Part shown: positions 1 through 64,000 of the stretch, one piece after another
Layout of the letters: every line of letters starts with the position of its first letter
Position numbering within the stretch: the first letter of the stretch is position 1
Translations under genes and position numbers: made by a program
DNA from: a virus
Reading direction: 5' to 3' (one strand)
Virus record (IMG/VR): IMGVR_UViG_3300016665_000824
Coordinates: 70,297-134,296 of that record
Length of the DNA stretch: 64,000 nucleotides
The notes under the pieces: generated by a model
The model's input: only the letters and a program-made list of their open reading frames with translations
What the model was told of the DNA's origin: nothing
The model's database searches: none

Positions 1-297
1 CAAGCTTTCGCCGCAACATCTACCCTAGCGAATGTGGCTAGTAGTGCGACATCAGTTAGCTTGTTAGCTGCCAACAATAACCGCAAAACAGCAATCATTC
101 TAAATGATTCGACTTCAGATTTATACGTTACTCTCAACGCAAGCGCCGCCAGTACGACGAATTATTCATTATTTTTAGCCGCTAAAGTTGGTAACACGCC
201 ATCATTTTTAGCTATAAATGGTGATGATTATTCGGGCGAAATTCGTGGAATTTGGAGTAGTGCTAATGGTTTCGCAAGAATTACGGAGGTCGTGTAA
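1..297 (+). CDS. virion structural protein, C-terminal part (5' end lies outside the window); tail-fibre-like
   Basis: Reading frame is open from nt 1 (no stop before the GTG at 34); Ser/Thr/Ala/Asn-rich low-complexity sequence typical of fibre proteins; stop at 295-297 overlaps start of next gene. Confidence 0.35.
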   Translation, partial: QAFAATSTLANVASSATSVSLLAANNNRKTAIILNDSTSDLYVTLNASAASTTNYSLFLAAKVGNTPSFLAINGDDYSGEIRGIWSSANGFARITEVV

Positions 298-1202
298 TGA
301 TTATTGTTAATAATTCCACTAGTGCTGCTGGCATTGGGAAAAACTATTTTAAGAATCCCAATTTTCAAGTAATCCAAGGCACTGCATCAGGGACGCTCGC
401 CAATTCCACAGCATTACCCACAGCATCACTAGGATACCTAGGTGAGACTGAATGGGGTATTGCGGCGGCGGGTGGCACTCCTGCTTATGCTTTTAGCTCA
501 GCGAATGAATCTGTTACCTTTACGGGTGCAGCATCAACTACCGCTATTTATTTGCTTCAAAGACTTGAAAGCAGAGATATTACTACTCTAGCCAACAAAC
601 TGGCGACAATTACTTTTAGTGCTGAGATATCTAATTCGCTGCTTACTTCGGTAATTTGGGAAGTATTTCGCCCTACTACCACTGCTGACACTCATGGCAC
701 AATTGGCACACCTACGCAGACATTGATTGCTAGTGGAACGTTCACCGTAAACTCAACGCTGACAAAGTATAGCGCCACATTTACCCTTCCTGCATTAGCT
801 GCTAATGGACTGGAGGTAAGACTAAGAGTAGGGGCGCAAACTTCTGGAACTTGGGTGGTGTCAAGGTTGCAATTAGAAGAAGGTAGTGTTGCTACTAACT
901 TCATTTGTGATGATTATTTGACTGAATTGAATCAATGTCAAAGATACTTTAGAAGATTATCAGATTATCTATATGTTTATTTTGGTACTACTGGTGTATT
1001 AAATAGTGAACGAATGCATTTAAATATGTTTGGTACTACTAGAATTAGAAATTTAATAGCACAAAATTCAATAGGTGGAACTGGAGTTACTATATCAGCA
1101 GGACTTAATGAAGATTCAACTAGAGCTAATTATATAAATAATGCTGGAGCTGGTTACTATGGTGGCAATCCATTATATACAGTGTCAGCACACATCCCTT
1201 AA
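297..1202 (+). CDS. putative tail fibre / receptor-binding protein
   Basis: 301 aa, Gly/Ala/Ser/Thr-rich N-terminal part; C-terminal third (about nt 900-1200) is strongly AT-rich with different codon usage; ATG overlaps previous stop (TAATGA). Confidence 0.4.
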
Positions 1203-1219
1203 AAATACAAATAAAAACA

Positions 1220-1600
1220 ATGGAATTTACATATAAACTAATACAAAATCAACCAAACTCCATCATAAGACTTGAAGATGGAGCAATTATCCCAGAAGGG
1301 CATAATGGTGATTGGCAACTTTACGAGGCATGGTTAGCTGAAGGAAATACGCCTGAAGCCGCTGATGCGCTGCCTATTGTAGTGCGGGAAATCGATGCTC
1401 GTAAACTGCGATTAGCTTTGCTTCAATTAGGGCATCTATCTACCGTCACTAGCGCTATTTCTAGCCTTGGTGAGGCTGCAATCATTGATTGGGAATATGC
1501 CACAATCATTCGCGAAGATTACCCTTTGGTACTGGCTTTGGCAAGCAATTTAAATTTGGATATTAAAGCAATATTTGATTTAGCGAATTCATTGGTGTAA
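1220..1600 (+). CDS. hypothetical protein (positionally fibre-associated, possible assembly chaperone)
   Basis: 126-aa ORF directly downstream of fibre-like gene; no recognisable motif. Confidence 0.35.
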
Positions 1601-1602
1601 TT

Positions 1603-2148
1603 GTGGCAGGAGATCTAATCCCAATCTTAAAGAGCTATTTTGATTTTGCGGTGATCGCGCAAATATCGGACAATAGAGGTACGGTTGGGATACCTTCTCA
1701 ATCAAATCCCCCCGACAGCAGCATCAGCCAGATCAGCACTGCTGCTGTCGGTAGTGCTGTCGTTGTTACTGCTCTTTTTAAATTGTTTGAAAAATTTGGA
1801 ACAAATGTAATTGATGGGCAAAAAAGCAGGCTTAGCCTTGATTTAAAGGCTAAAGAGCTAGAGCTAGAATTTGAAAAGGCTGAAAAGTTGGCAGCCAGAA
1901 AAGAGGAAGAGCGCAAAACTGAACTAATCGAACAAATACTGAATAACGCACTGTCACACGTTTACAGCACAGCCAAAGAAAACAAAGAAATTTACCATGA
2001 ATTGCTTGAAAAATTCCAAAAAAGTAACGAAATTAACGAGAAAGCTTGGAGCAAAATAGAAGAACAAAGCCAAGAAATCCATTTGTTAAACCAAACTTTA
2101 AAAGATGTTTTAGCGACGCTAAGTTTGAAAGATCGTCAAAAAACCTAA
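1603..2148 (+). CDS. hypothetical membrane-anchored coiled-coil protein
   Basis: One hydrophobic segment (AAVGSAVVVTALFKLF) followed by Lys/Glu-rich coiled-coil region. Confidence 0.35.
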   Translation: MAGDLIPILKSYFDFAVIAQISDNRGTVGIPSQSNPPDSSISQISTAAVGSAVVVTALFKLFEKFGTNVIDGQKSRLSLDLKAKELELEFEKAEKLAARKEEERKTELIEQILNNALSHVYSTAKENKEIYHELLEKFQKSNEINEKAWSKIEEQSQEIHLLNQTLKDVLATLSLKDRQKT

Positions 2149-2214
2149 AACAAAAGCCCAACTCAAGCTATGGCAAGAATTGGGCGTAGGTTACGGACAG
2201 GGGTGGCTATGGGG

Positions 2215-2634
2215 TCAGGCCATTCCTACTTGATCTTGACCAGATAACGTAGCGATCGCCAACCACTCCGCTAGTCCATCGGCAAATCCTTTGTCACTGT
2301 ATTCGTCAAGGCTGTAGATAGAGTCGATGCGATCACGCACCTCTTCTAGCGTCAAACCTTCTTTTTGCCATTGTTTTAGCTTTCGCCCAATCACTTGATT
2401 GAACTTCTCGATTTGTGGCGCTAGATTTTCTCTCGCCAACTCAGAAATGCGATCGCGCAAATCATTCTCTTCGATTTCGGAGATCTCATCGTCAAACCGT
2501 TGCAGATATTCGGGATTTTCTTGAGCAATGCGAACGCGGAGTAGCTGTATCGCATCATCGAACAGGATGTCGATTTCGTTAGGTGCGATCGCGTCAGTCC
2601 TATAGCCAAGCTTTTCTAATACTTCGAGTTTCAT
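2215..2634 (-). CDS. hypothetical protein
   Basis: 139-aa ORF, last gene of minus-strand structural block; stop overlaps start of upstream gene. Confidence 0.4.
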   Translation of the reverse strand: MKLEVLEKLGYRTDAIAPNEIDILFDDAIQLLRVRIAQENPEYLQRFDDEISEIEENDLRDRISELARENLAPQIEKFNQVIGRKLKQWQKEGLTLEEVRDRIDSIYSLDEYSDKGFADGLAEWLAIATLSGQDQVGMA

Positions 2635-3041
2635 ACCTCTACCGCCTTAACACCATAATCGAAACTGAGAAGCTTGATCAAAAAGCTTGGCAACTCATCT
2701 TCAAGTCTAGTAAATCCAGTCTCTGACTGCCCTTCAAGATACGTGTAAACGTAGTAGGGAGCTTCTTCTTGGAGTAAGAAATAAAATTGATATCCTTGAT
2801 GATCGTAAAAAACAATAGCTTCGTCAGGAAGTTCCTTTAAAAACCCATCCTCTTTGAGCAAAGATTTAAAAGCTGCTTTTACTTCGGAGCAAGAGTGAAC
2901 AAGCAGGGCTATCAACTTGTTGTTCTCGCCTAGTAGTAGTTCTGTACTCATAGACTGATGGAGTCGCTCAAACTCTTCGGTAGGAGCGTCGGAAAAATTT
3001 ATTCTTAGGAGATCCTGAACCTTATCGAAAACTATATACAT
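2631..3041 (-). CDS. hypothetical protein
   Basis: ORF 2631..3146; N-terminal 35 codons look non-coding (Arg/Gly-rich), so start moved to ATG at 3041 (MYIVFDK...). Confidence 0.4.
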   Translation of the reverse strand: MYIVFDKVQDLLRINFSDAPTEEFERLHQSMSTELLLGENNKLIALLVHSCSEVKAAFKSLLKEDGFLKELPDEAIVFYDHQGYQFYFLLQEEAPYYVYTYLEGQSETGFTRLEDELPSFLIKLLSFDYGVKAVEV

Positions 3042-3256
3042 TTTAATCCTAAATCCTTGGTGGCTTTGATAGCGTCCTTTTCTGAGTCGGCGGCGTACAG
3101 GCAAAACTTGTCGGCGATCGCCTGTACCTTCCATAGCCCTGCCCATCCCTGCTCGATCTCAACTGGTTCCTGTGTATTCACAATGTTGGTGGCACGAATC
3201 AAGGTGTTGCTGAGCAGGTGGGAGTTTTGAATATCTTCGAGTGTTAATTTTGCCAT
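3032..3256 (-). CDS. hypothetical small protein
   Basis: 74-aa ORF immediately downstream of putative portal gene; 10-nt overlap with next gene. Confidence 0.3.
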   Translation of the reverse strand: MAKLTLEDIQNSHLLSNTLIRATNIVNTQEPVEIEQGWAGLWKVQAIADKFCLYAADSEKDAIKATKDLGLKCI

Positions 3257-4912
3257 TTATTTGAGTCGTCCCTCAACCCACATCTTAGCAAAGGGAGAGT
3301 CCAAATCCTTAAACAACCGAGAAGCAATTTCTACAGCCGAAACGGAATCCTGTTTAACACCTTCTTCGGGAGGTGTATCTGCTTGACCCTGATCTGCACC
3401 TTGATCGCCAAAGTAGTCGCCACCTTGATCGCCGCCATATCCCTGTAGAGCTGCAAGCTCTTGTTGCTGCTTGGCTAATTCTTCATCCTGCTTCAGTTTT
3501 TCCCACGCTTCCTTATCGAGAGAGACCTCATAGGAGTACTCTGTTCCACCGTAGAGGCTAGCGCGAACTTCATCCTTAGTAATTGCTCCCGACTGGGTTT
3601 GCAGAGCGATAAGCATATTAGTGTGAGCAGTTTGGTTGGCTACTTCATCTTTGCGACTCTCTACATAGAGGGGTTTAAACTTATAAGACCATCCTTCAGG
3701 GATCTTACCCTTCGTAGGGCCATCTTGAGCGAGCCAAATATACTTGTAAAGCATATCCAACTTGCGGTGGCGATAATTCTGCTCTTGATAGGCAGCAACG
3801 GTCTTTGACCAAACCTGATCTTCGGTTTCTCCAGTACCACCTGCCGCTAACCCTTTTGGTCCACGCCCAAAGATCATTGTGTAAGGAATCCCCACCGCAG
3901 CAACCAAATCTTCTTGAAAGCTCGCTTTCATGTCGGACAAGCCTTGGTAGTTCCGCACTAGATAAGTAAGGTCATCTTCCGAGTCTACCGACACCGCCCC
4001 CAGCTTCCGCATCTGCATCTTCATGGCGCGAAACTGTTCTGAAAGAATGGTTAAAGCTTTTGGCACTCCATTGGTAGTGGCAGCTCCACCAGCAGCTTTT
4101 TCTTGGGCAAGATTTTGTTTGATCAGGTTTTGCAGGTTCTTCATCTTGTGGAGAAGAATCGTGTGATCTTGAATCATCTCCGCCATTGCGTCGGAGACTT
4201 TTGTGTAGCGAGCAATTTCTTTGAGTGCTGAGACGATTAGCGGATCGCCCCATCCACCCGTCGATCGCAACAATCTTGGAGGTAATCGAGAACCATCAAA
4301 TCGAATAATCCGCGATTTGTGAATTAAGTTGAACGAGGTGTAGTTTGAGCCTAACTTATCTATCTTGGATTTCGATTCTTGGGAGTAAAAGACCTGATAA
4401 AAGTCGGGGTCATCAGAGGGTGCATCAAGGTTTGGGAAATACGGGCGGATATCCTGCGGGTCAAGCTCGTAGATACCCTTGATGGTTTTAATTTTTGCCG
4501 TGTTAACTGGCTCGTTTGGGGGTAGCCCATCATCGATATTGACGAGAATAGCTGCGCCGCCATAAATATTCGCTAGCCAGTCAGCCTTATTAAATTTGTA
4601 TTTCGCTTCTATCCTTTCTTCGTACTGTTCAAAGGCTGTGGCAATCTTGCGATCAGTGTCCTTAACTAAGCTAATCTCAGTCCATTTTCTTGTTGCCTCG
4701 TCAGGAAACACCGAGACAATTTTCTTTCCTAGCCAGTCCCTAGATAGTTCTTCGAGGGCTTTGTAGCTTAGTCTGCGCCGATCGCCTGTGCTATTCATCC
4801 CCAGATCATTCTGAGCGAGCAGGTTGTTGTTGTACTCAGCCTCATAGAGCGCATCGATAATGGCTCCGTCTTGTCTCACATAGACTTCGGGATAATCTGT
4901 TTCTTTGGACAT
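3257..4912 (-). CDS. putative portal protein (large virion protein)
   Basis: 551 aa, acidic, C-terminal Gly/Asp/Gln-rich disordered tail, located in structural block; size and composition fit phage portals but no diagnostic motif verified. Confidence 0.4.
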   Translation of the reverse strand: MSKETDYPEVYVRQDGAIIDALYEAEYNNNLLAQNDLGMNSTGDRRRLSYKALEELSRDWLGKKIVSVFPDEATRKWTEISLVKDTDRKIATAFEQYEERIEAKYKFNKADWLANIYGGAAILVNIDDGLPPNEPVNTAKIKTIKGIYELDPQDIRPYFPNLDAPSDDPDFYQVFYSQESKSKIDKLGSNYTSFNLIHKSRIIRFDGSRLPPRLLRSTGGWGDPLIVSALKEIARYTKVSDAMAEMIQDHTILLHKMKNLQNLIKQNLAQEKAAGGAATTNGVPKALTILSEQFRAMKMQMRKLGAVSVDSEDDLTYLVRNYQGLSDMKASFQEDLVAAVGIPYTMIFGRGPKGLAAGGTGETEDQVWSKTVAAYQEQNYRHRKLDMLYKYIWLAQDGPTKGKIPEGWSYKFKPLYVESRKDEVANQTAHTNMLIALQTQSGAITKDEVRASLYGGTEYSYEVSLDKEAWEKLKQDEELAKQQQELAALQGYGGDQGGDYFGDQGADQGQADTPPEEGVKQDSVSAVEIASRLFKDLDSPFAKMWVEGRLK

Positions 4913-4961
4913 ATTCAGTGGCGATCGCGTATGTCCATCTGACAGGCGATCGCCACTGAAT
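4913..4961. repeat. perfect 16-bp inverted repeat (ATTCAGTG+HIP1 / HIP1+CACTGAAT) with 17-nt loop abutting the start codon of gene 3257..4912
   Basis: attcagtggcgatcgc ... gcgatcgccactgaat read directly from sequence. Confidence 0.6.
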
Positions 4962-4973
4962 CAGGAGTATTTG

Positions 4974-5013
4974 CTAAAAAAGCAAAACAGGACTGCGTTG
5001 GCAATCCTGTTTT
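4974..5013 (-). terminator. intrinsic terminator for minus-strand gene 5033..5767
   Basis: 9-bp perfect stem aaaacagga/tcctgtttt with 12-nt loop; on the minus strand it is followed by a U-run (plus-strand ctaaaaaag). Confidence 0.5.
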
Positions 5014-5032
5014 AGGTGATTCAGATCGGAAT

Positions 5033-5767
5033 CTATTCTGGGATGTCTATATCCCCAAGCGCTCTTATCTTCTCTCTAAACTCTATAAATGTCCTTACCA
5101 CGCCTATGTAGTCACTAAATCGAGTCTTAAGCTCAGAGACTTCTTTCTGGCTTAGCTGTAGAGACTCAATATAGTTTTGTTCTCGATCCTTGAGGTTCGC
5201 GTTCTCTTCCTTAAGATCCGCAATCTGTCTGCGTAGATCGGCGATCGCTATTAGGATCTGATCAATCTCCTCCTTTGTTATTGCGCTTGGAGGATCTTCA
5301 AACTCCCCATTCTGTAGGGCGATCGCGCCAATCTTCCGAATAGCTTCGCGGTACTGAAGTCTTTCTTTCTGGAGGTCGTAGGCACTTTTCTCGATCTTTG
5401 TATACTCTGCGTCAGTCACGTATGGAGGGGACTCCACTTCGACACACAGAAAGTTCGTGCCAATTCTTGCTAATCTATACCCAATCTCGGACTTAGCTCG
5501 ACGGATATGATTTATCTGGGATTCCAGCTTTGTATAGAACTCGTCGGTCTCAACGTCGGACGGAGAAAAACCTTCGTCTAGCAAGAGCCTGCCAAGATAA
5601 TCAATCTTTTTAGCGAATAGCTTCTTGGTTTCTACTGCTCGTTCGTAGTCTTCTAGCTGCTCAACATAGGTCTGTGCAAGCGTCTGAATACTCTCGTACT
5701 GCGATCGCGGAACGAACCACTTGGAAAGGATGTCGTTAATTAGATTCAAATCAATCCTCCAGCTCAT
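5033..5767 (-). CDS. hypothetical coiled-coil protein (possible scaffold/assembly protein)
   Basis: ORF 5033..5824; likely start at ATG 5767 (MSWRIDLN...); heptad-rich sequence. Confidence 0.4.
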   Translation of the reverse strand: MSWRIDLNLINDILSKWFVPRSQYESIQTLAQTYVEQLEDYERAVETKKLFAKKIDYLGRLLLDEGFSPSDVETDEFYTKLESQINHIRRAKSEIGYRLARIGTNFLCVEVESPPYVTDAEYTKIEKSAYDLQKERLQYREAIRKIGAIALQNGEFEDPPSAITKEEIDQILIAIADLRRQIADLKEENANLKDREQNYIESLQLSQKEVSELKTRFSDYIGVVRTFIEFREKIRALGDIDIPE

Positions 5768-6440
5768 CTGCGTCTGGGGGTGCGGGAGTGCTAACCACAG
5801 TAAGCCAATTAGCTTTTTGCTCAACTAAAGCCGCTTGATAGTCCTGCTCCTCAAGAGTGGAGAGATCGGGGCGCAACTCGGCTAGTTTTTCGTCAGGAAT
5901 GGCAATCAATTTTTCGGCAGTTTTGACTGCGGCGATTTCTTCGGGAGTTACTTGCTGCCCAGTGAGATCTTCTAGGGTTGGCGCTTCAGGAGTTTTTTCG
6001 CCGAAGCCTTTTTTCTTGCGAGATTTCTTTTCTGGTTGAGGCTCCTCCACTGCGGCTTCCGTATTTTGAGGTAACACCGCATTGATAAATTCAATCAGTT
6101 CAGTTGCACCCAAACTTGCTGGCAAGGTGGGGATTAGCTTTCTGAGATTATTCTCCAATGCTACGCGGGGATTCTTGGCGGGGTCTGGCTCGATTTCAGG
6201 GTCTAGGTTTAGAGAGAACAAGAAAGCCGAGTCGCGATCGCTAGATTGTGTTTCCACCATTAGATCCTGAAAGGCTTTTACGGGATCTTTGGTTGTTAGC
6301 GCCGACTCATAGGCTTTGGCGGACGAAATTTTTAAAAGCGACCAAATAATCTTGGTGGCAGGATCGATCGCGGCATCGCCAGAAACGAAGGGGTACTCAA
6401 CGCCGCGCACGGTGATAGTGTTACTCAACGAATTCTCCAT
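5751..6440 (-). CDS. hypothetical acidic protein
   Basis: 229-aa ORF, Glu/Pro-rich central region; tightly packed in structural block. Confidence 0.4.
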   Translation of the reverse strand: MENSLSNTITVRGVEYPFVSGDAAIDPATKIIWSLLKISSAKAYESALTTKDPVKAFQDLMVETQSSDRDSAFLFSLNLDPEIEPDPAKNPRVALENNLRKLIPTLPASLGATELIEFINAVLPQNTEAAVEEPQPEKKSRKKKGFGEKTPEAPTLEDLTGQQVTPEEIAAVKTAEKLIAIPDEKLAELRPDLSTLEEQDYQAALVEQKANWLTVVSTPAPPDADELED

Positions 6441-6951
6441 AAATATTTAGGTTTGACTGATATCGAAAAATCACGCCGAAGGGGATATCGACTATCCATG
6501 CAGGTGACTGCTCATACTGCGTCCTTATGGGCTGTCTTGGTACAGGGGTAATATCCCGTCCGTCCCATTCGACTCCTAAGAAGTTTTTGCTGGGGATTTT
6601 AAATCTGTTGTACTTCGCGATCGCGTGAGAGATGAACGCCAGTTCGACAGGAACTTTTTGTTTGTATTCAGTCTCGTTGGCATATCCTTTGATCGCCAAA
6701 ACCTCAATCCTTTGCATTCGATAAGCCCTGTTTGGGCTGTCGGGACGCTCAGAATCTTTGCCGTGGTCGCCAATTGAAGCTATGCCGACGGTCTCGCCTT
6801 CGATCACGTTGTAGTAATCCCCACTAGTGTCTAAGTGCAGCTCACTGATAATGTGTGCGACAAAGTGATTTATCGACTCGGTTATAAGCCCTTTGTAATA
6901 GTCTTCAAAGTTCATCGTGGCGATCGCAAAATATTGCCTTGATATTACCAC
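6421..6951 (-). CDS. hypothetical protein
   Basis: 176-aa ORF, overlaps downstream gene by 20 nt. Confidence 0.4.
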   Translation of the reverse strand: MVISRQYFAIATMNFEDYYKGLITESINHFVAHIISELHLDTSGDYYNVIEGETVGIASIGDHGKDSERPDSPNRAYRMQRIEVLAIKGYANETEYKQKVPVELAFISHAIAKYNRFKIPSKNFLGVEWDGRDITPVPRQPIRTQYEQSPAWIVDIPFGVIFRYQSNLNIYGEFVE

Positions 6952-7077
6952 AGAAATGCGTTATGGTTGTTATGCGATCGCCAAGTCTCAATTGGCAGGA
7001 AGAATGTCACTGGCGACAAACATAAGGATACGCGGCGAGATACTGGCGATCATCTTAAAAGAAATCGTAAAAACCAC

Positions 7078-7509
7078 ATGAAAGAACTTGAAAACAATAA
7101 AGATCTTGAATCTTTTCTAAAAGAGCTGCGAGAGCAGGCGGTTGCGGGTGACTTTGGTGTGGATGCTCTGCTTAACGAAGTAAGGAAAGCCGCAAAAAAG
7201 TGTGAAGAATTTAGGAATACAGAGTCTAGTCAGCCCAAGGATATTGAGTTTATTCAAGCTCTAATGCGATTTGCCGCTAACCAGCCCAGTCTTGCATTTC
7301 TAACCCCTTATTTTGGCAAACAAAAATCAGAAGAAGAAGTTCAGGCTATTTTTAAATCGTTGCTGCTTAGGGAGTTAGGAGAACTCAAACTCTCTGCTAA
7401 TCACCACAAAGCCAGTATTCAGTTCTATCAATATGAACTAAAAAGGAACGAGAGATATCGAGCAGACATAGAAGAAGCGATCTCCAGAAATTATCCAAAC
7501 CTAAAATAA
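7078..7509 (+). CDS. hypothetical protein
   Basis: ORF 6967..7509 begins at TTG; first ATG at 7078 (MKELENN...). Confidence 0.35.
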   Translation: MKELENNKDLESFLKELREQAVAGDFGVDALLNEVRKAAKKCEEFRNTESSQPKDIEFIQALMRFAANQPSLAFLTPYFGKQKSEEEVQAIFKSLLLRELGELKLSANHHKASIQFYQYELKRNERYRADIEEAISRNYPNLK

Positions 7510-7754
7510 TGAACTTGTATATTTCAATTCTGTCGTACCTATCCCTTGGAGTTGCCTATACTCTTCTGAGGTACAAATACCTTGAAGACAACTGTATTAG
7601 GGCTTTGCGAGACAATTTTTCTTATCTGGATTCACGAACTCAAAATCTTCTGCTAAAACAGGTTCTTTTCTCCGTCGTCTTGACTTATCCTCTGTTTATT
7701 CTTGGAGGCATTTGGGACTGGATATGCGATCGCTTTAATCCGCCCGAAGACTAA
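7509..7754 (+). CDS. small membrane protein
   Basis: 81 aa with two hydrophobic segments; ATG overlaps previous stop. Confidence 0.3.
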   Translation: MNLYISILSYLSLGVAYTLLRYKYLEDNCIRALRDNFSYLDSRTQNLLLKQVLFSVVLTYPLFILGGIWDWICDRFNPPED

Positions 7755-8485
7755 AACCCATCGGGGAAACAAACTCCCCGATCGCGCAGAATTCCCGCAA
7801 TATCATCCTTAACCCCTTCCCAGTATTCCCGATCAATCTTGCCGACTGCGACAGTCCGAGAAGTGGTCGGGAATTTTTGATCTTTCTCGGCATCTTTAGG
7901 ATCTCGCTGGAGGTTAGCAGCTTCCTCAAGAATATCCATGACCATGCCCATGCCAAAACTCTTAAGCACCGTATCGCCAGAGCCTTTGAAATTTAGATGT
8001 ACTGCGGCAATGATGCGAGCGTCCAAATTGCCTGTCGAGAGCGGTGCGGAAGGCTTGTCTTTGGACTGTTTGGGTTGACGACTTTGCTTGGCGGGATAGG
8101 TCAAACCCATCAACAATTGCAGTTGTGATAGACCAGGCATTTCCTGCTCGTAGCCAACGGGTTTAACTGGCTCGGTACAGAAGAAAAAGTTGTGGCGGGA
8201 CTTAGTGGTGAGATTGTCGATATTTAGGAGGCAGTCTGGCTGGGTGCGGCGAAATATCAGCGCGATCGCCTCTAAATGTTTGCGCGATCGATATACCAAG
8301 AACTGATGCACCGTAATTTCATCCTTTAATACTGCGTCGGGCGGATATACTGGTACACCCCTGATGAGTTCGAGCATGTCGTCGATAACAGGGATTAACT
8401 CGGAACGGGTATGAAAAGATGGTTCGCGAATAAATTCCCACGACTCGTCTTCATAGTTAATTTTCTGAGGATAAATTAAGGGCAC
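7751..8485 (-). CDS. hypothetical protein (structural block)
   Basis: 244-aa ORF. Confidence 0.4.
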   Translation of the reverse strand: MPLIYPQKINYEDESWEFIREPSFHTRSELIPVIDDMLELIRGVPVYPPDAVLKDEITVHQFLVYRSRKHLEAIALIFRRTQPDCLLNIDNLTTKSRHNFFFCTEPVKPVGYEQEMPGLSQLQLLMGLTYPAKQSRQPKQSKDKPSAPLSTGNLDARIIAAVHLNFKGSGDTVLKSFGMGMVMDILEEAANLQRDPKDAEKDQKFPTTSRTVAVGKIDREYWEGVKDDIAGILRDRGVCFPDGF

Positions 8486-9212
8486 TTACGGCTAAATTGT
8501 TGTTATCGAAAGCTAATCTCAAGGTGATGTTCTGCGCGTCGGCATCAAAAGCCTCAATTACGGGCAAAACATCCTTGATGACAACATGGTACGGCACTTC
8601 GCTTTTTATTGCCACAAGATTTAATTCGATGGGGGGTAAGGGCTGATTAGTGTTAACAACAACATCGTCCACCAAAACAACTGCCATTTGAGAGACGATC
8701 CGTTTGCCATAAAAGCTCCTGTTAACTTGAAAAGTACCATCGGGTGCGATCGCCACATCATTCCCATCGGTGTATTTGTCAGCAATCCGTAACGAAATAT
8801 TGTCGCAAAGAACTTTGGGCTGGTCGGTTGTATCGAGCTTATAGTTAGCCGTCAATCGCTGAGTTGGTTCTAGCCTGCCCGTACCATCTTGATTGACGTT
8901 GGCTTGAAACAAGTAGCGTTGGCGGTAGTTTTTGTGGACTTTGTAATCTGAGCCAGAGGCGATCGCCACAATCTCCGCGCTATTAACAGTCTCAAATGAC
9001 AATGCGACCACAGGCATTTTTACTGGCGTACTTTCCTGTGATCGCATCTTACCGAAAAACATTTTGTCCGAGCAGGCATCTCGAAAGATCTCCTGCTCGG
9101 AGATGGCGATCGCGCCCAAGGACGGATACGCCGAAACTACTCGGCTTGGCTCCAATACAAGCCAAGCGCGGTAGAACACCATATCGTCGAGACTAGACTC
9201 CACGGGCAGCAC
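8457..9212 (-). CDS. hypothetical protein (structural block)
   Basis: 251-aa ORF. Confidence 0.4.
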   Translation of the reverse strand: MLPVESSLDDMVFYRAWLVLEPSRVVSAYPSLGAIAISEQEIFRDACSDKMFFGKMRSQESTPVKMPVVALSFETVNSAEIVAIASGSDYKVHKNYRQRYLFQANVNQDGTGRLEPTQRLTANYKLDTTDQPKVLCDNISLRIADKYTDGNDVAIAPDGTFQVNRSFYGKRIVSQMAVVLVDDVVVNTNQPLPPIELNLVAIKSEVPYHVVIKDVLPVIEAFDADAQNITLRLAFDNNNLAVSALNLSSEN

Positions 9213-9906
9213 GTAAAGCCTTGATAGACTTGGCGTGTTTAGCAGGTGCTAGGGTAACAACACCACTAGCACTTGCGGCGGTGGGTTGAGCACCGTCGAA
9301 GGACTGGAAGTCCACGCTGACTTGGAAGTAAGCATCGGCATCACCAGAAACACCAGCATTGATATTGGTGGTAAAGATCTTGCCGTAGTTGGGTACACCG
9401 CTCGCAGCCGTCGCAACGGTCGTACTGGAAATTGTAAAAGATGTGCCAGTCTCGGTAACAGCGATCGTGTGGGCTTGACCAGGAACTACCGAGGTTACGG
9501 TAATCGTGTAAGGACTAGCGACAGAAGCGGTGCTGGCGTAGAGATAAGGATTGAGGTTGATTAGAGCCAAGACAATTTCGATTACATCAGCAAGGCTGTC
9601 GCCAGACTGAACCGTGTAAGTCAACTCGCGAGTCTTGGGAGATCCAGAACCGTCGGTTGCCGAGACAATAACAGTGTCGCCTGCGGTAGGAGATGTTGCG
9701 GCAATAGTAAAGGTGGAAACTTGAGCGATCGCGCTAGGGTTGAAAGATAGGTAGTGGTCAACTGTGTTGCGCTTGTTGGAGCCTACAAAGTTGACACTAG
9801 TTTGAGCGGTCAGAGGCAGTGTTGTAGGGGTCGAAGTGGTCGCGGTTTGACCGTAAGTAATCGAAGATACTGCTTGAGCCGAAGCTTCGGGGCTGTAGGA
9901 AGGCAT
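9193..9906 (-). CDS. Ser/Thr-rich virion surface protein (decoration or fibre-like)
   Basis: 237 aa, long Thr/Ser/Ala/Val tracts typical of beta-rich phage surface proteins; first gene of minus-strand block. Confidence 0.4.
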   Translation of the reverse strand: MPSYSPEASAQAVSSITYGQTATTSTPTTLPLTAQTSVNFVGSNKRNTVDHYLSFNPSAIAQVSTFTIAATSPTAGDTVIVSATDGSGSPKTRELTYTVQSGDSLADVIEIVLALINLNPYLYASTASVASPYTITVTSVVPGQAHTIAVTETGTSFTISSTTVATAASGVPNYGKIFTTNINAGVSGDADAYFQVSVDFQSFDGAQPTAASASGVVTLAPAKHAKSIKALRAARGV

Positions 9907-10055
9907 TGAAAGTAATCCTCATGAGGGAATCCCCCGATACTTTCAGTTAAATAAGAAGGCTGTTTTTTTTTAGAGGAATTAGCGAATGTTATTCCCTATT
10001 TACCCTCGTTCTTGAGGTAGAATTACTTCAATCGATAACAAGCAGGGGTCTTCAC

Positions 10056-10334
10056 TTGGTGATTACGCAACAACTACGGGGGCTAGAAAGCTTCCTGTCG
10101 GAACTATGCCCGTCACACGGATCTGGAATTGAATTAACTTCGATAGGCGATCGCGTCGTTAAAATTGCGTGTCAATACGAGGGTCACGCAAGAATTATTA
10201 GTGATCTGCTAAAGCTGCAAAAAAACATAGCCAAGCTCGAAGGGCTTGGCTATGAAAAAGCAATAATTGTCTTTGCCAGCGCGACAAAGAAAGAAGTTAT
10301 CTTGACCGTAGAGACCTGTGACTATCTTCCCTGA
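10056..10334 (+). CDS. hypothetical protein
   Basis: 92-aa ORF in divergent region; convergent overlap with 10297..11199. Confidence 0.3.
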   Translation: MVITQQLRGLESFLSELCPSHGSGIELTSIGDRVVKIACQYEGHARIISDLLKLQKNIAKLEGLGYEKAIIVFASATKKEVILTVETCDYLP

Positions 10335-11199
10335 TTGGCTCAAAGCCTAGTGGCGTTGCTAGCAGCTCCGCCACTGAATAGGGATCTCCATTCTCTTTCT
10401 TAAGGACTTCGAGCTTTGCTAGTTGCTTAACAATGCTCCTGATTTGTCCTAGATAAGAGCTTTCAGAGATTTTGTTTATGATCAGTTCTAGCTCCATCCT
10501 CACAAAGTTTTGTCCATCTTCGTTCATCTGATCGACTAGCGATCGCAGAACCCCGTCTTGAGTTATTCCTCTTAACGTCATTTGCTCTCTAACGTACTTA
10601 CTCAGCAAGTCAGAGATGGTTGTCTCGGATTCCATGCGGTTTTCTTTTGTAGGTATTGTCTTCGACTCTATAGCCTCGACCTTCTTCCGCGAGTCGGCGG
10701 AAGGCGCTTTACTGGCAACTATTAGCGGGATCTCCTTCCTTATCCACGCATTTTTGGGTAGTTTGCCATCATCATTCGTGTCTAAATAATCAAAAACGTT
10801 GTAATCCGAATCCACACTTCCCGTCATACAGAAGAGGAGGAATAATTTAGTCCAAGCTTCGTTCACTTTCGAGTCAGAATATCTTTGTTCTATTTCAAAT
10901 CCGCGAGCCATCTCAGTAAGCTCCCCCCGCAGCCTTTCCTGAGCGGAAAATCTGTCCTTAGCTGTCAAGTTTGTGCCGTCTAGTTTGAGCAGATAGATAA
11001 TAAACTGCTGCATGTAATTACCAAACTCCGCTTGGCTCATTACCATTACATCTTTACGATAGCGCGAGAACCATCTTGAAAATGCCTTAGATCGAATTTT
11101 TGTTCTAGGGTCGTCCTTCCCCTTCTTGAGACTGCCTTGCTTTTCTTTGTCTTTCACCATAGTTGCCGAAGGCATAATTTTCCTCTTGTTTTGCCACAA
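10297..11199 (-). CDS. hypothetical protein
   Basis: 300-aa ORF, Lys-rich N-terminus; isolated minus-strand gene between plus-strand blocks. Confidence 0.4.
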   Translation of the reverse strand: MWQNKRKIMPSATMVKDKEKQGSLKKGKDDPRTKIRSKAFSRWFSRYRKDVMVMSQAEFGNYMQQFIIYLLKLDGTNLTAKDRFSAQERLRGELTEMARGFEIEQRYSDSKVNEAWTKLFLLFCMTGSVDSDYNVFDYLDTNDDGKLPKNAWIRKEIPLIVASKAPSADSRKKVEAIESKTIPTKENRMESETTISDLLSKYVREQMTLRGITQDGVLRSLVDQMNEDGQNFVRMELELIINKISESSYLGQIRSIVKQLAKLEVLKKENGDPYSVAELLATPLGFEPIREDSHRSLRSR

Positions 11200-11226
11200 A
11201 ATTAAAACATTTTTACGTTATATATG

Positions 11227-11277
11227 GTATCCTTATGAGGTGTCCATATATTGGATCAAATCCTAGTATAAGGATAC
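11227..11277. promoter_or_regulatory. 10-bp perfect inverted repeat (gtatccttat / ataaggatac) in divergent intergenic region
   Basis: Read from sequence; lies between starts of 10297..11199 (-) and 11300.. (+), next to a TGCCACAAAATT motif at 11192. Confidence 0.4.
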
Positions 11278-11299
11278 ACCAAAAAACGGAAAAACGAGT

Positions 11300-11755
11300 A
11301 TGTCTAACTCTAGTTCTGCCACAAAATTGGCGATCGCAAGATTAAAAGGATCTGACCTGCCTATTTTTGTTCCAGTTTCAGTCTCTGAGAAAGTCGCAAC
11401 CCTAGTCAGGGAGTGTATTTTACAGTCCGACAGTTTAAAGATATTAAAAGTTACTACTACAGTTTACAACGAGCTTACTAAGCATTTAAAGCAGTACGAA
11501 AAGCCAAAATATACCATTCCTCAGTATCTTTTGATGCTCCTATATACGGTTTCTACTACTTCAGAATTGATCGAAAAACACAACAAGGGTTTAATTTCAG
11601 ATGACGAGTTTATTAACTGTATCAAAAACAACAAAAACGCAAACGGGACTAAAACCTCCCGCAAAATGGGTCGGAAGAAAGCAAGCGTTGATGCCAGCGA
11701 TCGCGCAGTACTTCCCCGCGAGGTTCACAAAAGAACCAGTTCCAAGGTTTCTTGA
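11300..11755 (+). CDS. hypothetical protein (3' end uncertain; overlaps MTase gene in another frame)
   Basis: 151-aa ORF; last ~40 codons look non-coding and overlap the Dam-like ORF. Confidence 0.3.
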   Translation: MSNSSSATKLAIARLKGSDLPIFVPVSVSEKVATLVRECILQSDSLKILKVTTTVYNELTKHLKQYEKPKYTIPQYLLMLLYTVSTTSELIEKHNKGLISDDEFINCIKNNKNANGTKTSRKMGRKKASVDASDRAVLPREVHKRTSSKVS

Positions 11756-12518
11756 TTTCAAAAAGGGTGTCGGCAATTTCCACGACCCTTTCGTTGGTAC
11801 TGGTAGTGCATTTTTGTATTTTGCGGATGGATTTCGAGGCGATCGCAAGATTTTTATTAGTGACAGTAATCCTGAACTCATTAATATTTGGCTGTGCATT
11901 CAAGCCGATCCTCTAAGGCTTTTAAGATCCTTGCTTGAATACAAGCGCCCTGTATTTAACAGCGCCGAATCGTACTATCACGAAAGGCAGATCTTCAATC
12001 AGCAGTTTAAAGGTTCTTACGACTACGAGCTAGCAGCAAGAATGATCTACTTAATTCAGGCTGGTTTCAATAGCCTATGGAGGGTTAACAGCGACGGTGA
12101 AATGAACACGCCTTTTGGCTCTCAGAAGCAAATTGCCCTTCTTACCGAGAATGATTTGACCGCGCTTTCGGTTCTCCTTCAAAAAGCGACAATCAAACAT
12201 CAGCCTTTTGAAGAGTCGCTAAAAGATGTACAACCCAATGATGTCGTCTATCTCGACCCGCCATACATTGAAGTCAAAAAGAATTCCTTCAATAAATACA
12301 CCACAAAAGGTTTTAGCAGAGAGCAGCAGATACTCCTCCGCCAAGAAGCCGATCGCCTGCACGATCTAGGCGCTTATGTATACGCCAGTAATAGCGATAC
12401 CCCCTTGAGTCGCGAAATTTGGTCGGGCTGGAAAATCGCAGAACTGACGAGATCGGGCTGCATGAACTCAGATGCAACCAAGCGTCAACGGGTTGGAGAG
12501 TTGTTATTTTATAAATAA
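11601..12518 (+). CDS. N6-adenine DNA methyltransferase, Dam family (D12 class)
   Basis: KWVGRK (cf. KWAGGK), FVGTGSAF SAM-binding motif, and DPPY catalytic motif (VVYLDPPYIE) in the translation. Confidence 0.8.
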   Translation: MTSLLTVSKTTKTQTGLKPPAKWVGRKQALMPAIAQYFPARFTKEPVPRFLDFKKGVGNFHDPFVGTGSAFLYFADGFRGDRKIFISDSNPELINIWLCIQADPLRLLRSLLEYKRPVFNSAESYYHERQIFNQQFKGSYDYELAARMIYLIQAGFNSLWRVNSDGEMNTPFGSQKQIALLTENDLTALSVLLQKATIKHQPFEESLKDVQPNDVVYLDPPYIEVKKNSFNKYTTKGFSREQQILLRQEADRLHDLGAYVYASNSDTPLSREIWSGWKIAELTRSGCMNSDATKRQRVGELLFYK

Positions 12519-12542
12519 AAAAAGCCAGTCGCGGGACTGGCT
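12516..12542 (-). terminator. hairpin with U-run on minus strand
   Basis: agccagtc-gcgg-gactggct preceded on plus strand by A7; would terminate minus-strand (antisense) transcripts inside a plus-strand gene block. Confidence 0.35.
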
Positions 12543-12618
12543 ACAGGTAAAACAACAAAAGACAACTAAGCGGAAATCAACATATACCGAGCATTTGTGG
12601 AGAACAGCTCAGGCACTT

Positions 12619-13122
12619 ATGGATATTAGCACAGAATTAAAACAAATCACTGTGAGATCGATGCGAGGAGGCAGCTTTTCGTTCGGTCCTCACGATATTC
12701 GAGTCGATCGCGGGTCGATCTTAGGCAATCCCTACGAGATGGCGAAAGATGAATCCAATCGCGATCGCGTATGCCTTGCCTACAAGCACTGGCTATTTGC
12801 AAATATTCGGTACTGGCTGGACATGAAAGAAAAAGGCATTGCAAAGGCTCTCTGGTGGCATATCGATCCAAAGAGCATAGCGATCGCCTCGGATTTAAGA
12901 ATTGCTCCGTCGTGGAAGCAGTTCACTGTTGCTCAGGTGGAGAGTGAATTTACTCGCCTCTGCTATGAAGCAACCCAGCACGATATCAACCTCATTTGCT
13001 GGTGCTTTCCAAAAGCTTGCCATGCGGATGTACTGCGAGCAGCCTTGATCTGGTACTACGAGGAGCATTACTTAAAGGAGTGCTCACGGATTGAAACGAC
13101 TATTAAAGAATTTTTTAGGTAA
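12619..13122 (+). CDS. DUF4326-family protein
   Basis: GNPY and CWCFPKACHADVL motifs resemble the DUF4326 signature as recalled (GNPF ... CWC.P..CH); start moved to ATG 12619 because upstream part of ORF 12472.. contains the hairpin. Confidence 0.45.
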   Translation: MDISTELKQITVRSMRGGSFSFGPHDIRVDRGSILGNPYEMAKDESNRDRVCLAYKHWLFANIRYWLDMKEKGIAKALWWHIDPKSIAIASDLRIAPSWKQFTVAQVESEFTRLCYEATQHDINLICWCFPKACHADVLRAALIWYYEEHYLKECSRIETTIKEFFR

Positions 13123-13127
13123 ACACT

Positions 13128-13394
13128 ATGAGAAAACAAGTCCACTATGCCGTTCGCGCCGTTAAAGCCTTGATGGATGGCGATGTTGTAACAATCGATG
13201 GGATGGATTATATCTATCAAGACGGGCAGATACTGATAAGGGCTACTCGCATTGAAGACGGCGTTGAGTCTGAAGTATGGCTGGGAGGAATGTGCTCCGA
13301 AATGAGTCTCGACTACTTTTTGAATTACTGCGCCAACAAAACTTTTGAAGATCAAGTTCTCGATTTTCCCGTAAAAATTCCATCACGGTACTAA
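13128..13394 (+). CDS. hypothetical protein
   Basis: 88-aa ORF. Confidence 0.4.
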   Translation: MRKQVHYAVRAVKALMDGDVVTIDGMDYIYQDGQILIRATRIEDGVESEVWLGGMCSEMSLDYFLNYCANKTFEDQVLDFPVKIPSRY

Positions 13395-13395
13395 T

Positions 13396-13605
13396 ATGAA
13401 TACACAAATTAAGCTCAGGCATTCCGTTGTTTTACCTACACCCCTAAAAGTTGGCGATCGCGTAGAAATCGCAGGTCCATCTCGCCACGTTGGAATTATT
13501 ACGGAGATTAAAGATAGTCCATATTCGGGGCTATCCTACAGCGTCAAGTTTGGCAGCAATATCCGTCTTGACCGTATCGCCCCAGAAGCCTTGACAAAGT
13601 TATGA
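13396..13605 (+). CDS. hypothetical protein
   Basis: 69-aa ORF, tightly spaced. Confidence 0.35.
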   Translation: MNTQIKLRHSVVLPTPLKVGDRVEIAGPSRHVGIITEIKDSPYSGLSYSVKFGSNIRLDRIAPEALTKL

Positions 13606-13934
13606 TTAAGAAGCGTCCAGCGATCGGGCGGCTAGTAAGGTTGCCAAGTAAAATCGTCACTGTTGTGGGGTATAAGGATGGGGTTTTTCTAGTCCGCGTC
13701 GGCACGGGAAAGACTCAGAAAATCACGGAATCGTTTCTTATGGCGCACGGCGTTCTTGTCGAGAAGGAGTGGCGCGAGGAGAAGAAGTCTGCACCCAAAC
13801 AGGAATACGTGAACCGAGAGTTTAAACGCTTCTTTGAGGAGCGAGCCGAAAGGGACTACCAAGAAAAAGTTCTTAAGGGCTTTAAGATTGAGGATGAAGT
13901 TATCGAAGGATTTGAGGCGATCGCGGAGGAATAA
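13602..13934 (+). CDS. hypothetical protein
   Basis: 110-aa Lys/Glu-rich ORF; ends in ...AIAEE with junction motif GCGATCGCGGAGGAATAAATG. Confidence 0.4.
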   Translation: MIKKRPAIGRLVRLPSKIVTVVGYKDGVFLVRVGTGKTQKITESFLMAHGVLVEKEWREEKKSAPKQEYVNREFKRFFEERAERDYQEKVLKGFKIEDEVIEGFEAIAEE

Positions 13935-14141
13935 ATGGATATCGAAGAACTTGTTGCCGCAGCATCCGTAAGTCGGCATATATATCTTGAGCGCGTCGGC
14001 AAAGGTAGGCTACCAAAAGGATTTCCCTGTGGTGAGCTAATGTGCGTTAATTCGGACGGCAACCGAACTTATTTATTTGATTCGGCGAAAGTCTTAAAGT
14101 GGTGTCGAAAGCAAAATAATCAGGCGATCGCGGAGGAATAA
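13935..14141 (+). CDS. hypothetical protein
   Basis: 68-aa ORF; ends ...AIAEE with same junction motif. Confidence 0.35.
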   Translation: MDIEELVAAASVSRHIYLERVGKGRLPKGFPCGELMCVNSDGNRTYLFDSAKVLKWCRKQNNQAIAEE

Positions 14142-14407
14142 TGCGAAAAATAGACAAGGACTACAGTTTTACAGAACGAGAGATTCAGGCGTTAATGTTG
14201 ATATGCACTATTGGACGAGAAGACTGGCTCACTAAAGAGGTGAAGGAGATATTGTCGCAATACATAAGCAGAAAGATGTATCACAGGACTGCTTCTCAAG
14301 TCTTTGCTCACAGAAAAAGAGTTCTGGGTTCTTTCCCTAGCAATGCGGGTAAATACTTACTTGAAAGGCGAACTAGCTTTATTGAGCGATCGCGGAGGAG
14401 TGAGTAA
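14141..14407 (+). CDS. hypothetical protein
   Basis: 88-aa ORF; ends ...RSRRSE within a third copy of GCGATCGCGGAGGA. Confidence 0.35.
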   Translation: MRKIDKDYSFTEREIQALMLICTIGREDWLTKEVKEILSQYISRKMYHRTASQVFAHRKRVLGSFPSNAGKYLLERRTSFIERSRRSE

Positions 14408-14413
14408 AAATAT

Positions 14414-14450
14414 AAAAAGACGATCCGACGTGAGATCGGATCGTCTTTTT
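14414..14450. terminator. bidirectional intrinsic terminator between convergent gene blocks
   Basis: Perfect 15-bp stem aaaaagacgatccga / tcggatcgtcttttt, 7-nt loop, A/T tracts on both sides. Confidence 0.7.
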
Positions 14451-14578
14451 ATATTTTGGTAGGCTGTGAAACAACTAATACAAAAGGGTTTTAGGGTATT
14501 GGAAGGAATTTTGGTAAGGTGTGAATCTCGCTGCTTTTTAATTACGCGAATACACGTAATTCATATTTACCAATACCT

Positions 14579-16336
14579 CTAGCTAGCGATCGCCATTAAT
14601 TTAGTCAACCCAGCCTTCCGCAACATCTCTTGCTGGAGCTTGGTTTGAAAATATGGCTTATCCTCAGCACTTGCTACTCGATACAGTTCCAGCCAGTATT
14701 TCTCCCGCTTCTCGCAGTGTATATGCTGAATCTTGGCGATCGCACGGTCAACCACTGCCTTGACATCGCCAGCGATCGCCTCTTGCATTGCGTAAGGTAT
14801 GTCCGAAAAGTCATCGTTCAGGAATTTATCCCACAGCGCACAGTGATCGTCATGGGCAAATTCGATCTCTTGAAGCAGGATATACCCCCGCAAATCGGGA
14901 TGATGGACAAAGGCTTTTAGTATCTGCATTTCGGCTAGTTGCAGAGCAGTATAACTGGGTTTTGCGGCAACCTGTGGTGATTCAGATCGGAATACCGATC
15001 GCGCAAGTCGATGTAAATCCTCCTCAATGCGTACGGCAAGGCGAGCATTTCCCTGAGCTAACTTCTGAGCACACTTATGGGTATAGTGGCTACGTCGGGC
15101 ATCCATCGGCAATGGGGCGAGTATTTGCGCGATCGCTTGATTAGCTCGCTGGAAGTCGGCAGAATTGTTAAGGTCTTTGCCCTTAATCTCAAGGTCAATT
15201 AACCAGTCAAGGTATAGCGGCGCTTCGCGGAGCAGCGATAAGTACGCTTCAGAACCATAAGTGGTTAGGTACTCGTCGGCATCTTTTTTGCCCTCAATGG
15301 TTAGTATCCGTAGATTTACCGTACCATCCAGAACTAGCTCTAGGACTTGACTTACGGCTTTTTTAGTTGCCGTAACACCTGCTTTGTCCGAGTCGAAGTT
15401 GCAAACTATACGCTTCGACTCAGTATGGCGTAAAACCTGTTTAATTTGAGCGGCGCTAAGCGCTGTGCCCATTGAGCCGACTGCATGGGTAATTCCATTT
15501 TGGTGCAGGGAAATCACGTCGAGGTGTCCTTCGACAATTACCGCCTCGTCGTTCTTGGCGATCGCCTCACAAGCTTTGTCTAGTCCAAACAGTAGTTCAC
15601 CCTTTTTGAACAACTCGGTTTCGGGCGAGTTGATATACTTTGCGCCGTCGTCCTCACCGCTTAGCGATCGCGCAGAAAATCCAACCACGCGACCACGGAT
15701 ATCGGCGATCGGGATAATCAGGCGATCGCGAAATCGGTCATAGTAGCCTTCGTTTTCTTTGCGAGGTATCGCCAACCCCAATTCTTCAAGAGTTTGAACG
15801 GGGATATTTAACTCGGCAAGGTTACTCCACCCCGCAGGCGCGTAACCGAGCTTGAACTTATTGCAGGTATCTCTGGTGATTTTGCGTTTTTCTAAGTAGG
15901 CAAGGGCTTTGGTGTTGAGCTGTTGCTGGTAGTAACGAGTGACTTTAGCTATTTGATCGAAGAGGTATTCCCTGTGCGATCGCTCCTTAACGATTTGCTC
16001 GGCATGTTCTGGCTCTTCGGTTCTTACTTCAACCCCGTAACGACCAGCCAAATCTAGTACGGCATCTGGGAACGATTTATGACCAATCTCCATCATAAAC
16101 TTGATCGCACCACCCGACGCACCGCAGTTATGGCAGTAATACATGCCTTTGCTGGGGTCTACCGAGAGGGCGCTGGGATTCGTGCCGTTGTGAAATGGGC
16201 AAGCGCCACGAAATGAGTGACCCGACCGCTTAAGTACGACGTTTTCGCTAACGACATCAACGATGTCGGCTTTGTCGTTTACTGCGGCGATCGTATCAGC
16301 ATGGATTCGGAATGATTTAGGTTTGGCGGATTGCAT
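14579..16336 (-). CDS. dnaG: DNA primase DnaG
   Basis: CHC2 zinc finger (CPFHNGTNPSALSV...YYCHNCGASGGAIKF) and TOPRIM-like EGHLDVISL segment. Confidence 0.85.
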   Translation of the reverse strand: MQSAKPKSFRIHADTIAAVNDKADIVDVVSENVVLKRSGHSFRGACPFHNGTNPSALSVDPSKGMYYCHNCGASGGAIKFMMEIGHKSFPDAVLDLAGRYGVEVRTEEPEHAEQIVKERSHREYLFDQIAKVTRYYQQQLNTKALAYLEKRKITRDTCNKFKLGYAPAGWSNLAELNIPVQTLEELGLAIPRKENEGYYDRFRDRLIIPIADIRGRVVGFSARSLSGEDDGAKYINSPETELFKKGELLFGLDKACEAIAKNDEAVIVEGHLDVISLHQNGITHAVGSMGTALSAAQIKQVLRHTESKRIVCNFDSDKAGVTATKKAVSQVLELVLDGTVNLRILTIEGKKDADEYLTTYGSEAYLSLLREAPLYLDWLIDLEIKGKDLNNSADFQRANQAIAQILAPLPMDARRSHYTHKCAQKLAQGNARLAVRIEEDLHRLARSVFRSESPQVAAKPSYTALQLAEMQILKAFVHHPDLRGYILLQEIEFAHDDHCALWDKFLNDDFSDIPYAMQEAIAGDVKAVVDRAIAKIQHIHCEKREKYWLELYRVASAEDKPYFQTKLQQEMLRKAGLTKLMAIAS

Positions 16337-16565
16337 CTTGATCTTCCCTATCTACGCGAGCTTCTCCCTCTAAAACTTTTTGCAGGTCTAAAACTCTGAA
16401 GCCGACTGGGTTGCACTGAGTTAACTTGGCTGCGTCATGGATGGCATGACCATACTCTTCGTAAATCTTTCCCTCTTCTACCCCCGCTTCGGCGCAGGCA
16501 GGGCCAGAATAAGGCTCGGAGGTGTAACGACTCGATTTATTGATGATGTACTTAGGCATATTCAC
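16317..16565 (-). CDS. hypothetical protein
   Basis: 82-aa ORF overlapping primase start by 20 nt. Confidence 0.35.
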   Translation of the reverse strand: MNMPKYIINKSSRYTSEPYSGPACAEAGVEEGKIYEEYGHAIHDAAKLTQCNPVGFRVLDLQKVLEGEARVDREDQDAIRQT

Positions 16566-16600
16566 CTCTTGAGAATCTTTTGTACGATCGCTTGTTGTCG

Positions 16601-16903
16601 TTAAACAAATAGGAAGGACTGAACTTCATCAGCCTTGGTTGCGACCAACGGCAAGTGCTGACGCAGTATCTTGTACCCTTGCATCTCCCAAGTCAAAGCA
16701 ATCCTCTCCGCTAGCTCTAAAGCGTCATAACAAGGATTTAATCGATGAAAAACACCGCTCAGTAATTCGTACCCACACTCAGGGGGGAGTTGCTCAAGAT
16801 CTTGGATTAGCTGAGTAATTTTAGTACTTACCGTGATACCACCTTGATTAACAAAAATAGTCGCGTCAAATGTTTTGCTTAGACCTTTCAAATTGATTGT
16901 CAT
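16601..16903 (-). CDS. hypothetical protein
   Basis: ORF 16601..16987; start moved to ATG 16903 (MTINLKG...). Confidence 0.35.
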   Translation of the reverse strand: MTINLKGLSKTFDATIFVNQGGITVSTKITQLIQDLEQLPPECGYELLSGVFHRLNPCYDALELAERIALTWEMQGYKILRQHLPLVATKADEVQSFLFV

Positions 16904-16913
16904 TTTGTTCTTC

Positions 16914-17378
16914 CTATATCTTTTGCGCGATCGCTTGCTTATGGATGCGATCGCTATGTGTTTGCACTGCCGCCAATTCCCGCTCAAGCTGATCGAATGT
17001 CACTCCATCCCTCTTGTCGCCGTCAACCACTGGGGTTAGTACGGGGTTGATAACTGGGGAGTAGACACACCAGCAGATAGCGATCATGTCGAACTCGGAA
17101 GACAATCCTTCAGCCTTAAAGACCTCTACCGAATCAACAACCCAATCGGACTTACGAGAATGTGTAGTCCCATCGTCACGCTGATGGGACTTGAGAGACT
17201 CGGTTACTGTTACTGGGTGGATAGGTCGATCGCCTTTCTTTGGCACGGGTTTTGATGAGTAGCTAAGAACCGTGTAGAGGATGTCGGTAAATAGATTGCA
17301 GTGAGTTAGCTTGCGATCGCTAGCACCCTCAGTTTGTCCCACTTTTGCCTTATAGATAATATATTTACTCACTGTCAT
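16914..17378 (-). CDS. hypothetical protein
   Basis: 154-aa ORF. Confidence 0.4.
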   Translation of the reverse strand: MTVSKYIIYKAKVGQTEGASDRKLTHCNLFTDILYTVLSYSSKPVPKKGDRPIHPVTVTESLKSHQRDDGTTHSRKSDWVVDSVEVFKAEGLSSEFDMIAICWCVYSPVINPVLTPVVDGDKRDGVTFDQLERELAAVQTHSDRIHKQAIAQKI

Positions 17379-17586
17379 TGTCTCCGTATGTTCTGGGGAA
17401 TTTTGCTTCGCCTTTGTAGAAGCAGTTGTGTGTCAGGATTGGATCTCTTGTCAGCTCGTAATGAGAGTAATCCCAATCGTATTTCTTAGCCATTTTTATA
17501 CATCTTTCTTCGCTTGACGCGCTGTGAGTTGTATAAAACTCCTGTTCTTCGTCGTCGTCATTCTGTGGCAAAATCTCGTTAGCCAT
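17365..17586 (-). CDS. hypothetical acidic protein
   Basis: 73-aa ORF, first gene of minus block divergent from XRE gene. Confidence 0.35.
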   Translation of the reverse strand: MANEILPQNDDDEEQEFYTTHSASSEERCIKMAKKYDWDYSHYELTRDPILTHNCFYKGEAKFPRTYGDNDSE

Positions 17587-17731
17587 TAGACCTCTCAGAT
17601 AGGTTTGTTTGGTTAGAGGTGATTGCTTGTTGAGAGCAGGCGATCGCCTCGATAGAAATATTATTGCAGAAGTATTGCCAAAACGTCAACTATTGTTTTA
17701 CACTTAGAGCATATTAATTCGGTGTAGCGAT

Positions 17732-17965
17732 ATGACTAGTTCTACTTTTGTTGTTGAAGTACCTGTAGAGGTCGGAGACCTACCCCAAAAAATATGGGAG
17801 GCTCGGAGACTTTGCCGACGCAATCATGTTGATTTGTGTAGGGATGCTGGCATAACCCGACAATATTGGACACAAATTGAGAAGGGGCAACGCAAATCAA
17901 TCCCTTTACACACACTAAGAAAAATAGAAAAAGCTTTAGGCGTTGATTTTGGTATTCAGGCTTAG
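17732..17965 (+). CDS. XRE-family helix-turn-helix transcriptional regulator (Cro/CI-like)
   Basis: ...LCRDAGITRQYWTQIEKGQRKSIPLHTLRKIEKALGV is a typical XRE HTH; divergent from minus-strand block. Confidence 0.6.
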   Translation: MTSSTFVVEVPVEVGDLPQKIWEARRLCRRNHVDLCRDAGITRQYWTQIEKGQRKSIPLHTLRKIEKALGVDFGIQA

Positions 17966-17970
17966 AAATT

Positions 17971-18327
17971 ATGAAAAAGTTAGACCCCGATGAAATTATC
18001 AACATCAGCTTTGGCTGGTGCTACTTACTTAAAAATGGCGATCGCGTCTGGGAGCAGGACGACGAAGCTATCTGGGCGCATGATGGTGAGGGTGAAATTC
18101 GGTGGGATCGTGTCAAGGATATTGAGGCGATCGCTGCTCAAGACCCCACCGCCAGATACTTGCTAGTTGTAGACGGAGCCATGTATTCGCGAATATACGA
18201 GCGCTTTGCAACTGGCTGGGTGCAGATTAGGCAGATGCTCGGATTTGCGGATGACTACAGCGCTGAGCTTTTTCAAGAAGAGTTGGAGCGGATTGTTCGT
18301 GAAAAGACATTGTGTTTTGTTGAATAG
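17971..18327 (+). CDS. hypothetical protein
   Basis: 118-aa ORF. Confidence 0.4.
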   Translation: MKKLDPDEIINISFGWCYLLKNGDRVWEQDDEAIWAHDGEGEIRWDRVKDIEAIAAQDPTARYLLVVDGAMYSRIYERFATGWVQIRQMLGFADDYSAELFQEELERIVREKTLCFVE

Positions 18328-18359
18328 GCTGCGATCGCATAAAAATCGAGGAGAAAACC

Positions 18360-18806
18360 ATGAGTTACGACGGGAACATTTACGAGGATGCTATGGAATC
18401 AATTTCACAGTTATCCTCAACGGAAAATCTTTTGTCTTGGGCTAAGAAACTGCGAGAGGCGGCTGAAGTCGAAACGTATCGCAGTCAGTTTTTGATAAAT
18501 ACAGCGTGGAATCTTGAGGAGTGCGCGTGGATGCCTGAGCTATTACAGCAGCTTGAGGATATGGGGATCAAAAGAAACACAATGTTTGGCGGCGCTCCGA
18601 CTGGGAGGGGGCAGACAGGATACTGGACCCATTTAGCCCCCAAGGACTGCGATTTCGATCCTTGTATCTCACCCGTGTTTGGTAAGACTGAGTATGAGTC
18701 ACTGAAAGAGGCGATCGCGCTGGAGGTACAAATCCGAGAGTATATGACTGGTTGGAGCAAAATACCCTTTGCTTGTTCTATACCTGCGGAAGTAGGCGAT
18801 CGCTAA
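18360..18806 (+). CDS. hypothetical protein
   Basis: 148-aa ORF. Confidence 0.4.
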   Translation: MSYDGNIYEDAMESISQLSSTENLLSWAKKLREAAEVETYRSQFLINTAWNLEECAWMPELLQQLEDMGIKRNTMFGGAPTGRGQTGYWTHLAPKDCDFDPCISPVFGKTEYESLKEAIALEVQIREYMTGWSKIPFACSIPAEVGDR

Positions 18807-19170
18807 TTTTTAATCCGCAACGTAATTTTGTTGTGCTATTGTTGTAATCACCAAAGAAGCAAATGAGAGACCCACCTGCTAAAAATAAGCAAAAAATAAA
18901 AGAGCCAACCGCCAAGTCGCTCTTTCATTCTTTGAAAATGATTGTTTGTTTCACTTCAGTTTCGGTTGTTCCTTCCACCTCGTCGTTTACACGCCTTGGC
19001 TGTTTGTGTTCAACACGACACTAATTTCCTGAATACTCTAACACATGGCGATCGCTTTGTGAAGGGGAATTTACGGAATTGGTGAAAAAACTGGAAGACA
19101 AGTGGTTTCTTGGGAATCTCAAGAACGCTTTGGTTGTTTTTTACACTTTAGTTTCGTAGGAAATTTAGTT

Positions 19171-19701
19171 ATGCTCTCAAGCGAAGAATACATACGCGAC
19201 AGACAAGACTTCGGTTGCTGGGAAGCCCGTATATTTTACTCCCCAGAATTAGATGCCGTTGTTGCGGCAGGTTTTATGGATGGGTTGATCTTCAACAAGG
19301 AAGAACTCTTCCAGCTAGGCTCATTACTCCTTGATGCCTCAATTAACGTTTCGGGTAAAGACATCTGCCACCTCAATAATCGGACATCGGCGAGAGGTCG
19401 TTCTGACAAGGATTTTTGGCTACAGCGCAAGAATAGATCTGGACTCGTGTATCTAATCAAGGCGATCGGGACTAACTACTACAAAATTGGTAGAACAAAA
19501 GATATTGAGACTAGATTAGAGACCCTGCAAAAGTCATCTCCATTCGACCTCTCGCTGATTCTTGCCATAGAAACATCAGACTCTTTGGCTCTAGAGAGGT
19601 ACTTCCACGATAAGTACAATGATTGTCGAGTTAGGGGTGAGTGGTTTGAGCTAGATGAGTATGCGATCGCTGAATTTATGAGCTACGAGGAGGTCGCGTG
19701 A
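19171..19701 (+). CDS. T5orf172-domain protein (GIY-YIG-like nuclease fold)
   Basis: C-terminal GLVYLIKAIGTNYYKIGRTKDIETRLETLQ ... ERYFHDKY...GEWFEL matches the T5orf172 pattern; start set at first ATG (ORF track starts at GTG 19102). Confidence 0.55.
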   Translation: MLSSEEYIRDRQDFGCWEARIFYSPELDAVVAAGFMDGLIFNKEELFQLGSLLLDASINVSGKDICHLNNRTSARGRSDKDFWLQRKNRSGLVYLIKAIGTNYYKIGRTKDIETRLETLQKSSPFDLSLILAIETSDSLALERYFHDKYNDCRVRGEWFELDEYAIAEFMSYEEVA

Positions 19702-20924
19702 TGAAAGGATACGAACAGACCTGCCCCAAAGTCGAAGCGATCGGGCAAATCAACTTTCACGGCGACGGTGTTTTTACGCCAAACAACTGGTATCACAACA
19801 TCTGTCACAAGAACGGTAAACCCTATCTCGAAGCAATAATTCTTCTTGCGGATATTGTTTCTTGGTATTTGCCCATCTACGAAAGAGATGAAGTCACTGG
19901 CAAGACGATTGGGGTCAGGAAAAAATTCAAGGCAGACAAACTCCAGCGAAACTACGACTCTTTTGCGGACCATTATGGCATGACCAAAGATCAAGCTAGA
20001 AATGCTCTGAAACACCTAGAAAGAGACGGACTCATAGACCTAGAGCTAAGAACAGTCGAAACTTCAGTACAAAAGCTTGGAAATGTTTTGTTTATCGGTG
20101 TTTACCCAGAAAAAATCAAGGATTACACTTTCACCCTCTCGCCAAAAGAACAGACCCCTGTGCTCACAGAAACCGATAGGGGTATCGACAGAAAAGCAGA
20201 GGGGTCTGCACAGAAACAGACAGCACTCCCCACAGAAGCCCAGACAAATACAGATCAATCTACAGATCTTTCTACTGATCAATCTACTAAAAATATAAGA
20301 GCGGATGAATTTTTTGCGATCGCTCCTTCGTCGCAAATCCAAGAAAATTCTTTTCCCGCACAAACAGAAAATCCGAGAATTGAAGAAACCCCAACACCCC
20401 CTACCCCCTCTTCCCCTTCCGCGCCCGAAAATATCGGCAAGGCGATCGCGCCCTCGGTAGCCACCTCAAAACAGGCAGAAGCGTATATGCAGTTTGAGCA
20501 GCGCTTTAGCCAACCAAAACCTCAAAACCGCCACGTACCCAAACTGCTTGTGGAGGCTGGCTATGCAGAATGGCACAACGGCAAACACCCGAACGACTGG
20601 CGCAAATCCTTGATAGATGTTTGCATCCAAAGGAAGAAAAAGCGTGGCGATGAAGCGACTGTAGGTGCAGCCACCGACTTTATTTTTAACGTAATGAAAG
20701 ACTGTATTTCCCTCGGATTCTGGGGTAAGTTCCAAGAGCTTGTTGATCAAGCCCTAAAGCTCGAAGCCGTCGAAGCGATCGCCGCACAACAAAAACAAAT
20801 TGAAGATCAGCGATTCGAGCAACAGCCAGTTGAATCTAACGCCCCCACAATGACTCTTGAACTTCGCAAGCAATATGCTGCCGAATTGAGACGTAAAGCC
20901 AACAACATGAGACTAATTGCTTAA
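19701..20924 (+). CDS. candidate replication initiation / helicase-loader protein
   Basis: 408 aa immediately upstream of and coupled to dnaB (TGATG overlap with previous stop); winged-helix-like N-terminus, low-complexity linker; function inferred from position only. Confidence 0.3.
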   Translation: MKGYEQTCPKVEAIGQINFHGDGVFTPNNWYHNICHKNGKPYLEAIILLADIVSWYLPIYERDEVTGKTIGVRKKFKADKLQRNYDSFADHYGMTKDQARNALKHLERDGLIDLELRTVETSVQKLGNVLFIGVYPEKIKDYTFTLSPKEQTPVLTETDRGIDRKAEGSAQKQTALPTEAQTNTDQSTDLSTDQSTKNIRADEFFAIAPSSQIQENSFPAQTENPRIEETPTPPTPSSPSAPENIGKAIAPSVATSKQAEAYMQFEQRFSQPKPQNRHVPKLLVEAGYAEWHNGKHPNDWRKSLIDVCIQRKKKRGDEATVGAATDFIFNVMKDCISLGFWGKFQELVDQALKLEAVEAIAAQQKQIEDQRFEQQPVESNAPTMTLELRKQYAAELRRKANNMRLIA

Positions 20925-20928
20925 AACT

Positions 20929-22656
20929 ATGAAAGACCCACAACAGATCCAAAGACTCAACGCTCAGATCGAACCTAGCAACGTTGAAGCCGAACAAACG
21001 ATCATTGCGGGGGTTTTTGAAGGTGGAAGCCTTCTTAGCCTAGTCGCCGACGCAATCACACCTGAGATGTTTTTTTCGAGCCTTCTAGGGGCATTTTTTA
21101 GGGCATCGTTGTTTTTGAGAAATAGCGATCGCGACATAAACACCCTAACCTTAGCCGCCGCGCTACAGGAGATGGGTTTTAAAGACTTTTACGGCTTTGA
21201 CAGTATCTCGGCGCTAGTCCACAACACCTATGCCGACATTATGGGCAGCACGTATATTCAAAGTCCAGCCCACTACGAATCTGCCGCCGCCCTAATCCGT
21301 GAAGCCTCCGTAAGGCGAGACCTGATTAAAGCTGGCAGAGCAGCGATCGCCGCAGCCTACGATCAAGAAATATCTGTGCTTGATGCCTGTACTAAAGCTC
21401 AAGATTTGATTGGGGATGCTATGACATCATCTCAGGTTCGTAGTACCGTGTTTGAGGTTGGTACAACCTACACAAACATGTGTGCGGAACTTCTCGATCC
21501 TCAAATTGGAGAGTTCAATCCCGTAATCCCCAGTGGTTATGCGGCGTGGGATGAAATGCTTGAAGGTGGTTTTCGGGGTGCTGAACTCGCGGTTATTGGT
21601 GGAGACTCGGCGATCGGTAAGTCGATGCTCTTGTTTGGTGCGGCATGGAATATGGCGAAATTCCTTTCGGATCAAGGTAGGGTGGGTTATATCGGCTCGA
21701 TGGAAATGTCCACTCGTAGCGTTGTGCATCGCTGGATTGCTTCCGAAGCGCAAGTGGCTTTATCTCGGATGCGTCGCCGAGAATTAAGCGAAGCCGATTG
21801 CGAAAGGATTATGAAGGCATCTAGCGCTGGCGAAATGTTGAATAACCTTGTAATTGACGAGGACAACAAGGCTACTATCCCCCAAATGCTTAACCGAGCC
21901 AAAGAATTTGCACGTAAACATGCTAGAAAATATGGCGGTAGCGGCGAGCTTGGCTTTATGGTTATCGACAACATCAAGATCGCCGAAAAAGGTGGTGACG
22001 ATTTCAACTTGGTTAACCGATACCTCAAAGATCTCAAGGGGATTGCAAAGGATTACAACATCCCGATAATCTCTTTGTCTCAGCTAACTAGAGAATCCCT
22101 GTTAAAAAGTTCTGACAAACGCCCTACTGTTGAGGGGTTGTATGGCGGCAAAGCGATTGAAGAAAATGCTGACGACATTTTTGGCTTGTATCGAGGTGTT
22201 AAGTACGACGATTTCTCTATCCCCACAAACCGAGCTGAGATTATTCGTCTGAAAGGTCGAAACTCAGACCAGTCAAAGGAAAATAGAACGATTTTGCTTG
22301 GCTTCAATGGCGCTCTTTCTACTTTTTACGACCTTGGCGAACCAAAACTAGCCCAAAAATCGGAGCAAAAACAAGCGATCGCCACACCAGTCACCGAAGA
22401 CATTAACTACTTCGGCGATCTCGAAGATGGATGTCAAGTTGTTCTGGATATTTCCTACTCAACACCTGAAGAAAAATCGGAGATCAGCGATCGTATCAAC
22501 GCAAAGCAGCTACCAAAGCCCAATGAAGTCTGTGGAGTAACCCGCCTAAGCGTTTGCGAAACTCCTGAAGTAGGTAAATTTGGGGTTGCCCACCTAATAC
22601 TGCCCGACAACTCCGAAATGAAGGTTGCAGTAGACGAATTGCGCCGAGTCAGTTAG
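20929..22656 (+). CDS. dnaB: replicative DNA helicase DnaB
   Basis: DnaB-like N-terminal domain (NVEAEQTIIAGVF), Walker A GGDSAIGKS, RecA-like core; start set at ATG 20929 (ORF track TTG 20917). Confidence 0.75.
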   Translation: MKDPQQIQRLNAQIEPSNVEAEQTIIAGVFEGGSLLSLVADAITPEMFFSSLLGAFFRASLFLRNSDRDINTLTLAAALQEMGFKDFYGFDSISALVHNTYADIMGSTYIQSPAHYESAAALIREASVRRDLIKAGRAAIAAAYDQEISVLDACTKAQDLIGDAMTSSQVRSTVFEVGTTYTNMCAELLDPQIGEFNPVIPSGYAAWDEMLEGGFRGAELAVIGGDSAIGKSMLLFGAAWNMAKFLSDQGRVGYIGSMEMSTRSVVHRWIASEAQVALSRMRRRELSEADCERIMKASSAGEMLNNLVIDEDNKATIPQMLNRAKEFARKHARKYGGSGELGFMVIDNIKIAEKGGDDFNLVNRYLKDLKGIAKDYNIPIISLSQLTRESLLKSSDKRPTVEGLYGGKAIEENADDIFGLYRGVKYDDFSIPTNRAEIIRLKGRNSDQSKENRTILLGFNGALSTFYDLGEPKLAQKSEQKQAIATPVTEDINYFGDLEDGCQVVLDISYSTPEEKSEISDRINAKQLPKPNEVCGVTRLSVCETPEVGKFGVAHLILPDNSEMKVAVDELRRVS

Positions 22657-22681
22657 TAAAAAGCCCACGAGACCCATTCTT

Positions 22682-23263
22682 GTGGGCAAAAACACACAAA
22701 ATTACAACAAAACTATGCAAGAAGAAATCTCACAACAGGAAATCGCTGCGATCGCAGCCGCAAAACTGAAAAGAATGCAGCGATCGCAACAACAAGAGCC
22801 GATAACGAAGGTCGAGCCAAAAACTCCAAGTCCCGCACCAGCAAAACAGTCAAAATCAGCAACAAACAGCTACTGGAACAAACCTCAAAGCAGCATCGAC
22901 ATCGTGAAAAACCCCAAGCACGTTGCCGATATTTACACCATGACCCCGTGGATACCCCAGCCACAGGTAGATGATATCTGCGCGATCGCCGAAAGACCCT
23001 ACGGCGACTGGATAGACCTCGAAGCGCAGCATATCGAAGGCAAGTGGGATAGGCAAAGATTCATTGAGTCAGCCTATAACTGGCCTTTCCGCGCCAAGAT
23101 GCGATGTGTTGAAATTTCTGAGGACGGACTGATGGCAACAGTATCCGTCTCAGGAGTCCGCAAACGATTACCACTAGTGTGTTTATGGGAGATGAATGAA
23201 ATAGTTGACACTATGACTAATAGTGAGTATGATGAATCTTGGTTTCAGGTAAGACAATTATGA
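22682..23263 (+). CDS. hypothetical protein
   Basis: 193-aa ORF; its 3' end contains an internal promoter-like element. Confidence 0.4.
   Translation: MGKNTQNYNKTMQEEISQQEIAAIAAAKLKRMQRSQQQEPITKVEPKTPSPAPAKQSKSATNSYWNKPQSSIDIVKNPKHVADIYTMTPWIPQPQVDDICAIAERPYGDWIDLEAQHIEGKWDRQRFIESAYNWPFRAKMRCVEISEDGLMATVSVSGVRKRLPLVCLWEMNEIVDTMTNSEYDESWFQVRQL
23205..23233 (+). promoter_or_regulatory. sigma70-type promoter (TTGACA-N17-TATGAT)
   Basis: Canonical -35 and -10 hexamers with 17-nt spacer about 27 nt upstream of ATG 23260. Confidence 0.45.
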
Positions 23264-23574
23264 CAAAGACTTTAATCTGTAGAGAGATTAAGTGCCTGTA
23301 TTTCGACGTTTCAGACCCAATGAGTTCTGGTTGTAAATTCTACGAAAGCGCTCGTCAATGTCACCTACTGTCTGGGATGCTTTCTACTGAAAAGACAGCA
23401 CTGGCGACTGACTACGAAATAATTGCTGAAGATTTGTATACGGCTGAAGACCTGATCAGGGTTGAAAACGATTTTTACATTAAATGTTCTGAAAAGTATT
23501 TACGCGATTGTGAGCTTCAGGGGCTTACACCTGAACCCGTAAGAGAAAATGTTCGAGCATGGTTTCGTAGATGA
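23260..23574 (+). CDS. hypothetical Cys-containing protein
   Basis: ORF 23239..23574; start at ATG 23260 downstream of promoter. Confidence 0.4.
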   Translation: MTKTLICREIKCLYFDVSDPMSSGCKFYESARQCHLLSGMLSTEKTALATDYEIIAEDLYTAEDLIRVENDFYIKCSEKYLRDCELQGLTPEPVRENVRAWFRR

Positions 23575-23661
23575 CTCCAGCAACTAAAGCAAGATTCACA
23601 AATAGGCGATCGCCTTCTCTGCCTCGTTTTTTAACATTTTGTGGCAGTTAAAAGAAAATGT

Positions 23662-23690
23662 TTGACAGTATGCCTAGTAGTGTGTATGAT
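23662..23690 (+). promoter_or_regulatory. sigma70-type promoter (TTGACA-N17-TATGAT), second copy
   Basis: Same hexamers and spacing as 23205-23233; about 80% identical 50-bp context; 26 nt upstream of ATG 23716. Confidence 0.45.
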
Positions 23691-23715
23691 GGTATTTAGT
23701 TTCAGGTAAAACAAT

Positions 23716-24234
23716 ATGACGAATAGCTTGGCTGTGACCTACCAATCGCTCCCACAGAAAGAACAGCTTGAGATACTAGCAGGAGTATCACACCTTATGA
23801 TAAAGGTAATGGCAGGTAAAATCCCAACAACAGAAGAGATGGACTTGGCTTCAAAAGCCCAGACCCATCCAAGCCTATTTTTAAAATGCTTCTCTGCCGA
23901 ACTTATGGGAGAGGAGTGGAGACCAAAGCTATTGCCTCAAGGCGGAGAAGGGTATATTATTCGCTGGAAATCCGATGAATACGAAGAGGTAGAGACCGAC
24001 TCCTATCCCTTTAAAAAGAGGGTTTACAAAGAAGAGGGCAATGGACTTGAAATCCAAAGCTACGAGCAGGCGATCGCCAATTGTGAATTTCTAAATAAGC
24101 AATACCCAGAGAGGACTTACTGGCACTTCTGGGTAAACCAAGACATCCTCAACAACGCAGAAAGCGAGGGTCTTCAACTCATAGACACTGTTGCTCAGCA
24201 TCTCTTTGAGGCTCTATCACAGGCTCATGGTTAG
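23716..24234 (+). CDS. hypothetical protein
   Basis: 172-aa ORF downstream of promoter copy 2. Confidence 0.4.
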   Translation: MTNSLAVTYQSLPQKEQLEILAGVSHLMIKVMAGKIPTTEEMDLASKAQTHPSLFLKCFSAELMGEEWRPKLLPQGGEGYIIRWKSDEYEEVETDSYPFKKRVYKEEGNGLEIQSYEQAIANCEFLNKQYPERTYWHFWVNQDILNNAESEGLQLIDTVAQHLFEALSQAHG

Positions 24235-24237
24235 TTT

Positions 24238-24528
24238 ATGACCCCAGAAACTAGAGCGCGATTCAAAGAATGGGCGATCGCCTACTGGAAGAAAAATCCA
24301 AAGTTACTGAAGCCACCCGATGACTTTCTCACGCAAGGACAGCAGTTGGCGATCGCTATCTACCATGCCATTCCCGCCGATGGGAAGTTTATTAAAGCTG
24401 ATGCGATCGCTACTAAGCTCAAACGCAAAACCAGACAAATAGAAGAGATTCTGGGGCTAATCAAAGAGCCGTGGCATCTCAAGTCAAGTAAAAACAACAA
24501 GGAAGGAGGATATACGAGAAATGAGTGA
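24238..24528 (+). CDS. hypothetical protein
   Basis: 96-aa ORF. Confidence 0.35.
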   Translation: MTPETRARFKEWAIAYWKKNPKLLKPPDDFLTQGQQLAIAIYHAIPADGKFIKADAIATKLKRKTRQIEEILGLIKEPWHLKSSKNNKEGGYTRNE

Positions 24529-24793
24529 CACAGTTGGTTTGATTTTTGGTAAGGAAGATAGCAGGACAGAGCAGGAAATCTCTGAGCTTGCGGAGGTCGT
24601 AAAAGCGGCTGGAATTAAGAGAAACCCTGCCATGTTTGCAAGATTTATTTACACACTCGACAAGACAAAAACCTGTCACCCGTCGATTGACCGTGAAGCC
24701 TTTCTGCTAACACTTCAAGAAGTATGGGAAGAGAAGGGACTCCAAGGACTTTCTCTCGCTGAAGAAATATATCAAAGAGGTTTTACAAGATGA
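24521..24793 (+). CDS. hypothetical protein
   Basis: 90-aa ORF. Confidence 0.35.
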   Translation: MSDTVGLIFGKEDSRTEQEISELAEVVKAAGIKRNPAMFARFIYTLDKTKTCHPSIDREAFLLTLQEVWEEKGLQGLSLAEEIYQRGFTR

Positions 24794-25527
24794 TTGAAAG
24801 GCAAGTTAAACTGCTGGTTCTAGACAAAGACGGTACACTCGTTCGCCCCAAATCTGGCAATACCTTCGTCCAGCACCCCGAAGATCAGGAGCTAATCGAA
24901 GGAGTGGCTGAAGCTATTCAGAGGTATGTTGCTGATGGATGGCAGTTGGCGATCGCGTCAAATCAGGGTGGATGCGAAGTGCGATGGTGTCACCCCGCCG
25001 AATTACCTGTAGGTAGTTACTGCAATGTAGATAACATTGCCATCAAGGTTGAATACCTTCAAGACACTGGTGAGTTTATACTCGTAAATGGGCATCACCC
25101 ACTACCAAAAACTAGGTTTGCGAAGTTCCAATACAAGACTCTCGGCATAGCGATCGCAGAGATGCAGTATGCGATGAAGCTGATCGGCATTCAGTATCAT
25201 GGTCTATTCTGTCCAGACATGCAAGGGAATGAATGCTACATGACTTCGGACTTTGCTGCTCCGCCATTACACAAGGTTGATAGATACAAACACTTAATAG
25301 GCTCGTTCCGTAAGCCCAGTGGTGGAATGTTGCTAGCATTAAAGCAGCACTTTGAAACACATCTTGATGATGTTGATCGGCTGCTCATGATCGGCGATCG
25401 TCCCGAAGATTTGGGATCGGCTCAAGCCGCAGGATTCGATTTTGTGTGGGCAGAAGACTGGCGAAATAACGAACTAGACAAAGTTCTGCCCTACAGGAGC
25501 GAAGAATGGATCGCTCTGAACTCCTAA
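24790..25527 (+). CDS. HAD-superfamily (subfamily IIIA-like) phosphatase
   Basis: Motif I LDKDGTL, motif II ASNQGG, conserved Lys in FRKPSGGML, motif IV MIGDRPED; same fold as polynucleotide 3'-phosphatases and GmhB. Confidence 0.6.
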   Translation: MIERQVKLLVLDKDGTLVRPKSGNTFVQHPEDQELIEGVAEAIQRYVADGWQLAIASNQGGCEVRWCHPAELPVGSYCNVDNIAIKVEYLQDTGEFILVNGHHPLPKTRFAKFQYKTLGIAIAEMQYAMKLIGIQYHGLFCPDMQGNECYMTSDFAAPPLHKVDRYKHLIGSFRKPSGGMLLALKQHFETHLDDVDRLLMIGDRPEDLGSAQAAGFDFVWAEDWRNNELDKVLPYRSEEWIALNS

Positions 25528-25805
25528 CTCGCATCCAAGTCCAGCGAATGTGGCTAGAGGACATCCGTGGCAAGTCTCTAGCTCCTCAGTTGGAGATTTG
25601 GAAGAACAAATACCTTGCCGCAAATAATCTCACGCATCTGGATGCTCAGGGGCTGGAGCAACTGCTTAAGGCTCTTGAGTCTATGACTAAGGCTACGGTG
25701 AGTAACGCCGAGGAATTGGATAGTCAGATGCGCGAGAGGATTAAGAGTGGCGACTACTCGATTCGATTTGTTGAAAAGATTGTTGAAGATGATGAATATT
25801 TTTAG
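25506..25805 (+). CDS. hypothetical protein
   Basis: 99-aa ORF; 3' end carries 29-bp repeat R1. Confidence 0.35.
   Translation: MDRSELLTRIQVQRMWLEDIRGKSLAPQLEIWKNKYLAANNLTHLDAQGLEQLLKALESMTKATVSNAEELDSQMRERIKSGDYSIRFVEKIVEDDEYF
25776..25804. repeat. 29-bp direct repeat R1 copy a (aagattgttgaagatgatgaatattttta)
   Basis: Identical copy at 26321-26349. Confidence 0.7.
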
Positions 25806-25824
25806 GAGGAGGTAAACCCCAACC

Positions 25825-26040
25825 ATGCGAAACGCCTACTTAACACTTTTTGTGATCAACACCCGTTCAGGACTCGCAGTTAATTATTCAATCAATACCG
25901 CAGCCGACCAGAAGGAGGCTAGAGCCGATGCTCTACTACTCATCGATGAGAGATATCGAGGTCAAAATATTCAGGTTCTAGAAACATCTATTATTCCAAA
26001 CGAAGTTATCGATCAGGTTTATGAGTCTCGACACGAGTAA
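25825..26040 (+). CDS. hypothetical protein
   Basis: 71-aa ORF. Confidence 0.35.
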   Translation: MRNAYLTLFVINTRSGLAVNYSINTAADQKEARADALLLIDERYRGQNIQVLETSIIPNEVIDQVYESRHE

Positions 26041-26059
26041 ACTCGATCGCCACTTTTTC

Positions 26060-26088
26060 AGATCTGAATTACCACAAAAGCACAATGA
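26060..26088. repeat. 29-bp direct repeat R2 copy a (agatctgaattaccacaaaagcacaatga)
   Basis: Identical copy at 26801-26829; both include a start codon. Confidence 0.7.
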
Positions 26089-26318
26089 TTTTAGAGGCCT
26101 ATTATGAAACGTGGGTATCTCGCCCCATTCAAAAGAGAGCTAAAGGTCGAGCCACCTATAGTAAGCCGCAGTGGGAGCATACCTCAGACACAGAAGAAGA
26201 GGCGATCGCTCACAACAAGATGCTTTCGGCTTACTACCCCGACTGGAAGATTGAAATCAGGGCTGTCGAACAAAAACGAGAATACTGGGATGTCAAGACT
26301 GCGGCAGTTCGAGATTAA
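26085..26318 (+). CDS. hypothetical protein
   Basis: 77-aa ORF starting inside R2 copy a. Confidence 0.35.
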   Translation: MILEAYYETWVSRPIQKRAKGRATYSKPQWEHTSDTEEEAIAHNKMLSAYYPDWKIEIRAVEQKREYWDVKTAAVRD

Positions 26319-26320
26319 AG

Positions 26321-26349
26321 AAGATTGTTGAAGATGATGAATATTTTTA
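26321..26349. repeat. 29-bp direct repeat R1 copy b
   Basis: Identical to 25776-25804. Confidence 0.7.
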
Positions 26350-26359
26350 AGAGGTTAAT

Positions 26360-26851
26360 ATGGCAAGTGTCAAGCATTATTTAAGTTGCCCAGCTAAGCC
26401 CTACGAAGAAGGGATACCCTTATACTCCGATCGCCTGAGAGAATGGTTTCACGATATCGGTGATGTCTGGGAATACTACGAAGATCAGATCGGAGAAGAT
26501 GAGGATATTGATCTTGAATGGGCGGAAGCCAAGCAATCGCCTCAAGGTATTTGTGAAATGGCTCGTCTTTTCTTAGGTAGACCAGTTTATTTGCCGTGGG
26601 CTGAGATTCCTGAATTTGATCTACCTGATGGTGTTGACGATATCTCGGAAATACTGCCGCCAAGCCACGAGATCAACATAAAACTTGCCGAGTTAAACAA
26701 GCTTATCGAAGAAACAAAGCTGGTTGTTTGCTACGAGGAGTCTAGCTACCGCCCAGATCCAGAAACCTTGGACTTTAAGTGCGCGATCGTCGCTTTTTTT
26801 AGATCTGAATTACCACAAAAGCACAATGAAAGCTCGACAGTTCGAGATTAA
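26360..26851 (+). CDS. hypothetical acidic protein
   Basis: 163-aa ORF; 3' end runs through R2 copy b. Confidence 0.35.
   Translation: MASVKHYLSCPAKPYEEGIPLYSDRLREWFHDIGDVWEYYEDQIGEDEDIDLEWAEAKQSPQGICEMARLFLGRPVYLPWAEIPEFDLPDGVDDISEILPPSHEINIKLAELNKLIEETKLVVCYEESSYRPDPETLDFKCAIVAFFRSELPQKHNESSTVRD
26801..26829. repeat. 29-bp direct repeat R2 copy b
   Basis: Identical to 26060-26088. Confidence 0.7.
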
Positions 26852-27080
26852 ATTTAGAAACCATCCAGAGTGCGATCGCCTAGTCGAAGCCACCAGTCAT
26901 GCCAAAGCCAAGATGAAGCTCGCCTACGAGTTGGTTGAGGCGGGAGTATTTAATACTTTTGGAGAGGCTTTACTGGCGATCGCCACCTGCCGAGTCTTAC
27001 AGCCAATGAAGCGAGGGAAACCCGAAGGGTGGTATCGGGTGAACCCTAAACGAAAAACAACAAGGAACAAAAAGCAGTGA
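26826..27080 (+). CDS. hypothetical basic protein
   Basis: ORF 26724..27080; start moved to ATG 26826 inside R2 copy b (MKARQFEIKF...). Confidence 0.35.
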   Translation: MKARQFEIKFRNHPECDRLVEATSHAKAKMKLAYELVEAGVFNTFGEALLAIATCRVLQPMKRGKPEGWYRVNPKRKTTRNKKQ

Positions 27081-27643
27081 TTGACAAAACAAGATTAGAA
27101 ATAGCGAACAAGGTCTTAGCAGTACTCAGTGAGTCTTATCGTAAGACTGAGTTTGTAGTTAGCGATCGCAACCGACTTTACCTGAACTGGTTCGATTATT
27201 ACGGCAAGGCATATAGTCGTCCTTGGGCAACAAGATGTGGCTCGGCGTATCCAAGCTGGAGCGACAAACTGTCTTGCGGCGGCACGATGATGACGGCGAT
27301 CGCGCAGTTGGCTTTATGGGTTCGCGGATTGCCTTGCTACCCCATTCAGACTTGGGAGTATTGGTGCGGAGAGACGGTTGGAATGAGAGGTGGGGAGAAA
27401 ATTCTTCCACTCTTAAGGGACAGTGGCTGTTATCCCGATGGACTTAGTTGTGCTTTTTGTGGGGCTAGGGATGTCGAGAGGGATTGGTATTGGTTCTCGC
27501 CTCACCCTAAGCACTCTGGGTTTGGATGCCAGCGCCCAGAATGCCAGCCAATTATAGATCTTAGGAATAGTTTGGACGTAAAACAACAAAATCGCGTCAA
27601 AAGAATTTTATCCTCGCAACGTATCCCTGCTTCCGTAAAATAG
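27077..27643 (+). CDS. hypothetical Cys/Trp-rich protein
   Basis: 188 aa with many Cys and Trp (CGSAYPSW, CAFCG, CQRPEC); GTG start. Confidence 0.4.
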   Translation: MIDKTRLEIANKVLAVLSESYRKTEFVVSDRNRLYLNWFDYYGKAYSRPWATRCGSAYPSWSDKLSCGGTMMTAIAQLALWVRGLPCYPIQTWEYWCGETVGMRGGEKILPLLRDSGCYPDGLSCAFCGARDVERDWYWFSPHPKHSGFGCQRPECQPIIDLRNSLDVKQQNRVKRILSSQRIPASVK

Positions 27644-27790
27644 TTTGATCGGTAACGTAAATTTGTGGCAATATTAACAGAAGCGTTTCAAGAACAATGA
27701 ACAAACTAATTGCCTATCTGGTAAACAAAATCGAATCTGCTTACCACACTGCAAGATTCCTGCTATCTATACTTAAATTGGAGTTTCCCC

Positions 27791-28105
27791 ATGCTAGACC
27801 CCATAGAGCTACAGGTCAGTATTTTCGAGATGGAGTTCACGCAGGCGATCGCGCACCAATCCCTCCCAGAAGCAAGAAAGGCAGTAGCCGATTATTTGCA
27901 GCTACTGGAGCACAAGAAGGACTCGACAATCAGGCTGAGACCCCAAGTGACATCCTTGGTTTCTGGGCTGGAGACCCTCTCGATAGATTTACTAATTCAA
28001 TCAACCGAAAGTCGGGAGGAACTCAAGGCGATCGCGGTAAGGATTTGCAGGATGTTGCTGAAACTAAACACGCTGCTCAAGGAAGCGGTGAGCGGGATCT
28101 GCTAA
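27791..28105 (+). CDS. hypothetical helical protein
   Basis: 104-aa ORF; overlapping 212-aa ORF 27697..28335 in another frame looks non-coding through this stretch. Confidence 0.35.
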   Translation: MLDPIELQVSIFEMEFTQAIAHQSLPEARKAVADYLQLLEHKKDSTIRLRPQVTSLVSGLETLSIDLLIQSTESREELKAIAVRICRMLLKLNTLLKEAVSGIC

Positions 28106-28331
28106 CCCAGCAGGACATTATCCTAGACAAGATGCGTCGGAAGCAATCGGAATTTGAAGACTACTACGTTTTTAGCACTCACGACATAGTGACCCTATGT
28201 GAGGACAGTCATCTGGACTGGGACTTGGCTTTTGACCAGCTAATAGCTTTAAACAAGAGGAATCTAGTTGCTATAAATCCGACATATTGCGATCGCACAG
28301 GCAAATTTATCGGATTGTTGTGGGGTTTAAA

Positions 28332-29276
28332 ATGAGTAAAACCGTAGCCACGATGTATTCTGGCTTTGGCGGAGTTGATCAGGGTTTCGTTTTGGCAGGG
28401 TATACGCCAGTCTTTGCGATCGATAACAATCCTGATGCAGTAGCGGTTTATATCGAGAATTTTGGCAACCACTGTCTAGAGAAGGACGTTTGTGAGTTTG
28501 ATTATTCAAGAGTTAAAGCAGATCACCTCCATGCTTCTCCAAGCTGCAAAGAGTTTAGTAGCGCCAATCACCGTAGTAGCGAAACCGATCTCGATATTCG
28601 ATGCGCCCAAGCTACGGTTAAGGCGATCGCACAGATAAACCCTCAAACATTTTCCCTCGAAAATGTAAAGCAGTACGCTAAGTCTAAGTCTTTTGATTTG
28701 ATTAGGCGATCGCTACGAGAAATGGGCTACGCCTGCAACGTAACCGTAGTCAACGCGAAGGATTTCGGTGTATCCCAATCACGAGAAAGGCTAATTCTTC
28801 GAGCATGGGTTAAATCCCGCAAACGCCCTAGACCTTTGGCGTTGTACAAACAGTGTTTAACAATGGGGTGGCATGACGCGATCGCCGATTTAATCCCCAC
28901 TCTCAAACCACAACCATTGAATAATTGGCAGCTAGCCTCTCTTGAGGAGCAGGGTATAGACCCCACCAACCTAACTGCACTGGTTAGCAAAGATGGGTCT
29001 CGCAAGAAAAAAGGCTTTAAAAATACTTTTGCCTTGGTAATCCCCTCGTCCAAGCCTTGCCCAACCCTCAAGGCAATGGGGCATAATCAGCACTGTCAGC
29101 AGTATTCGATTGTGGTTAACGGTGTTGGTTATCGGATTTCTACCGAGGCGATCGCGAGACTAATGAGCTTTCCCGACTCATTCAAATTCTCAGGAGTGAA
29201 TTATAAAGACTGTATGGGTTTAGGTAATGCAGTACCGCCATTATTGGTAAGAGCGATCGCGGAAAGTTTTGCTTAA
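28332..29276 (+). CDS. DNA (cytosine-5)-methyltransferase
   Basis: Motif I YSGFGG, motif IV PSCKEFS (Pro-Cys catalytic dipeptide), ENV, QSRER, GNAV; start at ATG 28332. Confidence 0.8.
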   Translation: MSKTVATMYSGFGGVDQGFVLAGYTPVFAIDNNPDAVAVYIENFGNHCLEKDVCEFDYSRVKADHLHASPSCKEFSSANHRSSETDLDIRCAQATVKAIAQINPQTFSLENVKQYAKSKSFDLIRRSLREMGYACNVTVVNAKDFGVSQSRERLILRAWVKSRKRPRPLALYKQCLTMGWHDAIADLIPTLKPQPLNNWQLASLEEQGIDPTNLTALVSKDGSRKKKGFKNTFALVIPSSKPCPTLKAMGHNQHCQQYSIVVNGVGYRISTEAIARLMSFPDSFKFSGVNYKDCMGLGNAVPPLLVRAIAESFA

Positions 29277-29309
29277 AAATCCATAAAACTACCACAAAAT
29301 CGAGTTATC

Positions 29310-29579
29310 ATGAAGGAATCTGATTTAGACAATGCGATCACGCAGGCAGAACAGTTTTTAATTCTCGCAAAAGAGCTAAAAGCTGGCTTTCAAGCTCAGA
29401 AGAAGGTGATCGCCGAGGCAGAAGCCGAGGTGATTCGCGAAAATCTATCTGAGACATACGCGGAAAATAAAATCTTTTTCGCCCGTTACAACAACAAGAT
29501 GGAGGGAACGAGACTAATGGGTGCAGTAAAGCATTCCTGTGTTACCCTCTCCCTCTTTTTAGCAAAGCTGAGGAAATAA
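29310..29579 (+). CDS. hypothetical protein
   Basis: 89-aa ORF. Confidence 0.35.
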   Translation: MKESDLDNAITQAEQFLILAKELKAGFQAQKKVIAEAEAEVIRENLSETYAENKIFFARYNNKMEGTRLMGAVKHSCVTLSLFLAKLRK

Positions 29580-29821
29580 TGACCCAGTATATACAGACCG
29601 AATTCTGCCTTGATTTAAGGCAAGGTGATACCGAATCACTGCCTACATGGATGAAAAGCGTAGGCGATCGCCCACCGATTCTCCCTTTAAAACCACTCTC
29701 AATTCAATTGCCACTATTCGATACAACACCCTATGCCTCAACCCAAGCTCCTGCTAAAACCAAAACCGCCAGAGGCGATCGCTATAAGCAAGTTGCTATT
29801 TCGACCCCGCAACACCTCTAG
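29579..29821 (+). CDS. hypothetical protein
   Basis: 80-aa ORF coupled to previous (stop/start overlap). Confidence 0.3.
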   Translation: MTQYIQTEFCLDLRQGDTESLPTWMKSVGDRPPILPLKPLSIQLPLFDTTPYASTQAPAKTKTARGDRYKQVAISTPQHL

Positions 29822-30179
29822 CCCCAACCAGTCCCGCAGATTGATGTCTGATGGTCTGGTTGCTCACTATCCCGTACACGCCGAAGCAAGCTTGGTAATT
29901 ACTGAATATACCTCCGAGATACTTCAGGAGCACCAGTCTTGCTTGGGTAAGGGTATTGATCACTTCGCGATCGCTATCTACTGGGGTAACAAAATCCGTA
30001 TTGAGGCTAAACCCCTTGAGTGATTGCGCTGGCTACAGGATTCTAATTGGCGTACTGCTTTTTGGAAAGAGTTAGGCGATCGGGCGGAGAGCTATAACCC
30101 CACCACCCATCTCAATATCGGGTACATCTCTGGAGATGGGTTGGGATGCACAAAATTACAGGCGATTTTGGAGGTGTGA

Positions 30180-30686
30180 TTGATACTTGTAGACAGGCAA
30201 ATAAGAAGGTTGTGCGAACAAGGAATGGTAACACCTTTCGACCCATCCCTTCTCAACTCTCACTCTATCGATGTCCGAATAGGCGATCGCGCCAAGATTG
30301 AAGACGGAGAAGATCTTAAGGATATTCACTTGGATTGGTACGACAAGGAGAACCCCTACAAGGTTAGACCCAACCAGTTCTTCCTATCCTGTACCCTAGA
30401 ACTTGTTGACATCCCCCCTAATATCGCGGCAGAGTTTCGACTCAAATCTACCAGAGCGAGAGAAGGTTGGGTTCATGCTCTGGCGGTATGGATAGATGGT
30501 GGGTTTAACGGCTCTATTACTCTTGAGTTGGGCAATGCTCGTCAACACAAAAGCCTACCCATATACACGGGTATGAAAATTGGTCAGTTGATATTTCACG
30601 AAACTGAGACCCCTGACGTTAGCTACGCAGAAGTCGGGAGGTATAACGGCTATACCACGGTGCAGGAGGCTAAGCCAGATGCCTAG
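30180..30686 (+). CDS. dcd: dCTP deaminase family protein (dUTPase superfamily)
   Basis: N-terminal LVDRQIRRL...VTPFDPSLLNSHSIDVRIG resembles Dcd; TTG start 6 nt after GGAGGT. Confidence 0.65.
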   Translation: MILVDRQIRRLCEQGMVTPFDPSLLNSHSIDVRIGDRAKIEDGEDLKDIHLDWYDKENPYKVRPNQFFLSCTLELVDIPPNIAAEFRLKSTRAREGWVHALAVWIDGGFNGSITLELGNARQHKSLPIYTGMKIGQLIFHETETPDVSYAEVGRYNGYTTVQEAKPDA

Positions 30687-31071
30687 ACGTAAAAACTACT
30701 CTGTTCCAGAACCACCACCGATCGCAACCGATGAACCCGCAATCATCGACCTAGCAATCGAGGATATTGAAACCTATGGTGGTGAATTTAAGATACTTAT
30801 TCCCCACCTGCGCGATCGCCTAGCTATGGGCATAGCTAAACATGGTACTCCCCTCCAGAAATCCAACGGGCGAAACCATAGGGTCGATGGATTTCAAGAG
30901 CTTGAAGACTTTATTGCTTACATGAAGCAAGGTCTTGAGCGAGGGGATGAGGAGATGAGGTGGTTTTATTATCAAGGGCTTATCCTTGCCACCGATTTCG
31001 CCAAGCTCCTAGAGGGCAAGCAATTTAACTACAACGTCAAGAAGAAAACCGTACTAAGACCAAACGAATAG
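30679..31071 (+). CDS. hypothetical protein
   Basis: 130-aa ORF. Confidence 0.4.
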   Translation: MPRRKNYSVPEPPPIATDEPAIIDLAIEDIETYGGEFKILIPHLRDRLAMGIAKHGTPLQKSNGRNHRVDGFQELEDFIAYMKQGLERGDEEMRWFYYQGLILATDFAKLLEGKQFNYNVKKKTVLRPNE

Positions 31072-31077
31072 GAGCCA

Positions 31078-31410
31078 GTGATGACCACAAAGAAGACAAT
31101 CCCGCAAGAGCCAAAGATTGATTTTGCCTTAATTGCAGAGGCGATCGCCTTTAAAACCCACGATGCTATACGAAGCGCCTTGAGATCTACCGATTCTCTA
31201 TATGTGGAGAAGGCTTCCGAGGTAGCGATCGGGGACTTGGTGGCAAATATTTCCGATCTAACCGTGGGTGCTAGCTGTCTAGATAGCGTCGGCACGGTAC
31301 TGGAGATTCGGGATGGCGAAATCGAAGTTCGCCGCATAGATGGAGTTACTTGGTGTGTGCTCCCTGCGATCGGTACTTATGTTGCGGCAAAAGGGGTTAG
31401 TAATGGTTGA
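31078..31410 (+). CDS. hypothetical protein
   Basis: 110-aa ORF. Confidence 0.4.
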   Translation: MMTTKKTIPQEPKIDFALIAEAIAFKTHDAIRSALRSTDSLYVEKASEVAIGDLVANISDLTVGASCLDSVGTVLEIRDGEIEVRRIDGVTWCVLPAIGTYVAAKGVSNG

Positions 31411-31615
31411 TTTTTTTGGCGTAGCGATCGGTAAATACTATCGCAATATTAAAACTGGAGACATATACCAAGTAGTTCTTCTTTCATTTTCATCTGAGTT
31501 GGGTACGGAACTTCTAGTTAGCTATAAGAAACAAGGAGACGCGCTTCCTTGGACTCGTCCCTTAGCTCTTTTTATTATTAAATTTGAGGAGGTCGGAAGT
31601 AATGTTCCAGCCTAA
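31403..31615 (+). CDS. DUF1653-like small protein
   Basis: GKYYRNIKTGDIYQVV ... LPWTRPLALF resembles the DUF1653 pattern; start at ATG 31403. Confidence 0.35.
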   Translation: MVDFFGVAIGKYYRNIKTGDIYQVVLLSFSSELGTELLVSYKKQGDALPWTRPLALFIIKFEEVGSNVPA

Positions 31616-32456
31616 AGTAACGATTATTGCCGACAGCGTAAATCCGTGGGGGACGAGGCTGACCTCCTTTGCTCTTACCTATCCACGGTTTATACATGCA
31701 GAAATGTTGCGGCACAGAGTCTTTTCTCGCTGTGTATCAAGTTCACGGGCTATTCCGATCGCCAAGATGATCAAAGCTGTCGAAGAAGCCGATCTGTATC
31801 CAGTCTTTTGGGGTGCAGCGCAAAAAGGCATGGCGGCTGACCACGAAATTAAAGAGGAAGATAAATGGTACGCGATCGCTATATGGGACGAACACAGAAA
31901 AGCGACCATAGAAGCGGTCAAAAAGCTCTCCGACTTGGAACTGCACAAGCAAATTCCGAATAGACTGCTAGAACCATTTGCGCCAGTAACCGAACTGGTC
32001 ACGGCAACTGAATATCAAAATTTCTTTGAGCTGCGAGATCACCCTGCGGCTCAGCCAGAAATTCAGGCGATCGCCAAGCTAATGCGTAAAGCATATACGG
32101 AAGGCAAACCCAAAGAGTGCGAGCTAGGTCAATGGCACATCCCGTTCATAGACCCAGAGAAAGACAAGGATTTAGATCCTGAAATTGTACTTAAGGTTGC
32201 GGTCGGTCGGTGCGCCAGAGTGAGCTATCTAACTCATGACGGCATTCGAGATCCACAGGAGGATGTCAGATTGTGCGATCGCCTATGGAATAGCAAGCCA
32301 AAGCACCTGTCTCCGTTTGAACACGTAGCAAGGGTCGCTCCTTGGAAAACCAAGAACGATAACTTTGATGAATGGGCTAGCCTACGCCATGAGCTAAAGG
32401 TTGGCGCATTAATTTATGAGAATGGAAAAATCAAGGAGGGTCGTCGTGCTAAATAA
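31602..32456 (+). CDS. thyX: FAD-dependent thymidylate synthase ThyX
   Basis: ThyX signature RHRxxSxxxxSxR present (LRHRVFSRCVSSSRAIP); GAGGAGG upstream of ATG 31602. Confidence 0.85.
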   Translation: MFQPKVTIIADSVNPWGTRLTSFALTYPRFIHAEMLRHRVFSRCVSSSRAIPIAKMIKAVEEADLYPVFWGAAQKGMAADHEIKEEDKWYAIAIWDEHRKATIEAVKKLSDLELHKQIPNRLLEPFAPVTELVTATEYQNFFELRDHPAAQPEIQAIAKLMRKAYTEGKPKECELGQWHIPFIDPEKDKDLDPEIVLKVAVGRCARVSYLTHDGIRDPQEDVRLCDRLWNSKPKHLSPFEHVARVAPWKTKNDNFDEWASLRHELKVGALIYENGKIKEGRRAK

Positions 32457-32895
32457 CGAACAGATTGAAGCGATCGCCGAATCTCTTTATTGTAAAACCA
32501 GTGACGGTTTTTGGGAAGACTCACCTCCCGAAAAGAAACAATCAGTCAAGGAGGGAATAGCTTTTATCGCAAACAGAGCGATCGCTATCCAATCAGAGCA
32601 AGACCGCCGCAGCTTCATCGCCGTCGGGAAGTATATCGGCGTTACATTCACCTCTGAGACCGACGTGGTTTCCGCAGTCTACGACAAGCTCGACGAAATC
32701 ATGACGGTGTTTAGAGAGCATAGTCAAGAGATTGCGATCGCGCAGCAAATTAAAACCTTGAACAATCTACTGGAGAAATATGTCAAGCAACAGGAAGCCT
32801 CGCCTATTTGTACAGGGGCAGTGGGTGAAGAAACGGGAAGATCCTTTTGTGCTGGAGAAGAGTGCGTCGGAGGCTCTGAGGATTCAAACCTCTAG
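32416..32895 (+). CDS. hypothetical protein
   Basis: 159-aa ORF; 3' portion overlaps next ORF. Confidence 0.3.
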   Translation: MRMEKSRRVVVLNNEQIEAIAESLYCKTSDGFWEDSPPEKKQSVKEGIAFIANRAIAIQSEQDRRSFIAVGKYIGVTFTSETDVVSAVYDKLDEIMTVFREHSQEIAIAQQIKTLNNLLEKYVKQQEASPICTGAVGEETGRSFCAGEECVGGSEDSNL

Positions 32896-33100
32896 GAGAG
32901 GTGAATCCAACTACGGCGTTGTTATTTCGTCAACAGAAAACAACAAAATTAACACAAAACTACGGATTTTATTTTACCCTCAAGGTAAGATAGAGGAGGT
33001 TGCAAAGAGTCGGCTAGACTTTGCGATCGCCCCTACTGATATCAATAGCGCTAGCCATAAATTTTTGGATACTTACAATGAACGAATTAGAACTGCTTAA
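32780..33100 (+). CDS. hypothetical protein
   Basis: 106-aa ORF, overlapping neighbours; true boundaries uncertain. Confidence 0.3.
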   Translation: MSSNRKPRLFVQGQWVKKREDPFVLEKSASEALRIQTSRRGESNYGVVISSTENNKINTKLRILFYPQGKIEEVAKSRLDFAIAPTDINSASHKFLDTYNERIRTA

Positions 33101-33515
33101 CCAAAAGGTCGCAGAAAAAGCTGGCTGGATTGACATTCACGAATGGAGTCCTAACCCTAAATACCCGCGTCCGCGAAAATCTTACAAAGGAACAAACCCT
33201 GCCCATCCTGAACTAGGGGCTTTTATCCCAAACTATGTCGAGGACTTGACCGCGATCGCAAAGGTATTCACCTCCCTAGGTATTGAATGGACTCTCTCCA
33301 GCATTGGACACGCAAACACCGTAGACCCAGAAGAGATAATAACTTCTGGACTGTGTGACAGTCCCGCGATCGCACTTTGCCAACTCCTAATAAACATTGA
33401 TCCCGAACCGATAAAACCCAAAGTCGAATGCGAAAAGTGTAAGACTGCTCCTAGAGACTTTCAGGCAGAAGCAGCGAAAAACAATTCTGGAGTTATCGAG
33501 GTGAGTTTTGGATGA
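33078..33515 (+). CDS. hypothetical protein
   Basis: ORF 33021..33515; start moved to ATG 33078 (MNELELLNQ...). Confidence 0.4.
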   Translation: MNELELLNQKVAEKAGWIDIHEWSPNPKYPRPRKSYKGTNPAHPELGAFIPNYVEDLTAIAKVFTSLGIEWTLSSIGHANTVDPEEIITSGLCDSPAIALCQLLINIDPEPIKPKVECEKCKTAPRDFQAEAAKNNSGVIEVSFG

Positions 33516-33769
33516 TGACTGTCGAGTATTCCATGCCCTGTCCACATTGCGGCGAACCTGCAACCCATAAGATTGGATTCACAAAGAAGACTGGTTATCG
33601 AAGATTCAGGTGTCCTACATGTGGCAAAAACTTTAGTAACTCTCCCCATCCCAAGGGTAGCCGCCCTCACGGAGAGGAGCCTAAGCCTAAGTCTGTAATT
33701 GCAATGCGATCGCGTCAAAAGAAAAAACAAGAAGCTCTGCTCGCAAAAGAAAATCATGAAATTAGCTAG
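33512..33769 (+). CDS. C4 zinc-ribbon protein
   Basis: CPHCGEPATH ... CPTCGKNF followed by basic tail. Confidence 0.4.
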   Translation: MMTVEYSMPCPHCGEPATHKIGFTKKTGYRRFRCPTCGKNFSNSPHPKGSRPHGEEPKPKSVIAMRSRQKKKQEALLAKENHEIS

Positions 33770-34043
33770 ACTACAAAAAATATTCGAGGAATTACAGACG
33801 GCTCAAAAGGAGGAGTGCGGGTTTGGGGATACCACTCCTTACTCACTCCTGATTGAGCGGATGCTTCAAGACGAAGATTCTGATTTCTGCCTAATGATTG
33901 TCGAGAGAGCGATCAACATCGGAAGAAAGAAAGAAGGGATCTTTGATCGCCAAAACCCTGAACCTGTTGTGCCAGTGATTGCTCCTGTTAAGAGAGGGCG
34001 GAAGCCCAAGGCTCAAGCAATATATGGAGCGACGGATGGCTAA
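33756..34043 (+). CDS. hypothetical protein
   Basis: ORF 33699..34043; start at ATG 33756. Confidence 0.35.
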   Translation: MKLARLQKIFEELQTAQKEECGFGDTTPYSLLIERMLQDEDSDFCLMIVERAINIGRKKEGIFDRQNPEPVVPVIAPVKRGRKPKAQAIYGATDG

Positions 34044-34503
34044 GCGATCGCAACCTCAACCACTTCTATCCGACGAAGAATTAAGGGACTATGCGATCGC
34101 CAAGTATATCGGGAACTTGCTTAAAGCGGAGAACGAGTCAATTGTTTTTCGCTTGCAAGGCTCGGTAGTACCCAAAGCACGACCAAGAGTGACTAAAACT
34201 GGTCAGGCATATATACCCCCGAACTATCGAGCATGGAAAGAAGAGGCGATCGCGTGTTTGAGAGGGATTAAGTTTCTCTACCCGCAGCACACTTTCCCGC
34301 TCGAACAAGCTAACGCCATGTTCACCCTTGACGGCAAGCATAGCCGAGGCAGTGACGGAGACAATATTTCTGGGGCATTAAATGATGCTCTAGTACAGGC
34401 AGGGATAATGAAGGAAGACAATCTACTCCATATTCCTGAGCAGGCGGTTATTTTGAATTATGACAAGACGCGATCGCCATCCACATTAATTGTTTTGTAC
34501 TAG
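34036..34503 (+). CDS. rusA: Holliday-junction resolvase RusA-like
   Basis: VPKARPRV ... DGDNISGALNDALVQAGIMKEDNLL resembles the RusA catalytic-core pattern (DxDN...K...D.L). Confidence 0.5.
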   Translation: MAKRSQPQPLLSDEELRDYAIAKYIGNLLKAENESIVFRLQGSVVPKARPRVTKTGQAYIPPNYRAWKEEAIACLRGIKFLYPQHTFPLEQANAMFTLDGKHSRGSDGDNISGALNDALVQAGIMKEDNLLHIPEQAVILNYDKTRSPSTLIVLY

Positions 34504-34507
34504 AACT

Positions 34508-34864
34508 ATGTCTATAAAAGTAAAAATCCTCCCAAAAGATGTTCTATGGCCACCCGAATTAGAGGGCTATGGTTTTGATGTTACTTCTGCCGACGTAGGT
34601 ATCTGTGGAAAGAATGCCTATTGCCGTCTTCGGCGCTCTAAAATGAAGGCTGTTGAAGCGCTGTTTAGGGCGATCAAAGGCCAACAGAATTGTTCCGCGA
34701 TATCAAGCGTGAATTTTGGCAGCTACTTTAGCGCTTCCTATAACGCGGACGGATCTATAACCTCAAGACCAAGAACAATGATGATCGATGGTGAGGAATA
34801 CCTTGAATCATACATAGAAATCAATTACAGCTATCCGATCGCGATCATTGATCCCGTCGATTAA
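34508..34864 (+). CDS. hypothetical protein
   Basis: ORF 34490..34864; start at ATG 34508. Confidence 0.35.
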   Translation: MSIKVKILPKDVLWPPELEGYGFDVTSADVGICGKNAYCRLRRSKMKAVEALFRAIKGQQNCSAISSVNFGSYFSASYNADGSITSRPRTMMIDGEEYLESYIEINYSYPIAIIDPVD

Positions 34865-34944
34865 CTGACGTATATTTGTGGTAGTATTATTTTATTAGGC
34901 GATCGCCACAAGAATCGCATTAAACTTTTATCAGGTGAATAAAT

Positions 34945-35301
34945 ATGAGTTATCCCCAAGACAGGGAGACTGCTAATGACTATCAAGAGTATGTCGTGAA
35001 GTATTCTAAGGGTTATGCTATCTATGGAACCGCAAATGCGTTGCCAGTCTATTCGCTCGGACTTGCTGGAGAAACTGGAGAAGTCTCAGAACTGTTGAAG
35101 CGGCATTTTAGAGGTGACGATGTTAGCCCTGAAGCCTTTAAGGAAAAACTAACGCTCGAACTGGGTGATGTAATTGCCTATGCAGCGCTAATTGCCCATT
35201 CTTTTGATATCCGCTTGGATGACGTGCTTCAGGCTAATCTGCACAAGGCGGCTAAACGAAACGCCGCAAATACTCAACTAGGATCGGGAAGCGATCGCTA
35301 A
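34945..35301 (+). CDS. MazG-like nucleotide pyrophosphohydrolase
   Basis: AGETGEVSELLKRH and ELGDVIAYAALIA motifs typical of the MazG/all-alpha NTP-PPase fold. Confidence 0.5.
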   Translation: MSYPQDRETANDYQEYVVKYSKGYAIYGTANALPVYSLGLAGETGEVSELLKRHFRGDDVSPEAFKEKLTLELGDVIAYAALIAHSFDIRLDDVLQANLHKAAKRNAANTQLGSGSDR

Positions 35302-35303
35302 CT

Positions 35304-35657
35304 ATGGCTACACAACTAGTCCACTATGAATATCTCTGTCACGGTAAGGCGTGGAAGATGCTCGCAGTAATTGGTGAACAGTTACTAAGCTACGATCAGC
35401 TATCAAGAAAGTACTTGGAGTTTGAGGGCGATTTCACTGGCGTTGTTACTACACCTGAAAAATGGGATATAGACACAACCTTGGAGGAGTTCACAAGGGC
35501 TGGAGCTATTTGTCAACGAAACACATTACTTGGAGTCAAATATTCACTCCCTCCTGAAGTCCTCGCCCTGAGCACTGACCCTCATTCTTACGAAGCTTGG
35601 GCGACCGTATTTAGCCGAGCCTCCTTTGACGACTGGAAGACGTTACCCAAAAACTAA
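35304..35657 (+). CDS. hypothetical protein
   Basis: 117-aa ORF. Confidence 0.4.
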   Translation: MATQLVHYEYLCHGKAWKMLAVIGEQLLSYDQLSRKYLEFEGDFTGVVTTPEKWDIDTTLEEFTRAGAICQRNTLLGVKYSLPPEVLALSTDPHSYEAWATVFSRASFDDWKTLPKN

Positions 35658-35663
35658 CTAACT

Positions 35664-36119
35664 ATGAACAAACTTATATTGTCGCCCCTGACGCTGTTGG
35701 AGGGGAGAGCATCTAACACTAAAGACTCTACCCGATTTGATGGCGTGGGGTCATTCCATGAAGCCTATGGCGATCGCGCAGTTCGCCAGATTCACATCCT
35801 TGCATTTGGCAAGACGGCTGAGCGATTGAAGGATATCGTGATCGGTAGCAAGCTGGAAACCTCTGGTGAATACCGTAGCGAGACAAGAGATCTTGGTAAT
35901 GGCAGAAAAGAATATCTGAATATATTCTTGATCAACAAAATCACTAGGGTTGGCAAACCATCTGAGGTTAGCGAAGCCATTGAAGTCGAACAAGAGGCGA
36001 TCGCGCCAGTAGTTGAGGCTAAGAAAGTGGCGCAGAAGACAAAGGTTGCTCCTGTTTATACACCACCCGCAGTAACAGACAGTACTGCCGACATAGATCT
36101 AGGGGACATCCCCTTTTAA
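35664..36119 (+). CDS. SSB-like protein (divergent OB-fold paralogue)
   Basis: Ends with the SSB-type C-terminal tail ...DLGDIPF; sits immediately upstream of canonical ssb. Confidence 0.4.
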   Translation: MNKLILSPLTLLEGRASNTKDSTRFDGVGSFHEAYGDRAVRQIHILAFGKTAERLKDIVIGSKLETSGEYRSETRDLGNGRKEYLNIFLINKITRVGKPSEVSEAIEVEQEAIAPVVEAKKVAQKTKVAPVYTPPAVTDSTADIDLGDIPF

Positions 36120-36133
36120 TTCAGGAGAATATA

Positions 36134-36496
36134 ATGATAAACGAAGCTATTTTTGTTGGCAGAGTAGGCAGAAATCCCGATATCAAATATTTTGAATCGG
36201 GCAAGTGTAACGCGACGTTATCGATCGCTGTTAATCGTAAAGGCAAAGACCTCCCTCCCGACTGGGTGAACCTTGTTGCATGGGAGAAGACCGCCGAAGT
36301 CTTTGCTCAGTACGTTCGTAAGGGCGACCTTATCGAGGTTGAAGCTAATCTAAAATTTGAGACATGGGAAGATCGCCAGACAGGGGAGCCTAGATCTAAA
36401 GCCGTGTTCCAAGTCGAGAGGTTAGGCTTGCTAGGTAAATCAAGAGGCAGTAGCCAGAATGATGCCGACTACGGAGACTATGACGACGACTTCTAG
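36134..36496 (+). CDS. ssb: single-stranded DNA-binding protein
   Basis: OB-fold N-terminus (AIFVGRVGRNPDIKYFESGK...), acidic tail ...DYGDYDDDF. Confidence 0.8.
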   Translation: MINEAIFVGRVGRNPDIKYFESGKCNATLSIAVNRKGKDLPPDWVNLVAWEKTAEVFAQYVRKGDLIEVEANLKFETWEDRQTGEPRSKAVFQVERLGLLGKSRGSSQNDADYGDYDDDF

Positions 36497-36677
36497 TCCA
36501 TGCGATCGCTGCCGACACAACAGCGATCGCTACTGCAAGATTCTTGATGTGGCGATCGCTGAATATCCTCCCTGCCAGTATTGGTATCACAAAGCCCCTC
36601 ATAGCAGGGGTATAGAATTACAACTAACAACAATTGAGGAGTTAATTAATGCACACAAAGCTAAAGCTCTCGCATGA
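36480..36677 (+). CDS. small Cys-rich protein
   Basis: ORF 36459..36677; CDRCRH...C...C pattern; overlaps ssb 3' end. Confidence 0.3.
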   Translation: MTTTSSPCDRCRHNSDRYCKILDVAIAEYPPCQYWYHKAPHSRGIELQLTTIEELINAHKAKALA

Positions 36678-36960
36678 TGAGATGGTGGTATTGGCGGCGA
36701 TCGCTGATCAGGAATTAATGTTCTCCGAAATAAAAGAAGAAATAGGCGAATCCTGTCAAGAGGTCTTTGGTGGCAGCAACCTAAATGGGATGGTTCTTCT
36801 TCAGGGATTGATTGACAAGGGACATGTACTAAGAACATCTCCATTCAGATCGTCTCTCTTCCGTCCCTACCCACACTATTACTATAAGATCGCACCAGAA
36901 ACCCTCTCGCTAAACCATCCGCCATATTCTTATGAAAGCTGGAGAAACTTAAGTGAGTAA
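36649..36960 (+). CDS. hypothetical protein
   Basis: 103-aa ORF. Confidence 0.35.
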   Translation: MHTKLKLSHDEMVVLAAIADQELMFSEIKEEIGESCQEVFGGSNLNGMVLLQGLIDKGHVLRTSPFRSSLFRPYPHYYYKIAPETLSLNHPPYSYESWRNLSE

Positions 36961-37183
36961 AAAGTCTGTCTACTGGCTAGATGAAGAATACTATCTTTAT
37001 GAACTGGAGGAGTGTGACTCTGACGAATATTTCGCCACTCTAGAAATAGACGAAGACTTTCTTCAAAAGTATCGTGACATCAAAAAGGAGTGTCTTGAGA
37101 TGCAAAACCAAATTTCAAGAATGATCTGCAAGCAACATCCGCAGGAATGCCCTATCGTGAATTACAAGCCCGAAGATGAATAA
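36953..37183 (+). CDS. hypothetical acidic protein
   Basis: 76-aa ORF. Confidence 0.35.
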   Translation: MSKKSVYWLDEEYYLYELEECDSDEYFATLEIDEDFLQKYRDIKKECLEMQNQISRMICKQHPQECPIVNYKPEDE

Positions 37184-38372
37184 AATTATTTGGAAAGGCG
37201 ATCGCTTTGAATGCAGTAGCCCCGAACTAGAAGGCGCAAAATGGCAAGTCCTAGCTTCTAACCATTTAAAGCTAAGGGATTTCATGGTTTGCTACGATTT
37301 GCGTCTCGACGAGTTTATATGCCACGCTGATCGCAGTATCACAATTCTTAAACTCAAGGAGGATCTGTCTTTTGCGGAGTTTCCGATCGCCGATGAAGGC
37401 GCAGGTTTTAATATTTGCTTTCACTTGGGAGCTTATGCGATCGCGTCAATGAATCTCGGTCAAAAGCTTGAGATCTGCGCGTACTCATTTAAGCCCTTAC
37501 TGCATCCAGTACTGTTTCAAGGTTTGGGTAAATGGTTTCGCGATCGCAGATCTTCTACTATTGATAGGAAATGTCCTTATTTTAGTGGCAGTTACGAGCT
37601 TAAGTGCGCGGTCAATCCTTCGTTGCCTTGTAATGAATGTGCCGAGGCTTCTGCAAGCTTCAGAGAGAATCTATTCGTATGGACTGCCGCCGATTTAGGC
37701 GATCGCATCCCTAGTGGCTTTGATTGGTTTAAAGCCATTGAGGATACCGTTAATCAAGGTCGAGGTTTCGACGAGATGAGACAAGCTTTTTGGGCAGCAC
37801 AAGAATCAATGCGATCGCAGATGGTAGAGATTCCTCGTATGGTCATAGGCGTAGATGAGGGTTCTGGGCAGGATACTACTGCGATCGCAATGGGACTCAC
37901 TACTGAAGATGGAACTATTCTTACTGACGGTCTTGAGATCCGAGCAAATATTTCCGAGGCTGAGGCAAAAATAGAGGTAGCGATTACCAAACTTCAAGTC
38001 GCGGCTCATAAACTTCTCGATCAAAGATTGTTGGATGTATGTCAGCACGGACTAAGCGATCACATTACACCTCTACCGCCCAGACTTGAGGAGGAACGTC
38101 AACGGTATACGGAGGAGAGGAAACGGGCGAGGATCTGGTCTCACTTTGAAGGAGTAGTGGTATATCCTCAGCCCCACAGAATGCCAACGCCTCAAGAACT
38201 TTATGGCTTGTCAACGAATACCGAGGAAGACCTCTCTAGTCGGCTAGGACTATCCCCAGAAGAGATGGCGGAGCATAAGGCTAACGGGACATTGTTTGCT
38301 GAATTGCATAGGCGATGGCTACTAAAAAGAAACAATAGGCTTGATATTCACGATGAAAATATTCAAGGATAA
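37176..38372 (+). CDS. hypothetical protein
   Basis: 398-aa ORF, Cys-containing N-terminal half; no motif recognised. Confidence 0.45.
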   Translation: MNKIIWKGDRFECSSPELEGAKWQVLASNHLKLRDFMVCYDLRLDEFICHADRSITILKLKEDLSFAEFPIADEGAGFNICFHLGAYAIASMNLGQKLEICAYSFKPLLHPVLFQGLGKWFRDRRSSTIDRKCPYFSGSYELKCAVNPSLPCNECAEASASFRENLFVWTAADLGDRIPSGFDWFKAIEDTVNQGRGFDEMRQAFWAAQESMRSQMVEIPRMVIGVDEGSGQDTTAIAMGLTTEDGTILTDGLEIRANISEAEAKIEVAITKLQVAAHKLLDQRLLDVCQHGLSDHITPLPPRLEEERQRYTEERKRARIWSHFEGVVVYPQPHRMPTPQELYGLSTNTEEDLSSRLGLSPEEMAEHKANGTLFAELHRRWLLKRNNRLDIHDENIQG

Positions 38373-38501
38373 AGAAACCTTTGGTGAACCTACGTGGATT
38401 TGTTTCCACGACTGTTACATGTACACAGATGCGACATTCTGGGGCTTGATCGCTCAGATGCTGCGTGAGTGGAATGACGGCAAAAATCTTATAGGGTAGA
38501 T

Positions 38502-38864
38502 ATGGGTACTTGGACTGCATTTGTATTTAACGCGGTAATCAAAGATGATTCTGCCGCTAGTAGTTGGTTCTTGATTGAGCTTGATAATAAATTAGAGCAA
38601 TTTCGCGATCGCCGAAGCTGTTACTTTCCTGCGGTAAAGCATTACGCCGTATTTAAGCAAGAGCCTACCGAGTGCTACGAAGTTGAGAATACTGTGTCGA
38701 TTTGCTGTTCGACTAAAAACTATCACAACAAAATTGAAGGCTTCTTGGATTGGATTAATCCCCATCTTGCGGAATGGCAAAAGCCGACTCAGTGTCTTGG
38801 CTATAAGCAGGTTATGGAGAACGAAAATCCGCCAGAGTTTATTTTTCGGAGGGTCTATGACTAG
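38502..38864 (+). CDS. hypothetical protein
   Basis: 120-aa ORF. Confidence 0.4.
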   Translation: MGTWTAFVFNAVIKDDSAASSWFLIELDNKLEQFRDRRSCYFPAVKHYAVFKQEPTECYEVENTVSICCSTKNYHNKIEGFLDWINPHLAEWQKPTQCLGYKQVMENENPPEFIFRRVYD

Positions 38865-39090
38865 AGAAGATGCTGAAGAATGCTTAGCTAAAAATCTAAA
38901 GGTTGTAACGCGCTATGGGCTAGGCGAAATTATTTCGATCGCCAAGAAAAGCGACCCAGTACAATGGGCAGAGATAAAACAACTTGACCGCGATCGCCAG
39001 TTTGAAGTACCCAGATGTCTATACCTATCGAGCATCAGCAGATATACTGCTGTTTTGGTTGAGCAAAGTGAAGTAGAAAGTATTTTTTAA
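38857..39090 (+). CDS. hypothetical protein
   Basis: ORF 38683..39090; start at ATG 38857 overlapping previous stop; last plus-strand gene before packaging block. Confidence 0.35.
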   Translation: MTREDAEECLAKNLKVVTRYGLGEIISIAKKSDPVQWAEIKQLDRDRQFEVPRCLYLSSISRYTAVLVEQSEVESIF

Positions 39091-40715
39091 TATCCCGATC
39101 GCCACACGATATCCATCAGAGTTTCCCTACCAGCGAAAGCAATAACACAAGCGTCACTACAATTAGGCGATCGCCCCAATCTACGAATAGTTTTAGAAGC
39201 CTTATCCTCAATGCGTAACTTCGCGTTGGGGGTTTCTTCGTAGTAGACGTTACTAAAGTCCGTCATCAGATATTCTTCCTCCTCTAGTGGTGCGATCGCC
39301 GATATATCGTCATTGCCATCGGCAGCAGCAAAGAATTCACGCAGTTTCCAATACCATTGAGCCTTCCAGTTCATATATAGCTGATCGAAGTCTTGGTTGG
39401 CATCTTCTTCTACCGCATCACCAAAGTTAGCTGCCCATACTTGCGCTCCCCATCCGCGATCGAGCAAGTAAGCTAATGTACCCGAACCAACACCCGTGGC
39501 ATCTATACCCACTTTACAGTTAGGATAGACGCGCAGATATTCTTCCTCAATGATTTGGGCAATACGAATAACGTCTTTGCGATCGCCTACACAGGGGATA
39601 ACCCTCGCGATCTTAAGCACATTACCTTGAAACCCACAAATAGCATGGTCATCACTCATGGAGCCGACATCTACACCAAAACTCCAAGGTGTATTGACAT
39701 TGATAATTGTTTCCCACAGATCGGGATTGAGATCGTATCTTGCCCGTGCCGCAACAAAGTAGCTCTTGGGAAGTATAGACGCGCCACCCGATTCCGAGAA
39801 CAAGCCCTCAATACGAGTCAGCCAGAAAGGTGAGTTTTCACCCTTCTTGATACGCATCCTTTCAATCCATGCGATCGAGATAGCACCCTTGATTACATCT
39901 CTGGGTAAGTCAGCATCCCATTCGGATTGAGGTTTGATTGGCTCGTCGCGAGAGTTGGGGTCATTAGGCGATCGCTTAATCTTTGCCTCGACCTCTGGTT
40001 TAAGTCGGTGCATCCCATCAAGATGCAGGTCGTAAGCCCATTCAACATTTGGGTGCTGCCATGCACTGCATCTGATATGGCTGAGGTTGCAAGCAGTATA
40101 GAAAGGGGAGTCACATCTGGTTGGGTTGCCAATACGAAGAATCTTATTTTGTTCCCCTGTAAGACAGCTTTCTAGGGAGGTATCTACGGCAGGACTGATA
40201 CCACAGGCTTCATCTTCAATAATAAGCATTCGTTCTGAGTGGATACCCTGCGCTGCCGAATCATTATGGTCACTACTGGAAAAGCCGTATGCCTCAACCC
40301 CTTCTTCGAGGAATACCCGCAGCTCATTTCTCTTGCCGCCGAGCTTCTTCTTGTGTTTGTCGTATAGACGACGGACAACGCCCCAAAGCAACTTAGTAAC
40401 CTGTCGGTGAGTTGGTGCGGTAGAGATAACAAGCGATCGCACAGCAAATACCGCCCAGAGGACTAACCACCCACTCAAGTATGTCTTGCCTAAACCGTGG
40501 CAGGCGGCAACATTGGTAACACGCTTGTTCTTGACCGATTCAAGAATGGTGATCTGTTGTCCCGTGATAACAATATCGGGTTCAAGGTATCGAATAAATC
40601 CTTCGGGGTCGTCGGCAAATCGGGTTAAGTCTTCACCGATCGCCACATCCCCCTCATTACCTGATACCAGCTTAATCTGCGTATTACAGCTCGTCTTCAG
40701 TCTCGCAAAGCCCAC
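39087..40715 (-). CDS. terminase large subunit
   Basis: Walker A ACHGLGKT, Walker B LIIEDEA, C-terminal RNase-H-like nuclease segment (FGVDVGSMSDD ... VGIDATGVGSG). Confidence 0.7.
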   Translation of the reverse strand: MGFARLKTSCNTQIKLVSGNEGDVAIGEDLTRFADDPEGFIRYLEPDIVITGQQITILESVKNKRVTNVAACHGLGKTYLSGWLVLWAVFAVRSLVISTAPTHRQVTKLLWGVVRRLYDKHKKKLGGKRNELRVFLEEGVEAYGFSSSDHNDSAAQGIHSERMLIIEDEACGISPAVDTSLESCLTGEQNKILRIGNPTRCDSPFYTACNLSHIRCSAWQHPNVEWAYDLHLDGMHRLKPEVEAKIKRSPNDPNSRDEPIKPQSEWDADLPRDVIKGAISIAWIERMRIKKGENSPFWLTRIEGLFSESGGASILPKSYFVAARARYDLNPDLWETIINVNTPWSFGVDVGSMSDDHAICGFQGNVLKIARVIPCVGDRKDVIRIAQIIEEEYLRVYPNCKVGIDATGVGSGTLAYLLDRGWGAQVWAANFGDAVEEDANQDFDQLYMNWKAQWYWKLREFFAAADGNDDISAIAPLEEEEYLMTDFSNVYYEETPNAKLRIEDKASKTIRRLGRSPNCSDACVIAFAGRETLMDIVWRSGY

Positions 40716-41271
40716 CGCTTAGTACCTCCCTGATAGTTGTTTGCGCTTGATCGGCGATCGCCATAATCGTCTCGGCTTTGGACTGCGGTAGTATTCCCTC
40801 GTTAGCCATTTGCGTCGCTAGTACATCGATTGTTGTCCGAGGTATCGCTGGCATAATCATCTCGATAATCTTGGGAGGGCAGCGCAGGATAACCTCGTTA
40901 GTAGTCTCTACCTCGTCAATGCAATCTAAGACTAATTCATCGGGCTTTTTCTTGTTTGGGACATACCGAGTCCTTTTAGTTCGAGAGGTGGTAGTCCTTG
41001 GAGACTTGTGGCAGGTTAAATAGTCTTCTACGCAAGCCTTAGCTAAGTTAATAAAGTAATCGGGCTGCGATCGCCTGTAGGCTAGTAGCGCGTCGTCAAT
41101 TTCTTCGCTCAGAGTTGGACACTCCTGTCTCAATCTGAGATACGTGTCTTTCGATAGAATACGAGGATCGTTTTTATAAATGGATTCGACCTCACCAGTT
41201 ATCCTGATGCGGTCTTTTATCTCCTTTATTAATGCGGGAGTTACCTGCTTGATTACGCCTTTCTTAGCCAT
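40684..41271 (-). CDS. candidate terminase small subunit
   Basis: 195-aa basic protein directly upstream of and overlapping the TerL gene; assignment by position only. Confidence 0.35.
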   Translation of the reverse strand: MAKKGVIKQVTPALIKEIKDRIRITGEVESIYKNDPRILSKDTYLRLRQECPTLSEEIDDALLAYRRSQPDYFINLAKACVEDYLTCHKSPRTTTSRTKRTRYVPNKKKPDELVLDCIDEVETTNEVILRCPPKIIEMIMPAIPRTTIDVLATQMANEGILPQSKAETIMAIADQAQTTIREVLSGGLCETEDEL

Positions 41272-41302
41272 TCATCGACGAAAGCATGTCCTAACGCAGA
41301 TT

Positions 41303-41551
41303 CTAGCCGATTTTGTGGTAATAGCGATCGCATTCTGCTAATTCTGACTCAATATACTTAAGATCGGACTCAAGATGAGGGGACAGAGGATTTAGATGGG
41401 CGTATCTCATCTCGGCGGAATATCTTCTATAGAGGATCTTAAGCTCTTCCTTTGTTGGCTCAGGTAGCGATCGCCTAGCTCTGTCCTTGATCATTACATC
41501 GGAATACTGTTCAAAAGCCAATTTATTCATTACTGATTCTGCTGATCGCAT
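41303..41551 (-). CDS. hypothetical protein
   Basis: 82-aa ORF. Confidence 0.35.
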   Translation of the reverse strand: MRSAESVMNKLAFEQYSDVMIKDRARRSLPEPTKEELKILYRRYSAEMRYAHLNPLSPHLESDLKYIESELAECDRYYHKIG

Positions 41552-41829
41552 AACACCACATTGTCAAAAGAAAATGGGACTAACTCCCCGTTGTCGAAGC
41601 GAATCCACACCCTCTCACAAGCGATCGCCACTGTCTCTACGGTTGCCTCAAGCCCATACTTGCCATTGCCAGGGTATAGGCATACTACGCGATCGCCTTC
41701 TTCGGGAGTATATCTTCCGAGGCGTTTTAGAACTGTCTTTAGCTTGTGTATCATATTTTGCTTATTACTAACGGCAAGCCTGTTAGGAGATCGCATATTA
41801 ACGACAAACTTCAAGCTATAGACTTTCAA
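41530..41829 (-). CDS. hypothetical protein
   Basis: 99-aa ORF. Confidence 0.35.
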   Translation of the reverse strand: MKVYSLKFVVNMRSPNRLAVSNKQNMIHKLKTVLKRLGRYTPEEGDRVVCLYPGNGKYGLEATVETVAIACERVWIRFDNGELVPFSFDNVVLCDQQNQ

Positions 41830-42169
41830 AAGTTACAGCTTGATTAGCAAACATCCTGATCTGCTGAATCAACATCATTTTGTTTTCAGGGTTCGATTCT
41901 GCTTTGAGTTGATCATGCAGATTTAAAATCCACTCAGTAACCTTGACTGTGGATTCTTTTGCGGGGCTATCAAACAACCCTATGATTTGTGCGATCGCCT
42001 CCTTAGAGATTTCGTCCCACCCCATAGAGTCAATACTGCTAGCCAAAACAAAACTCAGCCTATTAACCGCTTCGTGTTTAGCTTTTCTATCCTCGGTTGT
42101 GGGCGGATGATATTTAAACCAATCACTCAACGGGATACCTAGATATAGTGCTTCCATAATTCTCCTCAA
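41816..42169 (-). CDS. hypothetical protein
   Basis: 117-aa ORF; first gene after the 0.65-kb ORF-free region. Confidence 0.4.
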   Translation of the reverse strand: MRRIMEALYLGIPLSDWFKYHPPTTEDRKAKHEAVNRLSFVLASSIDSMGWDEISKEAIAQIIGLFDSPAKESTVKVTEWILNLHDQLKAESNPENKMMLIQQIRMFANQAVTFESL

Positions 42170-42186
42170 ATGCTTTATAAAGGTAG

Positions 42187-42287
42187 GTTAAAACCCATCA
42201 GTTAAACCTTCAAGCACTGCCTTCAACAATATACGCGGCGCGTGTATCTCTGGCTTAGCTCTATTGATTTAACTGATGGGTTTTGCA
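42187..42287. repeat. 17-bp perfect inverted repeat (AAAACCCATCAGTTAAA) with ~60-nt spacer in leader of minus-strand operon
   Basis: gttaaaacccatcagttaaacc at 42187-42208 and gatttaactgatgggttttgc at 42267-42287. Confidence 0.6.
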
Positions 42288-42826
42288 GAGAGTGGATTTT
42301 GCCTTTTTAGGAGCGCCAAGTAATTAGTTTTGGAAGAACAATTACTAACAAACTTTTATGCGATCGCACAACATGGCTTTTTCCTGATTCCTACATAGGC
42401 TTTTACCCTGTAATGCCATGAATTTATAGGTTCAGCGATCGCATGGTAGACAGATTACTCTGTCCGCACTTTCTCTGGACAAGAAAGTAGTGGGATAATC
42501 AACCGCCAGCACCATATCTGGCATTCGTCACCACGAGGGCTTAAGGTGTGTGTTGCCACAGTTGATTGTTTGCTAGCGTACTGGAAAGGCGATCACTATT
42601 GCCTCATGACCACCTAAAACTCGCTCATATATTAAGGTTAGGCTTCGAGCAAGGCTTAATCTCAGGTCTAGCACCCCCTGTTCGACACCTTACTGCCGCA
42701 GGGACGGTGCGATCGCCTACCAACTAGGGAAATTTATTCAATAACCACACGGAGAGACCCCGACGTTCATTGATAGTGCGATCGCAACATAATTCTAACA
42801 CAGTCTTGTGGTGGTTCAGATCGGAA

Positions 42827-43309
42827 TTAGTTGGCTGCTCGACCACCACATCTAGTACCATCTGCGGCAGTCTGCCATGAGTATTGACAGTTTCCAGAGT
42901 ATCCAGAAGTGTTTGAGGGTGGATTGTCTAGCAAATAAACAGGCTTTTGCTGACAAGTTAAAGAAGCACTATCAAAGGTTGAATCCGTCGGGCAGGGGGC
43001 AGTACAAAGAGTCCCATCCCCACGTCTGTCGATAGTTCCTTTTGGGCAAGCACTACCAACCAGAAACCCTTGACTTGGAGAAGTTTTTTGTGATGAGGTT
43101 GGGATGCTTCTTGATTCGCTAGTCGTATTGATAGAAGTCCCATTGTTGCCCGTACATAGATGGTCCAGATTTACCAGAACCCCTCGGCTGTTGACCATAT
43201 AACACAAGGGCAAGTTGCTGGGTAGCCCCTCAAAAGGATCTTTAGCGATCGCTAGTTGAGGCAAGGCAAAAATAGTAACAAGAGACAACAAGACACCGAT
43301 CTTTTTCAA
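42827..43309 (-). CDS. secreted Cys-rich protein
   Basis: N-terminal signal-peptide-like segment (MKKIGVLLSLVTIFALPQLAIA), many Cys; a 42-nt inverted repeat (gtggtggt / accaccac) spans its stop codon. Confidence 0.45.
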   Translation of the reverse strand: MKKIGVLLSLVTIFALPQLAIAKDPFEGLPSNLPLCYMVNSRGVLVNLDHLCTGNNGTSINTTSESRSIPTSSQKTSPSQGFLVGSACPKGTIDRRGDGTLCTAPCPTDSTFDSASLTCQQKPVYLLDNPPSNTSGYSGNCQYSWQTAADGTRCGGRAAN

Positions 43310-43375
43310 GATTTCTTCCTCTTTTTAGAATATATAAATGATTATTTCACTAAAGCCCGATCATTGGGTAGGCAT

Positions 43376-44035
43376 CTAGCCTCCGTAATAGTCAGCACAT
43401 AAATACTCAAGCGATCGCCCTATTTTAACCGAGTAATTCTCACCCTCGATACTAGCTTCCTGCATCACCTTTTCTAAAGCCGCTCTCACGATCTCCACAG
43501 CGTCCGTAGGAACACTAAAGATCATTCGAGTGAATTCATCACTGGCTTCGGGAGGAGCTTTCTCCTTGGCGGCTTCGAGCATCTTGGCGAGACTTTCCTT
43601 TGTGTGAGGTGTGGGGAGATAAGCGCGATCGCCTAATTTCTTTTCAACCCTTTTGAGGGAAACACTTAGCTTAACTGGATCTTCTTCGCCGTGAGCCTTG
43701 GATGCGGAGGTGTATAACTCGTATTCTTCATCCTGTAAGCCCGTAATGACATTGCAATAGTAGTATTCCAGCCCCTCTAAGTATCTATGTTCGCCATTTA
43801 CAATCTCGTACTCACCCTCAATATGCGGATGGGGGCGAACAACAAGCGGCTCAATTTGGGTAAACATCTTTAAGCTCTCCCCCAAAGCCTTTTGGTGGTG
43901 AGGCTGCAAAACGTTTGAGTTCCAAGAGTTCGGATGTATCTTTGAGGTCTCAATCTTTACATTCCACTCTTTCTGGATTCGTTGCGCGATCGGTAGCGAA
44001 TAATCAATCTTCTTCGTCATCTTCATCCTCTTCAA
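43376..44035 (-). CDS. ParB-like nuclease-domain protein
   Basis: N-terminal segment (IHPNSW ... QIEPLVVRP ... YEIVNGEHRY) resembles the ParB N-terminal domain. Confidence 0.4.
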   Translation of the reverse strand: MKRMKMTKKIDYSLPIAQRIQKEWNVKIETSKIHPNSWNSNVLQPHHQKALGESLKMFTQIEPLVVRPHPHIEGEYEIVNGEHRYLEGLEYYYCNVITGLQDEEYELYTSASKAHGEEDPVKLSVSLKRVEKKLGDRAYLPTPHTKESLAKMLEAAKEKAPPEASDEFTRMIFSVPTDAVEIVRAALEKVMQEASIEGENYSVKIGRSLEYLCADYYGG

Positions 44036-45185
44036 ATTTCTTGGGCATAATTACCGATGTCAGGAATGATTCCTGCTCTACTCCGTCGCAAGGGCTAACC
44101 ATTACTAGCGGTCGAGTTCCCTCGTATACCTCCAGCTTAATGTGTTTTGATTTTGTGGTATCCAAAATATGCTGCAAGTATTTTATGTTGAACCGAGCAG
44201 CAAATCCTGACACGCCAACATCGCATGGCAGTGATTCTTCCACCCTGCCAACACCCGCAACTTCAGCAACAAGTATCAACTCATCACCCTTGATAGTGAT
44301 GTCAACCAAGTAGCTAGTAATCTCACCCTCACACAACGAAGCAACGGTCTTCAAGCTGGTAATCAGCTCTTTGCGATCGCACTTTACCGACCCAGACATC
44401 TCTTTGAGCCGTACGTTAACGAGACTCGATCGTACTGGTGGAAATGGTTGAGCAATTAGTGGTGAGATGATGGTTAGCGCGTGGCTATAAAACCAAATAT
44501 GGTTACTGGCTAAACGCACTTCAGTCTCTGCTTGGGTGATGTGCAGAACCTCTTTGAGCGATCGCGCAGGTATTGTCGCATTAATCAGCTTTTCACTCAA
44601 TTCGGGGTGGACAAATCTGATACAAGATCCTCGACAGCCATCGGTTGCTGTGAAGGATAGGAATCTCGTCGGGTCATCTTCACCATCAATGATTTCGTCG
44701 TACTCCGCTAGGTTCACACCCGTAAGTGCAGGCTTAGTTTCGTCGTTAGATACGAGCTTTAAGGTAGCCACAATGCCGTCCCGCAGTATATCTGTGGCGA
44801 TCGCAAAGGTGTCAGCATCAGTAATCTTGGGGGTGCTTGGGTATGAGTCGGCGCTGATAGTTGGTAGTGAGATTTTACTCTTACCACACTTAATAGTGGC
44901 AATACCTTCGGATACCTTGATTAAAACCTCTTCACCGTTGAGGGACTTTACCGCGTCGGAGAATCGCTTGGCATTGAGCGCGATCGCGCCCTCTTCTTTG
45001 ATACTATCGGAATCCTCTCTGCGGATTAGCCAAAGCTTTAGGTCGGTAGCTGTGATGGTGAAGAGATCGTTCTTCGCTTCGAGTCGAAAGTTTGTTAAGA
45101 TTTCCTGCGGTGGAGACTTAGAAACAGCTTCCTTTACTGCGTCCACCATCGATTTCAACGTTTTGAGAGGGAGTGTTAGTTGCAT
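44004..45185 (-). CDS. dnaN: DNA polymerase III beta sliding clamp
   Basis: 393 aa; N-terminus (LKTLKSMVDAV ... FTITATDLKLWL) matches DnaN pattern and length. Confidence 0.75.
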   Translation of the reverse strand: MQLTLPLKTLKSMVDAVKEAVSKSPPQEILTNFRLEAKNDLFTITATDLKLWLIRREDSDSIKEEGAIALNAKRFSDAVKSLNGEEVLIKVSEGIATIKCGKSKISLPTISADSYPSTPKITDADTFAIATDILRDGIVATLKLVSNDETKPALTGVNLAEYDEIIDGEDDPTRFLSFTATDGCRGSCIRFVHPELSEKLINATIPARSLKEVLHITQAETEVRLASNHIWFYSHALTIISPLIAQPFPPVRSSLVNVRLKEMSGSVKCDRKELITSLKTVASLCEGEITSYLVDITIKGDELILVAEVAGVGRVEESLPCDVGVSGFAARFNIKYLQHILDTTKSKHIKLEVYEGTRPLVMVSPCDGVEQESFLTSVIMPKKFEEDEDDEED

Positions 45186-45210
45186 TTAGTATTATTACCA
45201 CAAGATTGCG

Positions 45211-45444
45211 TTACAAAAAGTTATCAATAACATTCTTCGCTCTGGCGATCGCCGCTCCAGAAGTTGTTTCTCCGCAGTCATGGGTATTGTCGCTGAGAAC
45301 CCCCTTAAAGGCGCGATCACATACAAACCAGAAGTAGTGCGGAGGGTATTGAGGTGAAGCCTGCTCCGTAATAACAATGCCTTTCTTTTTGTATTTTTCG
45401 ACGGCAACAACGTGGACGGATTTAAACAGGTCTGGCGGTTTCAT
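45211..45444 (-). CDS. hypothetical protein
   Basis: 77-aa ORF. Confidence 0.3.
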   Translation of the reverse strand: MKPPDLFKSVHVVAVEKYKKKGIVITEQASPQYPPHYFWFVCDRAFKGVLSDNTHDCGETTSGAAIARAKNVIDNFL

Positions 45445-45479
45445 TTTCTGCTCCTAAACTCTTTGGATGATTGTTATCG

Positions 45480-45983
45480 CTATTCAAAAACCGAGTGGCA
45501 AACGAGACATACATAAGCAGCGATCGCGTAGACATACTTATACTCCGATGGGAGGAATGTCGGTTGCAATAGGGCATATCCAAAGACTCCTGTGAAAACA
45601 AAGGCGATCGCTGCCACCATCTTTTTACCGATCAGTTTTGCCCATAGGTTGGCAAGACCTAAAACCAGCAACCAGAAAAGTAGTGACGGACGGAGCAACA
45701 GCCAGTTAACGAAGAATCTAACCGCATGGATGTCATGCCTGCGATGGAATAATCTAGAAACAGGGTGGACTATGCCGTGGTGAACGAAGTTACTTAAGGG
45801 TATGCAGTCTCGAAGTAGTAACTCGCGAGAAAGATTAGCGTAGGTCATGTGATGGGTCTGATTAGATTTTAGGAACGGGAATACAGCACACCTGTCGAAC
45901 ATAATGCTACGAAATTTTCGAGACTTCTGCTGCCAATCTTTTGAATGAATGTAGGCTTGATAATCTACTCTTACTTTTGTCAT
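45480..45983 (-). CDS. integral membrane protein with His-box-like motifs
   Basis: Hydrophobic C-terminal half; HHGIVH and HRRHDIH motifs; last gene of coupled operon. Confidence 0.4.
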   Translation of the reverse strand: MTKVRVDYQAYIHSKDWQQKSRKFRSIMFDRCAVFPFLKSNQTHHMTYANLSRELLLRDCIPLSNFVHHGIVHPVSRLFHRRHDIHAVRFFVNWLLLRPSLLFWLLVLGLANLWAKLIGKKMVAAIAFVFTGVFGYALLQPTFLPSEYKYVYAIAAYVCLVCHSVFE

Positions 45984-47128
45984 TGTTTTTTGAATCTCTT
46001 ATAAACAGTTTCTGTATACTCAGCAATACTGGGGTAGGAGTTTCCACCATAGGTTTGGGGACGAGTGTTGTTAAATAGAGCTGGATCTCCCGAATACCAA
46101 ATCGAAGCAGCCTTCCGAATTTGTTCTTCTTCGGATTTCGATGTTGGGGCGACCTGTTTTAGAGCTTCCTCTAACTTGCAGTCAATGATCTTGACCTGCT
46201 TAGTCTTGTCTTTAAGGAATTCCTGTTCGGTTAATGGAGAGCCGAGGCATTGAGTACTCCACGACTTGATGTTTTCAGGCATTATCTGCCCATAACCCAA
46301 TGCGCCGCTATCTGCATTGATAGCTTTATGGTCGTGGTTTGATTCTTGACCAGCGATCGCATTACGAAGTCTCTCAACGACAGGTTTGGCTGGAGCCTTG
46401 GTCGGCTCTGTCCCCTGCAATAACCACGAGACAATACCTCTTGGAGGATTAATCAACTCGCCCTTGAACTTAACTCCGACGTGCAGGTGTGGACCGCTAG
46501 ATGCTCCCGAATTTCCAGATTTGGCAATCATCGATCCGACGGGATGCCTACCTGAATAGCACTCGTTTAAGTGGAATAACTGGATTTCATATTCGGGTAG
46601 CAGAGGGCTGGTTACATAAGCTGCCACCCCTTCTGGCGGATTGAATGGGCTGAACGGGCAGGCAACATCTACAAAACCGTCATGAAATGCACTTTTAGAG
46701 CCTAATTTCCCGATCGCGTAAACAGGAGTTCCAACTGGAGTTGCGATGTCAACGCCTTTGTGGTCTTCGCTACATGATGGGCATGGTTTTTCTCTCTTAC
46801 CAAAGCCAGAAGTGACTTCATAGCCAAGTATTTTGTCCCCAACTTTAAGTGGCTCGTTAAAGTCCTCATCGGGCTTGAAGTTAACTTCAAGAGATGTCTT
46901 TGCGACTGTTGGTAGTCCCAGAAACCTGTAAGCCCACTTAACCGAATCGTTTGCTGGCTTGTAGAGGATCGCGATCGCAATTAACGCGATCGCGAATAAT
47001 TTACCGTTTCTCCAGCGAGTCTCCTTTGCTTCGAGCTTCTCGTGGTAAACGATCTGAAACTCTTTGCTGGTTTCCTCCAGTTTCGGTTTTGGTGGTAGAA
47101 GGGGTCTCTTCTGGTGGCTTAAAACCAT
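45980..47128 (-). CDS. membrane-anchored bifunctional peptidoglycan hydrolase (M23 peptidase + lytic transglycosylase)
   Basis: N-terminal TM segment (LFAIALIAIAILY); M23 motifs HKGVDIATPVGTPVYA and SGPHLHVGV; SLT-like segment GQESNHD ... GALGYGQIMPEN. Confidence 0.7.
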   Translation of the reverse strand: MVLSHQKRPLLPPKPKLEETSKEFQIVYHEKLEAKETRWRNGKLFAIALIAIAILYKPANDSVKWAYRFLGLPTVAKTSLEVNFKPDEDFNEPLKVGDKILGYEVTSGFGKREKPCPSCSEDHKGVDIATPVGTPVYAIGKLGSKSAFHDGFVDVACPFSPFNPPEGVAAYVTSPLLPEYEIQLFHLNECYSGRHPVGSMIAKSGNSGASSGPHLHVGVKFKGELINPPRGIVSWLLQGTEPTKAPAKPVVERLRNAIAGQESNHDHKAINADSGALGYGQIMPENIKSWSTQCLGSPLTEQEFLKDKTKQVKIIDCKLEEALKQVAPTSKSEEEQIRKAASIWYSGDPALFNNTRPQTYGGNSYPSIAEYTETVYKRFKKQ

Positions 47129-47567
47129 ATCTAATAGGCTCGTCTAGACCTTGATCGAGTTGCACGTAAAGTTGTTTGGTTGAGTTGGTAAGGAATTTAA
47201 GATAAGTAACCGATCCTTTCTTGCCTTCACAAAAATAGTTGGGGAATTCTTTGAGAACCTGTCTTGTTGTTTTACCTTCAAGCTTGAGGGCTTGACTCAT
47301 TGGTACAGGTATTGTCTGAGATGAAGTGGTAAGGCAATCTTCGGTGTTGCCATCGAGTACTTTTGCTAGCTGTGTCTCCGCGATCGGGCGGAGATCTACG
47401 AAGGCGAGATAGCCTTCTTCTGGAAGATTTAAAGAAATAGCGATAAGCGCACCTAGCAGCAATGCGTTTATCGCTATGTCACGTTTTTTCATTGGTTTAG
47501 CGACGCTCAGCCCTTGCTTGACGAGGAGAAAATGCCACATCGTCATTTTTTTTAGTGTTCTCGGCAA
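47001..47567 (-). CDS. hypothetical exported protein
   Basis: Signal/TM-like N-terminus; 3' part overlaps hydrolase gene in another frame (boundary uncertain). Confidence 0.35.
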   Translation of the reverse strand: MPRTLKKMTMWHFLLVKQGLSVAKPMKKRDIAINALLLGALIAISLNLPEEGYLAFVDLRPIAETQLAKVLDGNTEDCLTTSSQTIPVPMSQALKLEGKTTRQVLKEFPNYFCEGKKGSVTYLKFLTNSTKQLYVQLDQGLDEPIRYGFKPPEETPSTTKTETGGNQQRVSDRLPREARSKGDSLEKR

Positions 47568-48015
47568 CGATGTCGTTAACCTTTTTTTCTGCGATCACAC
47601 CAGTAAACTCTTTAACCGCAGAAACTCCGTTAAAAGCCCATGCGTTAGGCATTCCACCAGCTTCCGAGGTAGTGAGATAACGAGGCGTGGGATTGAAAAA
47701 ACTAAGAAGAGCCATAATGCCCATAGGAATAACCACGATCGCTGTGCATCCGTATAGAAGCGCCCATCGTTTGTTGCTCAAAACAGAGTCTATAAATGCT
47801 CTAGCGGAAACGATGATTGCCTGATGCTGATCTTTGTCGATCAAGTAAACTCTTTTACCTGATTCAAGTCCATCAACAAGACCATCACCGTTGATATCGC
47901 CACTAAAAGCCGTCTTACCTGCTTTCCCGTAAACAACAATATCGCATTCTGCTCGTTTCATTGTCATTGGTTTTCCTCCTCCACCGCCCTGTGGCGGCAT
48001 ATTTCCTGCGTTCAT
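47497..48015 (-). CDS. hypothetical membrane protein
   Basis: Gly-rich N-terminus and one TM segment (WALLYGCTAIVVIPMGIMALL). Confidence 0.4.
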   Translation of the reverse strand: MNAGNMPPQGGGGGKPMTMKRAECDIVVYGKAGKTAFSGDINGDGLVDGLESGKRVYLIDKDQHQAIIVSARAFIDSVLSNKRWALLYGCTAIVVIPMGIMALLSFFNPTPRYLTTSEAGGMPNAWAFNGVSAVKEFTGVIAEKKVNDIVAENTKKNDDVAFSPRQARAERR

Positions 48016-48018
48016 GTT

Positions 48019-49362
48019 TTAAGCCGTTCTTGGAAACAGCACTAGGTTGTCTTTACCGATCGCGAGGATTCTATCAAGAGCTTCCTCCACCGATTCTTCA
48101 GTGACTTCCGACTTCTCGGAATCAAACCTGAAGCCGTCCAGATGCTTGAGATCTGGCATTAATGCAATCTTGGGTATACCCATTGTGGTTAGCAATACTG
48201 GGCGATCGCCTTGCTTCTTAGCCATTGCGATCGCATCTCCAAGCATCCCCGCAAGAGATAATCTTTGCTGCTTATTAGGGAATAGTTTTGCATCGGCAAG
48301 AGCTGCTTCAATGGGCCTATAGCCAACATCATTCTTTTCACCCATGCGACCTAGCGCAAGAACTGAGAAGCAGCCTCGCACTGGGTCGCTGAAGCCAATT
48401 TGAGTACAAAGGTGAGTTTGCGCGACAAGAATAAGGCGAACACACATCTCTCTTCCCATAGCAACTATCTGATTGAGCATTCCAAAAAATTCTGCCTCTC
48501 TTTTTGAGGAAGCAATCATGTCTTGTAGTACCCACCACTCGTCAAGGATTAGATATTGAGGGGCAAAGACTGGGCGCTTCCCGCCTTCTCGTAATATCTT
48601 TTGTACTGCGCGAATCCTATTCTTCATGATCTTAAAGGCGCGGCTAATCTGCTCGGAAGCAGCATCAAGCTGCTCGTCTTGCGTGTCTTGATCTAAGTAG
48701 GTGACGATGCCATCTTCGCTTTGAAGCCCTAGCCAGTCCGTTGTCTTTGGATCGACAATACCGAATTTAGAAGCGGGGTTGATCTTCTTTATTCGCTGGA
48801 TAAGCGCCTTTAGCAAGGTAGACTTACCCGCGCCAGACTTGGTGGCAATCAGTACATGAAGATCTGTGTGAGCCACCTCGCCGATAATATCTCCAGTAAA
48901 CACTCCTTTCGAGTACTCGGTAACAGCTATAGGCTCTTCGTCCGTATAAGGCTCGTCATCAAACTGAGGAGGTCTAACTGCTGCTACTGGTTGAGGGCGA
49001 GGCGCGGATGTGCGCTGAACATTGGTATTGCGAATAATTACTGGGGCAGCAACTTGCTGTTGAGCGTGAGGCAGAGCTACTGGAGTCTCCTCGCCTTTGG
49101 GTTGTTCATCTTCAAGGTTGCTTGCCAAGCCGACACCTGACGCGATCGCCATGCCAAGAAAAGCCAAAGTAGCAATAGGATTATTGTAGGAACTGGGCTG
49201 AAGTACAGCCTGTTGCCCATGATCGTTAACACTTGAGTCTACCCTCCTGTATTCGTCTGCGGACTTAAATAGGACATCTCTCGGTAATACCGACCATCCA
49301 GCAGCTCCTAGCCATGCTGCACAGCTAATGCCTAATAGTAGGTTTACTGTTGACTTCTTCAT
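48019..49362 (-). CDS. membrane-anchored P-loop ATPase, FtsK/SpoIIIE/VirD4-like
   Basis: N-terminal TM segments, Pro/Gln-rich linker, Walker A TKSGAGKST, Walker B YLILDEWW. Confidence 0.55.
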   Translation of the reverse strand: MKKSTVNLLLGISCAAWLGAAGWSVLPRDVLFKSADEYRRVDSSVNDHGQQAVLQPSSYNNPIATLAFLGMAIASGVGLASNLEDEQPKGEETPVALPHAQQQVAAPVIIRNTNVQRTSAPRPQPVAAVRPPQFDDEPYTDEEPIAVTEYSKGVFTGDIIGEVAHTDLHVLIATKSGAGKSTLLKALIQRIKKINPASKFGIVDPKTTDWLGLQSEDGIVTYLDQDTQDEQLDAASEQISRAFKIMKNRIRAVQKILREGGKRPVFAPQYLILDEWWVLQDMIASSKREAEFFGMLNQIVAMGREMCVRLILVAQTHLCTQIGFSDPVRGCFSVLALGRMGEKNDVGYRPIEAALADAKLFPNKQQRLSLAGMLGDAIAMAKKQGDRPVLLTTMGIPKIALMPDLKHLDGFRFDSEKSEVTEESVEEALDRILAIGKDNLVLFPRTA

Positions 49363-50093
49363 AGCTTCTTGTTCAGTTTTCCAGCTTGGGCATTGGGGCT
49401 GGACTCGATTAGGTCTAGCCTTATTCTTTGAAGCTCGTCAAGATTGCTTCTTACTACTTCTGGAGCGGTTTCAACCAGTTCAACTCTTCCCTCGCGAGCC
49501 GCCTCAATAGCTAAAAGATTTGCGTTTGCGAGAATCATCTCCTTGGCATCTCTAGCGCGAGAAGCAGCTTGCTGGCGAGCTAGCCAAGCGTCTCGTTTTC
49601 TGTTTAGATCGCAGTCAATCCCTTTCTCGGATCGAAGGCAGTCTTTATCGTTTTTATCCTTGACCGCTTTGTTTGCGGCTTGGAGATAATCATTCGCTAG
49701 AATTTTTATTGCAGCGTCCGTGTCTTTGTCTAAGGCTGCTTTAGCACCAGCTTTCGCCTCGCTAAAACTAATCTTTTTGCCTTCTAAAGATTTTTGGAGC
49801 AACTCCTCGGATCTTTGGTCAAAGGATTTAGGAACGAAAGGATCTATTCTTTCTGCGGGTTTGGGTTGGCTGTTGACCACTGCCGCGATCGCAATAACAG
49901 TAGAGACAACGCCTAGCCCGATATATATTAAGTTTTTTGGAGTAGCCCAAGCGAGGTTCGACTGAGCGGGTGCTGTAGCTGCGGGTGTCGTGGGAGCAAG
50001 TCGGCTGGGCTGTCTTTCTGTGATTCGAGGGGTAGCGATTGGAGTATCCGCTACTTCCTCAAACTCATCTTGCATTGCGGCAGTGTCAAGCAT
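49359..50093 (-). CDS. membrane-anchored coiled-coil protein
   Basis: Pro-rich N-terminus, TM segment (IYIGLGVVSTVIAIAAVV), Lys/Ala-rich coiled coil. Confidence 0.4.
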   Translation of the reverse strand: MLDTAAMQDEFEEVADTPIATPRITERQPSRLAPTTPAATAPAQSNLAWATPKNLIYIGLGVVSTVIAIAAVVNSQPKPAERIDPFVPKSFDQRSEELLQKSLEGKKISFSEAKAGAKAALDKDTDAAIKILANDYLQAANKAVKDKNDKDCLRSEKGIDCDLNRKRDAWLARQQAASRARDAKEMILANANLLAIEAAREGRVELVETAPEVVRSNLDELQRIRLDLIESSPNAQAGKLNKKL

Positions 50094-50095
50094 AT

Positions 50096-50458
50096 CTACC
50101 TCCCCGCCGAAGGAAGAAATTGACTGATTGGGCGGTTCGTAGGAAGAAAAGGATTGTCTTCCGAGTTGTTCACGCCAGTAAAAAAATCACCGAGAACTTC
50201 TCCGCTATAGGCGATCGCGTCAGGGAGTTTTTGAATTACGTTGAGCGCAATCTGTTCTCCAACCGCAAAGGCGATCGTTCCTGCGATTTCATTGCCGACT
50301 TGAGTTCCGACTGTGCCAACCTGAGTGCGAACCTGCATTTGTACCTGTTCTGGGGTTAGAAGGGCGGACTGGGGAGCAGTAGCCCTAACATCTTCTACAG
50401 GAGTTACATCTAGCAAGGCTTGCTCTTCTTCGGTTAAATGAGCGTTATCTTTGGACAT
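50096..50458 (-). CDS. hypothetical protein
   Basis: 120-aa ORF, coupled. Confidence 0.35.
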   Translation of the reverse strand: MSKDNAHLTEEEQALLDVTPVEDVRATAPQSALLTPEQVQMQVRTQVGTVGTQVGNEIAGTIAFAVGEQIALNVIQKLPDAIAYSGEVLGDFFTGVNNSEDNPFLPTNRPISQFLPSAGR

Positions 50459-50720
50459 CTTCGTATGTACTCTCTAAAAAATCTGAACATTTTTGGTAAT
50501 TAGACAGGGCAGCTTTTTTTGTAAAACCTCTTGCTTTGAGGCTGGTCTCTTTTCCGATTGCGGCTATCTGTCTTGCAGTTTTAAGACCGCAAGGAGATTT
50601 GATTCTTACTCCTCTCTTCTTTAAAAGGCGGTATCCCCAATCCTTAAAAGTCCCAAAAGGTATGCCAATCTGCTCTGCCCACTCGTGAAGGTGGCGTTCT
50701 ACTTGGCTTGTTTGCGTCAT
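50445..50720 (-). CDS. hypothetical basic protein
   Basis: 91-aa ORF, coupled. Confidence 0.35.
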   Translation of the reverse strand: MTQTSQVERHLHEWAEQIGIPFGTFKDWGYRLLKKRGVRIKSPCGLKTARQIAAIGKETSLKARGFTKKAALSNYQKCSDFLESTYEDVQR

Positions 50721-50908
50721 AGGTCTTCAAAGTTTTCTGGAACAAGGTCGAACGAATCAAAGTTTGCGAGCTGAGATTCTACCTGTTCTAGTTCCAAGCT
50801 AAGATTCTGGGCATCTTCTCCTTGACTCTGTAACTCAGAGATAGACCTCTTAAGTTGATACTTTCTATTAAATAATGATCTAATCAACTCGTCTTGGGCG
50901 TTTTGCAT
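50717..50908 (-). CDS. hypothetical coiled-coil protein
   Basis: 63-aa ORF, first gene of coupled operon. Confidence 0.3.
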   Translation of the reverse strand: MQNAQDELIRSLFNRKYQLKRSISELQSQGEDAQNLSLELEQVESQLANFDSFDLVPENFEDL

Positions 50909-50930
50909 AAGCTTTATGGATAAATATTCG

Positions 50931-50986
50931 TCTGATTAGACTGTCCGATCACCTGTCCAATGGACATCTGATTAGACTGTCCGATC
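50931..50986. promoter_or_regulatory. two 20-bp direct repeats (TCTGATTAGACTGTCCGATC), candidate operator
   Basis: Copies at 50931-50950 and 50967-50986 in the divergent region between the operon start (50908) and RHH gene (51089). Confidence 0.45.
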
Positions 50987-51088
50987 AGAATAAAATTAGT
51001 GTACTTAAGTTATTCGCACTTGTCAACAAAATAGTAGAAACTCGTTTTGAATGCGCTAATATTGGGCAATTCAACCTATTAAGACCTT

Positions 51089-51352
51089 ATGAGCGTCACT
51101 CAGACTGCGCGTTTCCCCGATGATTTACATGCTGCATTGAAAGAACACTGCGATCGCACAGGAAATAGCGCCAACGCAGAAATAATCCTCGCAGTGCGAA
51201 AACATCTGGGTATGCCAACAGTCGAAGATCGTCTCGATAGTCTTGAAGAGGGATTGAGAAAATGTATTGATAGGTTGAATAGGCTAGAGGCTAGCGCGAT
51301 CGCCACTCAGCAATCTTCCGACACCGATATTCGGTCCAGTGCGGATGATTAG
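51089..51352 (+). CDS. ribbon-helix-helix (Arc/MetJ/CopG-type) transcriptional regulator
   Basis: N-terminal TARFPDDLHAALKEHCDRTGNSANAEIILAVRKHL fits beta-strand/helix/helix RHH pattern. Confidence 0.45.
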   Translation: MSVTQTARFPDDLHAALKEHCDRTGNSANAEIILAVRKHLGMPTVEDRLDSLEEGLRKCIDRLNRLEASAIATQQSSDTDIRSSADD

Positions 51353-51593
51353 TCGGCGTGTACCAATTTTCATATTTGTAAGTACCCTTTGACCTGTTGC
51401 AAGGCGTACAAGCTGGTACGGTATTTGCAAAGTCGTCGCTACCCGAATCATGGCGCGGAATGATATGGTCTAGTCCGTTTGCCTCGTTACCGCAGTAGGC
51501 ACATTTATAGTCAAACTCTTGGAACGTATAATCTCTAATCTTTTGCAAAACATCTTTTTTCCTAATGCAGTCAGATAGGGATATATAGAGCAT
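51291..51593 (-). CDS. HNH endonuclease
   Basis: CAYCG ... LDHIIP ... ACTPCNRSKG HNH motif; start set at ATG 51593 (ORF track 51638). Confidence 0.7.
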   Translation of the reverse strand: MLYISLSDCIRKKDVLQKIRDYTFQEFDYKCAYCGNEANGLDHIIPRHDSGSDDFANTVPACTPCNRSKGTYKYENWYTPTNHPHWTEYRCRKIAEWRSR

Positions 51594-51709
51594 ATTCAAT
51601 ACCCATGTTTTGACAATGCTGCCACAAAATTGAAACAAGTGCGGCGATCGCTACAGATTTGGCGAACCAAATATCGCTATACTGACACAAGAAGATTTTT
51701 AAAAACTAA

Positions 51710-51916
51710 ATGCTTAAGTACAAACAAGCTGAAGTGGCGATCGCTCCCAACGGTTCGTGCGAAATTCTTTGGGGAAATAACCACCCCACAATGGCTGGAA
51801 TGAAGCAAGATGTACATCTGCCTGAAGAGATCAAGGGCCACCTTGTTGCAGTAAATCAGTACGTCAGTCAGTACATTGATATCGTGACGGAGCCAGCAGA
51901 TGTCTTGGACTTATAG
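51710..51916 (+). CDS. hypothetical protein
   Basis: 68-aa ORF. Confidence 0.35.
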   Translation: MLKYKQAEVAIAPNGSCEILWGNNHPTMAGMKQDVHLPEEIKGHLVAVNQYVSQYIDIVTEPADVLDL

Positions 51917-52145
51917 AGTCTGCCGTGATTTTGAACCTAATGGGGAAGAGTTCCTCAGTATTCGCGAATGCTGGGTTAGAGAGGGCGCTTCCCCTCCCTA
52001 TAAAGACGAGGACTATACTTCTTGGTCTGCCGAGCCTATTTCTGTGGTCGGAGATAATCTTGAAGAGCTGGCATGGAAGCTAGAGAAGATGGCGATCGCT
52101 CTGAAGAAAAACATTCTTGATATACCACGCGATCGCCCTGAGTAA
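51900..52145 (+). CDS. hypothetical protein
   Basis: 81-aa ORF. Confidence 0.35.
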   Translation: MSWTYRVCRDFEPNGEEFLSIRECWVREGASPPYKDEDYTSWSAEPISVVGDNLEELAWKLEKMAIALKKNILDIPRDRPE

Positions 52146-52188
52146 ATGCACAAGAAATCCCGAAATCGTGTGCATGTTTATTCAATAT

Positions 52189-52241
52189 ACACAAGCAACC
52201 CGCCAAGCCTCTCTACGATGCTGAAACTGGCGGGTTGCTTG
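52189..52241. terminator. stem-loop between convergent genes
   Basis: cacaagcaacccgcc ... ggcgggttgcttgtg, ~14-bp stem with ~23-nt loop, followed by T-rich tgttgtg. Confidence 0.45.
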
Positions 52242-52249
52242 TGTTGTGA

Positions 52250-52633
52250 TTATACCTGAGTGGCGAAGTATTTAGAGGCGATCGCGATAAGCCTTAATTG
52301 TTCGCTGGGATAAATCCCTGAAGGTCCAACTGCCTCATATAGTCTCTTTAGCACCTCAGCTTTGCCGTACTCGGAAATCAGTAAAGCCCATCCAAGTACA
52401 TGTAGCTGGAACAAAAGCTCTTTCTGGAGCCGTTCCTTATGAGCTGTACTCTTACCCTTAAACGTCGGATGTCGAACCTCTCGTACTCGCAGCTTGTTTT
52501 TCGGGAAGGAAATGTAGAGACTTGAGGTTAGGTATTCATCTATCAGAACGAGAAGTTCTTGGCGATCTTTTTGTAAGAGTTCTGCTTGCATAGACATACT
52601 CAAAAACCTTTGTATTTCTGCCAAGAAGTCCAA
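52250..52633 (-). CDS. hypothetical protein
   Basis: 127-aa ORF. Confidence 0.4.
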   Translation of the reverse strand: MDFLAEIQRFLSMSMQAELLQKDRQELLVLIDEYLTSSLYISFPKNKLRVREVRHPTFKGKSTAHKERLQKELLFQLHVLGWALLISEYGKAEVLKRLYEAVGPSGIYPSEQLRLIAIASKYFATQV

Positions 52634-53190
52634 AGGTTTTTTACTTCAATACCCTTTTTCTTGGCATATTTCACACAGTTAGCCGTACCACCTCTCGACC
52701 CGTCCCATAGTGCGAGCATTCTGTTAGCCCGATCGCACATCCACTCATTCCTAATCTGCATCGCCGCAGCCGAGTATGGCACATCAGGGCAATGCACGGC
52801 GATCGCCTTGTCGCAGATATACTGCCATTGGTCTTGCTGCGACTGACTCCACTTAAATGAGTGGTTTAAGCAAGGTACTGCGGCGACGAGAGGTATTTCT
52901 AATTCGATCGCTGCTAATGCGATCGCGGTGTCCCATCCCAAAGCCATGCCAGAAATAACAATTACAGGTCTTTCTTGCATCAAGGCATTCTTAGCAAGGG
53001 TAGTAAGTCTGGGCAGGGTTAAGGATTCGTATTGACTCCACGTACTTTGCAGCTTCTGGGGGCGATGTCCTGTGCCAGCAACGACTAATTGCCCGTCGGT
53101 AAGATCGAGTTTAATGTCGGAGGAGTCTGATTCGCTACCTATAGGAATATTAACTTGGAGCCAGTGATCGGTGATTGATATTGTTTTCAT
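52600..53190 (-). CDS. SLOG-superfamily protein (DUF1273/YpsA- or DprA-like Rossmann fold)
   Basis: VVAGTGHRP, VIVISGMALGWDTAIALAA and GSRGGTANCV motifs. Confidence 0.4.
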   Translation of the reverse strand: MKTISITDHWLQVNIPIGSESDSSDIKLDLTDGQLVVAGTGHRPQKLQSTWSQYESLTLPRLTTLAKNALMQERPVIVISGMALGWDTAIALAAIELEIPLVAAVPCLNHSFKWSQSQQDQWQYICDKAIAVHCPDVPYSAAAMQIRNEWMCDRANRMLALWDGSRGGTANCVKYAKKKGIEVKNLWTSWQKYKGF

Positions 53191-53465
53191 TCTAAAATCC
53201 CTGCGCTTACTAGGTCTGGTTTTAGATCTCTGACGGCTTCGCTCATGGTTTTTACGATTTTATTTCGTTTCACCAAGAGGGATCTAATCTCGCCTGCTTT
53301 GGTTGTTGAGTCGTATAGAGCGAACCTCCCCCCTTGCAAGAGTTCGTCAGCGATCGCTTCAAATTCTGCGGACAAAACCCTGAAGTCCTCAGCTAAAAGC
53401 TTTGCCTCGGCAACAGCTTCTAGAAACTCGTCAAGTCTCTCAAGCCTCCAGTCTTTTTGTGTCAT
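53187..53465 (-). CDS. hypothetical protein
   Basis: 92-aa ORF. Confidence 0.35.
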   Translation of the reverse strand: MTQKDWRLERLDEFLEAVAEAKLLAEDFRVLSAEFEAIADELLQGGRFALYDSTTKAGEIRSLLVKRNKIVKTMSEAVRDLKPDLVSAGILE

Positions 53466-53836
53466 TGCTTCTTAAAACCTTCAAAAGGGATATAAGGCTC
53501 TTGCTCCATCCACTGCTTAAGGCGATCGCGGGCAAAAGCTTCTCGATATTGCGGTGGAACAAGACTAACTTCCTGTGCTGCTGCTTCGTACTTGTCTAAC
53601 TCGGCGATCGCATCATCAGCCGACATTCTCCCAAACAGTACTTCCTGATTAAGTAACGCATACTGAAGTTCGTACATTAATTCAGGATCTGTGGGCGTAT
53701 ATTCGGGAACAAGCTTGGACAGGTCTTCAATCGCACTGCACCAGTGTTGGTCGCTGGAGCAAGGTGCATCATCGGCTTTGACTCGTGACCATAACAAGTT
53801 GACAAGGATTAATTCGAGTTGTTTAGGATCTGCCAT
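53462..53836 (-). CDS. hypothetical protein
   Basis: 124-aa ORF. Confidence 0.4.
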   Translation of the reverse strand: MADPKQLELILVNLLWSRVKADDAPCSSDQHWCSAIEDLSKLVPEYTPTDPELMYELQYALLNQEVLFGRMSADDAIAELDKYEAAAQEVSLVPPQYREAFARDRLKQWMEQEPYIPFEGFKKQ

Positions 53837-54344
53837 GTGGGTAATACGAAAAACTATTGGGGAATATAGAACCTATTAGCAAGGAAATACCTGTATCGAC
53901 GTAGTTGCAAATAGCAAATACTTCTTTCTTATTTAGGTCTAAGAATGGCAAGTCTTCCTTGAGAAACGCCTCAATACGCTTGGTAAAGATTACGCAGTTA
54001 TCGGGGCAAAAACGCTCAATATTGCCTGCGTCTACTGCTATATATCTTTTATGGTCGGCAAAGAAGAAGCTTTGGGCGTTATAAGCGCTACCAAAGTCAA
54101 TAACCGTCCAGTGCGTCGGGATTATCTTGGATAAGTAGTAGTAAGTATCGACAAACCCAAGAAAGCTTGGTTCGATATCGACGTATTCTTGGTTGAACAC
54201 GCGATCGCCCTGCTCTTTAGGCAGCAAAGCCAACAGTTTGGCATTGATCGATTCAGCTTCTTGCCAGCGAAGGGCATTGTCATTAGGTATTATCATCGTC
54301 ATACTCCTCACGATCGCGTGCTTCTTGTTCTTGGTAGCCACCAA
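53823..54344 (-). CDS. hypothetical protein
   Basis: 173-aa ORF. Confidence 0.4.
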   Translation of the reverse strand: MVATKNKKHAIVRSMTMIIPNDNALRWQEAESINAKLLALLPKEQGDRVFNQEYVDIEPSFLGFVDTYYYLSKIIPTHWTVIDFGSAYNAQSFFFADHKRYIAVDAGNIERFCPDNCVIFTKRIEAFLKEDLPFLDLNKKEVFAICNYVDTGISLLIGSIFPNSFSYYPHGRS

Positions 54345-54522
54345 AAGTCAGCAACATCCCACGGATTACGGACAGATTAACTTCATTGGATGAATACTTT
54401 TTAGTCGGGAGGGATTCTTCTAAGTGATCAAGGGTGTCCCGAACCCTGTAAATTAGCCGCAGCCACTCAGGAATTTCTAGAATTATTGCTGACGCGATCG
54501 CGTAAAGGACTATTAGGTTCAT
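54283..54522 (-). CDS. hypothetical protein
   Basis: 79-aa ORF, overlaps neighbour. Confidence 0.3.
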   Translation of the reverse strand: MNLIVLYAIASAIILEIPEWLRLIYRVRDTLDHLEESLPTKKYSSNEVNLSVIRGMLLTFGGYQEQEARDREEYDDDNT

Positions 54523-54942
54523 TTACAGAAGCTCCTTAGAGAAGAAAGTTGTTTCTTTAGCCACGTCGATATCGACAGGATGAAGACCAACCGCCAACGA
54601 CTCTAAAGCCTCACTCGCGTTACTAGGATCTACTACCCACGTTTTTGCGTCAACTTCGGGCACTTGAGACCAGTATCTTTGCAACCACTTTAACCAGCCG
54701 TTGCGAGAAAACGGTTTAGGCGGATCGATTGCCGCCAATTTTTCAACAGCTTCTTTTACAAGGATCGCATCCTCTTCTAGGCTTGCTGAGTCAATCCAGA
54801 AACCGCATTTTTTGCAGTAAACAATATAGTTGCCACTGCGCTTTGAGATCTGAATCCCCAAAGAAATGGTCTTGCGAGCAAATCCTTGACTAACTTTTCC
54901 GTAGTTAGGATCGATCGCTTTCCGTCTTTTAGCTTCACCCAT
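54523..54942 (-). CDS. hypothetical protein
   Basis: 139-aa ORF with CKKCG pattern. Confidence 0.4.
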   Translation of the reverse strand: MGEAKRRKAIDPNYGKVSQGFARKTISLGIQISKRSGNYIVYCKKCGFWIDSASLEEDAILVKEAVEKLAAIDPPKPFSRNGWLKWLQRYWSQVPEVDAKTWVVDPSNASEALESLAVGLHPVDIDVAKETTFFSKELL

Positions 54943-55192
54943 TAAATTTCTCCCTTGATGTTAATTCGTATAGTCCCATCTCTTCAGTTATCCTAACCAA
55001 CTCACTCAAAGCGTCCATCCTCGCAACCTTCTCCTTGGCTCGCTCAACTTCTTCAAGCATTTCACCATAGGCGAATGGTTCGTATTGCTCAATCGCCTTT
55101 GCGAGGCGATCGCGATCTAATTCATCCAAGGCAGACTTAAATTTGAGATAGGCGATCGCCTCGTTTAGATTGCTTGGTAGTTGGGTTCTCAT
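54935..55192 (-). CDS. hypothetical protein
   Basis: 85-aa ORF. Confidence 0.35.
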   Translation of the reverse strand: MRTQLPSNLNEAIAYLKFKSALDELDRDRLAKAIEQYEPFAYGEMLEEVERAKEKVARMDALSELVRITEEMGLYELTSREKFNG

Positions 55193-55295
55193 TGCGATAC
55201 CACTTATTTATTATTAAAAAATACATAGAAGAAATGCGGCAATTCATATTAAATGAATTACGCTCAACTCCTGAAAAGTGCAAGATATTTCGTAG

Positions 55296-56387
55296 TTAAT
55301 TATGTGTTAAGGGGGTTATCTTGGAGGTTTTAGCACCCTCCTCAGAAAGCCTTGCTAGGTAAGCAGACACCCGCCGTCGCAAACTTTTTTTCGACAGTAA
55401 ATCATACTCTTTTTCAAAGATACAGCAAAGTGATTTGTAAAACAAGTTTTTATACTTGAAATAATGAGTATTCACCCTTTCTGCATCAGCAAAATGTCGA
55501 GACAGATAATAGGAATAGTTTACTTCCGCATTGGAGTCTGTTTGACAAATATGTACTCGTCTCAATCTACTGAGAGACCTGCGATCGCGTACTTCTTCGT
55601 CAATGGCTCGAATCGCATCAAGGATCTCAAGGTCATCGCTAAATGGTTCGGCGGCTTGATGGATCTCTTTTAAGTAGGAGTCCCATCGCCGAGTTAGCGA
55701 TCGCTCCTTGAGATGATTTGATATGGTTCGAGCTGTGACTCCCAATGACTTAGCTATTTCTAGCTGAGAAGCGCCATAAGGTACGAAGTTCTCGTTAGTA
55801 TAAATCCTGTCCTTAGATACTGCCTCAACACCCTCAATCCCCATAGAACATAATTCAGAGGCTTGGAGTTTTAGCAAGTCCTTTGCAGGTACTAACCTGA
55901 GTTTTTTCTTTACTTTGCGCTGCTTGTTTTTTTCTTTTTCTGCCAGTCCAGCAGCAAATTTAGAACGAGCTTGTTTTGCAAGTAATTCGGCGCGAGTACA
56001 GTGATACTTAACTTGAGTGATCTGAATCGGACTTAGTTCGACTATCGACCCAAGTTTGGCAACATCATGTTGTTTGCAGACCTTGCCAATACTTGTGTAT
56101 CGCACCCATGCTCGACCTTCTGGTAGCCACCGATAATCGATAAGCAATCCAGCTTTGTGAGACTCCCTAATCCATTTTTTGAGTGTGTCGGGTTTTACGC
56201 CGCAATCACTCGCCAAATGACTGATATTGAATTTAACCCAGCCTTTCCCGCGATCGCTTCTAGATGAAAACTGATCTAGCCCACGCACGACATGCCAAAT
56301 ATTTACTGCGCCGATCGCATGATTTTTGATCACGGCGTAGAGAATATTTGTGTAAGTTGTGGCAATTATGGGGTAATATAGTTTCAT
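55296..56387 (-). CDS. winged-helix/HTH DNA-binding protein, candidate plasmid-type replication initiator
   Basis: 363 aa with two HTH-like segments (IWHVVRGLDQFSS... and SQLEIAKSLGVTARTISNHL); Rep role inferred from neighbourhood (par genes, tandem repeats). Confidence 0.3.
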   Translation of the reverse strand: MKLYYPIIATTYTNILYAVIKNHAIGAVNIWHVVRGLDQFSSRSDRGKGWVKFNISHLASDCGVKPDTLKKWIRESHKAGLLIDYRWLPEGRAWVRYTSIGKVCKQHDVAKLGSIVELSPIQITQVKYHCTRAELLAKQARSKFAAGLAEKEKNKQRKVKKKLRLVPAKDLLKLQASELCSMGIEGVEAVSKDRIYTNENFVPYGASQLEIAKSLGVTARTISNHLKERSLTRRWDSYLKEIHQAAEPFSDDLEILDAIRAIDEEVRDRRSLSRLRRVHICQTDSNAEVNYSYYLSRHFADAERVNTHYFKYKNLFYKSLCCIFEKEYDLLSKKSLRRRVSAYLARLSEEGAKTSKITPLTHN

Positions 56388-56526
56388 CTGAGCGCTACTA
56401 TCGCTTGGGTCTGCATCTCATCAGGTTGATTAAGGAATTGAGCCTCCTTAGCCAACTGGCAGTAAAAACAATATAACACAAAACCCCCGCAAACAACTTA
56501 TTCTTGTGGGGGTTTTGTTGTAAAAT

Positions 56527-57237
56527 ATGTTTATGCGATCGCGTATCTCACTACCGATCGCTGACCATCCAACCATACTGGACAGTAAAAATATTATGTC
56601 ATACATAGACAGCCTGAAAGTAACTGCGAAGAAACATGCAATAATACAGGATATTATTTCTAGGTGCTGGAATTACTGTGTTCAACCACCCAAGAGACTC
56701 AATTCTGAGATACTTAACCATCCTGACATCATCAGCCTTATTGACCATAGCTGGGATAGCAGTATTGTTGGGCTAAACGAGTACCAAAAGCTTGTATTTT
56801 CCCTTGTCAGTGAAGGGGTAAGCGTTAGAAGCGAGTACCCTCTTTGTTTTCACGACATCTTTGTTAGGTTTCTATCGGAGATGTGCCCACTAAGCCAAAG
56901 GATTTCGATAGAGGAGAACTCTATCGACGAGATACACTTAAAATTTCCAGCCAAAAGAGGGATTTATTTTTGCTTGCGTACGGTTATTGGCTTTCGCCTT
57001 GACGGTTTTAAAAACGAAGTTTGGTATGTCGGGAAGTCGGGAAATTTTAGAGAGAGGTGGAAAAGTCACCACAAGTTTGAGGCTTTAAAGGCTATCAAGA
57101 ACGTTGCAGTGTGTTGGCTGCCCCTCGAAGATTACTCTGATGAGCAGCTAAGCTACGCAGAAGAAGTATATATTTACATGCTTCAACCCGTATTTAATGG
57201 CACTTCCAAGCCTGAAAGGTGTCTAGTGGTTAACTAA
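56527..57237 (+). CDS. GIY-YIG nuclease-domain protein
   Basis: C-terminal KRGIYFCL ... VWYVGKSGNFRERWKSHH ... EEVYIYMLQPVFN fits GIY-YIG. Confidence 0.5.
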   Translation: MFMRSRISLPIADHPTILDSKNIMSYIDSLKVTAKKHAIIQDIISRCWNYCVQPPKRLNSEILNHPDIISLIDHSWDSSIVGLNEYQKLVFSLVSEGVSVRSEYPLCFHDIFVRFLSEMCPLSQRISIEENSIDEIHLKFPAKRGIYFCLRTVIGFRLDGFKNEVWYVGKSGNFRERWKSHHKFEALKAIKNVAVCWLPLEDYSDEQLSYAEEVYIYMLQPVFNGTSKPERCLVVN

Positions 57238-57250
57238 CAAACAGTCTAAT

Positions 57251-57296
57251 AGCCAGACAAAAAAAGATCCGAAACTGGATCTTTTTTTGTCTGGCT
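57251..57296. terminator. bidirectional intrinsic terminator
   Basis: Perfect 20-bp stem agccagacaaaaaaagatcc / ggatctttttttgtctggct with 6-nt loop, between convergent genes. Confidence 0.7.
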
Positions 57297-57342
57297 TGGT
57301 TTTCAACAAAAAAGCACCCCGCCTAAACGAGATGCTTTTCAC

Positions 57343-57912
57343 TTACCTTGGCAGATCCCTCACGATCGCCCTAACAATCCCCTCGAACTCTCGTTCTATA
57401 AGCATGAAAGACTCCTGCCTCGACTCCGCTCGCCTAGCCATAACGGCATCAAATATCTCCGCGTCGCGTTGCTTCAATACTAATGCTGGCTCAGTATTCG
57501 GCGAGAAGCCCCTAACGTAATACGGGAAATAATCAACCCTCCAGTACCGCACTAAGCCATCGTCGGGATTGAGGAAATCTACAGGCGCGATCACCGTGTA
57601 AATAAAGTCCAAATTAATCCCGTCTAGCTCGACCTCCTCCTCGCATTGAGGGCAGATCCATCCCCGTTGAATGGTTGCATTGTCAGGTATTGAGGTGACT
57701 GGGGCTTCAGAACAGATGTGATAGACCAAATACTTGCGGGTAAACCTTCTAGGGTAATCCTTTACAAAGCTATCTAGTAATGCGATCGCCTCTACTCTTT
57801 TTAATCCCAATCTTTGGGCTGCGACATGCGGCTGAGTCCAATCTCCCACCGAACGGAAGATATCTTGGAGGGCGCTCCTCTGGCTATCGGTCAAGCTGGT
57901 TTCGATATACAT
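57343..57912 (-). CDS. hypothetical protein
   Basis: 189-aa ORF with CPQCEEE pattern. Confidence 0.4.
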   Translation of the reverse strand: MYIETSLTDSQRSALQDIFRSVGDWTQPHVAAQRLGLKRVEAIALLDSFVKDYPRRFTRKYLVYHICSEAPVTSIPDNATIQRGWICPQCEEEVELDGINLDFIYTVIAPVDFLNPDDGLVRYWRVDYFPYYVRGFSPNTEPALVLKQRDAEIFDAVMARRAESRQESFMLIEREFEGIVRAIVRDLPR

Positions 57913-57985
57913 AAAATTTTGCTACAGTGAATACATAAAATTGCCACAAATCTGCGATAATTCGACATCGTTTCAAAATAAACCC

Positions 57986-58195
57986 ATGTCAATTTGCGGA
58001 ATCTGTGGCGCGGAAGAAGATAACGGCAACATTTCTTTGGAGTTCGATCGCAAGCGAGGTCTCATCACCTCCAACAGAGATGTTCACTTTACGAAATGCT
58101 GCCAACACGCGATCGCCAAGGGTCGAACAGGATGCCCAAATAAAAAGGGCAAAGTCCTTGACCTGCCCTATCTACGTGTCCGACCTATTGTTTAG
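57986..58195 (+). CDS. small Cys-rich protein
   Basis: ORF 57941..58195 starts at TTG; first ATG at 57986 (MSICGICGAEED...); TGCCACAAA motif upstream. Confidence 0.35.
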   Translation: MSICGICGAEEDNGNISLEFDRKRGLITSNRDVHFTKCCQHAIAKGRTGCPNKKGKVLDLPYLRVRPIV

Positions 58196-58440
58196 CTCCA
58201 CGCCAGCTTGTAGCCACAACCCTTGGCGATCGCTCCAGCTTGGTCAAGAGTATCAAAGCCACAAACATTGCGAATGTTCAAATCTGTGTGACTGATCAAG
58301 CCGACTAAATAGTAGCGATCGTCTGGTCCTAGTTCGTAGTTCAAAGTCCCTTGCATAGCCTCCTCCTCGCGAATATCACGCGCTTTTGTGCTAAATTTAT
58401 GGCAATACTAACACAATAGGCGGAATACTGCCACAAAAAA

Positions 58441-58692
58441 ATGCCAAAAGGGATTAAGAAAATTAAAAGAGGGGTGGGGCAGCCTCGGAAGTACAGAAAG
58501 TCGAAGTGTCCACACTGCAAGTCGCACTGGCATACCAGTAATGGAGGCGGGCGCGAAAAGTGTAATGACTGCGGCAAGACATGGGCTAAGAGGAAGGGTG
58601 ATGACGAGCTATTGGCAGCACCACCCGCATCCGTCACCACAAAGAAAAAGGAAGCCCCCGTCAGTATCGCAGATCAAAGACCTGCTGCTTGA
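58441..58692 (+). CDS. C4 zinc-ribbon protein
   Basis: CPHCKSHW ... CNDCGKTW; CTGCCACAAAAAA directly before the ATG. Confidence 0.4.
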   Translation: MPKGIKKIKRGVGQPRKYRKSKCPHCKSHWHTSNGGGREKCNDCGKTWAKRKGDDELLAAPPASVTTKKKEAPVSIADQRPAA

Positions 58693-58757
58693 AAACCACG
58701 ATATTGTCGCTGAGGCGATCACACAAATAACTATTGAAGAAGGTCAAGTAAAAGGCT

Positions 58758-59033
58758 ATGTCAAGGAAGAAGGCAGGTGGTACAAGTTCACCATCTATAA
58801 GTGTTGATCCACTCCGCGCTGAGTTGGACGAGATTTTTAGCGAGTTTCCGAGCGGGGCGGCGATCGCCTATGGATTCCTAAAAACAGAAAGCTCTAGCCC
58901 GTTTATCCAGATTGGTGATGGGGTGAATGTCTGGAGGGTGCGAAGAAATGCCGTCGATTTCTATATTAATGGTGTTAGCGATCGCGTAGAACTCAAATGG
59001 ACGAAGAACAGCAACCAGAACATCGAACCATAA
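58758..59033 (+). CDS. hypothetical protein
   Basis: 91-aa ORF; overlaps next ORF. Confidence 0.3.
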   Translation: MSRKKAGGTSSPSISVDPLRAELDEIFSEFPSGAAIAYGFLKTESSSPFIQIGDGVNVWRVRRNAVDFYINGVSDRVELKWTKNSNQNIEP

Positions 59034-59575
59034 CGCAGATGTGGAATACCCTTCTTGAACAAGACCCAAGGTTCAAGATGGTAGTGGACTTAGCAACCCC
59101 ACGAGGTAATCGCAAAAATGTGATGCCCCTCACCCGCGAGAATGTTCGGATTGCCTTCGCCGCATTTAATGACGGTATTGCTGAGCAGTTAACCGACTTG
59201 GCGATCGCCTGTTTTAACCGTTCCCACTCTCCTCGATTCGTCACCACCGATGAAGGTGATGAATTTATTGAAACTAGCGAAGAAGAAATCTATTATCAAT
59301 GGGAGCCTGAAGCGGCTTTGAGGATCTGCAACCAACGCCTTGATGGGTTTCTAATTGAGATCAGCGATCGTGGCACTATTACCAAATTTAAGTACGAGCG
59401 ACCACCTTTCCTGTATCCTCACGGCTGGGCCTATCAACCAACCATGCCCGAAGTTCCCGACGATCCTGAATGCTGCACGTTATTTGATCGAAGAAGCCAT
59501 GCTCGTCGCCGTCGAAGATTTGGGAATGTCGGCGACAAGTATGACCTGCATGGTAAAGCGTGGAAGAAGGGTTAA
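58997..59575 (+). CDS. hypothetical protein
   Basis: 192-aa ORF. Confidence 0.35.
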   Translation: MDEEQQPEHRTITQMWNTLLEQDPRFKMVVDLATPRGNRKNVMPLTRENVRIAFAAFNDGIAEQLTDLAIACFNRSHSPRFVTTDEGDEFIETSEEEIYYQWEPEAALRICNQRLDGFLIEISDRGTITKFKYERPPFLYPHGWAYQPTMPEVPDDPECCTLFDRRSHARRRRRFGNVGDKYDLHGKAWKKG

Positions 59576-59823
59576 GGCAGTATCCTGTCCAGCAGGTAGA
59601 TAATTAAGTGCATAGCCTTAACATTCCTGTTCGCGCAGTATATCTTCAGGCGAGTATGCAGTGAAGCAGGTAGATCAACCGTGATCCGCACAGTCCGCTC
59701 CTTCTCCCCTTCCACGGGCAACCCATCCAAAATATTTCCCGCAGTATTGTTTGTGTTCAGATCGGAATTAGCCTTGATAAAATTCTGCTCAATTGTTTCG
59801 GTAAGAGGTATACGCTTAGACAC
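59572..59823 (-). CDS. ParG-like ribbon-helix-helix protein (candidate centromere-binding partner of ParA)
   Basis: C-terminal RITVDLPASLHTRLKIYCANRNVKAMHLIIYLLDRIL is RHH-like; immediately downstream of and overlapping parA. Confidence 0.45.
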   Translation of the reverse strand: MSKRIPLTETIEQNFIKANSDLNTNNTAGNILDGLPVEGEKERTVRITVDLPASLHTRLKIYCANRNVKAMHLIIYLLDRILP

Positions 59824-60448
59824 AGCTCAGCACCTCCTCAAATAAAGCTTCGTACTCTGCCGCCGAATCTTGGGCGGCTTTGCTGTTTAATCCCCAGACA
59901 GTTGTGCGTTGACCAGACGAGTCGGCGATCGCCTGTTTCTGGTGAATCACTGTTTCTAACAATGGGATAACCGATATGGCTTTTAAGGTGGCGATCGCCT
60001 CTTCCTTGAGCATGGTTCGAGGGACTGCGCGGTTTAAAAAGAATGCGGCTCTGGGTAAACCCCCTCGCACTGACTGAGCTTGCAGTATTAGCTTTACTGA
60101 GTCCATTGCCGAGTTGAGGTCTAACCTTGTTGGTTGACATGGAACAATTGCTAGATCAGTTCTTAGTAGGATTGCGCGAGTTACCTCCGACAAGTTGGCG
60201 GGACCATCGAGGATTAAGTAGTCGCTCTTTAGGGCTGGTATTTTGTCGAGAATGCTGTCGGAATCGGACATGATTGTATATGCGATCGGAGTGGCGATCG
60301 TGCCTGCCCATTTACTTGAAGATTGCTGACCATCGGCATCGACCAGGATTACGTCTTTATCGTGGCGGCGCAGATACTCTGCCAAGTGGACTGAAGTGGT
60401 GGACTTGCCACAACCACCTTTTTGATTGACCAACGAGATTACAGTCAT
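59816..60448 (-). CDS. parA: partition ATPase ParA (small, type Ib-like)
   Basis: Deviant Walker A NQKGGCGKST, 210 aa. Confidence 0.8.
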   Translation of the reverse strand: MTVISLVNQKGGCGKSTTSVHLAEYLRRHDKDVILVDADGQQSSSKWAGTIATPIAYTIMSDSDSILDKIPALKSDYLILDGPANLSEVTRAILLRTDLAIVPCQPTRLDLNSAMDSVKLILQAQSVRGGLPRAAFFLNRAVPRTMLKEEAIATLKAISVIPLLETVIHQKQAIADSSGQRTTVWGLNSKAAQDSAAEYEALFEEVLSCV

Positions 60449-60597
60449 AGTTATTCGTGGGAGTATTACCTCCGCGCATTAAACCATGATCGTTGCGATA
60501 CTGCAATCAGTAAGTACTGAAGGTGTCCGCGCAAACGTTATTTGTGATGCTGGAAGCTTTACTGGGAAAGGGTTTTAGAATGTCCTTGCAAATAAGA

Positions 60598-60798
60598 TTA
60601 GTTGACTGACCTTATTTTAAAATGCTTGCAATTCACTGGGCAGCGATCGCCTAACCAAGATGCTTCGGTATGGACGTGGAGATCGCTAGTTTTCCAGATT
60701 TGTGGGTTATAGCAATGGTCGGCGCAATCGGGGCTGTACGACTCCCACTTCGGATTAACCCCGTTCCAGTAACAGTCGAGTCGGGTTTCGGTGTGCAT
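60598..60798 (-). CDS. hypothetical Cys-rich protein
   Basis: 66-aa ORF. Confidence 0.3.
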   Translation of the reverse strand: MHTETRLDCYWNGVNPKWESYSPDCADHCYNPQIWKTSDLHVHTEASWLGDRCPVNCKHFKIRSVN

Positions 60799-60801
60799 GT
60801 C

Positions 60802-61050
60802 CTACCAGAACCAATTATCGTAGAAAGTTATAGTCAAGCAAAAAGCAAGTAGTTCAAGCCCAAACTGGATCTCTCCAGTATCGTCATAACAAAATATCCT
60901 AAGCCATGTCTCTGGATAGGAATGTGTGATTTGAAAATCTAGCTTAACCAACGGGATCTGACTAGGCTCAATCAGTATCCAAGCATTGTCCTGATATGGC
61001 AGCTCGTATGGATTGTTGTGGTCGTATTCAAATTTTTTGATTTTGAACAT
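60802..61050 (-). CDS. hypothetical protein
   Basis: 82-aa ORF. Confidence 0.3.
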   Translation of the reverse strand: MFKIKKFEYDHNNPYELPYQDNAWILIEPSQIPLVKLDFQITHSYPETWLRIFCYDDTGEIQFGLELLAFCLTITFYDNWFW

Positions 61051-61250
61051 AAATATTAAAAAGCGATCGCCAATAGGCTATGTGATTTTTACGATTCTAA
61101 ACTTGATATCTCGATATGTCCGACGCAAAGATGACAGCTCCACCTTGGCTTCTTTCTTGTCGTACTGATACTTATTTTGTCTAACCCATACGTTAGGCTG
61201 CTCAAACTTTGTTACTAACTTTTCAATTGCGTACATCGTTGTAACTGGTT

Positions 61251-61440
61251 TAAAAAGCGATCGCTATCCTGAAGAGAGGTGGATAGGCGATCGCAAAATG
61301 TACATCATGAAAAATCCTCTCCCCACAATCTTAACTTGGATTCGCATTAAAAAGCGATCGCTATCCTGAAGAGAGGTGGACAGGCGATCGCTAAAATGAT
61401 TATCTAACATGACCTCTCCCCACAATTTTAACTTGATTTT
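61251..61440. repeat. two tandem ~97-bp repeats, each with a pair of HIP1 sites
   Basis: taaaaagcgatcgctatcctgaagagaggtgga(t/c)aggcgatcgc ... cctctccccacaat(c/t)ttaacttg at 61251 and 61348; ORF-free region upstream of the par operon. Confidence 0.6.
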
Positions 61441-61594
61441 GTGGCAAAAAAATACCGACGTCCTGTGGAGTGGTGGACGACGGGCTATGTAATCTCGATG
61501 GTCTGGAAATATTCTACGCGGTTTTGTGGCGCTTTTATTATCGAATCCCGCATTTAATCGATAATAACGAGAAAATTATTCCTAGATATTATCA

Positions 61595-62068
61595 GTGCCA
61601 ATAACAACCACCATGACTCTCGACTACACCCTCGGATATCTCACGGCAACCTTTGACTCCAACGATTCCCACGGCAAGAGTAGCTCGCCCGAATATGCCG
61701 TGTGGAAATCAATGGTGAACCGATGTACCAATAAGTCGAATAACAACTACGTCAACTATGGCGGTAAGGGTGTCACGGTATCAAAGGAGTGGCGAGACTT
61801 CGAGCAGTTCTACAAGGACATGGGGAAGAAGCCTGCGGGGGCATCGCTGGATAGAATTGACCCGAAGAAGGGCTACAGCAAAGGTAATTGCCGATGGGCT
61901 GAAGCTGGCGATGCTGGCGCGAGGACAAACGATGTGTATATCAAGGTGGGCGGGAAGAAAAAACGGCTCAAGGATGTTGCTGCGGCGAAGGGGTTGAAGG
62001 AGGATACCCTGCGGAAGCGGGTTAATCGAGGGATGGACATGAAGACTGCGGTGACGAAGAAGGCGTAA
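61595..62068 (+). CDS. phage-family DNA-binding protein (HNH_3/AP2-like fold)
   Basis: YAVWKSMVNRC ... YGGKGVTVSKEW ... SLDRIDPKKGYSKGNCRWA motif common in phage genes; G-rich codon usage and no HIP1, unlike surroundings. Confidence 0.4.
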   Translation: MPITTTMTLDYTLGYLTATFDSNDSHGKSSSPEYAVWKSMVNRCTNKSNNNYVNYGGKGVTVSKEWRDFEQFYKDMGKKPAGASLDRIDPKKGYSKGNCRWAEAGDAGARTNDVYIKVGGKKKRLKDVAAAKGLKEDTLRKRVNRGMDMKTAVTKKA

Positions 62069-62892
62069 ATACGTTTTAAATCTCAAGAAAGCTCTCATTT
62101 GTTAACAGTAACTGGAAGATTTCTTTGTAAAAGACCTAATAAAAAAGACCTAGCTCGATCCGTGATCCAGAGATCCAAAATCTCCACGTCCAAAACAGTT
62201 AACTTTTTGAGTGATTCAGGGGGTTGCTATTGGGAATTTTCGCGCGTGTGCATAGAAATAGCAAATTTGACCGTCAAAAAAATAAGCTTTATAGTGTCAT
62301 CACTTAGCTGTGTGACAGGCATCTAAGTAAGGGCTTTACAGTTCTCTAGTCACTTATATATGGCTAGCAAGCGTAAACAAAGGAATAGTAAAGACAGCTA
62401 ACAAGCTGTTTGTAACTAGGGTAGAAATTCGGTTAAGTAGCTACGAAGAAACATAGCTACTTTGAACTTAAGAAAGAGTTTTTTGTTTGCGGGTTTTAAT
62501 GCCTCACTTGCAAGGTAGATAGGATGAACAAAGAGATTAAACAGTGAATTAACACGGTATAGGCTGTAACTAGTAGATAAAGCACTCTAAGCTCAAACAA
62601 CGATCGCACTAAGTTAAACGGTTACTTAGTAAAGCGATCGCACTCATTCCCATTGCTTACGAGATAGGCAAAAAGTGAGGGAATAAAGCGATCGGCGATC
62701 GGGTAGTTCGATCCCGTCATGGGTAAGGACTACAGCACTTAGGAATAGCTCTAAAGTAGCTAGGGTTAAGTGAGTTAGTAGCTATTTGCGAGTAATAGCT
62801 TAAGCGTAGGTACTAATCACTTCATACGCAAATTAGATCAAAGAGATAAACCGTTAAAACTATTCACACTATATTTTTTGAGGGTTAAAACC

Positions 62893-63405
62893 ATGTCTAA
62901 TCTTAATACTGAGTTTTCCGAATTGATTGCGATCGCTGATTTTCACGGTGTAAGCATTGATGAAGCAGTTGCGCTAAAAACTGCTAGCGAAAGCGCTAGT
63001 AAAAAGCTTACTCGTAATCTTTCTACAGCGATCGCTGATCGTCTTGTTGCGACAATCGAAAATGATTGGAGCGCTACTAACTCTAATTATCTTGATGTGC
63101 TAACTCGTAGAATGCAACGCGCTAACCGTAAAGAACGCTTAGCCGATCCTGTTGCAAAACTTGAAGCACCCGTTGAAGTAGTAGTTGAAGCACCCGTTGA
63201 GACTGAAAAAGTTACCGTTGAAGCACCCGTTGAAGTAGTAGTTGAAGCACCCGTTGAGACAGCTATCGACAGATCACCAACGCAGGCACGCCGCAAACGT
63301 GGCGCTACAGTTGCAACGGTTGAAGCACTCGCACCCGTTGAGACTGAAAAAGTTACCGTTGAAGCACCCGTTGCGAGAAAAACTAGATCACGTAGAGCTA
63401 AGTAA
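62893..63405 (+). CDS. protein with tandem EAPVE(V/T) peptide repeats
   Basis: ORF 62878..63405; start at ATG 62893; nucleotide tandem repeats at about 63166-63380 encode repeated EAPVEVVVEAPVETEKVTV units. Confidence 0.45.
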   Translation: MSNLNTEFSELIAIADFHGVSIDEAVALKTASESASKKLTRNLSTAIADRLVATIENDWSATNSNYLDVLTRRMQRANRKERLADPVAKLEAPVEVVVEAPVETEKVTVEAPVEVVVEAPVETAIDRSPTQARRKRGATVATVEALAPVETEKVTVEAPVARKTRSRRAK

Positions 63406-63414
63406 AGCTCTTAG

Positions 63415-63455
63415 CACCCCGATCGCTTATCCTATGGCGATCGGGGTGTTTTTTT
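63415..63455 (+). terminator. intrinsic terminator
   Basis: 12-bp stem caccccgatcgc / gcgatcggggtg, 10-nt loop, followed by T7. Confidence 0.75.
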
Positions 63456-63479
63456 GTTAGCCCCTACCCTATTAATCCA

Positions 63480-63980
63480 ATGAGAAACAAAGCAAAAGAA
63501 ATTAACTCTCTGAAGTCACAAGGCTTTACACTTCACACCGATCGCAAGTTTTCTAAACACCAGCTCCCCGATCGCTCTGATGTCTCTCTATCTCAAAACA
63601 GCAAAAAATCATCACACAATAAACCCGTCCATGCTAACGAAATTTCTACGGTAGTAGACAGCTTTAATACCTCCATAGGTCAGTTTGTGATCCTGCGATC
63701 AGGCAGGATCTCTTTCTATATCAAGGGGATATCTAGGGATGTAACAGTCATTATGTCATCTCTAAGAGATGAAGAAAGCGCTATTGCTGAATACAAAGGA
63801 TTGCCAATTACTCCTATACATATAGGAGGAAAACTTAGAATTAACCCTAGCAAGGTAGTAGAGCGTTACAACCACGCGATCGCTAGATGTCAAGAGTCAT
63901 ATTTCCTTTACTTAGCAAGTATAGGAAAACAAGTTAACCCAGAAAGGGAATTACTAAGATCTTTGATGAGATTAGGGTAA
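63480..63980 (+). CDS. hypothetical protein
   Basis: 166-aa ORF. Confidence 0.4.
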   Translation: MRNKAKEINSLKSQGFTLHTDRKFSKHQLPDRSDVSLSQNSKKSSHNKPVHANEISTVVDSFNTSIGQFVILRSGRISFYIKGISRDVTVIMSSLRDEESAIAEYKGLPITPIHIGGKLRINPSKVVERYNHAIARCQESYFLYLASIGKQVNPERELLRSLMRLG

Positions 63981-64000
63981 ACAAGGCAATAAAAAAAGCA

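What the first reader, a model, noticed from the sequence alone, without database searches (positions are those of the whole stretch)
13917..14408. Three consecutive small genes end in the same GCGATCGCGGAGGA(ATAA) junction
The sequence GCGATCGCGGAGGAATAA(A)TG (HIP1 plus a Shine-Dalgarno-like GGAGGA plus stop/start) occurs at 13917-13937 and 14124-14143, with a variant GCGATCGCGGAGGAGTGAGTAA at 14387-14408. As a result three unrelated small proteins share C-terminal ...AIAEE or ...RSRRSE ends. This points to a conserved translational-coupling or recombination junction.
Basis: seen in the sequence. Interest (0 to 1): 0.4.

Follow-up and report, generated by a model that had tools for sequence, protein, structure and literature searches.

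The report
Shared junction between cyanophage gene cassettes
Three neighbouring small genes of an uncultured cyanobacterial virus end in the same 14-20-base sequence, which serves as the ribosome-binding and stop/start signal for the next gene and is also the seam where related viruses have swapped these genes; this is a new variant of known modular shuffling, not a new kind of system.

Summary
All three are on the gene strand, at the 3' ends of three consecutive unrelated small genes. The window is a HIP1-rich phage (186 GCGATCGC in 64 kb), yet about 0.1 HIP1+GGAGGA combinations are expected. The 18-mer is at chance level in 596 Gb of genomes and absent from IMG/VR.

About ten related phage variants show that the slot between a conserved 110-aa gene (gA) and a convergent primase holds 0-3 small genes in different combinations. 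These are nearly always joined by this motif.
- Cassette C follows three different upstream genes.
- C is 99.6% identical to its copy in another phage, from one HIP1 exactly to the next, while the flank is 77% identical.
- Gene E ends in AIAEE only where it abuts the motif.
- GGAGGA decays in the four relatives with no downstream gene.

Best reading: the motif is the gA tail (HIP1 + Shine-Dalgarno + stop/start), copied behind each cassette by recombination at HIP1 or the short junction homology. It resembles PeSL-type modular shuffling and HIP1-flanked excision. A general link between HIP1 and breakpoints is only modest and did not replicate in a second region.

The parts
11601..13605 (+). Conserved upstream part of the operon: D12 N6-adenine DNA methyltransferase (11601-12518), DUF4326 protein (12472-13122), 88-aa ORF (13128-13394, absent from L121) and 69-aa ORF (13396-13605).
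   Evidence: Synteny with L121, L122, L124, L133 and L134.
13602..13934 (+). Gene gA (110 aa), the conserved anchor gene. Its C-terminus IEDEVIEGFEAIAEE carries the first junction.
   Evidence: Seventeen homologues were found, and most end in ..AIAEE.
13917..13937 (+). Junction J1, GCGATCGCGGAGGAATAAATG: HIP1, Shine-Dalgarno GGAGGA, TAA stop of gA and ATG of cassette B.
   Evidence: The same junction follows gA in L124, L125, L137, L127, L128 and L134. The local RNA is unstructured (z +1.7).
13935..14141 (+). Cassette B gene (68 aa, no family match), ending ..QAIAEE.
   Evidence: It is present in L124, L125, L137 and L139 (82% aa identity) and absent from L121, L122, L127, L128, L133, L134, L171 and L173.
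14124..14143 (+). Junction J2, GCGATCGCGGAGGAATAATG: HIP1, SD and an overlapping TAATG stop/start.
   Evidence: This is the left edge of the 99.6% identity block shared with L127. The local RNA is unstructured (z +0.4).
14141..14407 (+). Cassette C gene (88 aa, no family match). It reads the motif in a different frame and ends ..ERSRRSE.
   Evidence: It follows B here, E in L127 and gA directly in L128/L129.
14386..14407 (+). Junction J3, GCGATCGCGGAGGAGTGAGTAA. No gene follows it. In the gA frame it reads AIAEE-TGA, so it looks like the displaced original gA tail.
   Evidence: Identity with L127 stops exactly at the end of this HIP1. Its layout matches the gA end plus terminator of cassette-less relatives.
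14410..14454 (.). Bidirectional intrinsic-terminator hairpin between the small-gene operon and the convergent primase.
   Evidence: 20-pair stem; -49 kcal/mol, z -7.5.
14579..16336 (-). DnaG-type primase, the conserved right-hand anchor of the variable slot.
18331..18803 (+). Second HIP1-flanked cassette: HIP1 (18331-18338), GAGGAG SD, 148-aa gene (18360-18806) and HIP1 (18796-18803).
   Evidence: Relative L133 has the empty site with a single HIP1, and L134, L137 and L122 carry other genes that end at a HIP1 at the same seam.

Best explanation
The window is part of an uncultured, HIP1-rich cyanophage of about 134 kb. The gap between a conserved 110-aa gene (gA) and the convergent primase is a hyperplastic slot that holds 0-3 small accessory genes.

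The repeated 14-20 nt is the 3' end of gA. It consists of a HIP1 octamer read as Ala-Ile-Ala, then GGAGGA (Glu-Glu codons that double as a strong Shine-Dalgarno site), then a stop that abuts or overlaps the next start.

Cassettes of the form [GGAGGA..ATG..gene..GCGATCGC] have been added, lost and re-assorted among co-infecting relatives. The crossovers fall in HIP1 or the short junction homology. As a result every cassette is followed by a fresh copy of the junction, and the original gA tail plus terminator now lies at the end of the array as J3.

This has three consequences.
1. Each downstream gene receives a ready-made ribosome site and termination-reinitiation coupling.
2. Unrelated upstream ORFs are closed by the junction and acquire an AIAEE tail, or RSRRSE in the other frame.
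3. The direct repeats allow precise excision and re-insertion of single cassettes.

Shown here: the motif and its specificity, the cassette presence/absence and re-assortment, the breakpoints at the motif, and the dependence of SD conservation on a downstream gene. Inferred: the recombination mechanism, any special stimulatory role of HIP1 as opposed to plain microhomology, and actual translational coupling.
For: Specificity
- There are three exact copies and no others in the window.
- In about 190 kb of family DNA, every copy with at most 1 mismatch lies in this slot on the gene strand.
- The 18-mer is at chance level in 596 Gb of genomes and absent from IMG/VR.

Slot content across relatives
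- None: L121, L130, L171, L173.
- A TnpB insertion sequence: L122.
- B+C: window.
- B+D: L124, L125, L137, L139.
- E+C+F: L127.
- E': L133.
- C': L128, L129.
- G: L134-L136.

Re-assortment at the motif
- Cassette C is preceded by B, by E or by gA, each time through GCGATCGCGGAGGA(A/G)TA(A/G).
- Window and L127 share 270 nt with 1 mismatch. The block runs exactly from the first base of the J2 HIP1 to the last base of the J3 HIP1. The adjacent primase end is only 77% identical.
- E ends ..VSTVAIAEE in L127 but ..VKKN in L133. B ends AIAEE, AIVEE or AITEE, and a 55%-identical homologue reads on past ..NQAI. The tail therefore comes from the junction, not from the proteins.

Ribosome-binding role
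- All 12 gene-gene junctions keep at least GAGG, and 9 of the 11 junction-type ones (the C|F spacer of L127 excluded) keep GGAGGA. Junctions followed directly by a terminator read CCGAAGA, GGAAGA, GGAAAA or have no motif (Fisher P=0.002).
- The B|D junctions keep the SD while HIP1 decays (GCGATCGT, GCGATCAC).
- The RNA around J1 and J2 is unstructured.

Support from elsewhere
- An independent HIP1-flanked cassette lies at 18331-18803, with a single-HIP1 empty site in L133.
- Homology breakpoints lie within 12 nt of a HIP1 in 16 of 73 clusters against 6.7 expected.
- Literature: HIP1-flanked excision of smtB and HIP1-linked plasmid recombination (cited in 10.64898/2026.06.24.733823 and PMC4390886); HIP1 in homology arms raises integration up to 7-fold in PCC 7002 (10.1101/2024.09.10.611283); repeated boundary motifs drive shuffling in T4-type phages (PMC2839356, PMC4122927).
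Against: - The general link between HIP1 and breakpoints is weak. Without the four focal breakpoints it is 12 of 69 (P=0.02). In an independent 12.5-kb region compared with relative L174 it is 4 of 28 (P=0.32). Many indels, for example the 13128-13394 gene and 23.2-25.5 kb, have no HIP1 at their edges.
- With one HIP1 per 345 bp, some coincidences are expected.
- Terminal cassettes D, F and G have no HIP1 at their 3' end.
- L133 has a cassette behind a junction without HIP1.
- J3 keeps an intact GGAGGA without a downstream gene, so it is the exception to the SD pattern.
- The relatives are short metagenomic contigs and are not phylogenetically independent.
- A 2026 preprint found no HIP1 effect on homology-directed editing in Nostoc punctiforme (10.64898/2026.07.31.742098).
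- No experiment addresses coupling or recombination here.
Confidence: 0.7

Rival explanations
1. The motif is purely an expression signal. Each junction independently keeps HIP1+GGAGGA+stop/start because it gives good translation initiation or coupling, and recombination plays no part.
For: SD conservation tracks the presence of a downstream gene. The B|D junctions keep the SD while HIP1 decays. The initiation regions are unstructured.
Against: HIP1 contributes nothing to ribosome binding, yet it is identical at all synonymous sites in six cassette-bearing lineages while the neighbouring gA codons vary. Only 4 of 123 genes in this phage use GGAGGA. Cassette C is found behind three different genes, and its 99.6% identity block is bounded by the motif while the flank is 77% identical. 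J3 has no gene to serve.
Confidence: 0.08
2. A dedicated site-specific system is at work, resembling an integron or a homing element. A HIP1- or junction-specific nuclease or recombinase, from the phage or the host, cuts in the motif and inserts or excises cassettes.
For: The boundaries lie exactly at HIP1. The literature reports HIP1-linked site-specific plasmid recombination and precise SDR5 insertion inside HIP1 (PMC4390886). The phage encodes two DNA methyltransferases, a T5orf172/MUG113 protein and a RusA resolvase.
Against: No integrase, serine recombinase or transposase was found among the roughly 40 window ORFs scanned. The scan did not cover every ORF. The junction has no attC-like inverted repeat or hairpin. 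Many other indel edges lack HIP1. The T5orf172 gene is conserved in place in relatives and is not mobile.
Confidence: 0.12
3. The selected feature is a protein-level tag. The acidic AIAEE C-terminus would serve for interaction or stability, and the DNA identity would be a by-product.
For: The gA tail ..EGFEAIAEE is conserved in most of 17 homologues down to 52% identity, including the cassette-less ones.
Against: C reads the motif in another frame (RSRRSE). Its 99% twin ends ..ERSPR and its 70% homologue ends ..KRFC. B tails vary (AIVEE, AITEE), E' lacks the tail, and a B homologue reads through it. Synonymous sites are frozen, which points to constraint at the nucleotide level.
Confidence: 0.05
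4. Artefact or purely local event: an assembly chimera at a short repeat, or a one-off tandem duplication in this genome only.
For: The window comes from a metagenome assembly.
Against: The repeat (14-21 nt) is far shorter than the assembly k-mer (k141 in the contig name). The same architecture appears in independent ENA, JGI and Logan assemblies from other samples. A JGI contig of 134,296 bp carries the identical gA.
Confidence: 0.02

Closest known systems
PeSL (promoter-early stem-loop) cassettes of T4-type phages (Arbiol et al. 2010, PMC2839356; Comeau et al. 2014, PMC4122927)
   Same: A short conserved motif is repeated at the boundaries of small, mostly ORFan genes in a hyperplastic region. 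Indels and replacements between related phages have their end points in the motif. Direct repeats could release single-gene circles.
   Different: PeSLs are intergenic promoter-plus-terminator units, so each cassette is its own transcription unit. Here the motif is the coding 3' end of the upstream gene plus a ribosome site. Cassettes stay inside one operon, are linked by stop/start overlap, and the upstream protein acquires a common C-terminal peptide. No promoter or stem-loop is present. Mini-circles have not been shown.
HIP1-flanked excision and HIP1-linked recombination in cyanobacteria (Gupta 1993; Robinson 1997; Akiyama 1998, as cited in PMC4390886 and 10.64898/2026.06.24.733823; Kamoku & Nielsen 2024, 10.1101/2024.09.10.611283)
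   Same: Segments bounded by direct GCGATCGC copies are present or absent, with one HIP1 left at the empty site. Crossover points map to the octamer.
   Different: Those cases are chromosomal or plasmid events observed in the laboratory. This one is natural gene-cassette turnover in a phage lineage. The repeat extends beyond HIP1 by a functional SD, and no rate or HIP1 dependence has been measured.
Conserved linker or boundary sequences in modular evolution of lambdoid and other temperate phages (Susskind-Botstein model; from my own knowledge, not checked here)
   Same: Short homologies at gene boundaries serve as crossover points between otherwise unrelated modules.
   Different: In this case the linker is a host-type hyper-abundant palindrome fused to an RBS, and it is repeated in tandem within one slot.
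Integron gene cassettes (attC/attI with IntI)
   Same: Promoter-less single-gene cassettes are arrayed head to tail behind a fixed anchor, separated by a recurring site, and vary in number and order between relatives.
   Different: There is no integrase and no attC hairpin. The site is 14-20 nt, lies within coding sequence and doubles as an RBS. The mechanism is presumably general or short-homology recombination.
Ordinary translational coupling in phage operons (TAATG and ATGA overlaps with an upstream SD)
   Same: Stop/start overlap or a gap of 3 nt or less. GGAGG lies 4-7 nt before the start. The initiation region is unstructured.
   Different: Ordinary coupling junctions are not identical between unrelated neighbouring genes and do not move with cassettes.

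Membership tests
HIP1 (highly iterated palindrome 1) | Exact octamer GCGATCGC, hyper-abundant in the replicon | tested here: met
   186 copies in 64 kb (2.9/kb); 1.3-5.6/kb in related loci. All three junctions contain it.
Shine-Dalgarno / translational-coupling junction | Purine-rich anti-SD complement 4-9 nt upstream of the start codon | tested here: met
   GGAGG lies 5 nt (J1) and 4 nt (J2) before the ATG, and 4-7 nt in relatives.
Shine-Dalgarno / translational-coupling junction | Upstream stop overlapping or within a few nt of the downstream start | tested here: met
   TAA|ATG (J1), TAATG (J2), and ATGA, TAATG or gaps of 3 nt or less in relatives.
Shine-Dalgarno / translational-coupling junction | The signal is conserved only where a downstream gene exists | tested here: met
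   At least GAGG is kept at 12 of 12 junctions with a downstream gene and at 1 of 5 without (the one is J3). Fisher P=0.002, lineages not independent.
Shine-Dalgarno / translational-coupling junction | Downstream translation depends on upstream translation | not testable with these tools
   Needs reporter assays or ribosome profiling.
PeSL-type modular-shuffling motif | Repeated conserved motif at the boundaries of small genes in a hyperplastic region, with indel or replacement end points in the motif | tested here: met
PeSL-type modular-shuffling motif | The motif is a sigma-70 early promoter plus a stem-loop terminator | tested here: not met
   No promoter-like site or stem-loop at J1 or J2. 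Fold z-scores are +1.7 and +0.4. The locus works like a PeSL region but is not a member of the family.
PeSL-type modular-shuffling motif | Circular single-cassette products | not testable with these tools
   Needs reads or PCR across 14393->14132 and 14131->13925.
Integron cassette array | Adjacent tyrosine-recombinase IntI and attI | tested here: not met
   No integrase among about 40 window ORFs scanned with Pfam or PHROGs. The scan was not exhaustive.
Integron cassette array | attC: imperfect inverted repeats that fold into a hairpin at each cassette end | tested here: not met
   There is no structure around J1 or J2. The only palindrome is the 8-nt HIP1.
HIP1-flanked excision/insertion | Segment bounded by direct HIP1 copies, with an empty site carrying one HIP1 in a relative | tested here: met
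   18331/18796 against L133. Cassette C is bounded by the HIP1 at 14124 and at 14386, with identity ending at their outer edges. gA followed directly by C' in L128 is the B-less state.
HIP1-flanked excision/insertion | HIP1 is over-represented at recombination breakpoints generally | tested here: inconclusive
   16 of 73 against 6.7 expected in 5-20.5 kb (P about 0.001). 12 of 69 without the focal sites (P=0.02). 4 of 28 in the independent 20.5-33 kb region (P=0.32).
Transposon target-site duplication | Transposase and terminal inverted repeats inside the duplicated flanks | tested here: not met
   Cassettes B and C are single small ORFs with no family match and no terminal repeats. The TnpB element in L122 lies in the terminator, not in the motif.

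The most novel reading that the evidence does not exclude
HIP1 octamers are genuine recombination sites that HIP1-rich cyanophages exploit as an integrase-free cassette-capture system. Promoter-less genes of the form [SD-gene-HIP1] would be excised as small circles between direct HIP1-SD repeats and re-inserted at any HIP1 that closes an ORF. The process might be promoted by methylation of GATC/CGATCG by the phage's own N6A and C5 methyltransferases. If so, natural phage mosaics would give direct evidence for the long-debated function of HIP1 in recombination.
Probability: 0.2. Interest if true: 0.75.

Novelty: new variant of a known kind. Interest (0 to 1): 0.5.

Why it matters
Phage accessory genes are known to be shuffled at short conserved boundary motifs. 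Here the motif is a host-type hyper-abundant palindrome fused to a ribosome-binding site inside coding sequence. One 14-mer therefore acts as a crossover point, the stop of whatever ORF lies upstream and the start signal of whatever lies downstream. This makes a compact plug-and-play design for promoter-less genes.

The locus also bears on the 30-year-old question of what HIP1 does. It offers natural cases of gene-sized segments gained, lost and exchanged with end points exactly at GCGATCGC, in a virus that carries 2.9 HIP1 per kb and encodes both an adenine and a cytosine methyltransferase. The phage is uncultured, the sample of relatives is small, and the genome-wide association is weak, so at present this is a testable lead and not a demonstration.

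Tried and rejected
- Close DNA relatives among isolated phages and plasmids: none. The primase is below 30% identical to any INPHARED phage.
- The 14-mer in IMG/VR: 120+ single chance hits, uninformative. The 18-mer: none.
- Exact look-up of the 110-aa protein failed because the gene was called 97 aa long there.
- Relatives of B and C in IMG/VR: none.
- The JGI metagenome scan with the gA profile gave only one locus, of the L121 type.
- Pfam and PHROGs give no function for gA, B or C. I did not attempt structure prediction because the alignments are too shallow.
- HIP1 generally enriched at gene ends: rejected.
- HIP1 as a general marker of breakpoints: only modest, and not replicated in an independent region.
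- SD sequestered in RNA structure: rejected.
- Common cyanobacterial motif: rejected.
- No DNA could be fetched for the contigs of P0003 (the distant B homologue) and P0018.
Full report
**1. The observation**

The + strand between 13.6 and 14.4 kb carries three tightly packed small ORFs:
- gA, 13602-13934, 110 aa
- B, 13935-14141, 68 aa
- C, 14141-14407, 88 aa

Each ends in GCGATCGCGGAGGA (13917, 14124, 14386). The first two copies extend to AGGCGATCGCGGAGGAATAA followed by (A)TG.

gA and B read the motif as AIAEE*. C reads it one frame over as RSRRSE*. The three genes share nothing else at protein or DNA level.

The window is very rich in HIP1: 186 GCGATCGC, or 2.9/kb. Even so, only about 0.1 HIP1 sites flanked by GGAGGA are expected (arithmetic), and no fourth copy exists. 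HIP1 is not generally enriched at gene ends: 14 of 123 genes against 11.6 +/- 3.2 expected. GGAGGA is a rare ribosome site here, used by 4 of 123 genes.

**2. What the replicon is**

The window matches ENA contig ERZ27292652 k141_20893 (134 kb). It encodes the following:
- portal, large terminase, tail fibre and endolysin
- sliding clamp, DnaB, DnaG and a RusA resolvase
- dCTP deaminase and thymidylate synthase
- a D12 N6-adenine methyltransferase and a C5-cytosine methyltransferase

Relatives are IMG/VR viral contigs. There is no close isolated phage or plasmid. It is therefore an uncultured phage, and its HIP1 load points to a cyanobacterial host (inference).

The three genes close a + strand operon: methyltransferase, DUF4326, 88 aa, 69 aa, gA, B, C. 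The operon ends at a strong bidirectional terminator at 14410-14454, facing the convergent primase.

**3. Is the motif common elsewhere?**

It is not.
- GCGATCGCGGAGGARTAA gives 31 single hits in 185,579 genomes (596 Gb). About 35 are expected by chance (my arithmetic). Only three hits are in cyanobacterial MAGs, and their contexts are unrelated.
- The 18-mer is absent from IMG/VR. The bare 14-mer gives only scattered single hits there.
- In about 190 kb of DNA from this phage family, every copy with at most 1 mismatch lies downstream of gA on the gene strand.

**4. Comparative anatomy of the slot**

Relatives were found through the primase, homologues of B and C and homologues of gA. The content between gA and the terminator/primase varies:

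| Content | Loci |
|---|---|
| nothing | L121/L130, L171, L173 |
| a TnpB-type insertion sequence sitting in the terminator loop | L122 |
| B + C | window |
| B + D | L124/L125, L137/L139 |
| E + C + F | L127 |
| E' | L133 |
| C' | L128/L129 |
| G | L134-L136 |

Gene-gene joints in this slot are nearly always the motif:

| Joint | Locus | Sequence |
|---|---|---|
| gA\|B | L124, L137 | GCGATCGCGGAGGAATAATG |
| gA\|E | L127 | GCGATCGCGGAGGAAGTATG |
| E\|C | L127 | GCGATCGCGGAGGAGTAATG |
| gA\|C' | L128 | GCGATCGCGGAGGAATAGCCGTG |
| gA\|G | L134 | GCGATCGCGGAGGAGTAAAATG |
| B\|D (decayed) | L124 | GCGATCGTAGAGGAGTAAATTGTG |
| B\|D (decayed) | L137 | GCGATCACGGAGGAATAAATTATG |

Two joints lack the motif: gA|E' in L133 (GAAATAACAGAGGAAATATG, no HIP1) and C|F in L127, which has its own spacer.

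**5. Evidence that the motif is a recombination seam**

- Cassette C lies behind three different genes: B, E and gA.
- Window and L127 share 270 nt with one mismatch. The block runs exactly from the first base of the HIP1 at 14124 to the last base of the HIP1 at 14393. Upstream, the sequences are unrelated (B versus E). Downstream, they diverge at once (GGAGGAGTGAGTAA versus CTAGATAG). The nearby primase end is only 77% identical. This indicates a recent transfer of a HIP1-bounded cassette between diverged genomes.
- The AIAEE tail travels with the junction, not with the protein. E ends ..VSTVAIAEE in L127 but ..VKKN in L133. B ends AIAEE, AIVEE or AITEE. A 55%-identical B homologue reads on as ..NQAIPNETAV...
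- J3 read in the gA frame is AIAEE-TGA. Together with the terminator it has the same layout as the gA end plus terminator of cassette-less relatives.

The array can therefore be parsed as gA | HIP1 | [GGAGGAATAAATG..B..HIP1] | [GGAGGAATAATG..C..HIP1] | GGAGGAGTGAGTAA + terminator. This is what ectopic crossovers between the HIP1 at the end of one ORF and the HIP1 at the end of gA in another genome would produce (inference).

**6. Evidence that GGAGGA is a working ribosome site**

- Stops and starts overlap or lie within 3 nt. GGAGG sits 4-7 nt upstream of the start.
- The RNA around J1 and J2 is less structured than shuffled controls.
- All 12 gene-gene junctions keep at least GAGG.
- The four lineages in which gA is followed directly by the terminator read CCGAAGA, GGAAGA, GGAAAA or lack the motif. 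The same Glu-Glu is then encoded as GAA GAA.
- Counting J3 as the exception, Fisher P=0.002. The lineages are not independent.
- In the B|D junctions HIP1 decays while the SD is kept, so the two halves of the motif are under different constraints.
- In six cassette-bearing lineages the 14-mer is invariant at all synonymous sites, while the preceding gA codons vary.

**7. Does HIP1 mark breakpoints in general?**

A second clean case exists. The window has HIP1 (18331), GAGGAG, a 148-aa gene and HIP1 (18796). L133 has the empty site with a single HIP1. Other relatives carry different genes that end at a HIP1 at the same seam.

Across 5-20.5 kb, 16 of 73 clustered BLAST breakpoints against nine relatives lie within 12 nt of a HIP1, against 6.7 +/- 2.5 expected (P about 0.001). 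Without the four focal breakpoints the figure is 12 of 69 (P=0.02).

In an independent region (20.5-33 kb against the newly fetched L174) it is 4 of 28 (P=0.32). Several large indels have no HIP1 at their edges.

A HIP1-specific stimulation of recombination therefore remains a hypothesis. What is solid is that in this slot the crossovers fall in the HIP1/SD junction.

**8. Comparison with what is known**

- The closest functional analogue is the PeSL system of T4-type phages. There, repeated promoter/terminator motifs flank small ORFan genes in hyperplastic regions, mediate indels and replacements, and release mini-circles (PMC2839356, PMC4122927). The present motif fails the defining promoter-plus-stem-loop test. 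It works like a PeSL region without being a member of the family.
- It also matches the HIP1 literature. This includes excision between HIP1 repeats at smtB, HIP1-linked plasmid recombination and SDR5 insertion inside HIP1 (as cited in PMC4390886 and 10.64898/2026.06.24.733823). It also includes a homology-dependent, possibly Chi-like, boost of integration by HIP1 in PCC 7002 (10.1101/2024.09.10.611283). A Nostoc study saw no effect (10.64898/2026.07.31.742098).
- I found no paper linking HIP1 to phage mosaicism. The search covers open-access literature only.
- Integron, transposon and artefact readings fail their defining features (see the membership table).

**9. Verdict**

The mechanism is a composite junction: the gA tail, made of HIP1, SD and stop/start, is propagated by short-homology recombination. 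It simultaneously terminates the upstream ORF, initiates the downstream one and provides the crossover site for cassette shuffling.

- Confidence in the overall reading: about 0.7.
- Confidence in a HIP1-specific stimulatory role: about 0.2-0.4.
- Novelty: a new variant of a known kind.
- Interest: moderate (0.5). It is mainly a natural handle on HIP1 function and a neat design for promoter-less cassette exchange.

Noticed in passing
L122 4640-6075 (shown reverse-complemented): In this relative a 397-aa TnpB/IS605-OrfB-like gene with flanking sequence sits between gA and the primase. It is inserted into the loop of the terminator hairpin (aaaaaagatccgat | IS | atcggatctttttttt). The same slot is therefore also a target for an IS200/IS605-type element.
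   Followed up: partly
window 11601-12518 and 28287-29276: The phage encodes both a D12-class N6-adenine methyltransferase and a C5-cytosine methyltransferase, and carries 2.9 HIP1 per kb. This mirrors the host pair that methylates GATC and CGATCG inside HIP1. The specificities of the phage enzymes are unknown.
   Followed up: partly
window 61219-61478: An intergenic 97-bp unit is repeated three times in tandem. Each of the first two copies holds an inverted repeat built from two HIP1 sites (AAAAAGCGATCGCTATCC..GGATAGGCGATCGC) followed by (T)AAAATG. It could be iterons, terminators or a regulatory array.
   Followed up: no
window 63149-63377: 12-nt periodic direct repeats (TTGAAGCACCCGTTGAAGTAGTAG..) lie inside ORF 62878-63405, i.e. 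a repetitive coding segment.
   Followed up: no
window 13128-13394: This 88-aa gene is absent from L121, and unrelated 131-132-aa genes occupy the position in L124 and L133. It is a second variable slot in the same operon, and its edges carry no HIP1, so not all cassette turnover here uses HIP1.
   Followed up: partly
window 18806-19100: The intergenic element TAAnnTTTAATCCGCAACGTAATTTTGTTGTGCTATTGTTG.. is conserved in L122, L133, L134, L137 and L174. It lies immediately after the variable gene and HIP1 and upstream of the T5orf172/MUG113 gene (19102-19701). It is probably a regulatory region.
   Followed up: no
window 14579-14600: The primase ends ..MAIAS* with a HIP1 (14586-14593) a few bases from its stop codon. 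Alignments with five relatives begin at this point, so HIP1 also sits at the right-hand edge of the variable slot.
   Followed up: partly
window 14354-14407: The GAGUGAGUA of J3 can pair with UACUUACUU at 14354-14362 inside gene C, forming a 9-bp helix just upstream of the terminator in the minimum-free-energy fold. It may be chance.
   Followed up: no

What the first reader, a model, noticed from the sequence alone, without database searches (positions are those of the whole stretch)
17587..19170. Candidate lysis-lysogeny type switch around the XRE regulator
The XRE HTH gene (17732-17965) is divergent from a minus-strand block of small genes that ends with dnaG. The 145-bp region between them and the region upstream of the T5orf172 gene both contain a GTTTTACACTT-like sequence (17691-17703 and 19131-19145). 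Shared upstream sequence may mark co-regulated promoters under the XRE protein.
Basis: inference. Interest (0 to 1): 0.4.

Follow-up and report, generated by a model that had tools for sequence, protein, structure and literature searches.

The report
Cyanophage early-gene control region
This is the early-gene control region of an uncultured cyanobacterial phage: two back-to-back promoters and a small Cro-like regulator gene. The 10-base word it shares with the next intergenic region is most likely a coincidence, not a common operator for that regulator.

Summary
The genes and the exact shared 10-mer (TTTTACACTT, 17696-17705 and 19139-19148) are real. The match is statistically weak: two regions of these sizes share some 10-mer about 5-6% of the time.

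In six to seven related phage lineages, the first site is the -10 hexamer (TAnnnT) of a rightward promoter that keeps its position. This promoter interdigitates with a leftward promoter. The second site is a window-specific variant (TTACAC instead of TTTCAC) of a repeat inside a 364-bp non-coding cassette. That cassette stays 78-96% identical whichever of three unrelated small regulators a lineage carries, so it does not co-vary with the XRE protein.

The layout resembles the lambda early right operon: promoter, Cro-like HTH gene, small genes, bidirectional terminator, a conserved antisense promoter, then initiator and DnaB. The regulator and its promoters are swapped as a cassette between near-identical phages, as in lambdoid immunity regions. 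However, no CI-like partner gene or integrase was found. A ParA/RHH pair hints at plasmid-like maintenance.

Verdict: an ordinary early regulatory module. The shared-operator idea is not supported, and a lysogeny role is unproven.

The parts
14579..16336 (-). dnaG primase, the last gene of the leftward early block
   Evidence: Precomputed Pfam hits Zn_ribbon_DnaG, DNAG_N and Toprim. It is 74-78% nt identical in L008 and L013, and 97.5% identical in L014.
16317..17586 (-). Four small leftward genes (orf82, orf128, orf154, orf73) with no recognisable domains
   Evidence: ORFs. No Pfam, PHROG or PADLOC assignment. This segment is replaced in the near-identical relative L014.
17590..17620 (-). Hairpin ACCUCU...AGAGGU in the leftward leader that sequesters the Shine-Dalgarno sequence of orf73
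   Evidence: RNAalifold on 4 lineages: 6-pair helix with 2 compensatory pairs.
17660..17689 (-). Predicted leftward promoter P_L: -35 TTGACG (17689-17684), 18-nt spacer, -10 AATAAT (17665-17660)
   Evidence: 10 of 12 consensus match. Equivalent promoters lie 67-74 nt from the left gene start in L008, L012, L013 and L014.
17675..17704 (+). Predicted rightward promoter P_R: -35 TTGCCA (17675-17680), 18-nt spacer, -10 TACACT (17699-17704). It interdigitates with P_L.
   Evidence: In all 7 lineages a TTGCnA/TTGACT-N17/18-TAnnnT promoter ends 23-29 nt before the regulator ATG.
17696..17705 (+). Site A of the finding, TTTTACACTT. It consists of the P_R -10 hexamer plus flanking T residues.
17732..17965 (+). 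77-aa XRE/Cro-C1-type HTH protein, the first gene of the rightward operon
   Evidence: Pfam HTH_3, HTH_31 and HTH_26. PHROG transcriptional regulator/repressor families. Only 3 homologues found in the large protein database.
17971..18806 (+). orf118 and orf148, early genes of unknown function
   Evidence: orf148 is absent in L005, and both are absent in L004, where the conserved cassette follows directly.
18848..18934 (.). Conserved block 1: a long A-tract/stem/T-tract hairpin (18890-18934) that can act as a bidirectional intrinsic terminator, plus a second minus-strand hairpin (18858-18880)
   Evidence: RNAalifold on 6 lineages: stems kept, loops vary, 2 compensatory pairs. The minus-strand hairpin was also reported. 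Pairwise identity is 78-91%.
18942..18964 (+). Repeat B, TTGTTTGTTTCACTTCAGTTTCG
   Evidence: A 23-nt direct repeat of C, found nowhere else in the window (0.04 expected). The GTTGTT-N-TTCAC core is present in all 6 lineages.
19035..19063 (-). Conserved minus-strand promoter TTCACA-N17-(TGT)TAGAGT
   Evidence: It is identical in 5 of 6 lineages and reads TCCACA-N17-TAAAGT in L004. It is the only promoter-like site that keeps its position in this region.
18890..19028 (-). Predicted antisense RNA of about 139 nt (93-139 nt across lineages), running from the minus-strand promoter to the terminator. The complement of repeat B is unpaired or in a loop.
   Evidence: Folding gave z-scores of -1.9 to -4.5. 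This is inferred; no transcript data exist.
19074..19156 (+). Conserved block 2: predicted leader hairpin pairing the anti-C arm (19074-19091) with the C arm (19136-19156; repeat C spans 19134-19156). It encloses the small hairpin 19107-19125.
   Evidence: RNAalifold on 5 lineages: 44 pairs over block 2 as a whole, 2 of them compensatory, one in this hairpin (L004 GTGAAT/ATTCAC). Pairwise identity is 81-96%.
19139..19148 (+). Site C of the finding, TTTTACACTT. It is a window-specific variant of repeat C; relatives read ATTTCACTTT, ATTTCACATT or AATTCACTTT.
19171..19701 (+). T5orf172/MUG113 (GIY-YIG-like) gene, present only in this lineage
   Evidence: Pfam. In L001, L008 and L013 the initiator ATG occupies the same position after the cassette.
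19698..22656 (+). Replication initiator (phrog_270) and DnaB helicase
   Evidence: The initiator C-terminal half and DnaB are 74% nt identical in L001, while the initiator N-terminal half is unrelated.

Best explanation
The region 17587-19170 is the early control region of a large uncultured cyanobacterial tailed phage, carried on a 134-kb contig.

(1) The 145-bp gap holds two interdigitated sigma-70-type promoters. P_L drives the small genes and dnaG. P_R drives the XRE gene, orf118 and orf148. The -35 box of each promoter lies in the spacer of the other.

(2) The XRE protein is a Cro-like first gene. It most likely acts on the right half of this same gap, because that half and the regulator are replaced together in relatives. 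This step is inferred.

(3) The rightward operon ends at a conserved bidirectional terminator.

(4) Downstream lies a conserved non-coding cassette that always precedes the replication module. It contains a conserved antisense promoter and a repeated GTTGTT-N-TTCAC motif, present as B, C and an inverted copy. The most likely reading is a short antisense RNA plus a structured leader that tune expression of the replication genes, as plasmid countertranscripts or lambda oop do. This step is inferred and held with lower confidence.

(5) The 10-mer shared by the two regions is a coincidence between the -10 box of P_R and a lineage-specific variant of repeat C. It is not a common XRE operator.
For: - Phage identity: portal, large terminase, clamp and endolysin.
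- Promoters: with position conserved in 7 lineages.
- Regulator classes: three non-homologous classes occupy the same position (19-26% identity; HTH_3 versus HTH_26 versus no family).
- Cassette replacement: L014 is 97.5% identical in dnaG and 93% in orf118, but 16325-17970 is replaced.
- Conservation of the second region: blocks 1 and 2 are 78-96% identical in all classes, against about 70-78% for flanking coding DNA and 25-59% for the middle.
- Site C: reads TTTCAC/ATTCAC in relatives, including the XRE-class L004.
- No word shared between the two regions at the promoter in relatives.
- A 10-mer match arises by chance in 5-6% of trials.
- Antisense promoter is invariant.
- Terminator and leader structures each show a few compensatory pairs.
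- Predicted antisense RNAs leave the complement of B accessible.
Against: - There are no transcript or binding data, so all promoters, terminators and RNAs are predictions.
- Only six lineages exist and compensatory changes are few (2 per structure).
- B and C do not co-vary lineage by lineage, so an RNA-pairing role is not distinguished from a protein-site role.
- An XRE operator overlapping the P_R -10 box cannot be excluded.
- L005, the closest XRE-class relative, is cut just before site C, so a window+L005-specific TTACAC variant cannot be ruled out.
- TTTACAC occurs 4 times within 17697-19146 out of 9 copies in the window. This post-hoc clustering remains unexplained.
Confidence: 0.6

Rival explanations
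1. One reading: the XRE protein binds a GTTTTACACTT-like operator in both intergenic regions. It would then co-regulate its own operon, the leftward operon and the T5orf172/replication operon as a lysis-lysogeny switch.
For: The exact 10-mer is found only at these two places in 64 kb. Four of the nine TTTACAC copies cluster within 17697-19146. Small XRE proteins commonly autoregulate at their own promoter (general knowledge).
Against: The match is expected by chance in 5-6% of trials. There is no dyad symmetry and no longer match. Site C differs in L004, which has a 72% identical XRE. The second region is conserved with unrelated regulators. Site A varies the way a -10 box does.
Confidence: 0.07
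2. The repeated GTTGTT-N-TTCAC elements (B, C, the inverted copy at 19081-19091, and the -35 of the antisense promoter) are DNA sites for a conserved phage or host protein, or part of a rightward replication promoter. In that promoter TTGTTA would serve as -35 and GAAAAT as -10, giving a leaderless mRNA. On this reading they are not RNA-pairing elements.
For: The motif core is conserved in all lineages in both orientations. TTGTTA-N16/17-(G/A)AAAAT ends 6 nt before the ATG in L008, L013 and L004. B and C do not co-vary within lineages.
Against: The spacing is 19-21 nt in the window and in L001, so the promoter reading fails there. The motif does not vary with the initiator N-terminal domain, which is unrelated between the window and L001/L008. 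No candidate binding protein has been identified.
Confidence: 0.25
3. The second region is conserved only because it serves as a homologous 'linker' where gene modules are exchanged. It would have no regulatory role beyond an ordinary terminator.
For: Different gene sets abut it on both sides. On the left these are XRE alone (L004), orf118 (L005) or orf148. On the right these are T5orf172 or two different initiator N-termini. Several contigs break near it.
Against: Conservation is patterned: two blocks of 78-96% identity flank a 25-59% middle. The blocks coincide with a promoter-like site and with structures that tolerate loop changes but not stem changes.
Confidence: 0.08

Closest known systems
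Phage lambda early right operon (P_R, cro, tR1, cII, oop, O, P)
   Same: The gene order matches: promoter, small Cro-type HTH gene, small genes, terminator, short antisense promoter facing back, initiator, then helicase function. The initiator has a variable N-terminal half, short tandem repeats in mid-gene and a conserved C-terminal half. This resembles lambda O with ori inside it (general knowledge).
   Different: No cI-like repressor gene is transcribed leftward from the shared region. No three-operator array is present. The predicted antisense RNA does not overlap an upstream coding gene. The helicase is a DnaB homologue rather than a loader. The proteins are not detectably homologous to the lambda proteins.
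Immunity-region mosaicism of lambdoid phages (imm-lambda, imm434, imm21)
   Same: The regulator plus its adjacent promoter/operator DNA is replaced as a unit between otherwise near-identical genomes (window versus L014). Three regulator classes are seen.
   Different: Only one regulator gene per cassette is recognisable. Neither immunity nor lysogeny has been shown.
Plasmid countertranscript (antisense RNA) control of rep genes, e.g. R1 CopA/CopT, pMV158 RNA II, ColE2 RNA I
   Same: There is a constitutive-looking antisense promoter inside the leader of the replication genes. It gives a short RNA ending in an intrinsic terminator, with an accessible segment complementary to leader sequence near the start codon.
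   Different: The RNA has not been demonstrated. Its body is the least conserved part of the region. No sequence or Rfam relationship exists. The element is a phage.
Small XRE-family autoregulators (Cro, and controller C-proteins of restriction-modification systems)
   Same: It is a 77-aa single-domain HTH encoded first in its operon, directly after its promoter.
   Different: No dyad operator could be identified. There is no adjacent restriction gene.

Membership tests
XRE / Cro-C1 HTH family (Pfam HTH_3) | Match to the HTH_3 profile above the gathering score | tested here: met
   28.6 bits against a cutoff of 23; HTH_26 at 26 against 22.
Lambda-type CI/Cro bistable switch | Two antagonistic DNA-binding regulators transcribed divergently from the shared control region | tested here: not met
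   The leftward genes orf73, orf154, orf128 and orf82 have no DNA-binding or any other domain hit in Pfam, PHROGs or PADLOC. Sequence profiles could miss a novel fold.
Lambda-type CI/Cro bistable switch | Array of two or three similar dyad-symmetric operators overlapping the divergent promoters | tested here: not met
   No repeated dyad in 17587-17731. The only symmetry comes from the two opposed -35 boxes.
Lambda-type CI/Cro bistable switch | Repressor with an oligomerisation or self-cleavage domain (peptidase S24 or similar) | tested here: not met
   The protein is 77 aa and consists of the HTH only.
Temperate phage / phage-plasmid | Integrase, or a plasmid partition and replication set | tested here: inconclusive
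   No integrase among genes with recorded Pfam hits from about -9.7 to +74 kb in window coordinates; about 5 kb (48.4-53.5 kb) was not covered. A ParA-like ATPase with a small RHH-like gene, an initiator and a Rha-family protein are present. About 50 kb of the contig was not examined.
Shared operator regulon (as P1 C1 or LexA boxes) | The same site recurs upstream of the regulated genes, is conserved in relatives and co-varies with the regulator | tested here: not met
T5orf172 / MUG113 (GIY-YIG-like) | Profile match above the gathering score | tested here: met
   MUG113 at 64 bits against 22.3; T5orf172 at 46.4 against 20.
Intrinsic (Rho-independent) terminator | Stable stem-loop followed by a T-run, with conservation of the stem rather than the loop | tested here: met
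   For 18890-18934 the stem is invariant, the loops vary and the T-run on the minus strand is TTTTATTTTTT. Function was not tested.
Countertranscript-type replication control | An antisense RNA is actually made and pairs with the rep leader | not testable with these tools
   Only the promoter, terminator and complementarity are predicted.
Iteron-type origin in the second region | Three or more regularly spaced direct repeats that co-vary with the initiator DNA-binding domain | tested here: not met
   There are only two direct copies, about 100-190 bp apart with variable spacing. They are unchanged between lineages with unrelated initiator N-termini.
Any Rfam RNA family | Covariance-model match | tested here: not met
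   The only hit in 16000-21000 was PtaRNA1 at E = 0.98, 20.8 bits against a cutoff of 47.

The most novel reading that the evidence does not exclude
The conserved 364-bp cassette encodes a plasmid-style antisense RNA and a structured leader, linked through the B, C and anti-C copies of one motif. These would set the expression level of the replication module in a previously undescribed clade of large cyanobacterial phages. The phages would be maintained as plasmids (ParA/RHH pair, initiator with internal iterons) and would diversify through swapping of immunity-like regulator cassettes.
Probability: 0.2. Interest if true: 0.5.

Novelty: new member of a known kind. Interest (0 to 1): 0.3.

Why it matters
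Little is known about how cyanophages that infect HIP1-rich, probably freshwater, cyanobacteria control their early genes, or whether any of them are temperate. This locus supplies three things:
- a clear, comparatively supported map of divergent early promoters;
- an exchangeable Cro-like regulator cassette;
- a conserved non-coding cassette in front of the replication genes.

If the phage proves to be plasmid-like and the antisense RNA is real, this would be a tractable example of plasmid-type copy control in a cyanophage. As it stands, the value is mainly annotation. It also shows that a 10-base match between two intergenic regions is not evidence of co-regulation.

Tried and rejected
- Nucleotide searches of annotated phages and plasmids found no match. 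Protein-level neighbours are only about 26-31% identical (S-CBS4, CL131, PaV-LD).
- The GTDB genome scans found nothing. The JGI metagenome scan and the first two IMG/VR DNA-pattern scans returned only two related contigs, one also reached by a protein look-up. A looser pattern gave 70 loci, none related apart from those two contigs.
- The small ORFs in the second region were rejected as coding. These are the plus-strand MRDPPAKNKQKIKE... at 18863 and a minus-strand hydrophobic 45-aa ORF at 18915-18778. Their lengths vary from 23 to 109 aa, and 1-nt indels shift the frame in L001 and L004 while the DNA stays conserved.
- The gene caller's GTG start at 19102 for T5orf172 was rejected. The upstream DNA is conserved in front of unrelated genes and contains 1-nt indels.
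- DnaA-box-like reading of TTTCAC: the matches are at most 7 of 9, which is about the chance level (own count; not pursued).
- A test of whether B matches its own lineage's C better than other lineages' C gave a flat matrix.
- Unrestricted RNA duplex prediction was uninformative because it was dominated by A/U tracts.
- No convincing dyad operator for XRE was found by comparing the window, L004 and L005.
- The PADLOC defence-system scan gave only generic HTH and GIY-YIG-like hits.
- The PDB sequence search gave only generic HTH proteins at E >= 0.014.

Full report
CONTEXT

The window is part of a 134,398-bp metagenomic contig, ENA ERZ27292652 k141_20893. It encodes a portal protein, large terminase, sliding clamp, endolysin-like peptidase and tail fibre. 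It also encodes DnaG, DnaB, SSB, ThyX, dCTP deaminase, MazG and two DNA methyltransferases. The octamer GCGATCGC is scattered throughout. This octamer is the HIP1 palindrome typical of cyanobacteria (general knowledge). The closest annotated phages are cyanobacterial siphoviruses, at only about 30% portal identity. The element is therefore an uncharacterised cyanophage.

CHECKING THE OBSERVATION

- The XRE gene lies at 17732-17965 (Pfam HTH_3).
- A 145-bp gap follows on its left.
- Beyond the gap, a minus-strand block of four small genes ends with dnaG.
- The T5orf172/MUG113 gene lies at 19171-19701.

The exact word TTTTACACTT occurs only at 17696-17705 and 19139-19148. However, nothing longer is shared. 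One-mismatch copies occur at the chance level. Shuffled or random real segments of these two lengths share some 10-mer in 5-6% of trials. The match is real but weak.

RELATIVES

Protein look-ups and pattern scans recovered six further lineages with the same synteny. The shared order is:
- dnaG and small genes on the minus strand;
- gap 1;
- a small regulator and zero to three small genes on the plus strand;
- gap 2;
- the replication initiator and DnaB.

The first rightward gene falls into three unrelated classes (19-26% identity):
- HTH_3, in the window, L004 and L005/L006;
- HTH_26, in L008-L011 and L012;
- a 70-aa protein with no family hit, in L013 and L014.

L014 is 97.5% identical to the window in dnaG and 93% identical in orf118. 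Yet the segment 16325-17970, which holds the leftward small genes, gap 1 and the regulator, is replaced.

GAP 1 (17587-17731)

The consensus scan finds a leftward promoter, TTGACG-N18-AATAAT (17689-17660). It also finds a rightward promoter, TTGCCA-N18-TACACT (17675-17704). Each -35 box lies inside the spacer of the other promoter.

The same architecture recurs in every lineage:
- A rightward TTGCnA/TTGACT-N17/18-TAnnnT promoter ends 23-29 nt before the regulator ATG.
- A leftward promoter ends 67-74 nt before the left gene.

What is conserved there is a -10 box, not a specific word. The left half of the gap is conserved across regulator classes. It folds, on the leftward transcript, into a hairpin that covers the ribosome-binding site. 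The right half changes together with the regulator class. This is the best, though indirect, indication that the regulators act there.

GAP 2 (18807-19170)

This region is more conserved than the genes around it.
- Block 1 (18826-18935) is 78-91% identical between lineages.
- Block 2 (19031-19140) is 81-96% identical.
- The middle is 25-59% identical.
- Flanking coding DNA is about 70-78% identical.

The region follows orf148 in most lineages, orf118 in L005 and the XRE gene itself in L004. It precedes either T5orf172 (window only) or the initiator ATG. It is conserved with all three regulator classes and with two unrelated initiator N-termini.

This repeat is found nowhere else in the window. 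Relatives read ATTTCACTTT, ATTTCACATT or AATTCACTTT at C, including XRE-class L004. In relatives that carry both gaps, no promoter-region word is shared between them. One caveat remains: L005, the nearest XRE-class relative, is cut just before C.

WHAT GAP 2 MOST LIKELY IS

Block 1 folds into a long A-tract/stem/T-tract hairpin (18890-18934). Its stem is conserved and its loop varies, giving a plausible bidirectional terminator. A second hairpin lies on the minus strand.

Block 2 begins with the only promoter-like site that keeps its position in all six lineages. It lies on the minus strand and reads TTCACA-N17-(TGT)TAGAGT (19063-19035).

Together these elements predict an antisense RNA of 93-139 nt. 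Its body is variable, except for the complement of repeat B, which is unpaired or in a loop in every fold.

The rest of block 2 can form a leader hairpin. In this hairpin an inverted copy of the motif (19074-19091) pairs with C (19136-19156), just before the start codon. One compensatory change occurs in L004, GTGAAT with ATTCAC.

This resembles lambda oop or plasmid countertranscript control (general knowledge). It remains an inference for three reasons:
- There are no transcript data.
- Compensatory pairs are few.
- B and C do not co-vary lineage by lineage.

A protein-site or promoter reading of the motif fits some lineages and is kept as the main rival. No Rfam family matches.

IS IT A LYSIS-LYSOGENY SWITCH?

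Points in favour:
- The overall order is lambda-like.
- The regulator cassette is exchangeable.
- A ParA-like ATPase with a small RHH-like partner sits next to a gene-free region containing 97-bp tandem repeats.
- A Rha-family protein lies just outside the window.

Points against:
- No second regulator is transcribed leftward.
- There is no operator array.
- The XRE protein is a bare 77-aa HTH.
- No integrase was found across about 80 kb of gene calls with recorded Pfam hits. About 5 kb inside that span, and about 50 kb of the contig beyond it, were not examined.

The lifestyle cannot be decided from sequence. I estimate the chance that this module is a true immunity or decision region at roughly 0.3.

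VERDICT

This is an ordinary, well-organised phage early control region in a new cyanophage lineage. The co-regulation inference is not supported. The conserved replication-leader cassette is the more interesting by-product.

Noticed in passing
window 59630-61600: A ParA/CbiA-like ATPase (59816-60448, minus strand) is followed by an 83-aa RHH-like gene. Upstream lies a roughly 1.1-kb gene-free stretch holding a 97-bp tandem repeat in 2-3 copies (61219-61478). This looks like a type Ib partition cassette with a candidate centromere. It hints at plasmid-like maintenance.
   Followed up: partly
window 20249-20287; L001 1483-1515; L008 11548-11580: A 12-nt tandem repeat in about 3 copies lies in the middle of the initiator gene. 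It sits at the junction between the variable N-terminal half and the conserved C-terminal half, and an A/T-rich run follows it. The unit is ACAGATCAATCT (with GATC) in the window and TACAGAGATTAC in L001 and L008, which have a different N-terminal domain. These are candidate origin iterons inside the initiator gene, as in lambda O.
   Followed up: partly
window 19171-20250 versus L001 701-1480: The T5orf172 (GIY-YIG-like) gene is present only in the window. It sits exactly where relatives have the initiator ATG. The L001 initiator instead carries an HNH-nuclease-like motif. Two different nuclease-type insertions therefore occupy the same spot. The gene caller's GTG start at 19102 for T5orf172 is probably an over-extension.
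   Followed up: partly
L014 versus window 15090-18362: L014 is a near-identical phage (dnaG 97.5%, orf118 93%). Its leftward small genes, gap 1 and regulator (window 16325-17970) are replaced by unrelated sequence. This is an immunity-region-like mosaic cassette.
   Followed up: yes
window 17590-17620 (minus strand): A conserved hairpin in the leftward leader pairs ACCUCU with the Shine-Dalgarno region of orf73. Compensatory changes occur in L013 and L008. It may act as a translational control element.
   Followed up: partly
L008 5791-6984: An IS605-type OrfB/TnpB gene is inserted next to dnaG in the L008 lineage. It is absent from the window.
   Followed up: no
window 7700-74000 (gene tables): The phage encodes a sliding clamp (44004-45185), DnaB, DnaG, SSB and an initiator. 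No DNA polymerase was seen in the gene tables examined. It may rely on the host polymerase III.
   Followed up: no
L088 2278-3003 (about 7 kb upstream of the window start): A 241-aa Rha-family phage regulatory protein (Pfam Phage_pRha). The family is seen mostly in temperate phages.
   Followed up: no
window 17697, 17905, 18986, 19140: Four of the nine TTTACAC copies in the window fall within 1.45 kb, all on the plus strand. One of them lies inside the XRE coding sequence. This clustering was noticed post hoc and remains unexplained.
   Followed up: partly

What the first reader, a model, noticed from the sequence alone, without database searches (positions are those of the whole stretch)
19171..57237. 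Several free-standing nuclease-fold genes scattered through the element
A T5orf172-domain gene (19171-19701), an HNH endonuclease (51291-51593), a GIY-YIG-domain gene (56527-57237) and an HNH_3/AP2-like gene (61595-62068) are each isolated among unrelated genes. Such genes are often homing endonucleases or parts of defence or anti-defence modules. The T5orf172 gene sits directly before the replication genes and the GIY-YIG gene next to the Rep-like gene.
Basis: partly seen in the sequence, partly recalled or inferred. Interest (0 to 1): 0.4.

Follow-up and report, generated by a model that had tools for sequence, protein, structure and literature searches.

The report
Scattered nuclease genes in a cyanophage
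A phage-like element from a cyanobacterial metagenome carries three convincing small nuclease genes and one nuclease-like gene; two of them behave like mobile homing-endonuclease genes sitting beside replication-initiator-type genes at the edges of swapped DNA segments, and two are old, strongly conserved residents, which is ordinary phage biology.

Summary
All four ORFs exist at the stated coordinates. Three nuclease domains are supported: T5orf172/MUG113 (19171-19701), CxxC-type HNH (51291-51638, minus strand) and GIY-YIG (56527-57237; below the Pfam cut-off, but the catalytic motif is invariant in its family). The fourth (61595-62068) has no Pfam hit. Its family has an invariant Arg where HNH_3 has the catalytic His, so nuclease activity is unproven.

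Comparison with two related phage lineages splits the set. The T5orf172 gene lies in a 1.08-kb cassette (19175-20253) that one relative replaces with a different initiator N-domain carrying an embedded HNH. The GIY-YIG gene sits at the right edge of a 3.5-kb block (53819-57303) that the same relative lacks. The HNH gene is syntenic in one relative (dN 0.07, dS saturated) and absent from the other. The fourth gene is syntenic in both (dN/dS 0.05-0.07).

The GIY-YIG gene belongs to a rare family, absent from deposited phages and reference genomes. In all five contexts seen it abuts an initiator-like gene, but it does not co-vary with that gene's DNA-binding domain.

Best reading: two free-standing homing-endonuclease-like genes at recombination boundaries, as already described for other phages, plus two long-retained, possibly domesticated genes. 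Modest interest.

The parts
19171..19701 (+). g35: free-standing T5orf172/MUG113 (GIY-YIG superfamily) nuclease gene with an orphan N-terminal ~90 aa. Its stop overlaps the start of the initiator gene.
   Evidence: Pfam MUG113 1.9e-17 and T5orf172 6.1e-12. Invariant Y94, YKIG104-107, R115, E142, H146, R153, GE156-157 and F159 are intact. ATG 19171 aligns with the ATG of the L005 initiator gene. AGGAAA RBS upstream. Absent from relative L005.
19175..20253 (+). Exchanged cassette: the T5orf172 gene plus the N-terminal (DNA-binding) half of the initiator. In relative L005 a 771-bp segment encoding an O-like initiator N-domain with an embedded HNH domain takes its place.
   Evidence: blastn: window 18627-19174 matches L005 205-704 (72%), and window 20254-22713 matches L005 1476-3877 (74%), with nothing between. 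L005 463-aa protein: HNH PF01844 1.5e-10 at residues 166-214 and O-like initiator PHROG 1.2e-39.
19698..20924 (+). g36: replication-initiation / DnaD-like loader protein. The N-terminal wHTH half is variable and the C-terminal half is conserved.
   Evidence: PHROG 270 'replication initiation protein' 2.2e-11 and DnaD-like loader 1.6e-5. Weak HTH_36. The C-terminal half is 64-70% identical to L005 and 79% to L023.
20249..20287 (+). Three tandem 12-nt repeats (TACAGATCAATC-like) at the right cassette boundary, inside the initiator linker. Possibly iterons, but the evidence is weak.
   Evidence: the repeat finder D1. No other copies in the window above chance. L005 has a different 12-mer repeat at the same place.
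20917..22656 (+). DnaB helicase, the conserved right flank of the cassette.
   Evidence: Pfam DnaB and DnaB_C. 78% identical to L005 and 75% to L023.
50096..50720 (-). 'Empty site': relatives L007 and L008 carry an extra free-standing 130-aa HNH gene between the homologs of these two ORFs. The window has none.
   Evidence: L007 8487-8879 has an HNH motif and domain-level HNH hits. It is 37% identical to g92 and is also present in L008.
51291..51638 (-). g92: small (100-115 aa) zinc-finger HNH endonuclease, CxxC...DH...N...CxxC, with no extra DNA-binding domain.
   Evidence: Pfam HNH 7.4e-11. 88% identical and syntenic in L007. dN 0.073 with dS saturated. Absent from L012. Not called by the source's gene caller, which called the antisense 87-aa ORF instead.
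53819..57303 (.). 3,485-bp variable block (four small ORFs, the HTH_36 Rep-like gene and the GIY-YIG gene). Relative L007 has 702 bp with one unrelated ORF in its place.
   Evidence: blastn boundaries: window 53818 matches L007 6279 and window 57304 matches L007 5576. No tblastn hits for g99-g103 in L007 or L012.
55296..56387 (-). g102: 363-aa HTH_36 + HTH_23 DNA-binding protein (Rep-like; the initiator role is not proven), transcribed divergently from the GIY-YIG gene.
   Evidence: Pfam HTH_36 3.1e-6 and HTH_23 1.4e-4. The N-terminus is 88% identical in L018, which also carries a GIY-YIG partner.
56463..56533 (.). Imperfect 30-nt inverted repeat in the divergent intergenic region, overlapping the GIY-YIG start codon. 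Candidate operator.
   Evidence: the repeat finder I1, 77% complementary with an 11-nt spacer. The region is conserved at 86% nt identity in L018.
56527..57237 (+). g103: GIY-YIG nuclease (catalytic core at residues ~145-224) with a ~140-aa N-terminal region of unknown fold. A recombination breakpoint lies at about 56601.
   Evidence: Family alignment: invariant G145-I-Y147, Y167xG169, R175/R177, H181/H182, E212 and N224. Pfam GIY-YIG 18.7 bits, below the cut-off. PDB profile hits to I-TevI and Endo II. AF2 gives a beta-beta-alpha-alpha-beta-alpha topology. L018 shares 86% nt identity up to 56601, after which the protein is only 43% identical.
57251..57296 (.). Perfect 20-bp stem with a T/A run: a bidirectional terminator closing the GIY-YIG transcription unit, 8 bp inside the right edge of the variable block.
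   Evidence: the repeat finder I2, 100% complementary with a 6-nt loop. Block edge at 57303/57304.
61595..62068 (+). g115: member of a very widespread phage family labelled 'HNH endonuclease'. It has an atypical core (HG...RC...YGGKGV...LDRID...NCRW) and a C-terminal helical, HTH-like tail.
   Evidence: PHROG 3377 2.6e-44. No Pfam, NCBIfam or PDB match. R87 in 80/80 and H26 in 73/80 relatives. 92% identical in L007 and 85% in L012, syntenic, with dN/dS 0.05-0.07. 523 phage records and at least 573 genome loci carry relatives.

Best explanation
The four genes are not one kind of thing.

(1) The T5orf172 gene (19171-19701) and the GIY-YIG gene (56527-57237) are free-standing homing-endonuclease-like genes. 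Each sits directly against a replication-initiator-type gene. Each lies at the edge of a DNA segment that has been exchanged or lost between related phages. The inferred mechanism is as follows. During co-infection the nuclease cuts a related genome that lacks it, at or near the initiator locus. Repair from the nuclease-carrying genome then copies the nuclease gene together with flanking DNA: the initiator's N-terminal DNA-binding half in one case, the Rep-like block in the other. This would explain the sharp mosaic boundaries.

(2) The 115-aa HNH (51291-51638) is an intact zinc-finger HNH nuclease. It has been kept in place under strong purifying selection, so it now serves the phage or is maintained by its own activity. 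Its role is not identified.

(3) The 157-aa gene (61595-62068) belongs to a huge family of phage 'HNH endonuclease'-labelled genes that are scattered through genomes in the manner of mobile genes. In this lineage it is a fixed, strongly constrained gene. It lacks the canonical catalytic His, so it is most likely a DNA-binding protein derived from a homing endonuclease.

Shown: the domains, motifs, synteny, boundaries and selection. Inferred: cleavage, homing and the present-day functions.
For: Domains and catalytic motifs.

T5orf172 cassette:
- Flanks are conserved at 72-74% nt identity.
- The interior (19175-20253) is replaced in L005 by an O-like initiator N-domain plus an embedded HNH.

GIY-YIG gene:
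- The block 53819-57303 is absent from L007 and L012.
- The nuclease and its terminator sit at the block edge.
- In L018 the Rep-like N-terminus, the intergenic region and the first 25 codons are 86% identical, but the nuclease body is only 43% identical, so a breakpoint lies inside the ORF.
- In 5 of 5 distinct contexts a family member abuts an initiator-like gene (HTH_36 or Lin1244_N), four times with an ATGA overlap.
- Nuclease and initiator DNA-binding domains vary independently, as expected for an autonomous mobile gene.

Homing-endonuclease turnover in this phage group:
- Extra HNH in L007/L008.
- HNH intein in ThyX and LAGLIDADG intein domains in RNR of the L006-type relative.

g92 and g115:
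- Both are syntenic, with dN/dS of about 0.05-0.07 or lower and dS at or above that of neighbours.
- The g115 family has heterogeneous neighbours in 75 genomes and is multi-copy in phages.

Precedent: T5orf172 and atypical HNH-AP2 homing endonucleases cluster near essential genes and at boundaries of exchange in phages (PMC10448857). A domesticated T5orf172-derived regulator, CapR, is also described (PMC8096241).
Against: - No cleavage or homing has been observed, and only two related lineages (three or four contigs) were available.
- The third relative's contig ends exactly at the cassette, so its state there is unknown.
- In both genomes where the pre-DnaB junction is visible, a nuclease domain accompanies the initiator (T5orf172 in one, HNH in the other). 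All five GIY-YIG family contexts also have an initiator-like partner. This could mean a functional requirement rather than selfish parking.
- No initiator of these types was found without a nuclease, although the search for such cases returned no new loci.
- HIP1 density gives no sign of recent foreign origin for any of the genes.
- Foldseek did not return significant nuclease hits for either AF2 model.
- g115 keeps a highly conserved His-Gly (73/80) and invariant Cys, Asn and Arg residues, so a non-canonical active site cannot be excluded.
Confidence: 0.55

Rival explanations
1. The nucleases next to the initiator genes are working parts of the replication module. The wHTH initiator binds the origin, and the adjacent GIY-YIG-superfamily protein (or the embedded HNH domain) nicks or cuts there, for example to start rolling-circle or recombination-dependent replication. 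On this view a nuclease of some kind is always required beside the initiator.
For: - A nuclease domain accompanies the initiator in both visible genomes, although its type differs: free-standing T5orf172 in the window, HNH fused in frame in L005.
- The g103 family is adjacent to an initiator-like gene in 5 of 5 contexts. In four of them there is a GAGG ribosome-binding site and an ATGA stop/start overlap, suggesting translational coupling.
- g35 overlaps g36 in the same way.
- Tandem 12-mers that differ between the window and L005 sit in the initiator linker at the cassette edge and could be iterons.
Against: - Nuclease and initiator DNA-binding domains do not co-vary. Similar nucleases sit beside unrelated initiator N-domains, and near-identical N-domains sit beside dissimilar nuclease N-regions.
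- In the window the GIY-YIG gene is divergently transcribed with its own terminator, not in an operon with g102.
- g102 is not a demonstrated initiator: it has HTH domains only.
- DnaB-loading initiators of the O/DnaD type are not known to need a nuclease (established knowledge).
- The sample is small.
Confidence: 0.17
2. The initiator-linked nucleases are weapons in competition between phages or between phage and satellite, like ICP1 Odn. They would cut the replication origin or initiator locus of a competing element that carries a different replicon allele. That pressure would drive diversification of the initiator N-domain/origin cassettes.
For: - Odn is a T5orf172 nuclease that cuts a satellite's origin. 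Its targets escape by swapping the initiator N-domain and origin while keeping the C-terminal domain (PMC8263062).
- The same architecture of variable N-domain and conserved C-domain is seen for g36 against L005 and L023, and for L016 against L020.
- Two assemblies of the third relative break at this cassette, which would fit population heterogeneity there.
- Weak PADLOC domain hits of g35 to PD-Lambda-1 and PDC-S57.
Against: - No similarity between the N-terminal regions of g35 or g103 and any initiator DNA-binding domain in the window or its relatives, so no Odn-type mimicry is detectable.
- No co-variation of nuclease and initiator domains.
- No recognisable defence system or partner genes.
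- The contig breaks have other possible causes.
Confidence: 0.12
3. The 115-aa HNH (51291-51638) is a packaging accessory of the HK97 gp74 type. It would work with the terminase to cut concatemers, which would explain its strong conservation and its lack of a separate DNA-binding domain.
For: - It is small, with a [CxxC]2 zinc-finger HNH. This is the type described next to cos sites and terminase genes in many phages (PMC3592412).
- dN is 0.07 with dS saturated.
- It heads a long run of minus-strand genes that ends at the large terminase.
Against: - It lies 10.6 kb and about 18 genes from the large terminase (39087-40715), not adjacent to it.
- It is absent from the L012/L006-type relative, which has a homologous terminase.
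- A second, 37%-identical HNH comes and goes about 600 bp away in relatives, which looks like homing-endonuclease turnover.
Confidence: 0.12
4. All four are simply conserved core genes of this phage group with fixed positions and no mobility.
For: g92 and g115 are syntenic and strongly constrained between the window and L007. g115 is also syntenic in L012.
Against: g35 is absent from L005. g103 is absent from L007 and L012. g92 is absent from L012.
Confidence: 0.03

Closest known systems
T5orf172 free-standing homing endonuclease genes of vibriophage ICP1 and other phages (Barth, Dunham & Seed 2023, PMC10448857)
   Same: Same Pfam domain (T5orf172/MUG113), with a variable N-terminal region on a conserved C-terminal nuclease domain. 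Located against an essential replication gene and at a boundary of genetic exchange between related phages.
   Different: The N-terminal ~90 aa is orphan and has no recognisable DNA-binding domain. The only full-length homolog is 36% identical. Homing has not been shown. The host is a cyanobacterium (HIP1-rich genome).
I-TevI / Seg-type GIY-YIG homing endonucleases of T4-like phages
   Same: The catalytic motif set matches: GIY, YxGK, R, H, E and N. The spacing Y-10-R-4-H matches the I-TevI motif YVGSAKDFEKRWKRH, its best PDB profile hit. It is free-standing, has its own terminator, and lies next to a gene whose alleles differ between relatives.
   Different: The domain order is reversed: the nuclease is C-terminal and the unknown region is N-terminal, whereas I-TevI has the catalytic domain at the N-terminus (established knowledge). 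It scores below the Pfam GIY-YIG cut-off. The family is small, has no member in 50,697 deposited phages or 185,579 reference genomes, and shows a constant position beside initiator-like genes.
Odn, the origin-directed T5orf172 nuclease of ICP1 (Barth et al. 2021, PMC8263062)
   Same: A GIY-YIG-superfamily nuclease is linked to a replicon whose initiator has a swappable N-terminal DNA-binding domain and a conserved C-terminal domain.
   Different: Odn's N-terminal domain is 42% identical to the target's RepA_N. No such similarity exists here, and nuclease and initiator domains do not co-vary.
Atypical HNH with AP2 ('IPA-HNH') homing endonucleases, and the HNH-AP2 family of cyanobacteria and phages (PMC10448857 and its reference 45)
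   Same: The g115 family is labelled HNH endonuclease yet is too divergent for the Pfam HNH_3 model. Some relatives carry a C-terminal AP2 domain (P0027). It is multi-copy and scattered in phage genomes.
   Different: g115 itself has no detectable AP2 domain. The catalytic His position is Arg in 80 of 80 relatives. In this lineage it is fixed and strongly constrained. Direct homology to the ICP1 proteins was not tested.
cos/terminase-associated zinc-finger HNH endonucleases (HK97 gp74 type; PMC3592412)
   Same: g92 is about 100-115 aa, with HNH plus [CxxC]2 and no extra domain.
   Different: It is not adjacent to the terminase or a known cos site: it lies 10.6 kb away. It is absent from one related lineage.
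CapR, a domesticated T5orf172-derived regulator of the PLE satellite (Netter et al. 2021, PMC8096241)
   Same: It is a precedent for a homing-endonuclease-derived protein kept for DNA binding rather than cutting. This is the proposed state of g115.
   Different: It belongs to a different nuclease superfamily, and no regulatory target is known for g115.

Membership tests
T5orf172 / MUG113 (GIY-YIG clan), for 19171-19701 | Pfam model match above the gathering score | tested here: met
   MUG113 64.0 bits (cut-off 22.3) and T5orf172 46.4 bits (cut-off 20).
T5orf172 / MUG113 (GIY-YIG clan), for 19171-19701 | Conserved core residues (Y..YKIG..R..E..H..R..GEWF) | tested here: met
   All 12 invariant columns of a 17-sequence alignment are present in g35.
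GIY-YIG nuclease superfamily, for 56527-57237 | Pfam GIY-YIG (PF01541) match above the gathering score | tested here: not met
   18.7 bits against a cut-off of 22.6, E=0.0022. One family member (P0013) has a precomputed PF01541 hit.
GIY-YIG nuclease superfamily, for 56527-57237 | Catalytic motif set GIY, YIG, Arg, His/Tyr, Glu and Asn with canonical spacing | tested here: met
   Invariant G145-I146-Y147, Y167/G169, R177, H181, E212 and N224 in 15 sequences. The profile aligns to the I-TevI segment YVGSAKDFEKRWKRH.
GIY-YIG nuclease superfamily, for 56527-57237 | GIY-YIG fold (three-stranded sheet flanked by helices) | tested here: inconclusive
   The AF2 model (pLDDT 73.5) has beta-beta-alpha-alpha-beta-alpha at residues 145-222. 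Foldseek's best relevant hit is R.Eco29kI at E about 0.5.
HNH endonuclease (PF01844), for 51291-51638 | Pfam match above the cut-off, catalytic H-N-H and [CxxC]2 zinc site | tested here: met
   42.5 bits against a cut-off of 21.4. The sequence reads CAYCGN...GLDHIIP...FANTVPACTPCNRSKG.
HNH_3 / AP2 homing endonuclease, for 61595-62068 | Pfam HNH_3 (PF13392) or AP2 (PF00847) match | tested here: not met
   No Pfam family even at E<=1. hhalign against a genuine NUMOD4+HNH_3 protein gives probability 0.3%.
HNH_3 / AP2 homing endonuclease, for 61595-62068 | Catalytic His at the end of the first strand of the beta-beta-alpha-metal motif (DHID) | tested here: not met
   LDRID, with Arg in 80 of 80 relatives. 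Foldseek and PDB profile searches found no significant HNH hit.
HNH_3 / AP2 homing endonuclease, for 61595-62068 | Membership of a phage protein family annotated as HNH endonuclease | tested here: met
   PHROG 3377 2.6e-44. Homologs in 523 phage records are annotated HNH or homing endonuclease. This is an annotation label, not a tested activity.
Free-standing homing endonuclease gene (functional class) | Presence/absence polymorphism among otherwise collinear relatives | tested here: met
   Met for g35 (absent from L005) and g103 (absent from L007 and L012). Partly met for g92 (present in L007, absent from L012). Not met for g115 (present in all three lineages).
Free-standing homing endonuclease gene (functional class) | Location at a recombination boundary, or next to or within a conserved essential gene | tested here: met
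   g35 lies at the left edge of cassette 19175-20253, beside the initiator and DnaB. g103 lies at the right edge of block 53819-57303.
Free-standing homing endonuclease gene (functional class) | Separate sequence-specific DNA-binding domain | tested here: inconclusive
   g35 and g103 have N-terminal regions of about 90 and 140 aa with no recognisable domain. g92 has none.
Free-standing homing endonuclease gene (functional class) | Cleavage of the cognate nuclease-less allele and biased inheritance | not testable with these tools
   Requires purified protein and mixed-infection experiments.
Terminase-associated HNH (HK97 gp74 type), for 51291-51638 | Gene adjacent to the terminase genes or the cos site | tested here: not met
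   The large terminase is at 39087-40715 (PHROG 2, 8.5e-28), 10.6 kb away.
Known anti-phage defence systems (PADLOC) | Full-length match to a system component, with the system's partner genes nearby | tested here: not met
   Only domain-level partial hits (PDC-S57, PD-Lambda-1, PDC-M01B, PtuB) and no partners.
Odn-like origin-directed nuclease | Nuclease N-terminal domain homologous to an initiator's origin-binding domain | tested here: not met
   No BLASTP similarity of the g35 or g103 N-regions to any initiator here. No co-variation.

The most novel reading that the evidence does not exclude
Cyanophage replication initiators of the wHTH/DnaD/O-like type may come as two-part modules that always include a nuclease, whether a small GIY-YIG protein, a T5orf172 protein or an embedded HNH domain. 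That nuclease would act on the origin or initiator locus, either to start replication or to destroy rival replicon alleles. This would make nuclease-driven cassette exchange the engine of replicon diversification in these phages. The previously unrecorded ~150-aa GIY-YIG family, found only beside initiator-like genes, would be the dedicated partner.
Probability: 0.2. Interest if true: 0.6.

Novelty: new member of a known kind. Interest (0 to 1): 0.3.

Why it matters
Multiple free-standing nuclease genes are a familiar feature of phage genomes, and their tendency to sit beside essential genes and at the edges of exchanged segments has been described. This window gives a clear cyanophage example of that pattern:
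- base-level boundaries for two exchanged segments;
- a swap between a free-standing T5orf172 gene and an in-frame HNH domain at the same initiator locus;
- a rare GIY-YIG family that has so far been seen only next to initiator-like genes.

If that pairing proves functional rather than positional, it would bear on how phage replicons diversify and compete. The case also shows that 'HNH endonuclease' labels on the widespread g115-type family rest on a core that lacks the canonical catalytic histidine.

Tried and rejected
- Near-identity search of 47 kb of the window against 50,697 deposited phages: no match.
- Rep-like protein as a probe in IMG/VR: no relatives.
- DnaB alignment in JGI metagenome contigs: only the contig already known.
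- Initiator alignment in IMG/VR, to find initiators without a nuclease: only the two contigs already known, so whether the nuclease is optional could not be tested.
- Walking the third relative's contig to its pre-DnaB junction: the contig ends inside the initiator's conserved half, so the cassette is not visible.
- Defence-system reading: PADLOC gives only partial domain hits. NCBIfam gives only Cas9/IscB HNH-domain similarity, far below the cut-offs.
- Odn-type mimicry: no similarity of the nuclease N-regions to initiator domains.
- HIP1 density as a marker of recent acquisition: the gaps over g103 and g115 are within Poisson expectation (P=0.16-0.39).
- Structure route for g115 and g103: the AF2 models are moderately confident, but Foldseek against the PDB gave no significant hits.
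- Profile search of the g115 family against PDB sequences: nothing.
- Search for further copies or remnants of the four families in all six frames: only one marginal GIY-YIG-like hit at 47863-48042 (E=0.004). It lacks the motifs and lies antisense to conserved genes, so I judged it spurious.
- The 12-nt repeats as iterons: only three local copies, none elsewhere above chance.

Full report
**What the window is.** The 64-kb window is part of a 134,398-bp metagenome contig, ENA ERZ27292652:k141_20893. It carries:
- a phage portal (PF06381);
- a large terminase (PHROG 2, 8.5e-28);
- DnaG, DnaB, ThyX, dCTP deaminase, MazG, SSB and RusA;
- two DNA methyltransferases and a pol III beta clamp;
- ParB_N and ParA/RHH genes.

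The octamer GCGATCGC (HIP1) occurs 186 times against about 1 expected, so the host background is cyanobacterial. No deposited phage is similar at the DNA level.

**Checking the observation.** All four ORFs exist.
- **19171-19701** has MUG113 and T5orf172 hits well above the Pfam cut-offs. It keeps every invariant residue of a 17-member alignment. The ATG at 19171 has an AGGAAA ribosome-binding site.
- **51291-51638 (minus strand)** is a clear HNH (PF01844, 7.4e-11) with a CxxC...DH...N...CxxC layout. The source's gene caller missed it and called an antisense ORF instead. Conservation in the HNH frame shows that the HNH ORF is the real gene.
- **56527-57237** scores below the Pfam GIY-YIG cut-off (18.7 against 22.6 bits). 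Its 15-member family nevertheless has GIY, YxG, R, H, E and N invariant, with I-TevI-like spacing. The two best PDB profile hits are the I-TevI catalytic domain and T4 endonuclease II. The AF2 model shows the expected beta-beta-alpha-alpha-beta-alpha order. Foldseek itself was not significant.
- **61595-62068** lies outside the finding's stated range. It has no Pfam, NCBIfam or PDB match. It does match PHROG 3377, 'HNH endonuclease', at 2.6e-44. In 80 relatives, the position where HNH_3 proteins have the catalytic His is always Arg (LDRID...NCRW). A His-Gly near the N-terminus is conserved in 73 of 80. A nuclease fold and activity are therefore unproven for this gene.

**Related genomes.** Two related lineages were found.
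- The closer one is IMGVR_UViG_3300031951_000374 (loci L005 and L007), with L008 a similar fragment. Its DnaB is 78% identical and its terminase 69%.
- The more distant one is IMGVR_UViG_3300046328_001234 and JGI Ga0456308_0000041 (loci L006, L010, L012, L022, L023). Its terminase is 54% identical.

Gene order is collinear, so each nuclease locus can be compared directly.

**The T5orf172 locus.** DNA similarity to L005 runs up to 19174 and resumes at 20254 (72-74% identity). Nothing aligns between those points.
- In the window this 1.08-kb interval encodes the T5orf172 protein and the N-terminal half of g36. PHROGs identify g36 as a replication-initiation / DnaD-like loader protein.
- In L005 the interval is 771 bp within a single 463-aa ORF. 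Its N-terminus is a different, O-like initiator domain (1.2e-39), followed by an in-frame HNH domain (Pfam 1.5e-10).
- The C-terminal half of the initiator and DnaB are conserved in all three lineages.

So the nuclease travels with the initiator's DNA-binding half as a cassette, and the nuclease type differs between relatives. Both assemblies of the third lineage stop just where this cassette would begin.

**The GIY-YIG locus.** Relative L007 lacks window 53819-57303 and has 702 bp with one unrelated ORF instead. L012 also lacks it.
- The block holds four small ORFs, the HTH_36/HTH_23 'Rep-like' gene g102, and the GIY-YIG gene.
- The perfect 20-bp terminator hairpin of the GIY-YIG gene ends 8 bp inside the block's right edge.
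- A 1.2-kb metagenome contig (L018) carries the same divergent pair. It is 86% identical in DNA through the Rep-like N-terminus, the intergenic region and the first ~25 codons of the nuclease. Beyond that the nuclease is only 43% identical. A recombination breakpoint therefore lies just inside the nuclease ORF.

**The GIY-YIG family elsewhere.**
- The family is rare: 15 proteins in a 5.8-billion-protein search, no match in 50,697 deposited phages, and none in 185,579 reference genomes.
- In every other context recovered, the ~150-190-aa nuclease gene is followed by an initiator-like gene with a GAGG ribosome-binding site and an ATGA stop/start overlap. These contexts are L016/L017, L019, L020/L021 and L024/L025, all different cyanophage-like contigs.
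- The partner genes carry HTH_36 (7.9e-5 and 3e-14) or Lin1244_N (1.8e-9).
- The partners share a C-terminal domain but have unrelated N-terminal domains.
- Nuclease and partner N-domain do not co-vary. Similar nucleases sit beside unrelated N-domains, and near-identical N-domains (101/120) sit beside dissimilar nuclease N-regions.
- There is no similarity between nuclease N-regions and initiator domains.

The association is therefore positional, not a matched specificity pair.

**The two HNH-type genes.**
- **g92** is 88% identical and syntenic in L007, with dN 0.073 and synonymous sites saturated. It is absent from L012.
- **g115** is 92% identical in L007 and 85% in L012, in the same position after the g108 homolog. 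This holds even though the ParA block between them is missing in L012. Its dN/dS is 0.05 and 0.07, and its dS (0.69 and 1.38) is as large as for its neighbours. This indicates long residence under strong constraint, not recent transfer.
- At family level g115 behaves differently. Relatives occur in 523 phage records, often in several copies, and in at least 573 loci of bacterial genomes. In 75 genomes no Pfam family was seen in more than two of their downstream neighbours.

**Other signs of homing-endonuclease traffic in this phage group.**
- L007 and L008 have an extra 130-aa HNH gene between the homologs of window ORFs 50445-50720 and 50096-50458.
- The third lineage has an HNH-bearing intein in ThyX and LAGLIDADG intein domains in an RNR gene that the window lacks.

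**Interpretation.**
- The T5orf172 and GIY-YIG genes fit the published picture of free-standing homing-endonuclease genes that sit beside essential genes and mark the boundaries of exchanged segments (PMC10448857). Cleavage and homing are inferred, not shown.
- The constant presence of some nuclease beside these initiators keeps two rivals alive. One is a functional replication role. The other is an Odn-like competitive role (PMC8263062). The lack of co-variation and of domain mimicry weighs against both.
- g92 is an intact nuclease retained by selection. A packaging role like HK97 gp74 (PMC3592412) is possible, but the gene is 10.6 kb from the terminase and missing from one lineage.
- g115 is best seen as an endonuclease-derived DNA-binding protein that has become a fixed gene here. 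The CapR precedent (PMC8096241) is comparable.
- Defence-system membership is not supported. HIP1 density gives no evidence of recent foreign origin for any of the four.

**Verdict.** The homing-endonuclease interpretation holds for two of the four genes. The phenomenon is a known kind, and the GIY-YIG family and its fixed position beside initiator-like genes are a modest new detail.

Noticed in passing
whole window (e.g. 2252-63883): The cyanobacterial HIP1 octamer GCGATCGC occurs 186 times against about 1.1 expected and is spread through nearly all genes. Translated, it gives the recurrent 'AIA' tripeptide. The element is as HIP1-rich as a cyanobacterial chromosome.
   Followed up: partly
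L022 7946-9766 (relative); window ThyX 31584-32456: In the more distant relative, ThyX is a 606-aa ORF interrupted by an intein of about 305 aa (Intein_splicing 6.5e-9) with an HNH/colicin-DNase domain. The window's ThyX has no intein.
   Followed up: partly
L010 16055-20539 (-), between homologs of window 32416-32895 and 33979-34503: The relative carries a 1494-aa class II ribonucleotide reductase with LAGLIDADG intein domains. The window has no such gene at this position.
   Followed up: no
L007 8487-8879 and L008 62-259; window 50096-50720: An extra free-standing 130-aa HNH gene, 37% identical to the window's HNH, is present in two relatives. The window has the uninterrupted 'empty' arrangement.
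   Followed up: partly
L023 1-520; L012/L006 contig ends: Two independent assemblies of the third lineage (37,070 bp and 41,962 bp) end at almost the same point. That point is inside the conserved C-terminal half of the initiator gene, exactly where the variable nuclease/initiator cassette would begin. This may reflect several cassette variants in the population.
   Followed up: no
window 59572-61425 and 43376-44035: There is a ParA (CbiA/VirC1-type) plus RHH pair, and a separate ParB_N protein next to the beta clamp, so the phage has plasmid-like partition genes. The ParA block is present in L007 but missing from L012. This could be a phage-plasmid lifestyle.
   Followed up: no
window 51089-51352 (+) versus 51291-51638 (-): The source's gene caller annotated an 87-aa plus-strand ORF and left the HNH gene uncalled. 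Conservation and the Pfam hit show that the minus-strand HNH ORF is the real gene.
   Followed up: yes
window 51896-52599: A second small window-specific segment of about 700 bp (ORFs 51900-52145 and 52250-52633, no domain hits) lies just beside the HNH locus. L007 has about 186 bp in its place.
   Followed up: partly
window 20249-20287; L005 about 1480-1515: Three tandem 12-mers (TACAGATCAATC-like) sit in the initiator linker at the right cassette boundary. The relative has a different 12-mer repeat (TACAGAGATTAC) at the same place. This would fit iterons that co-vary with the initiator N-domain, but it also simply encodes a repetitive linker.
   Followed up: partly
window 47863-48042 (+): A marginal match (E=0.004) of the GIY-YIG family profile to a 60-codon frame antisense to conserved genes, inside a 1.2-kb HIP1-free stretch (46994-48201). 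It lacks the GIY and YxGK motifs and is probably spurious.
   Followed up: partly
window 37176-38372: A 398-aa protein with a DUF6464 hit (2.9e-5) and a faint exonuclease VIII-like hit, conserved in both relatives (38-59%). It may be another nuclease/recombinase that the finding did not list.
   Followed up: no
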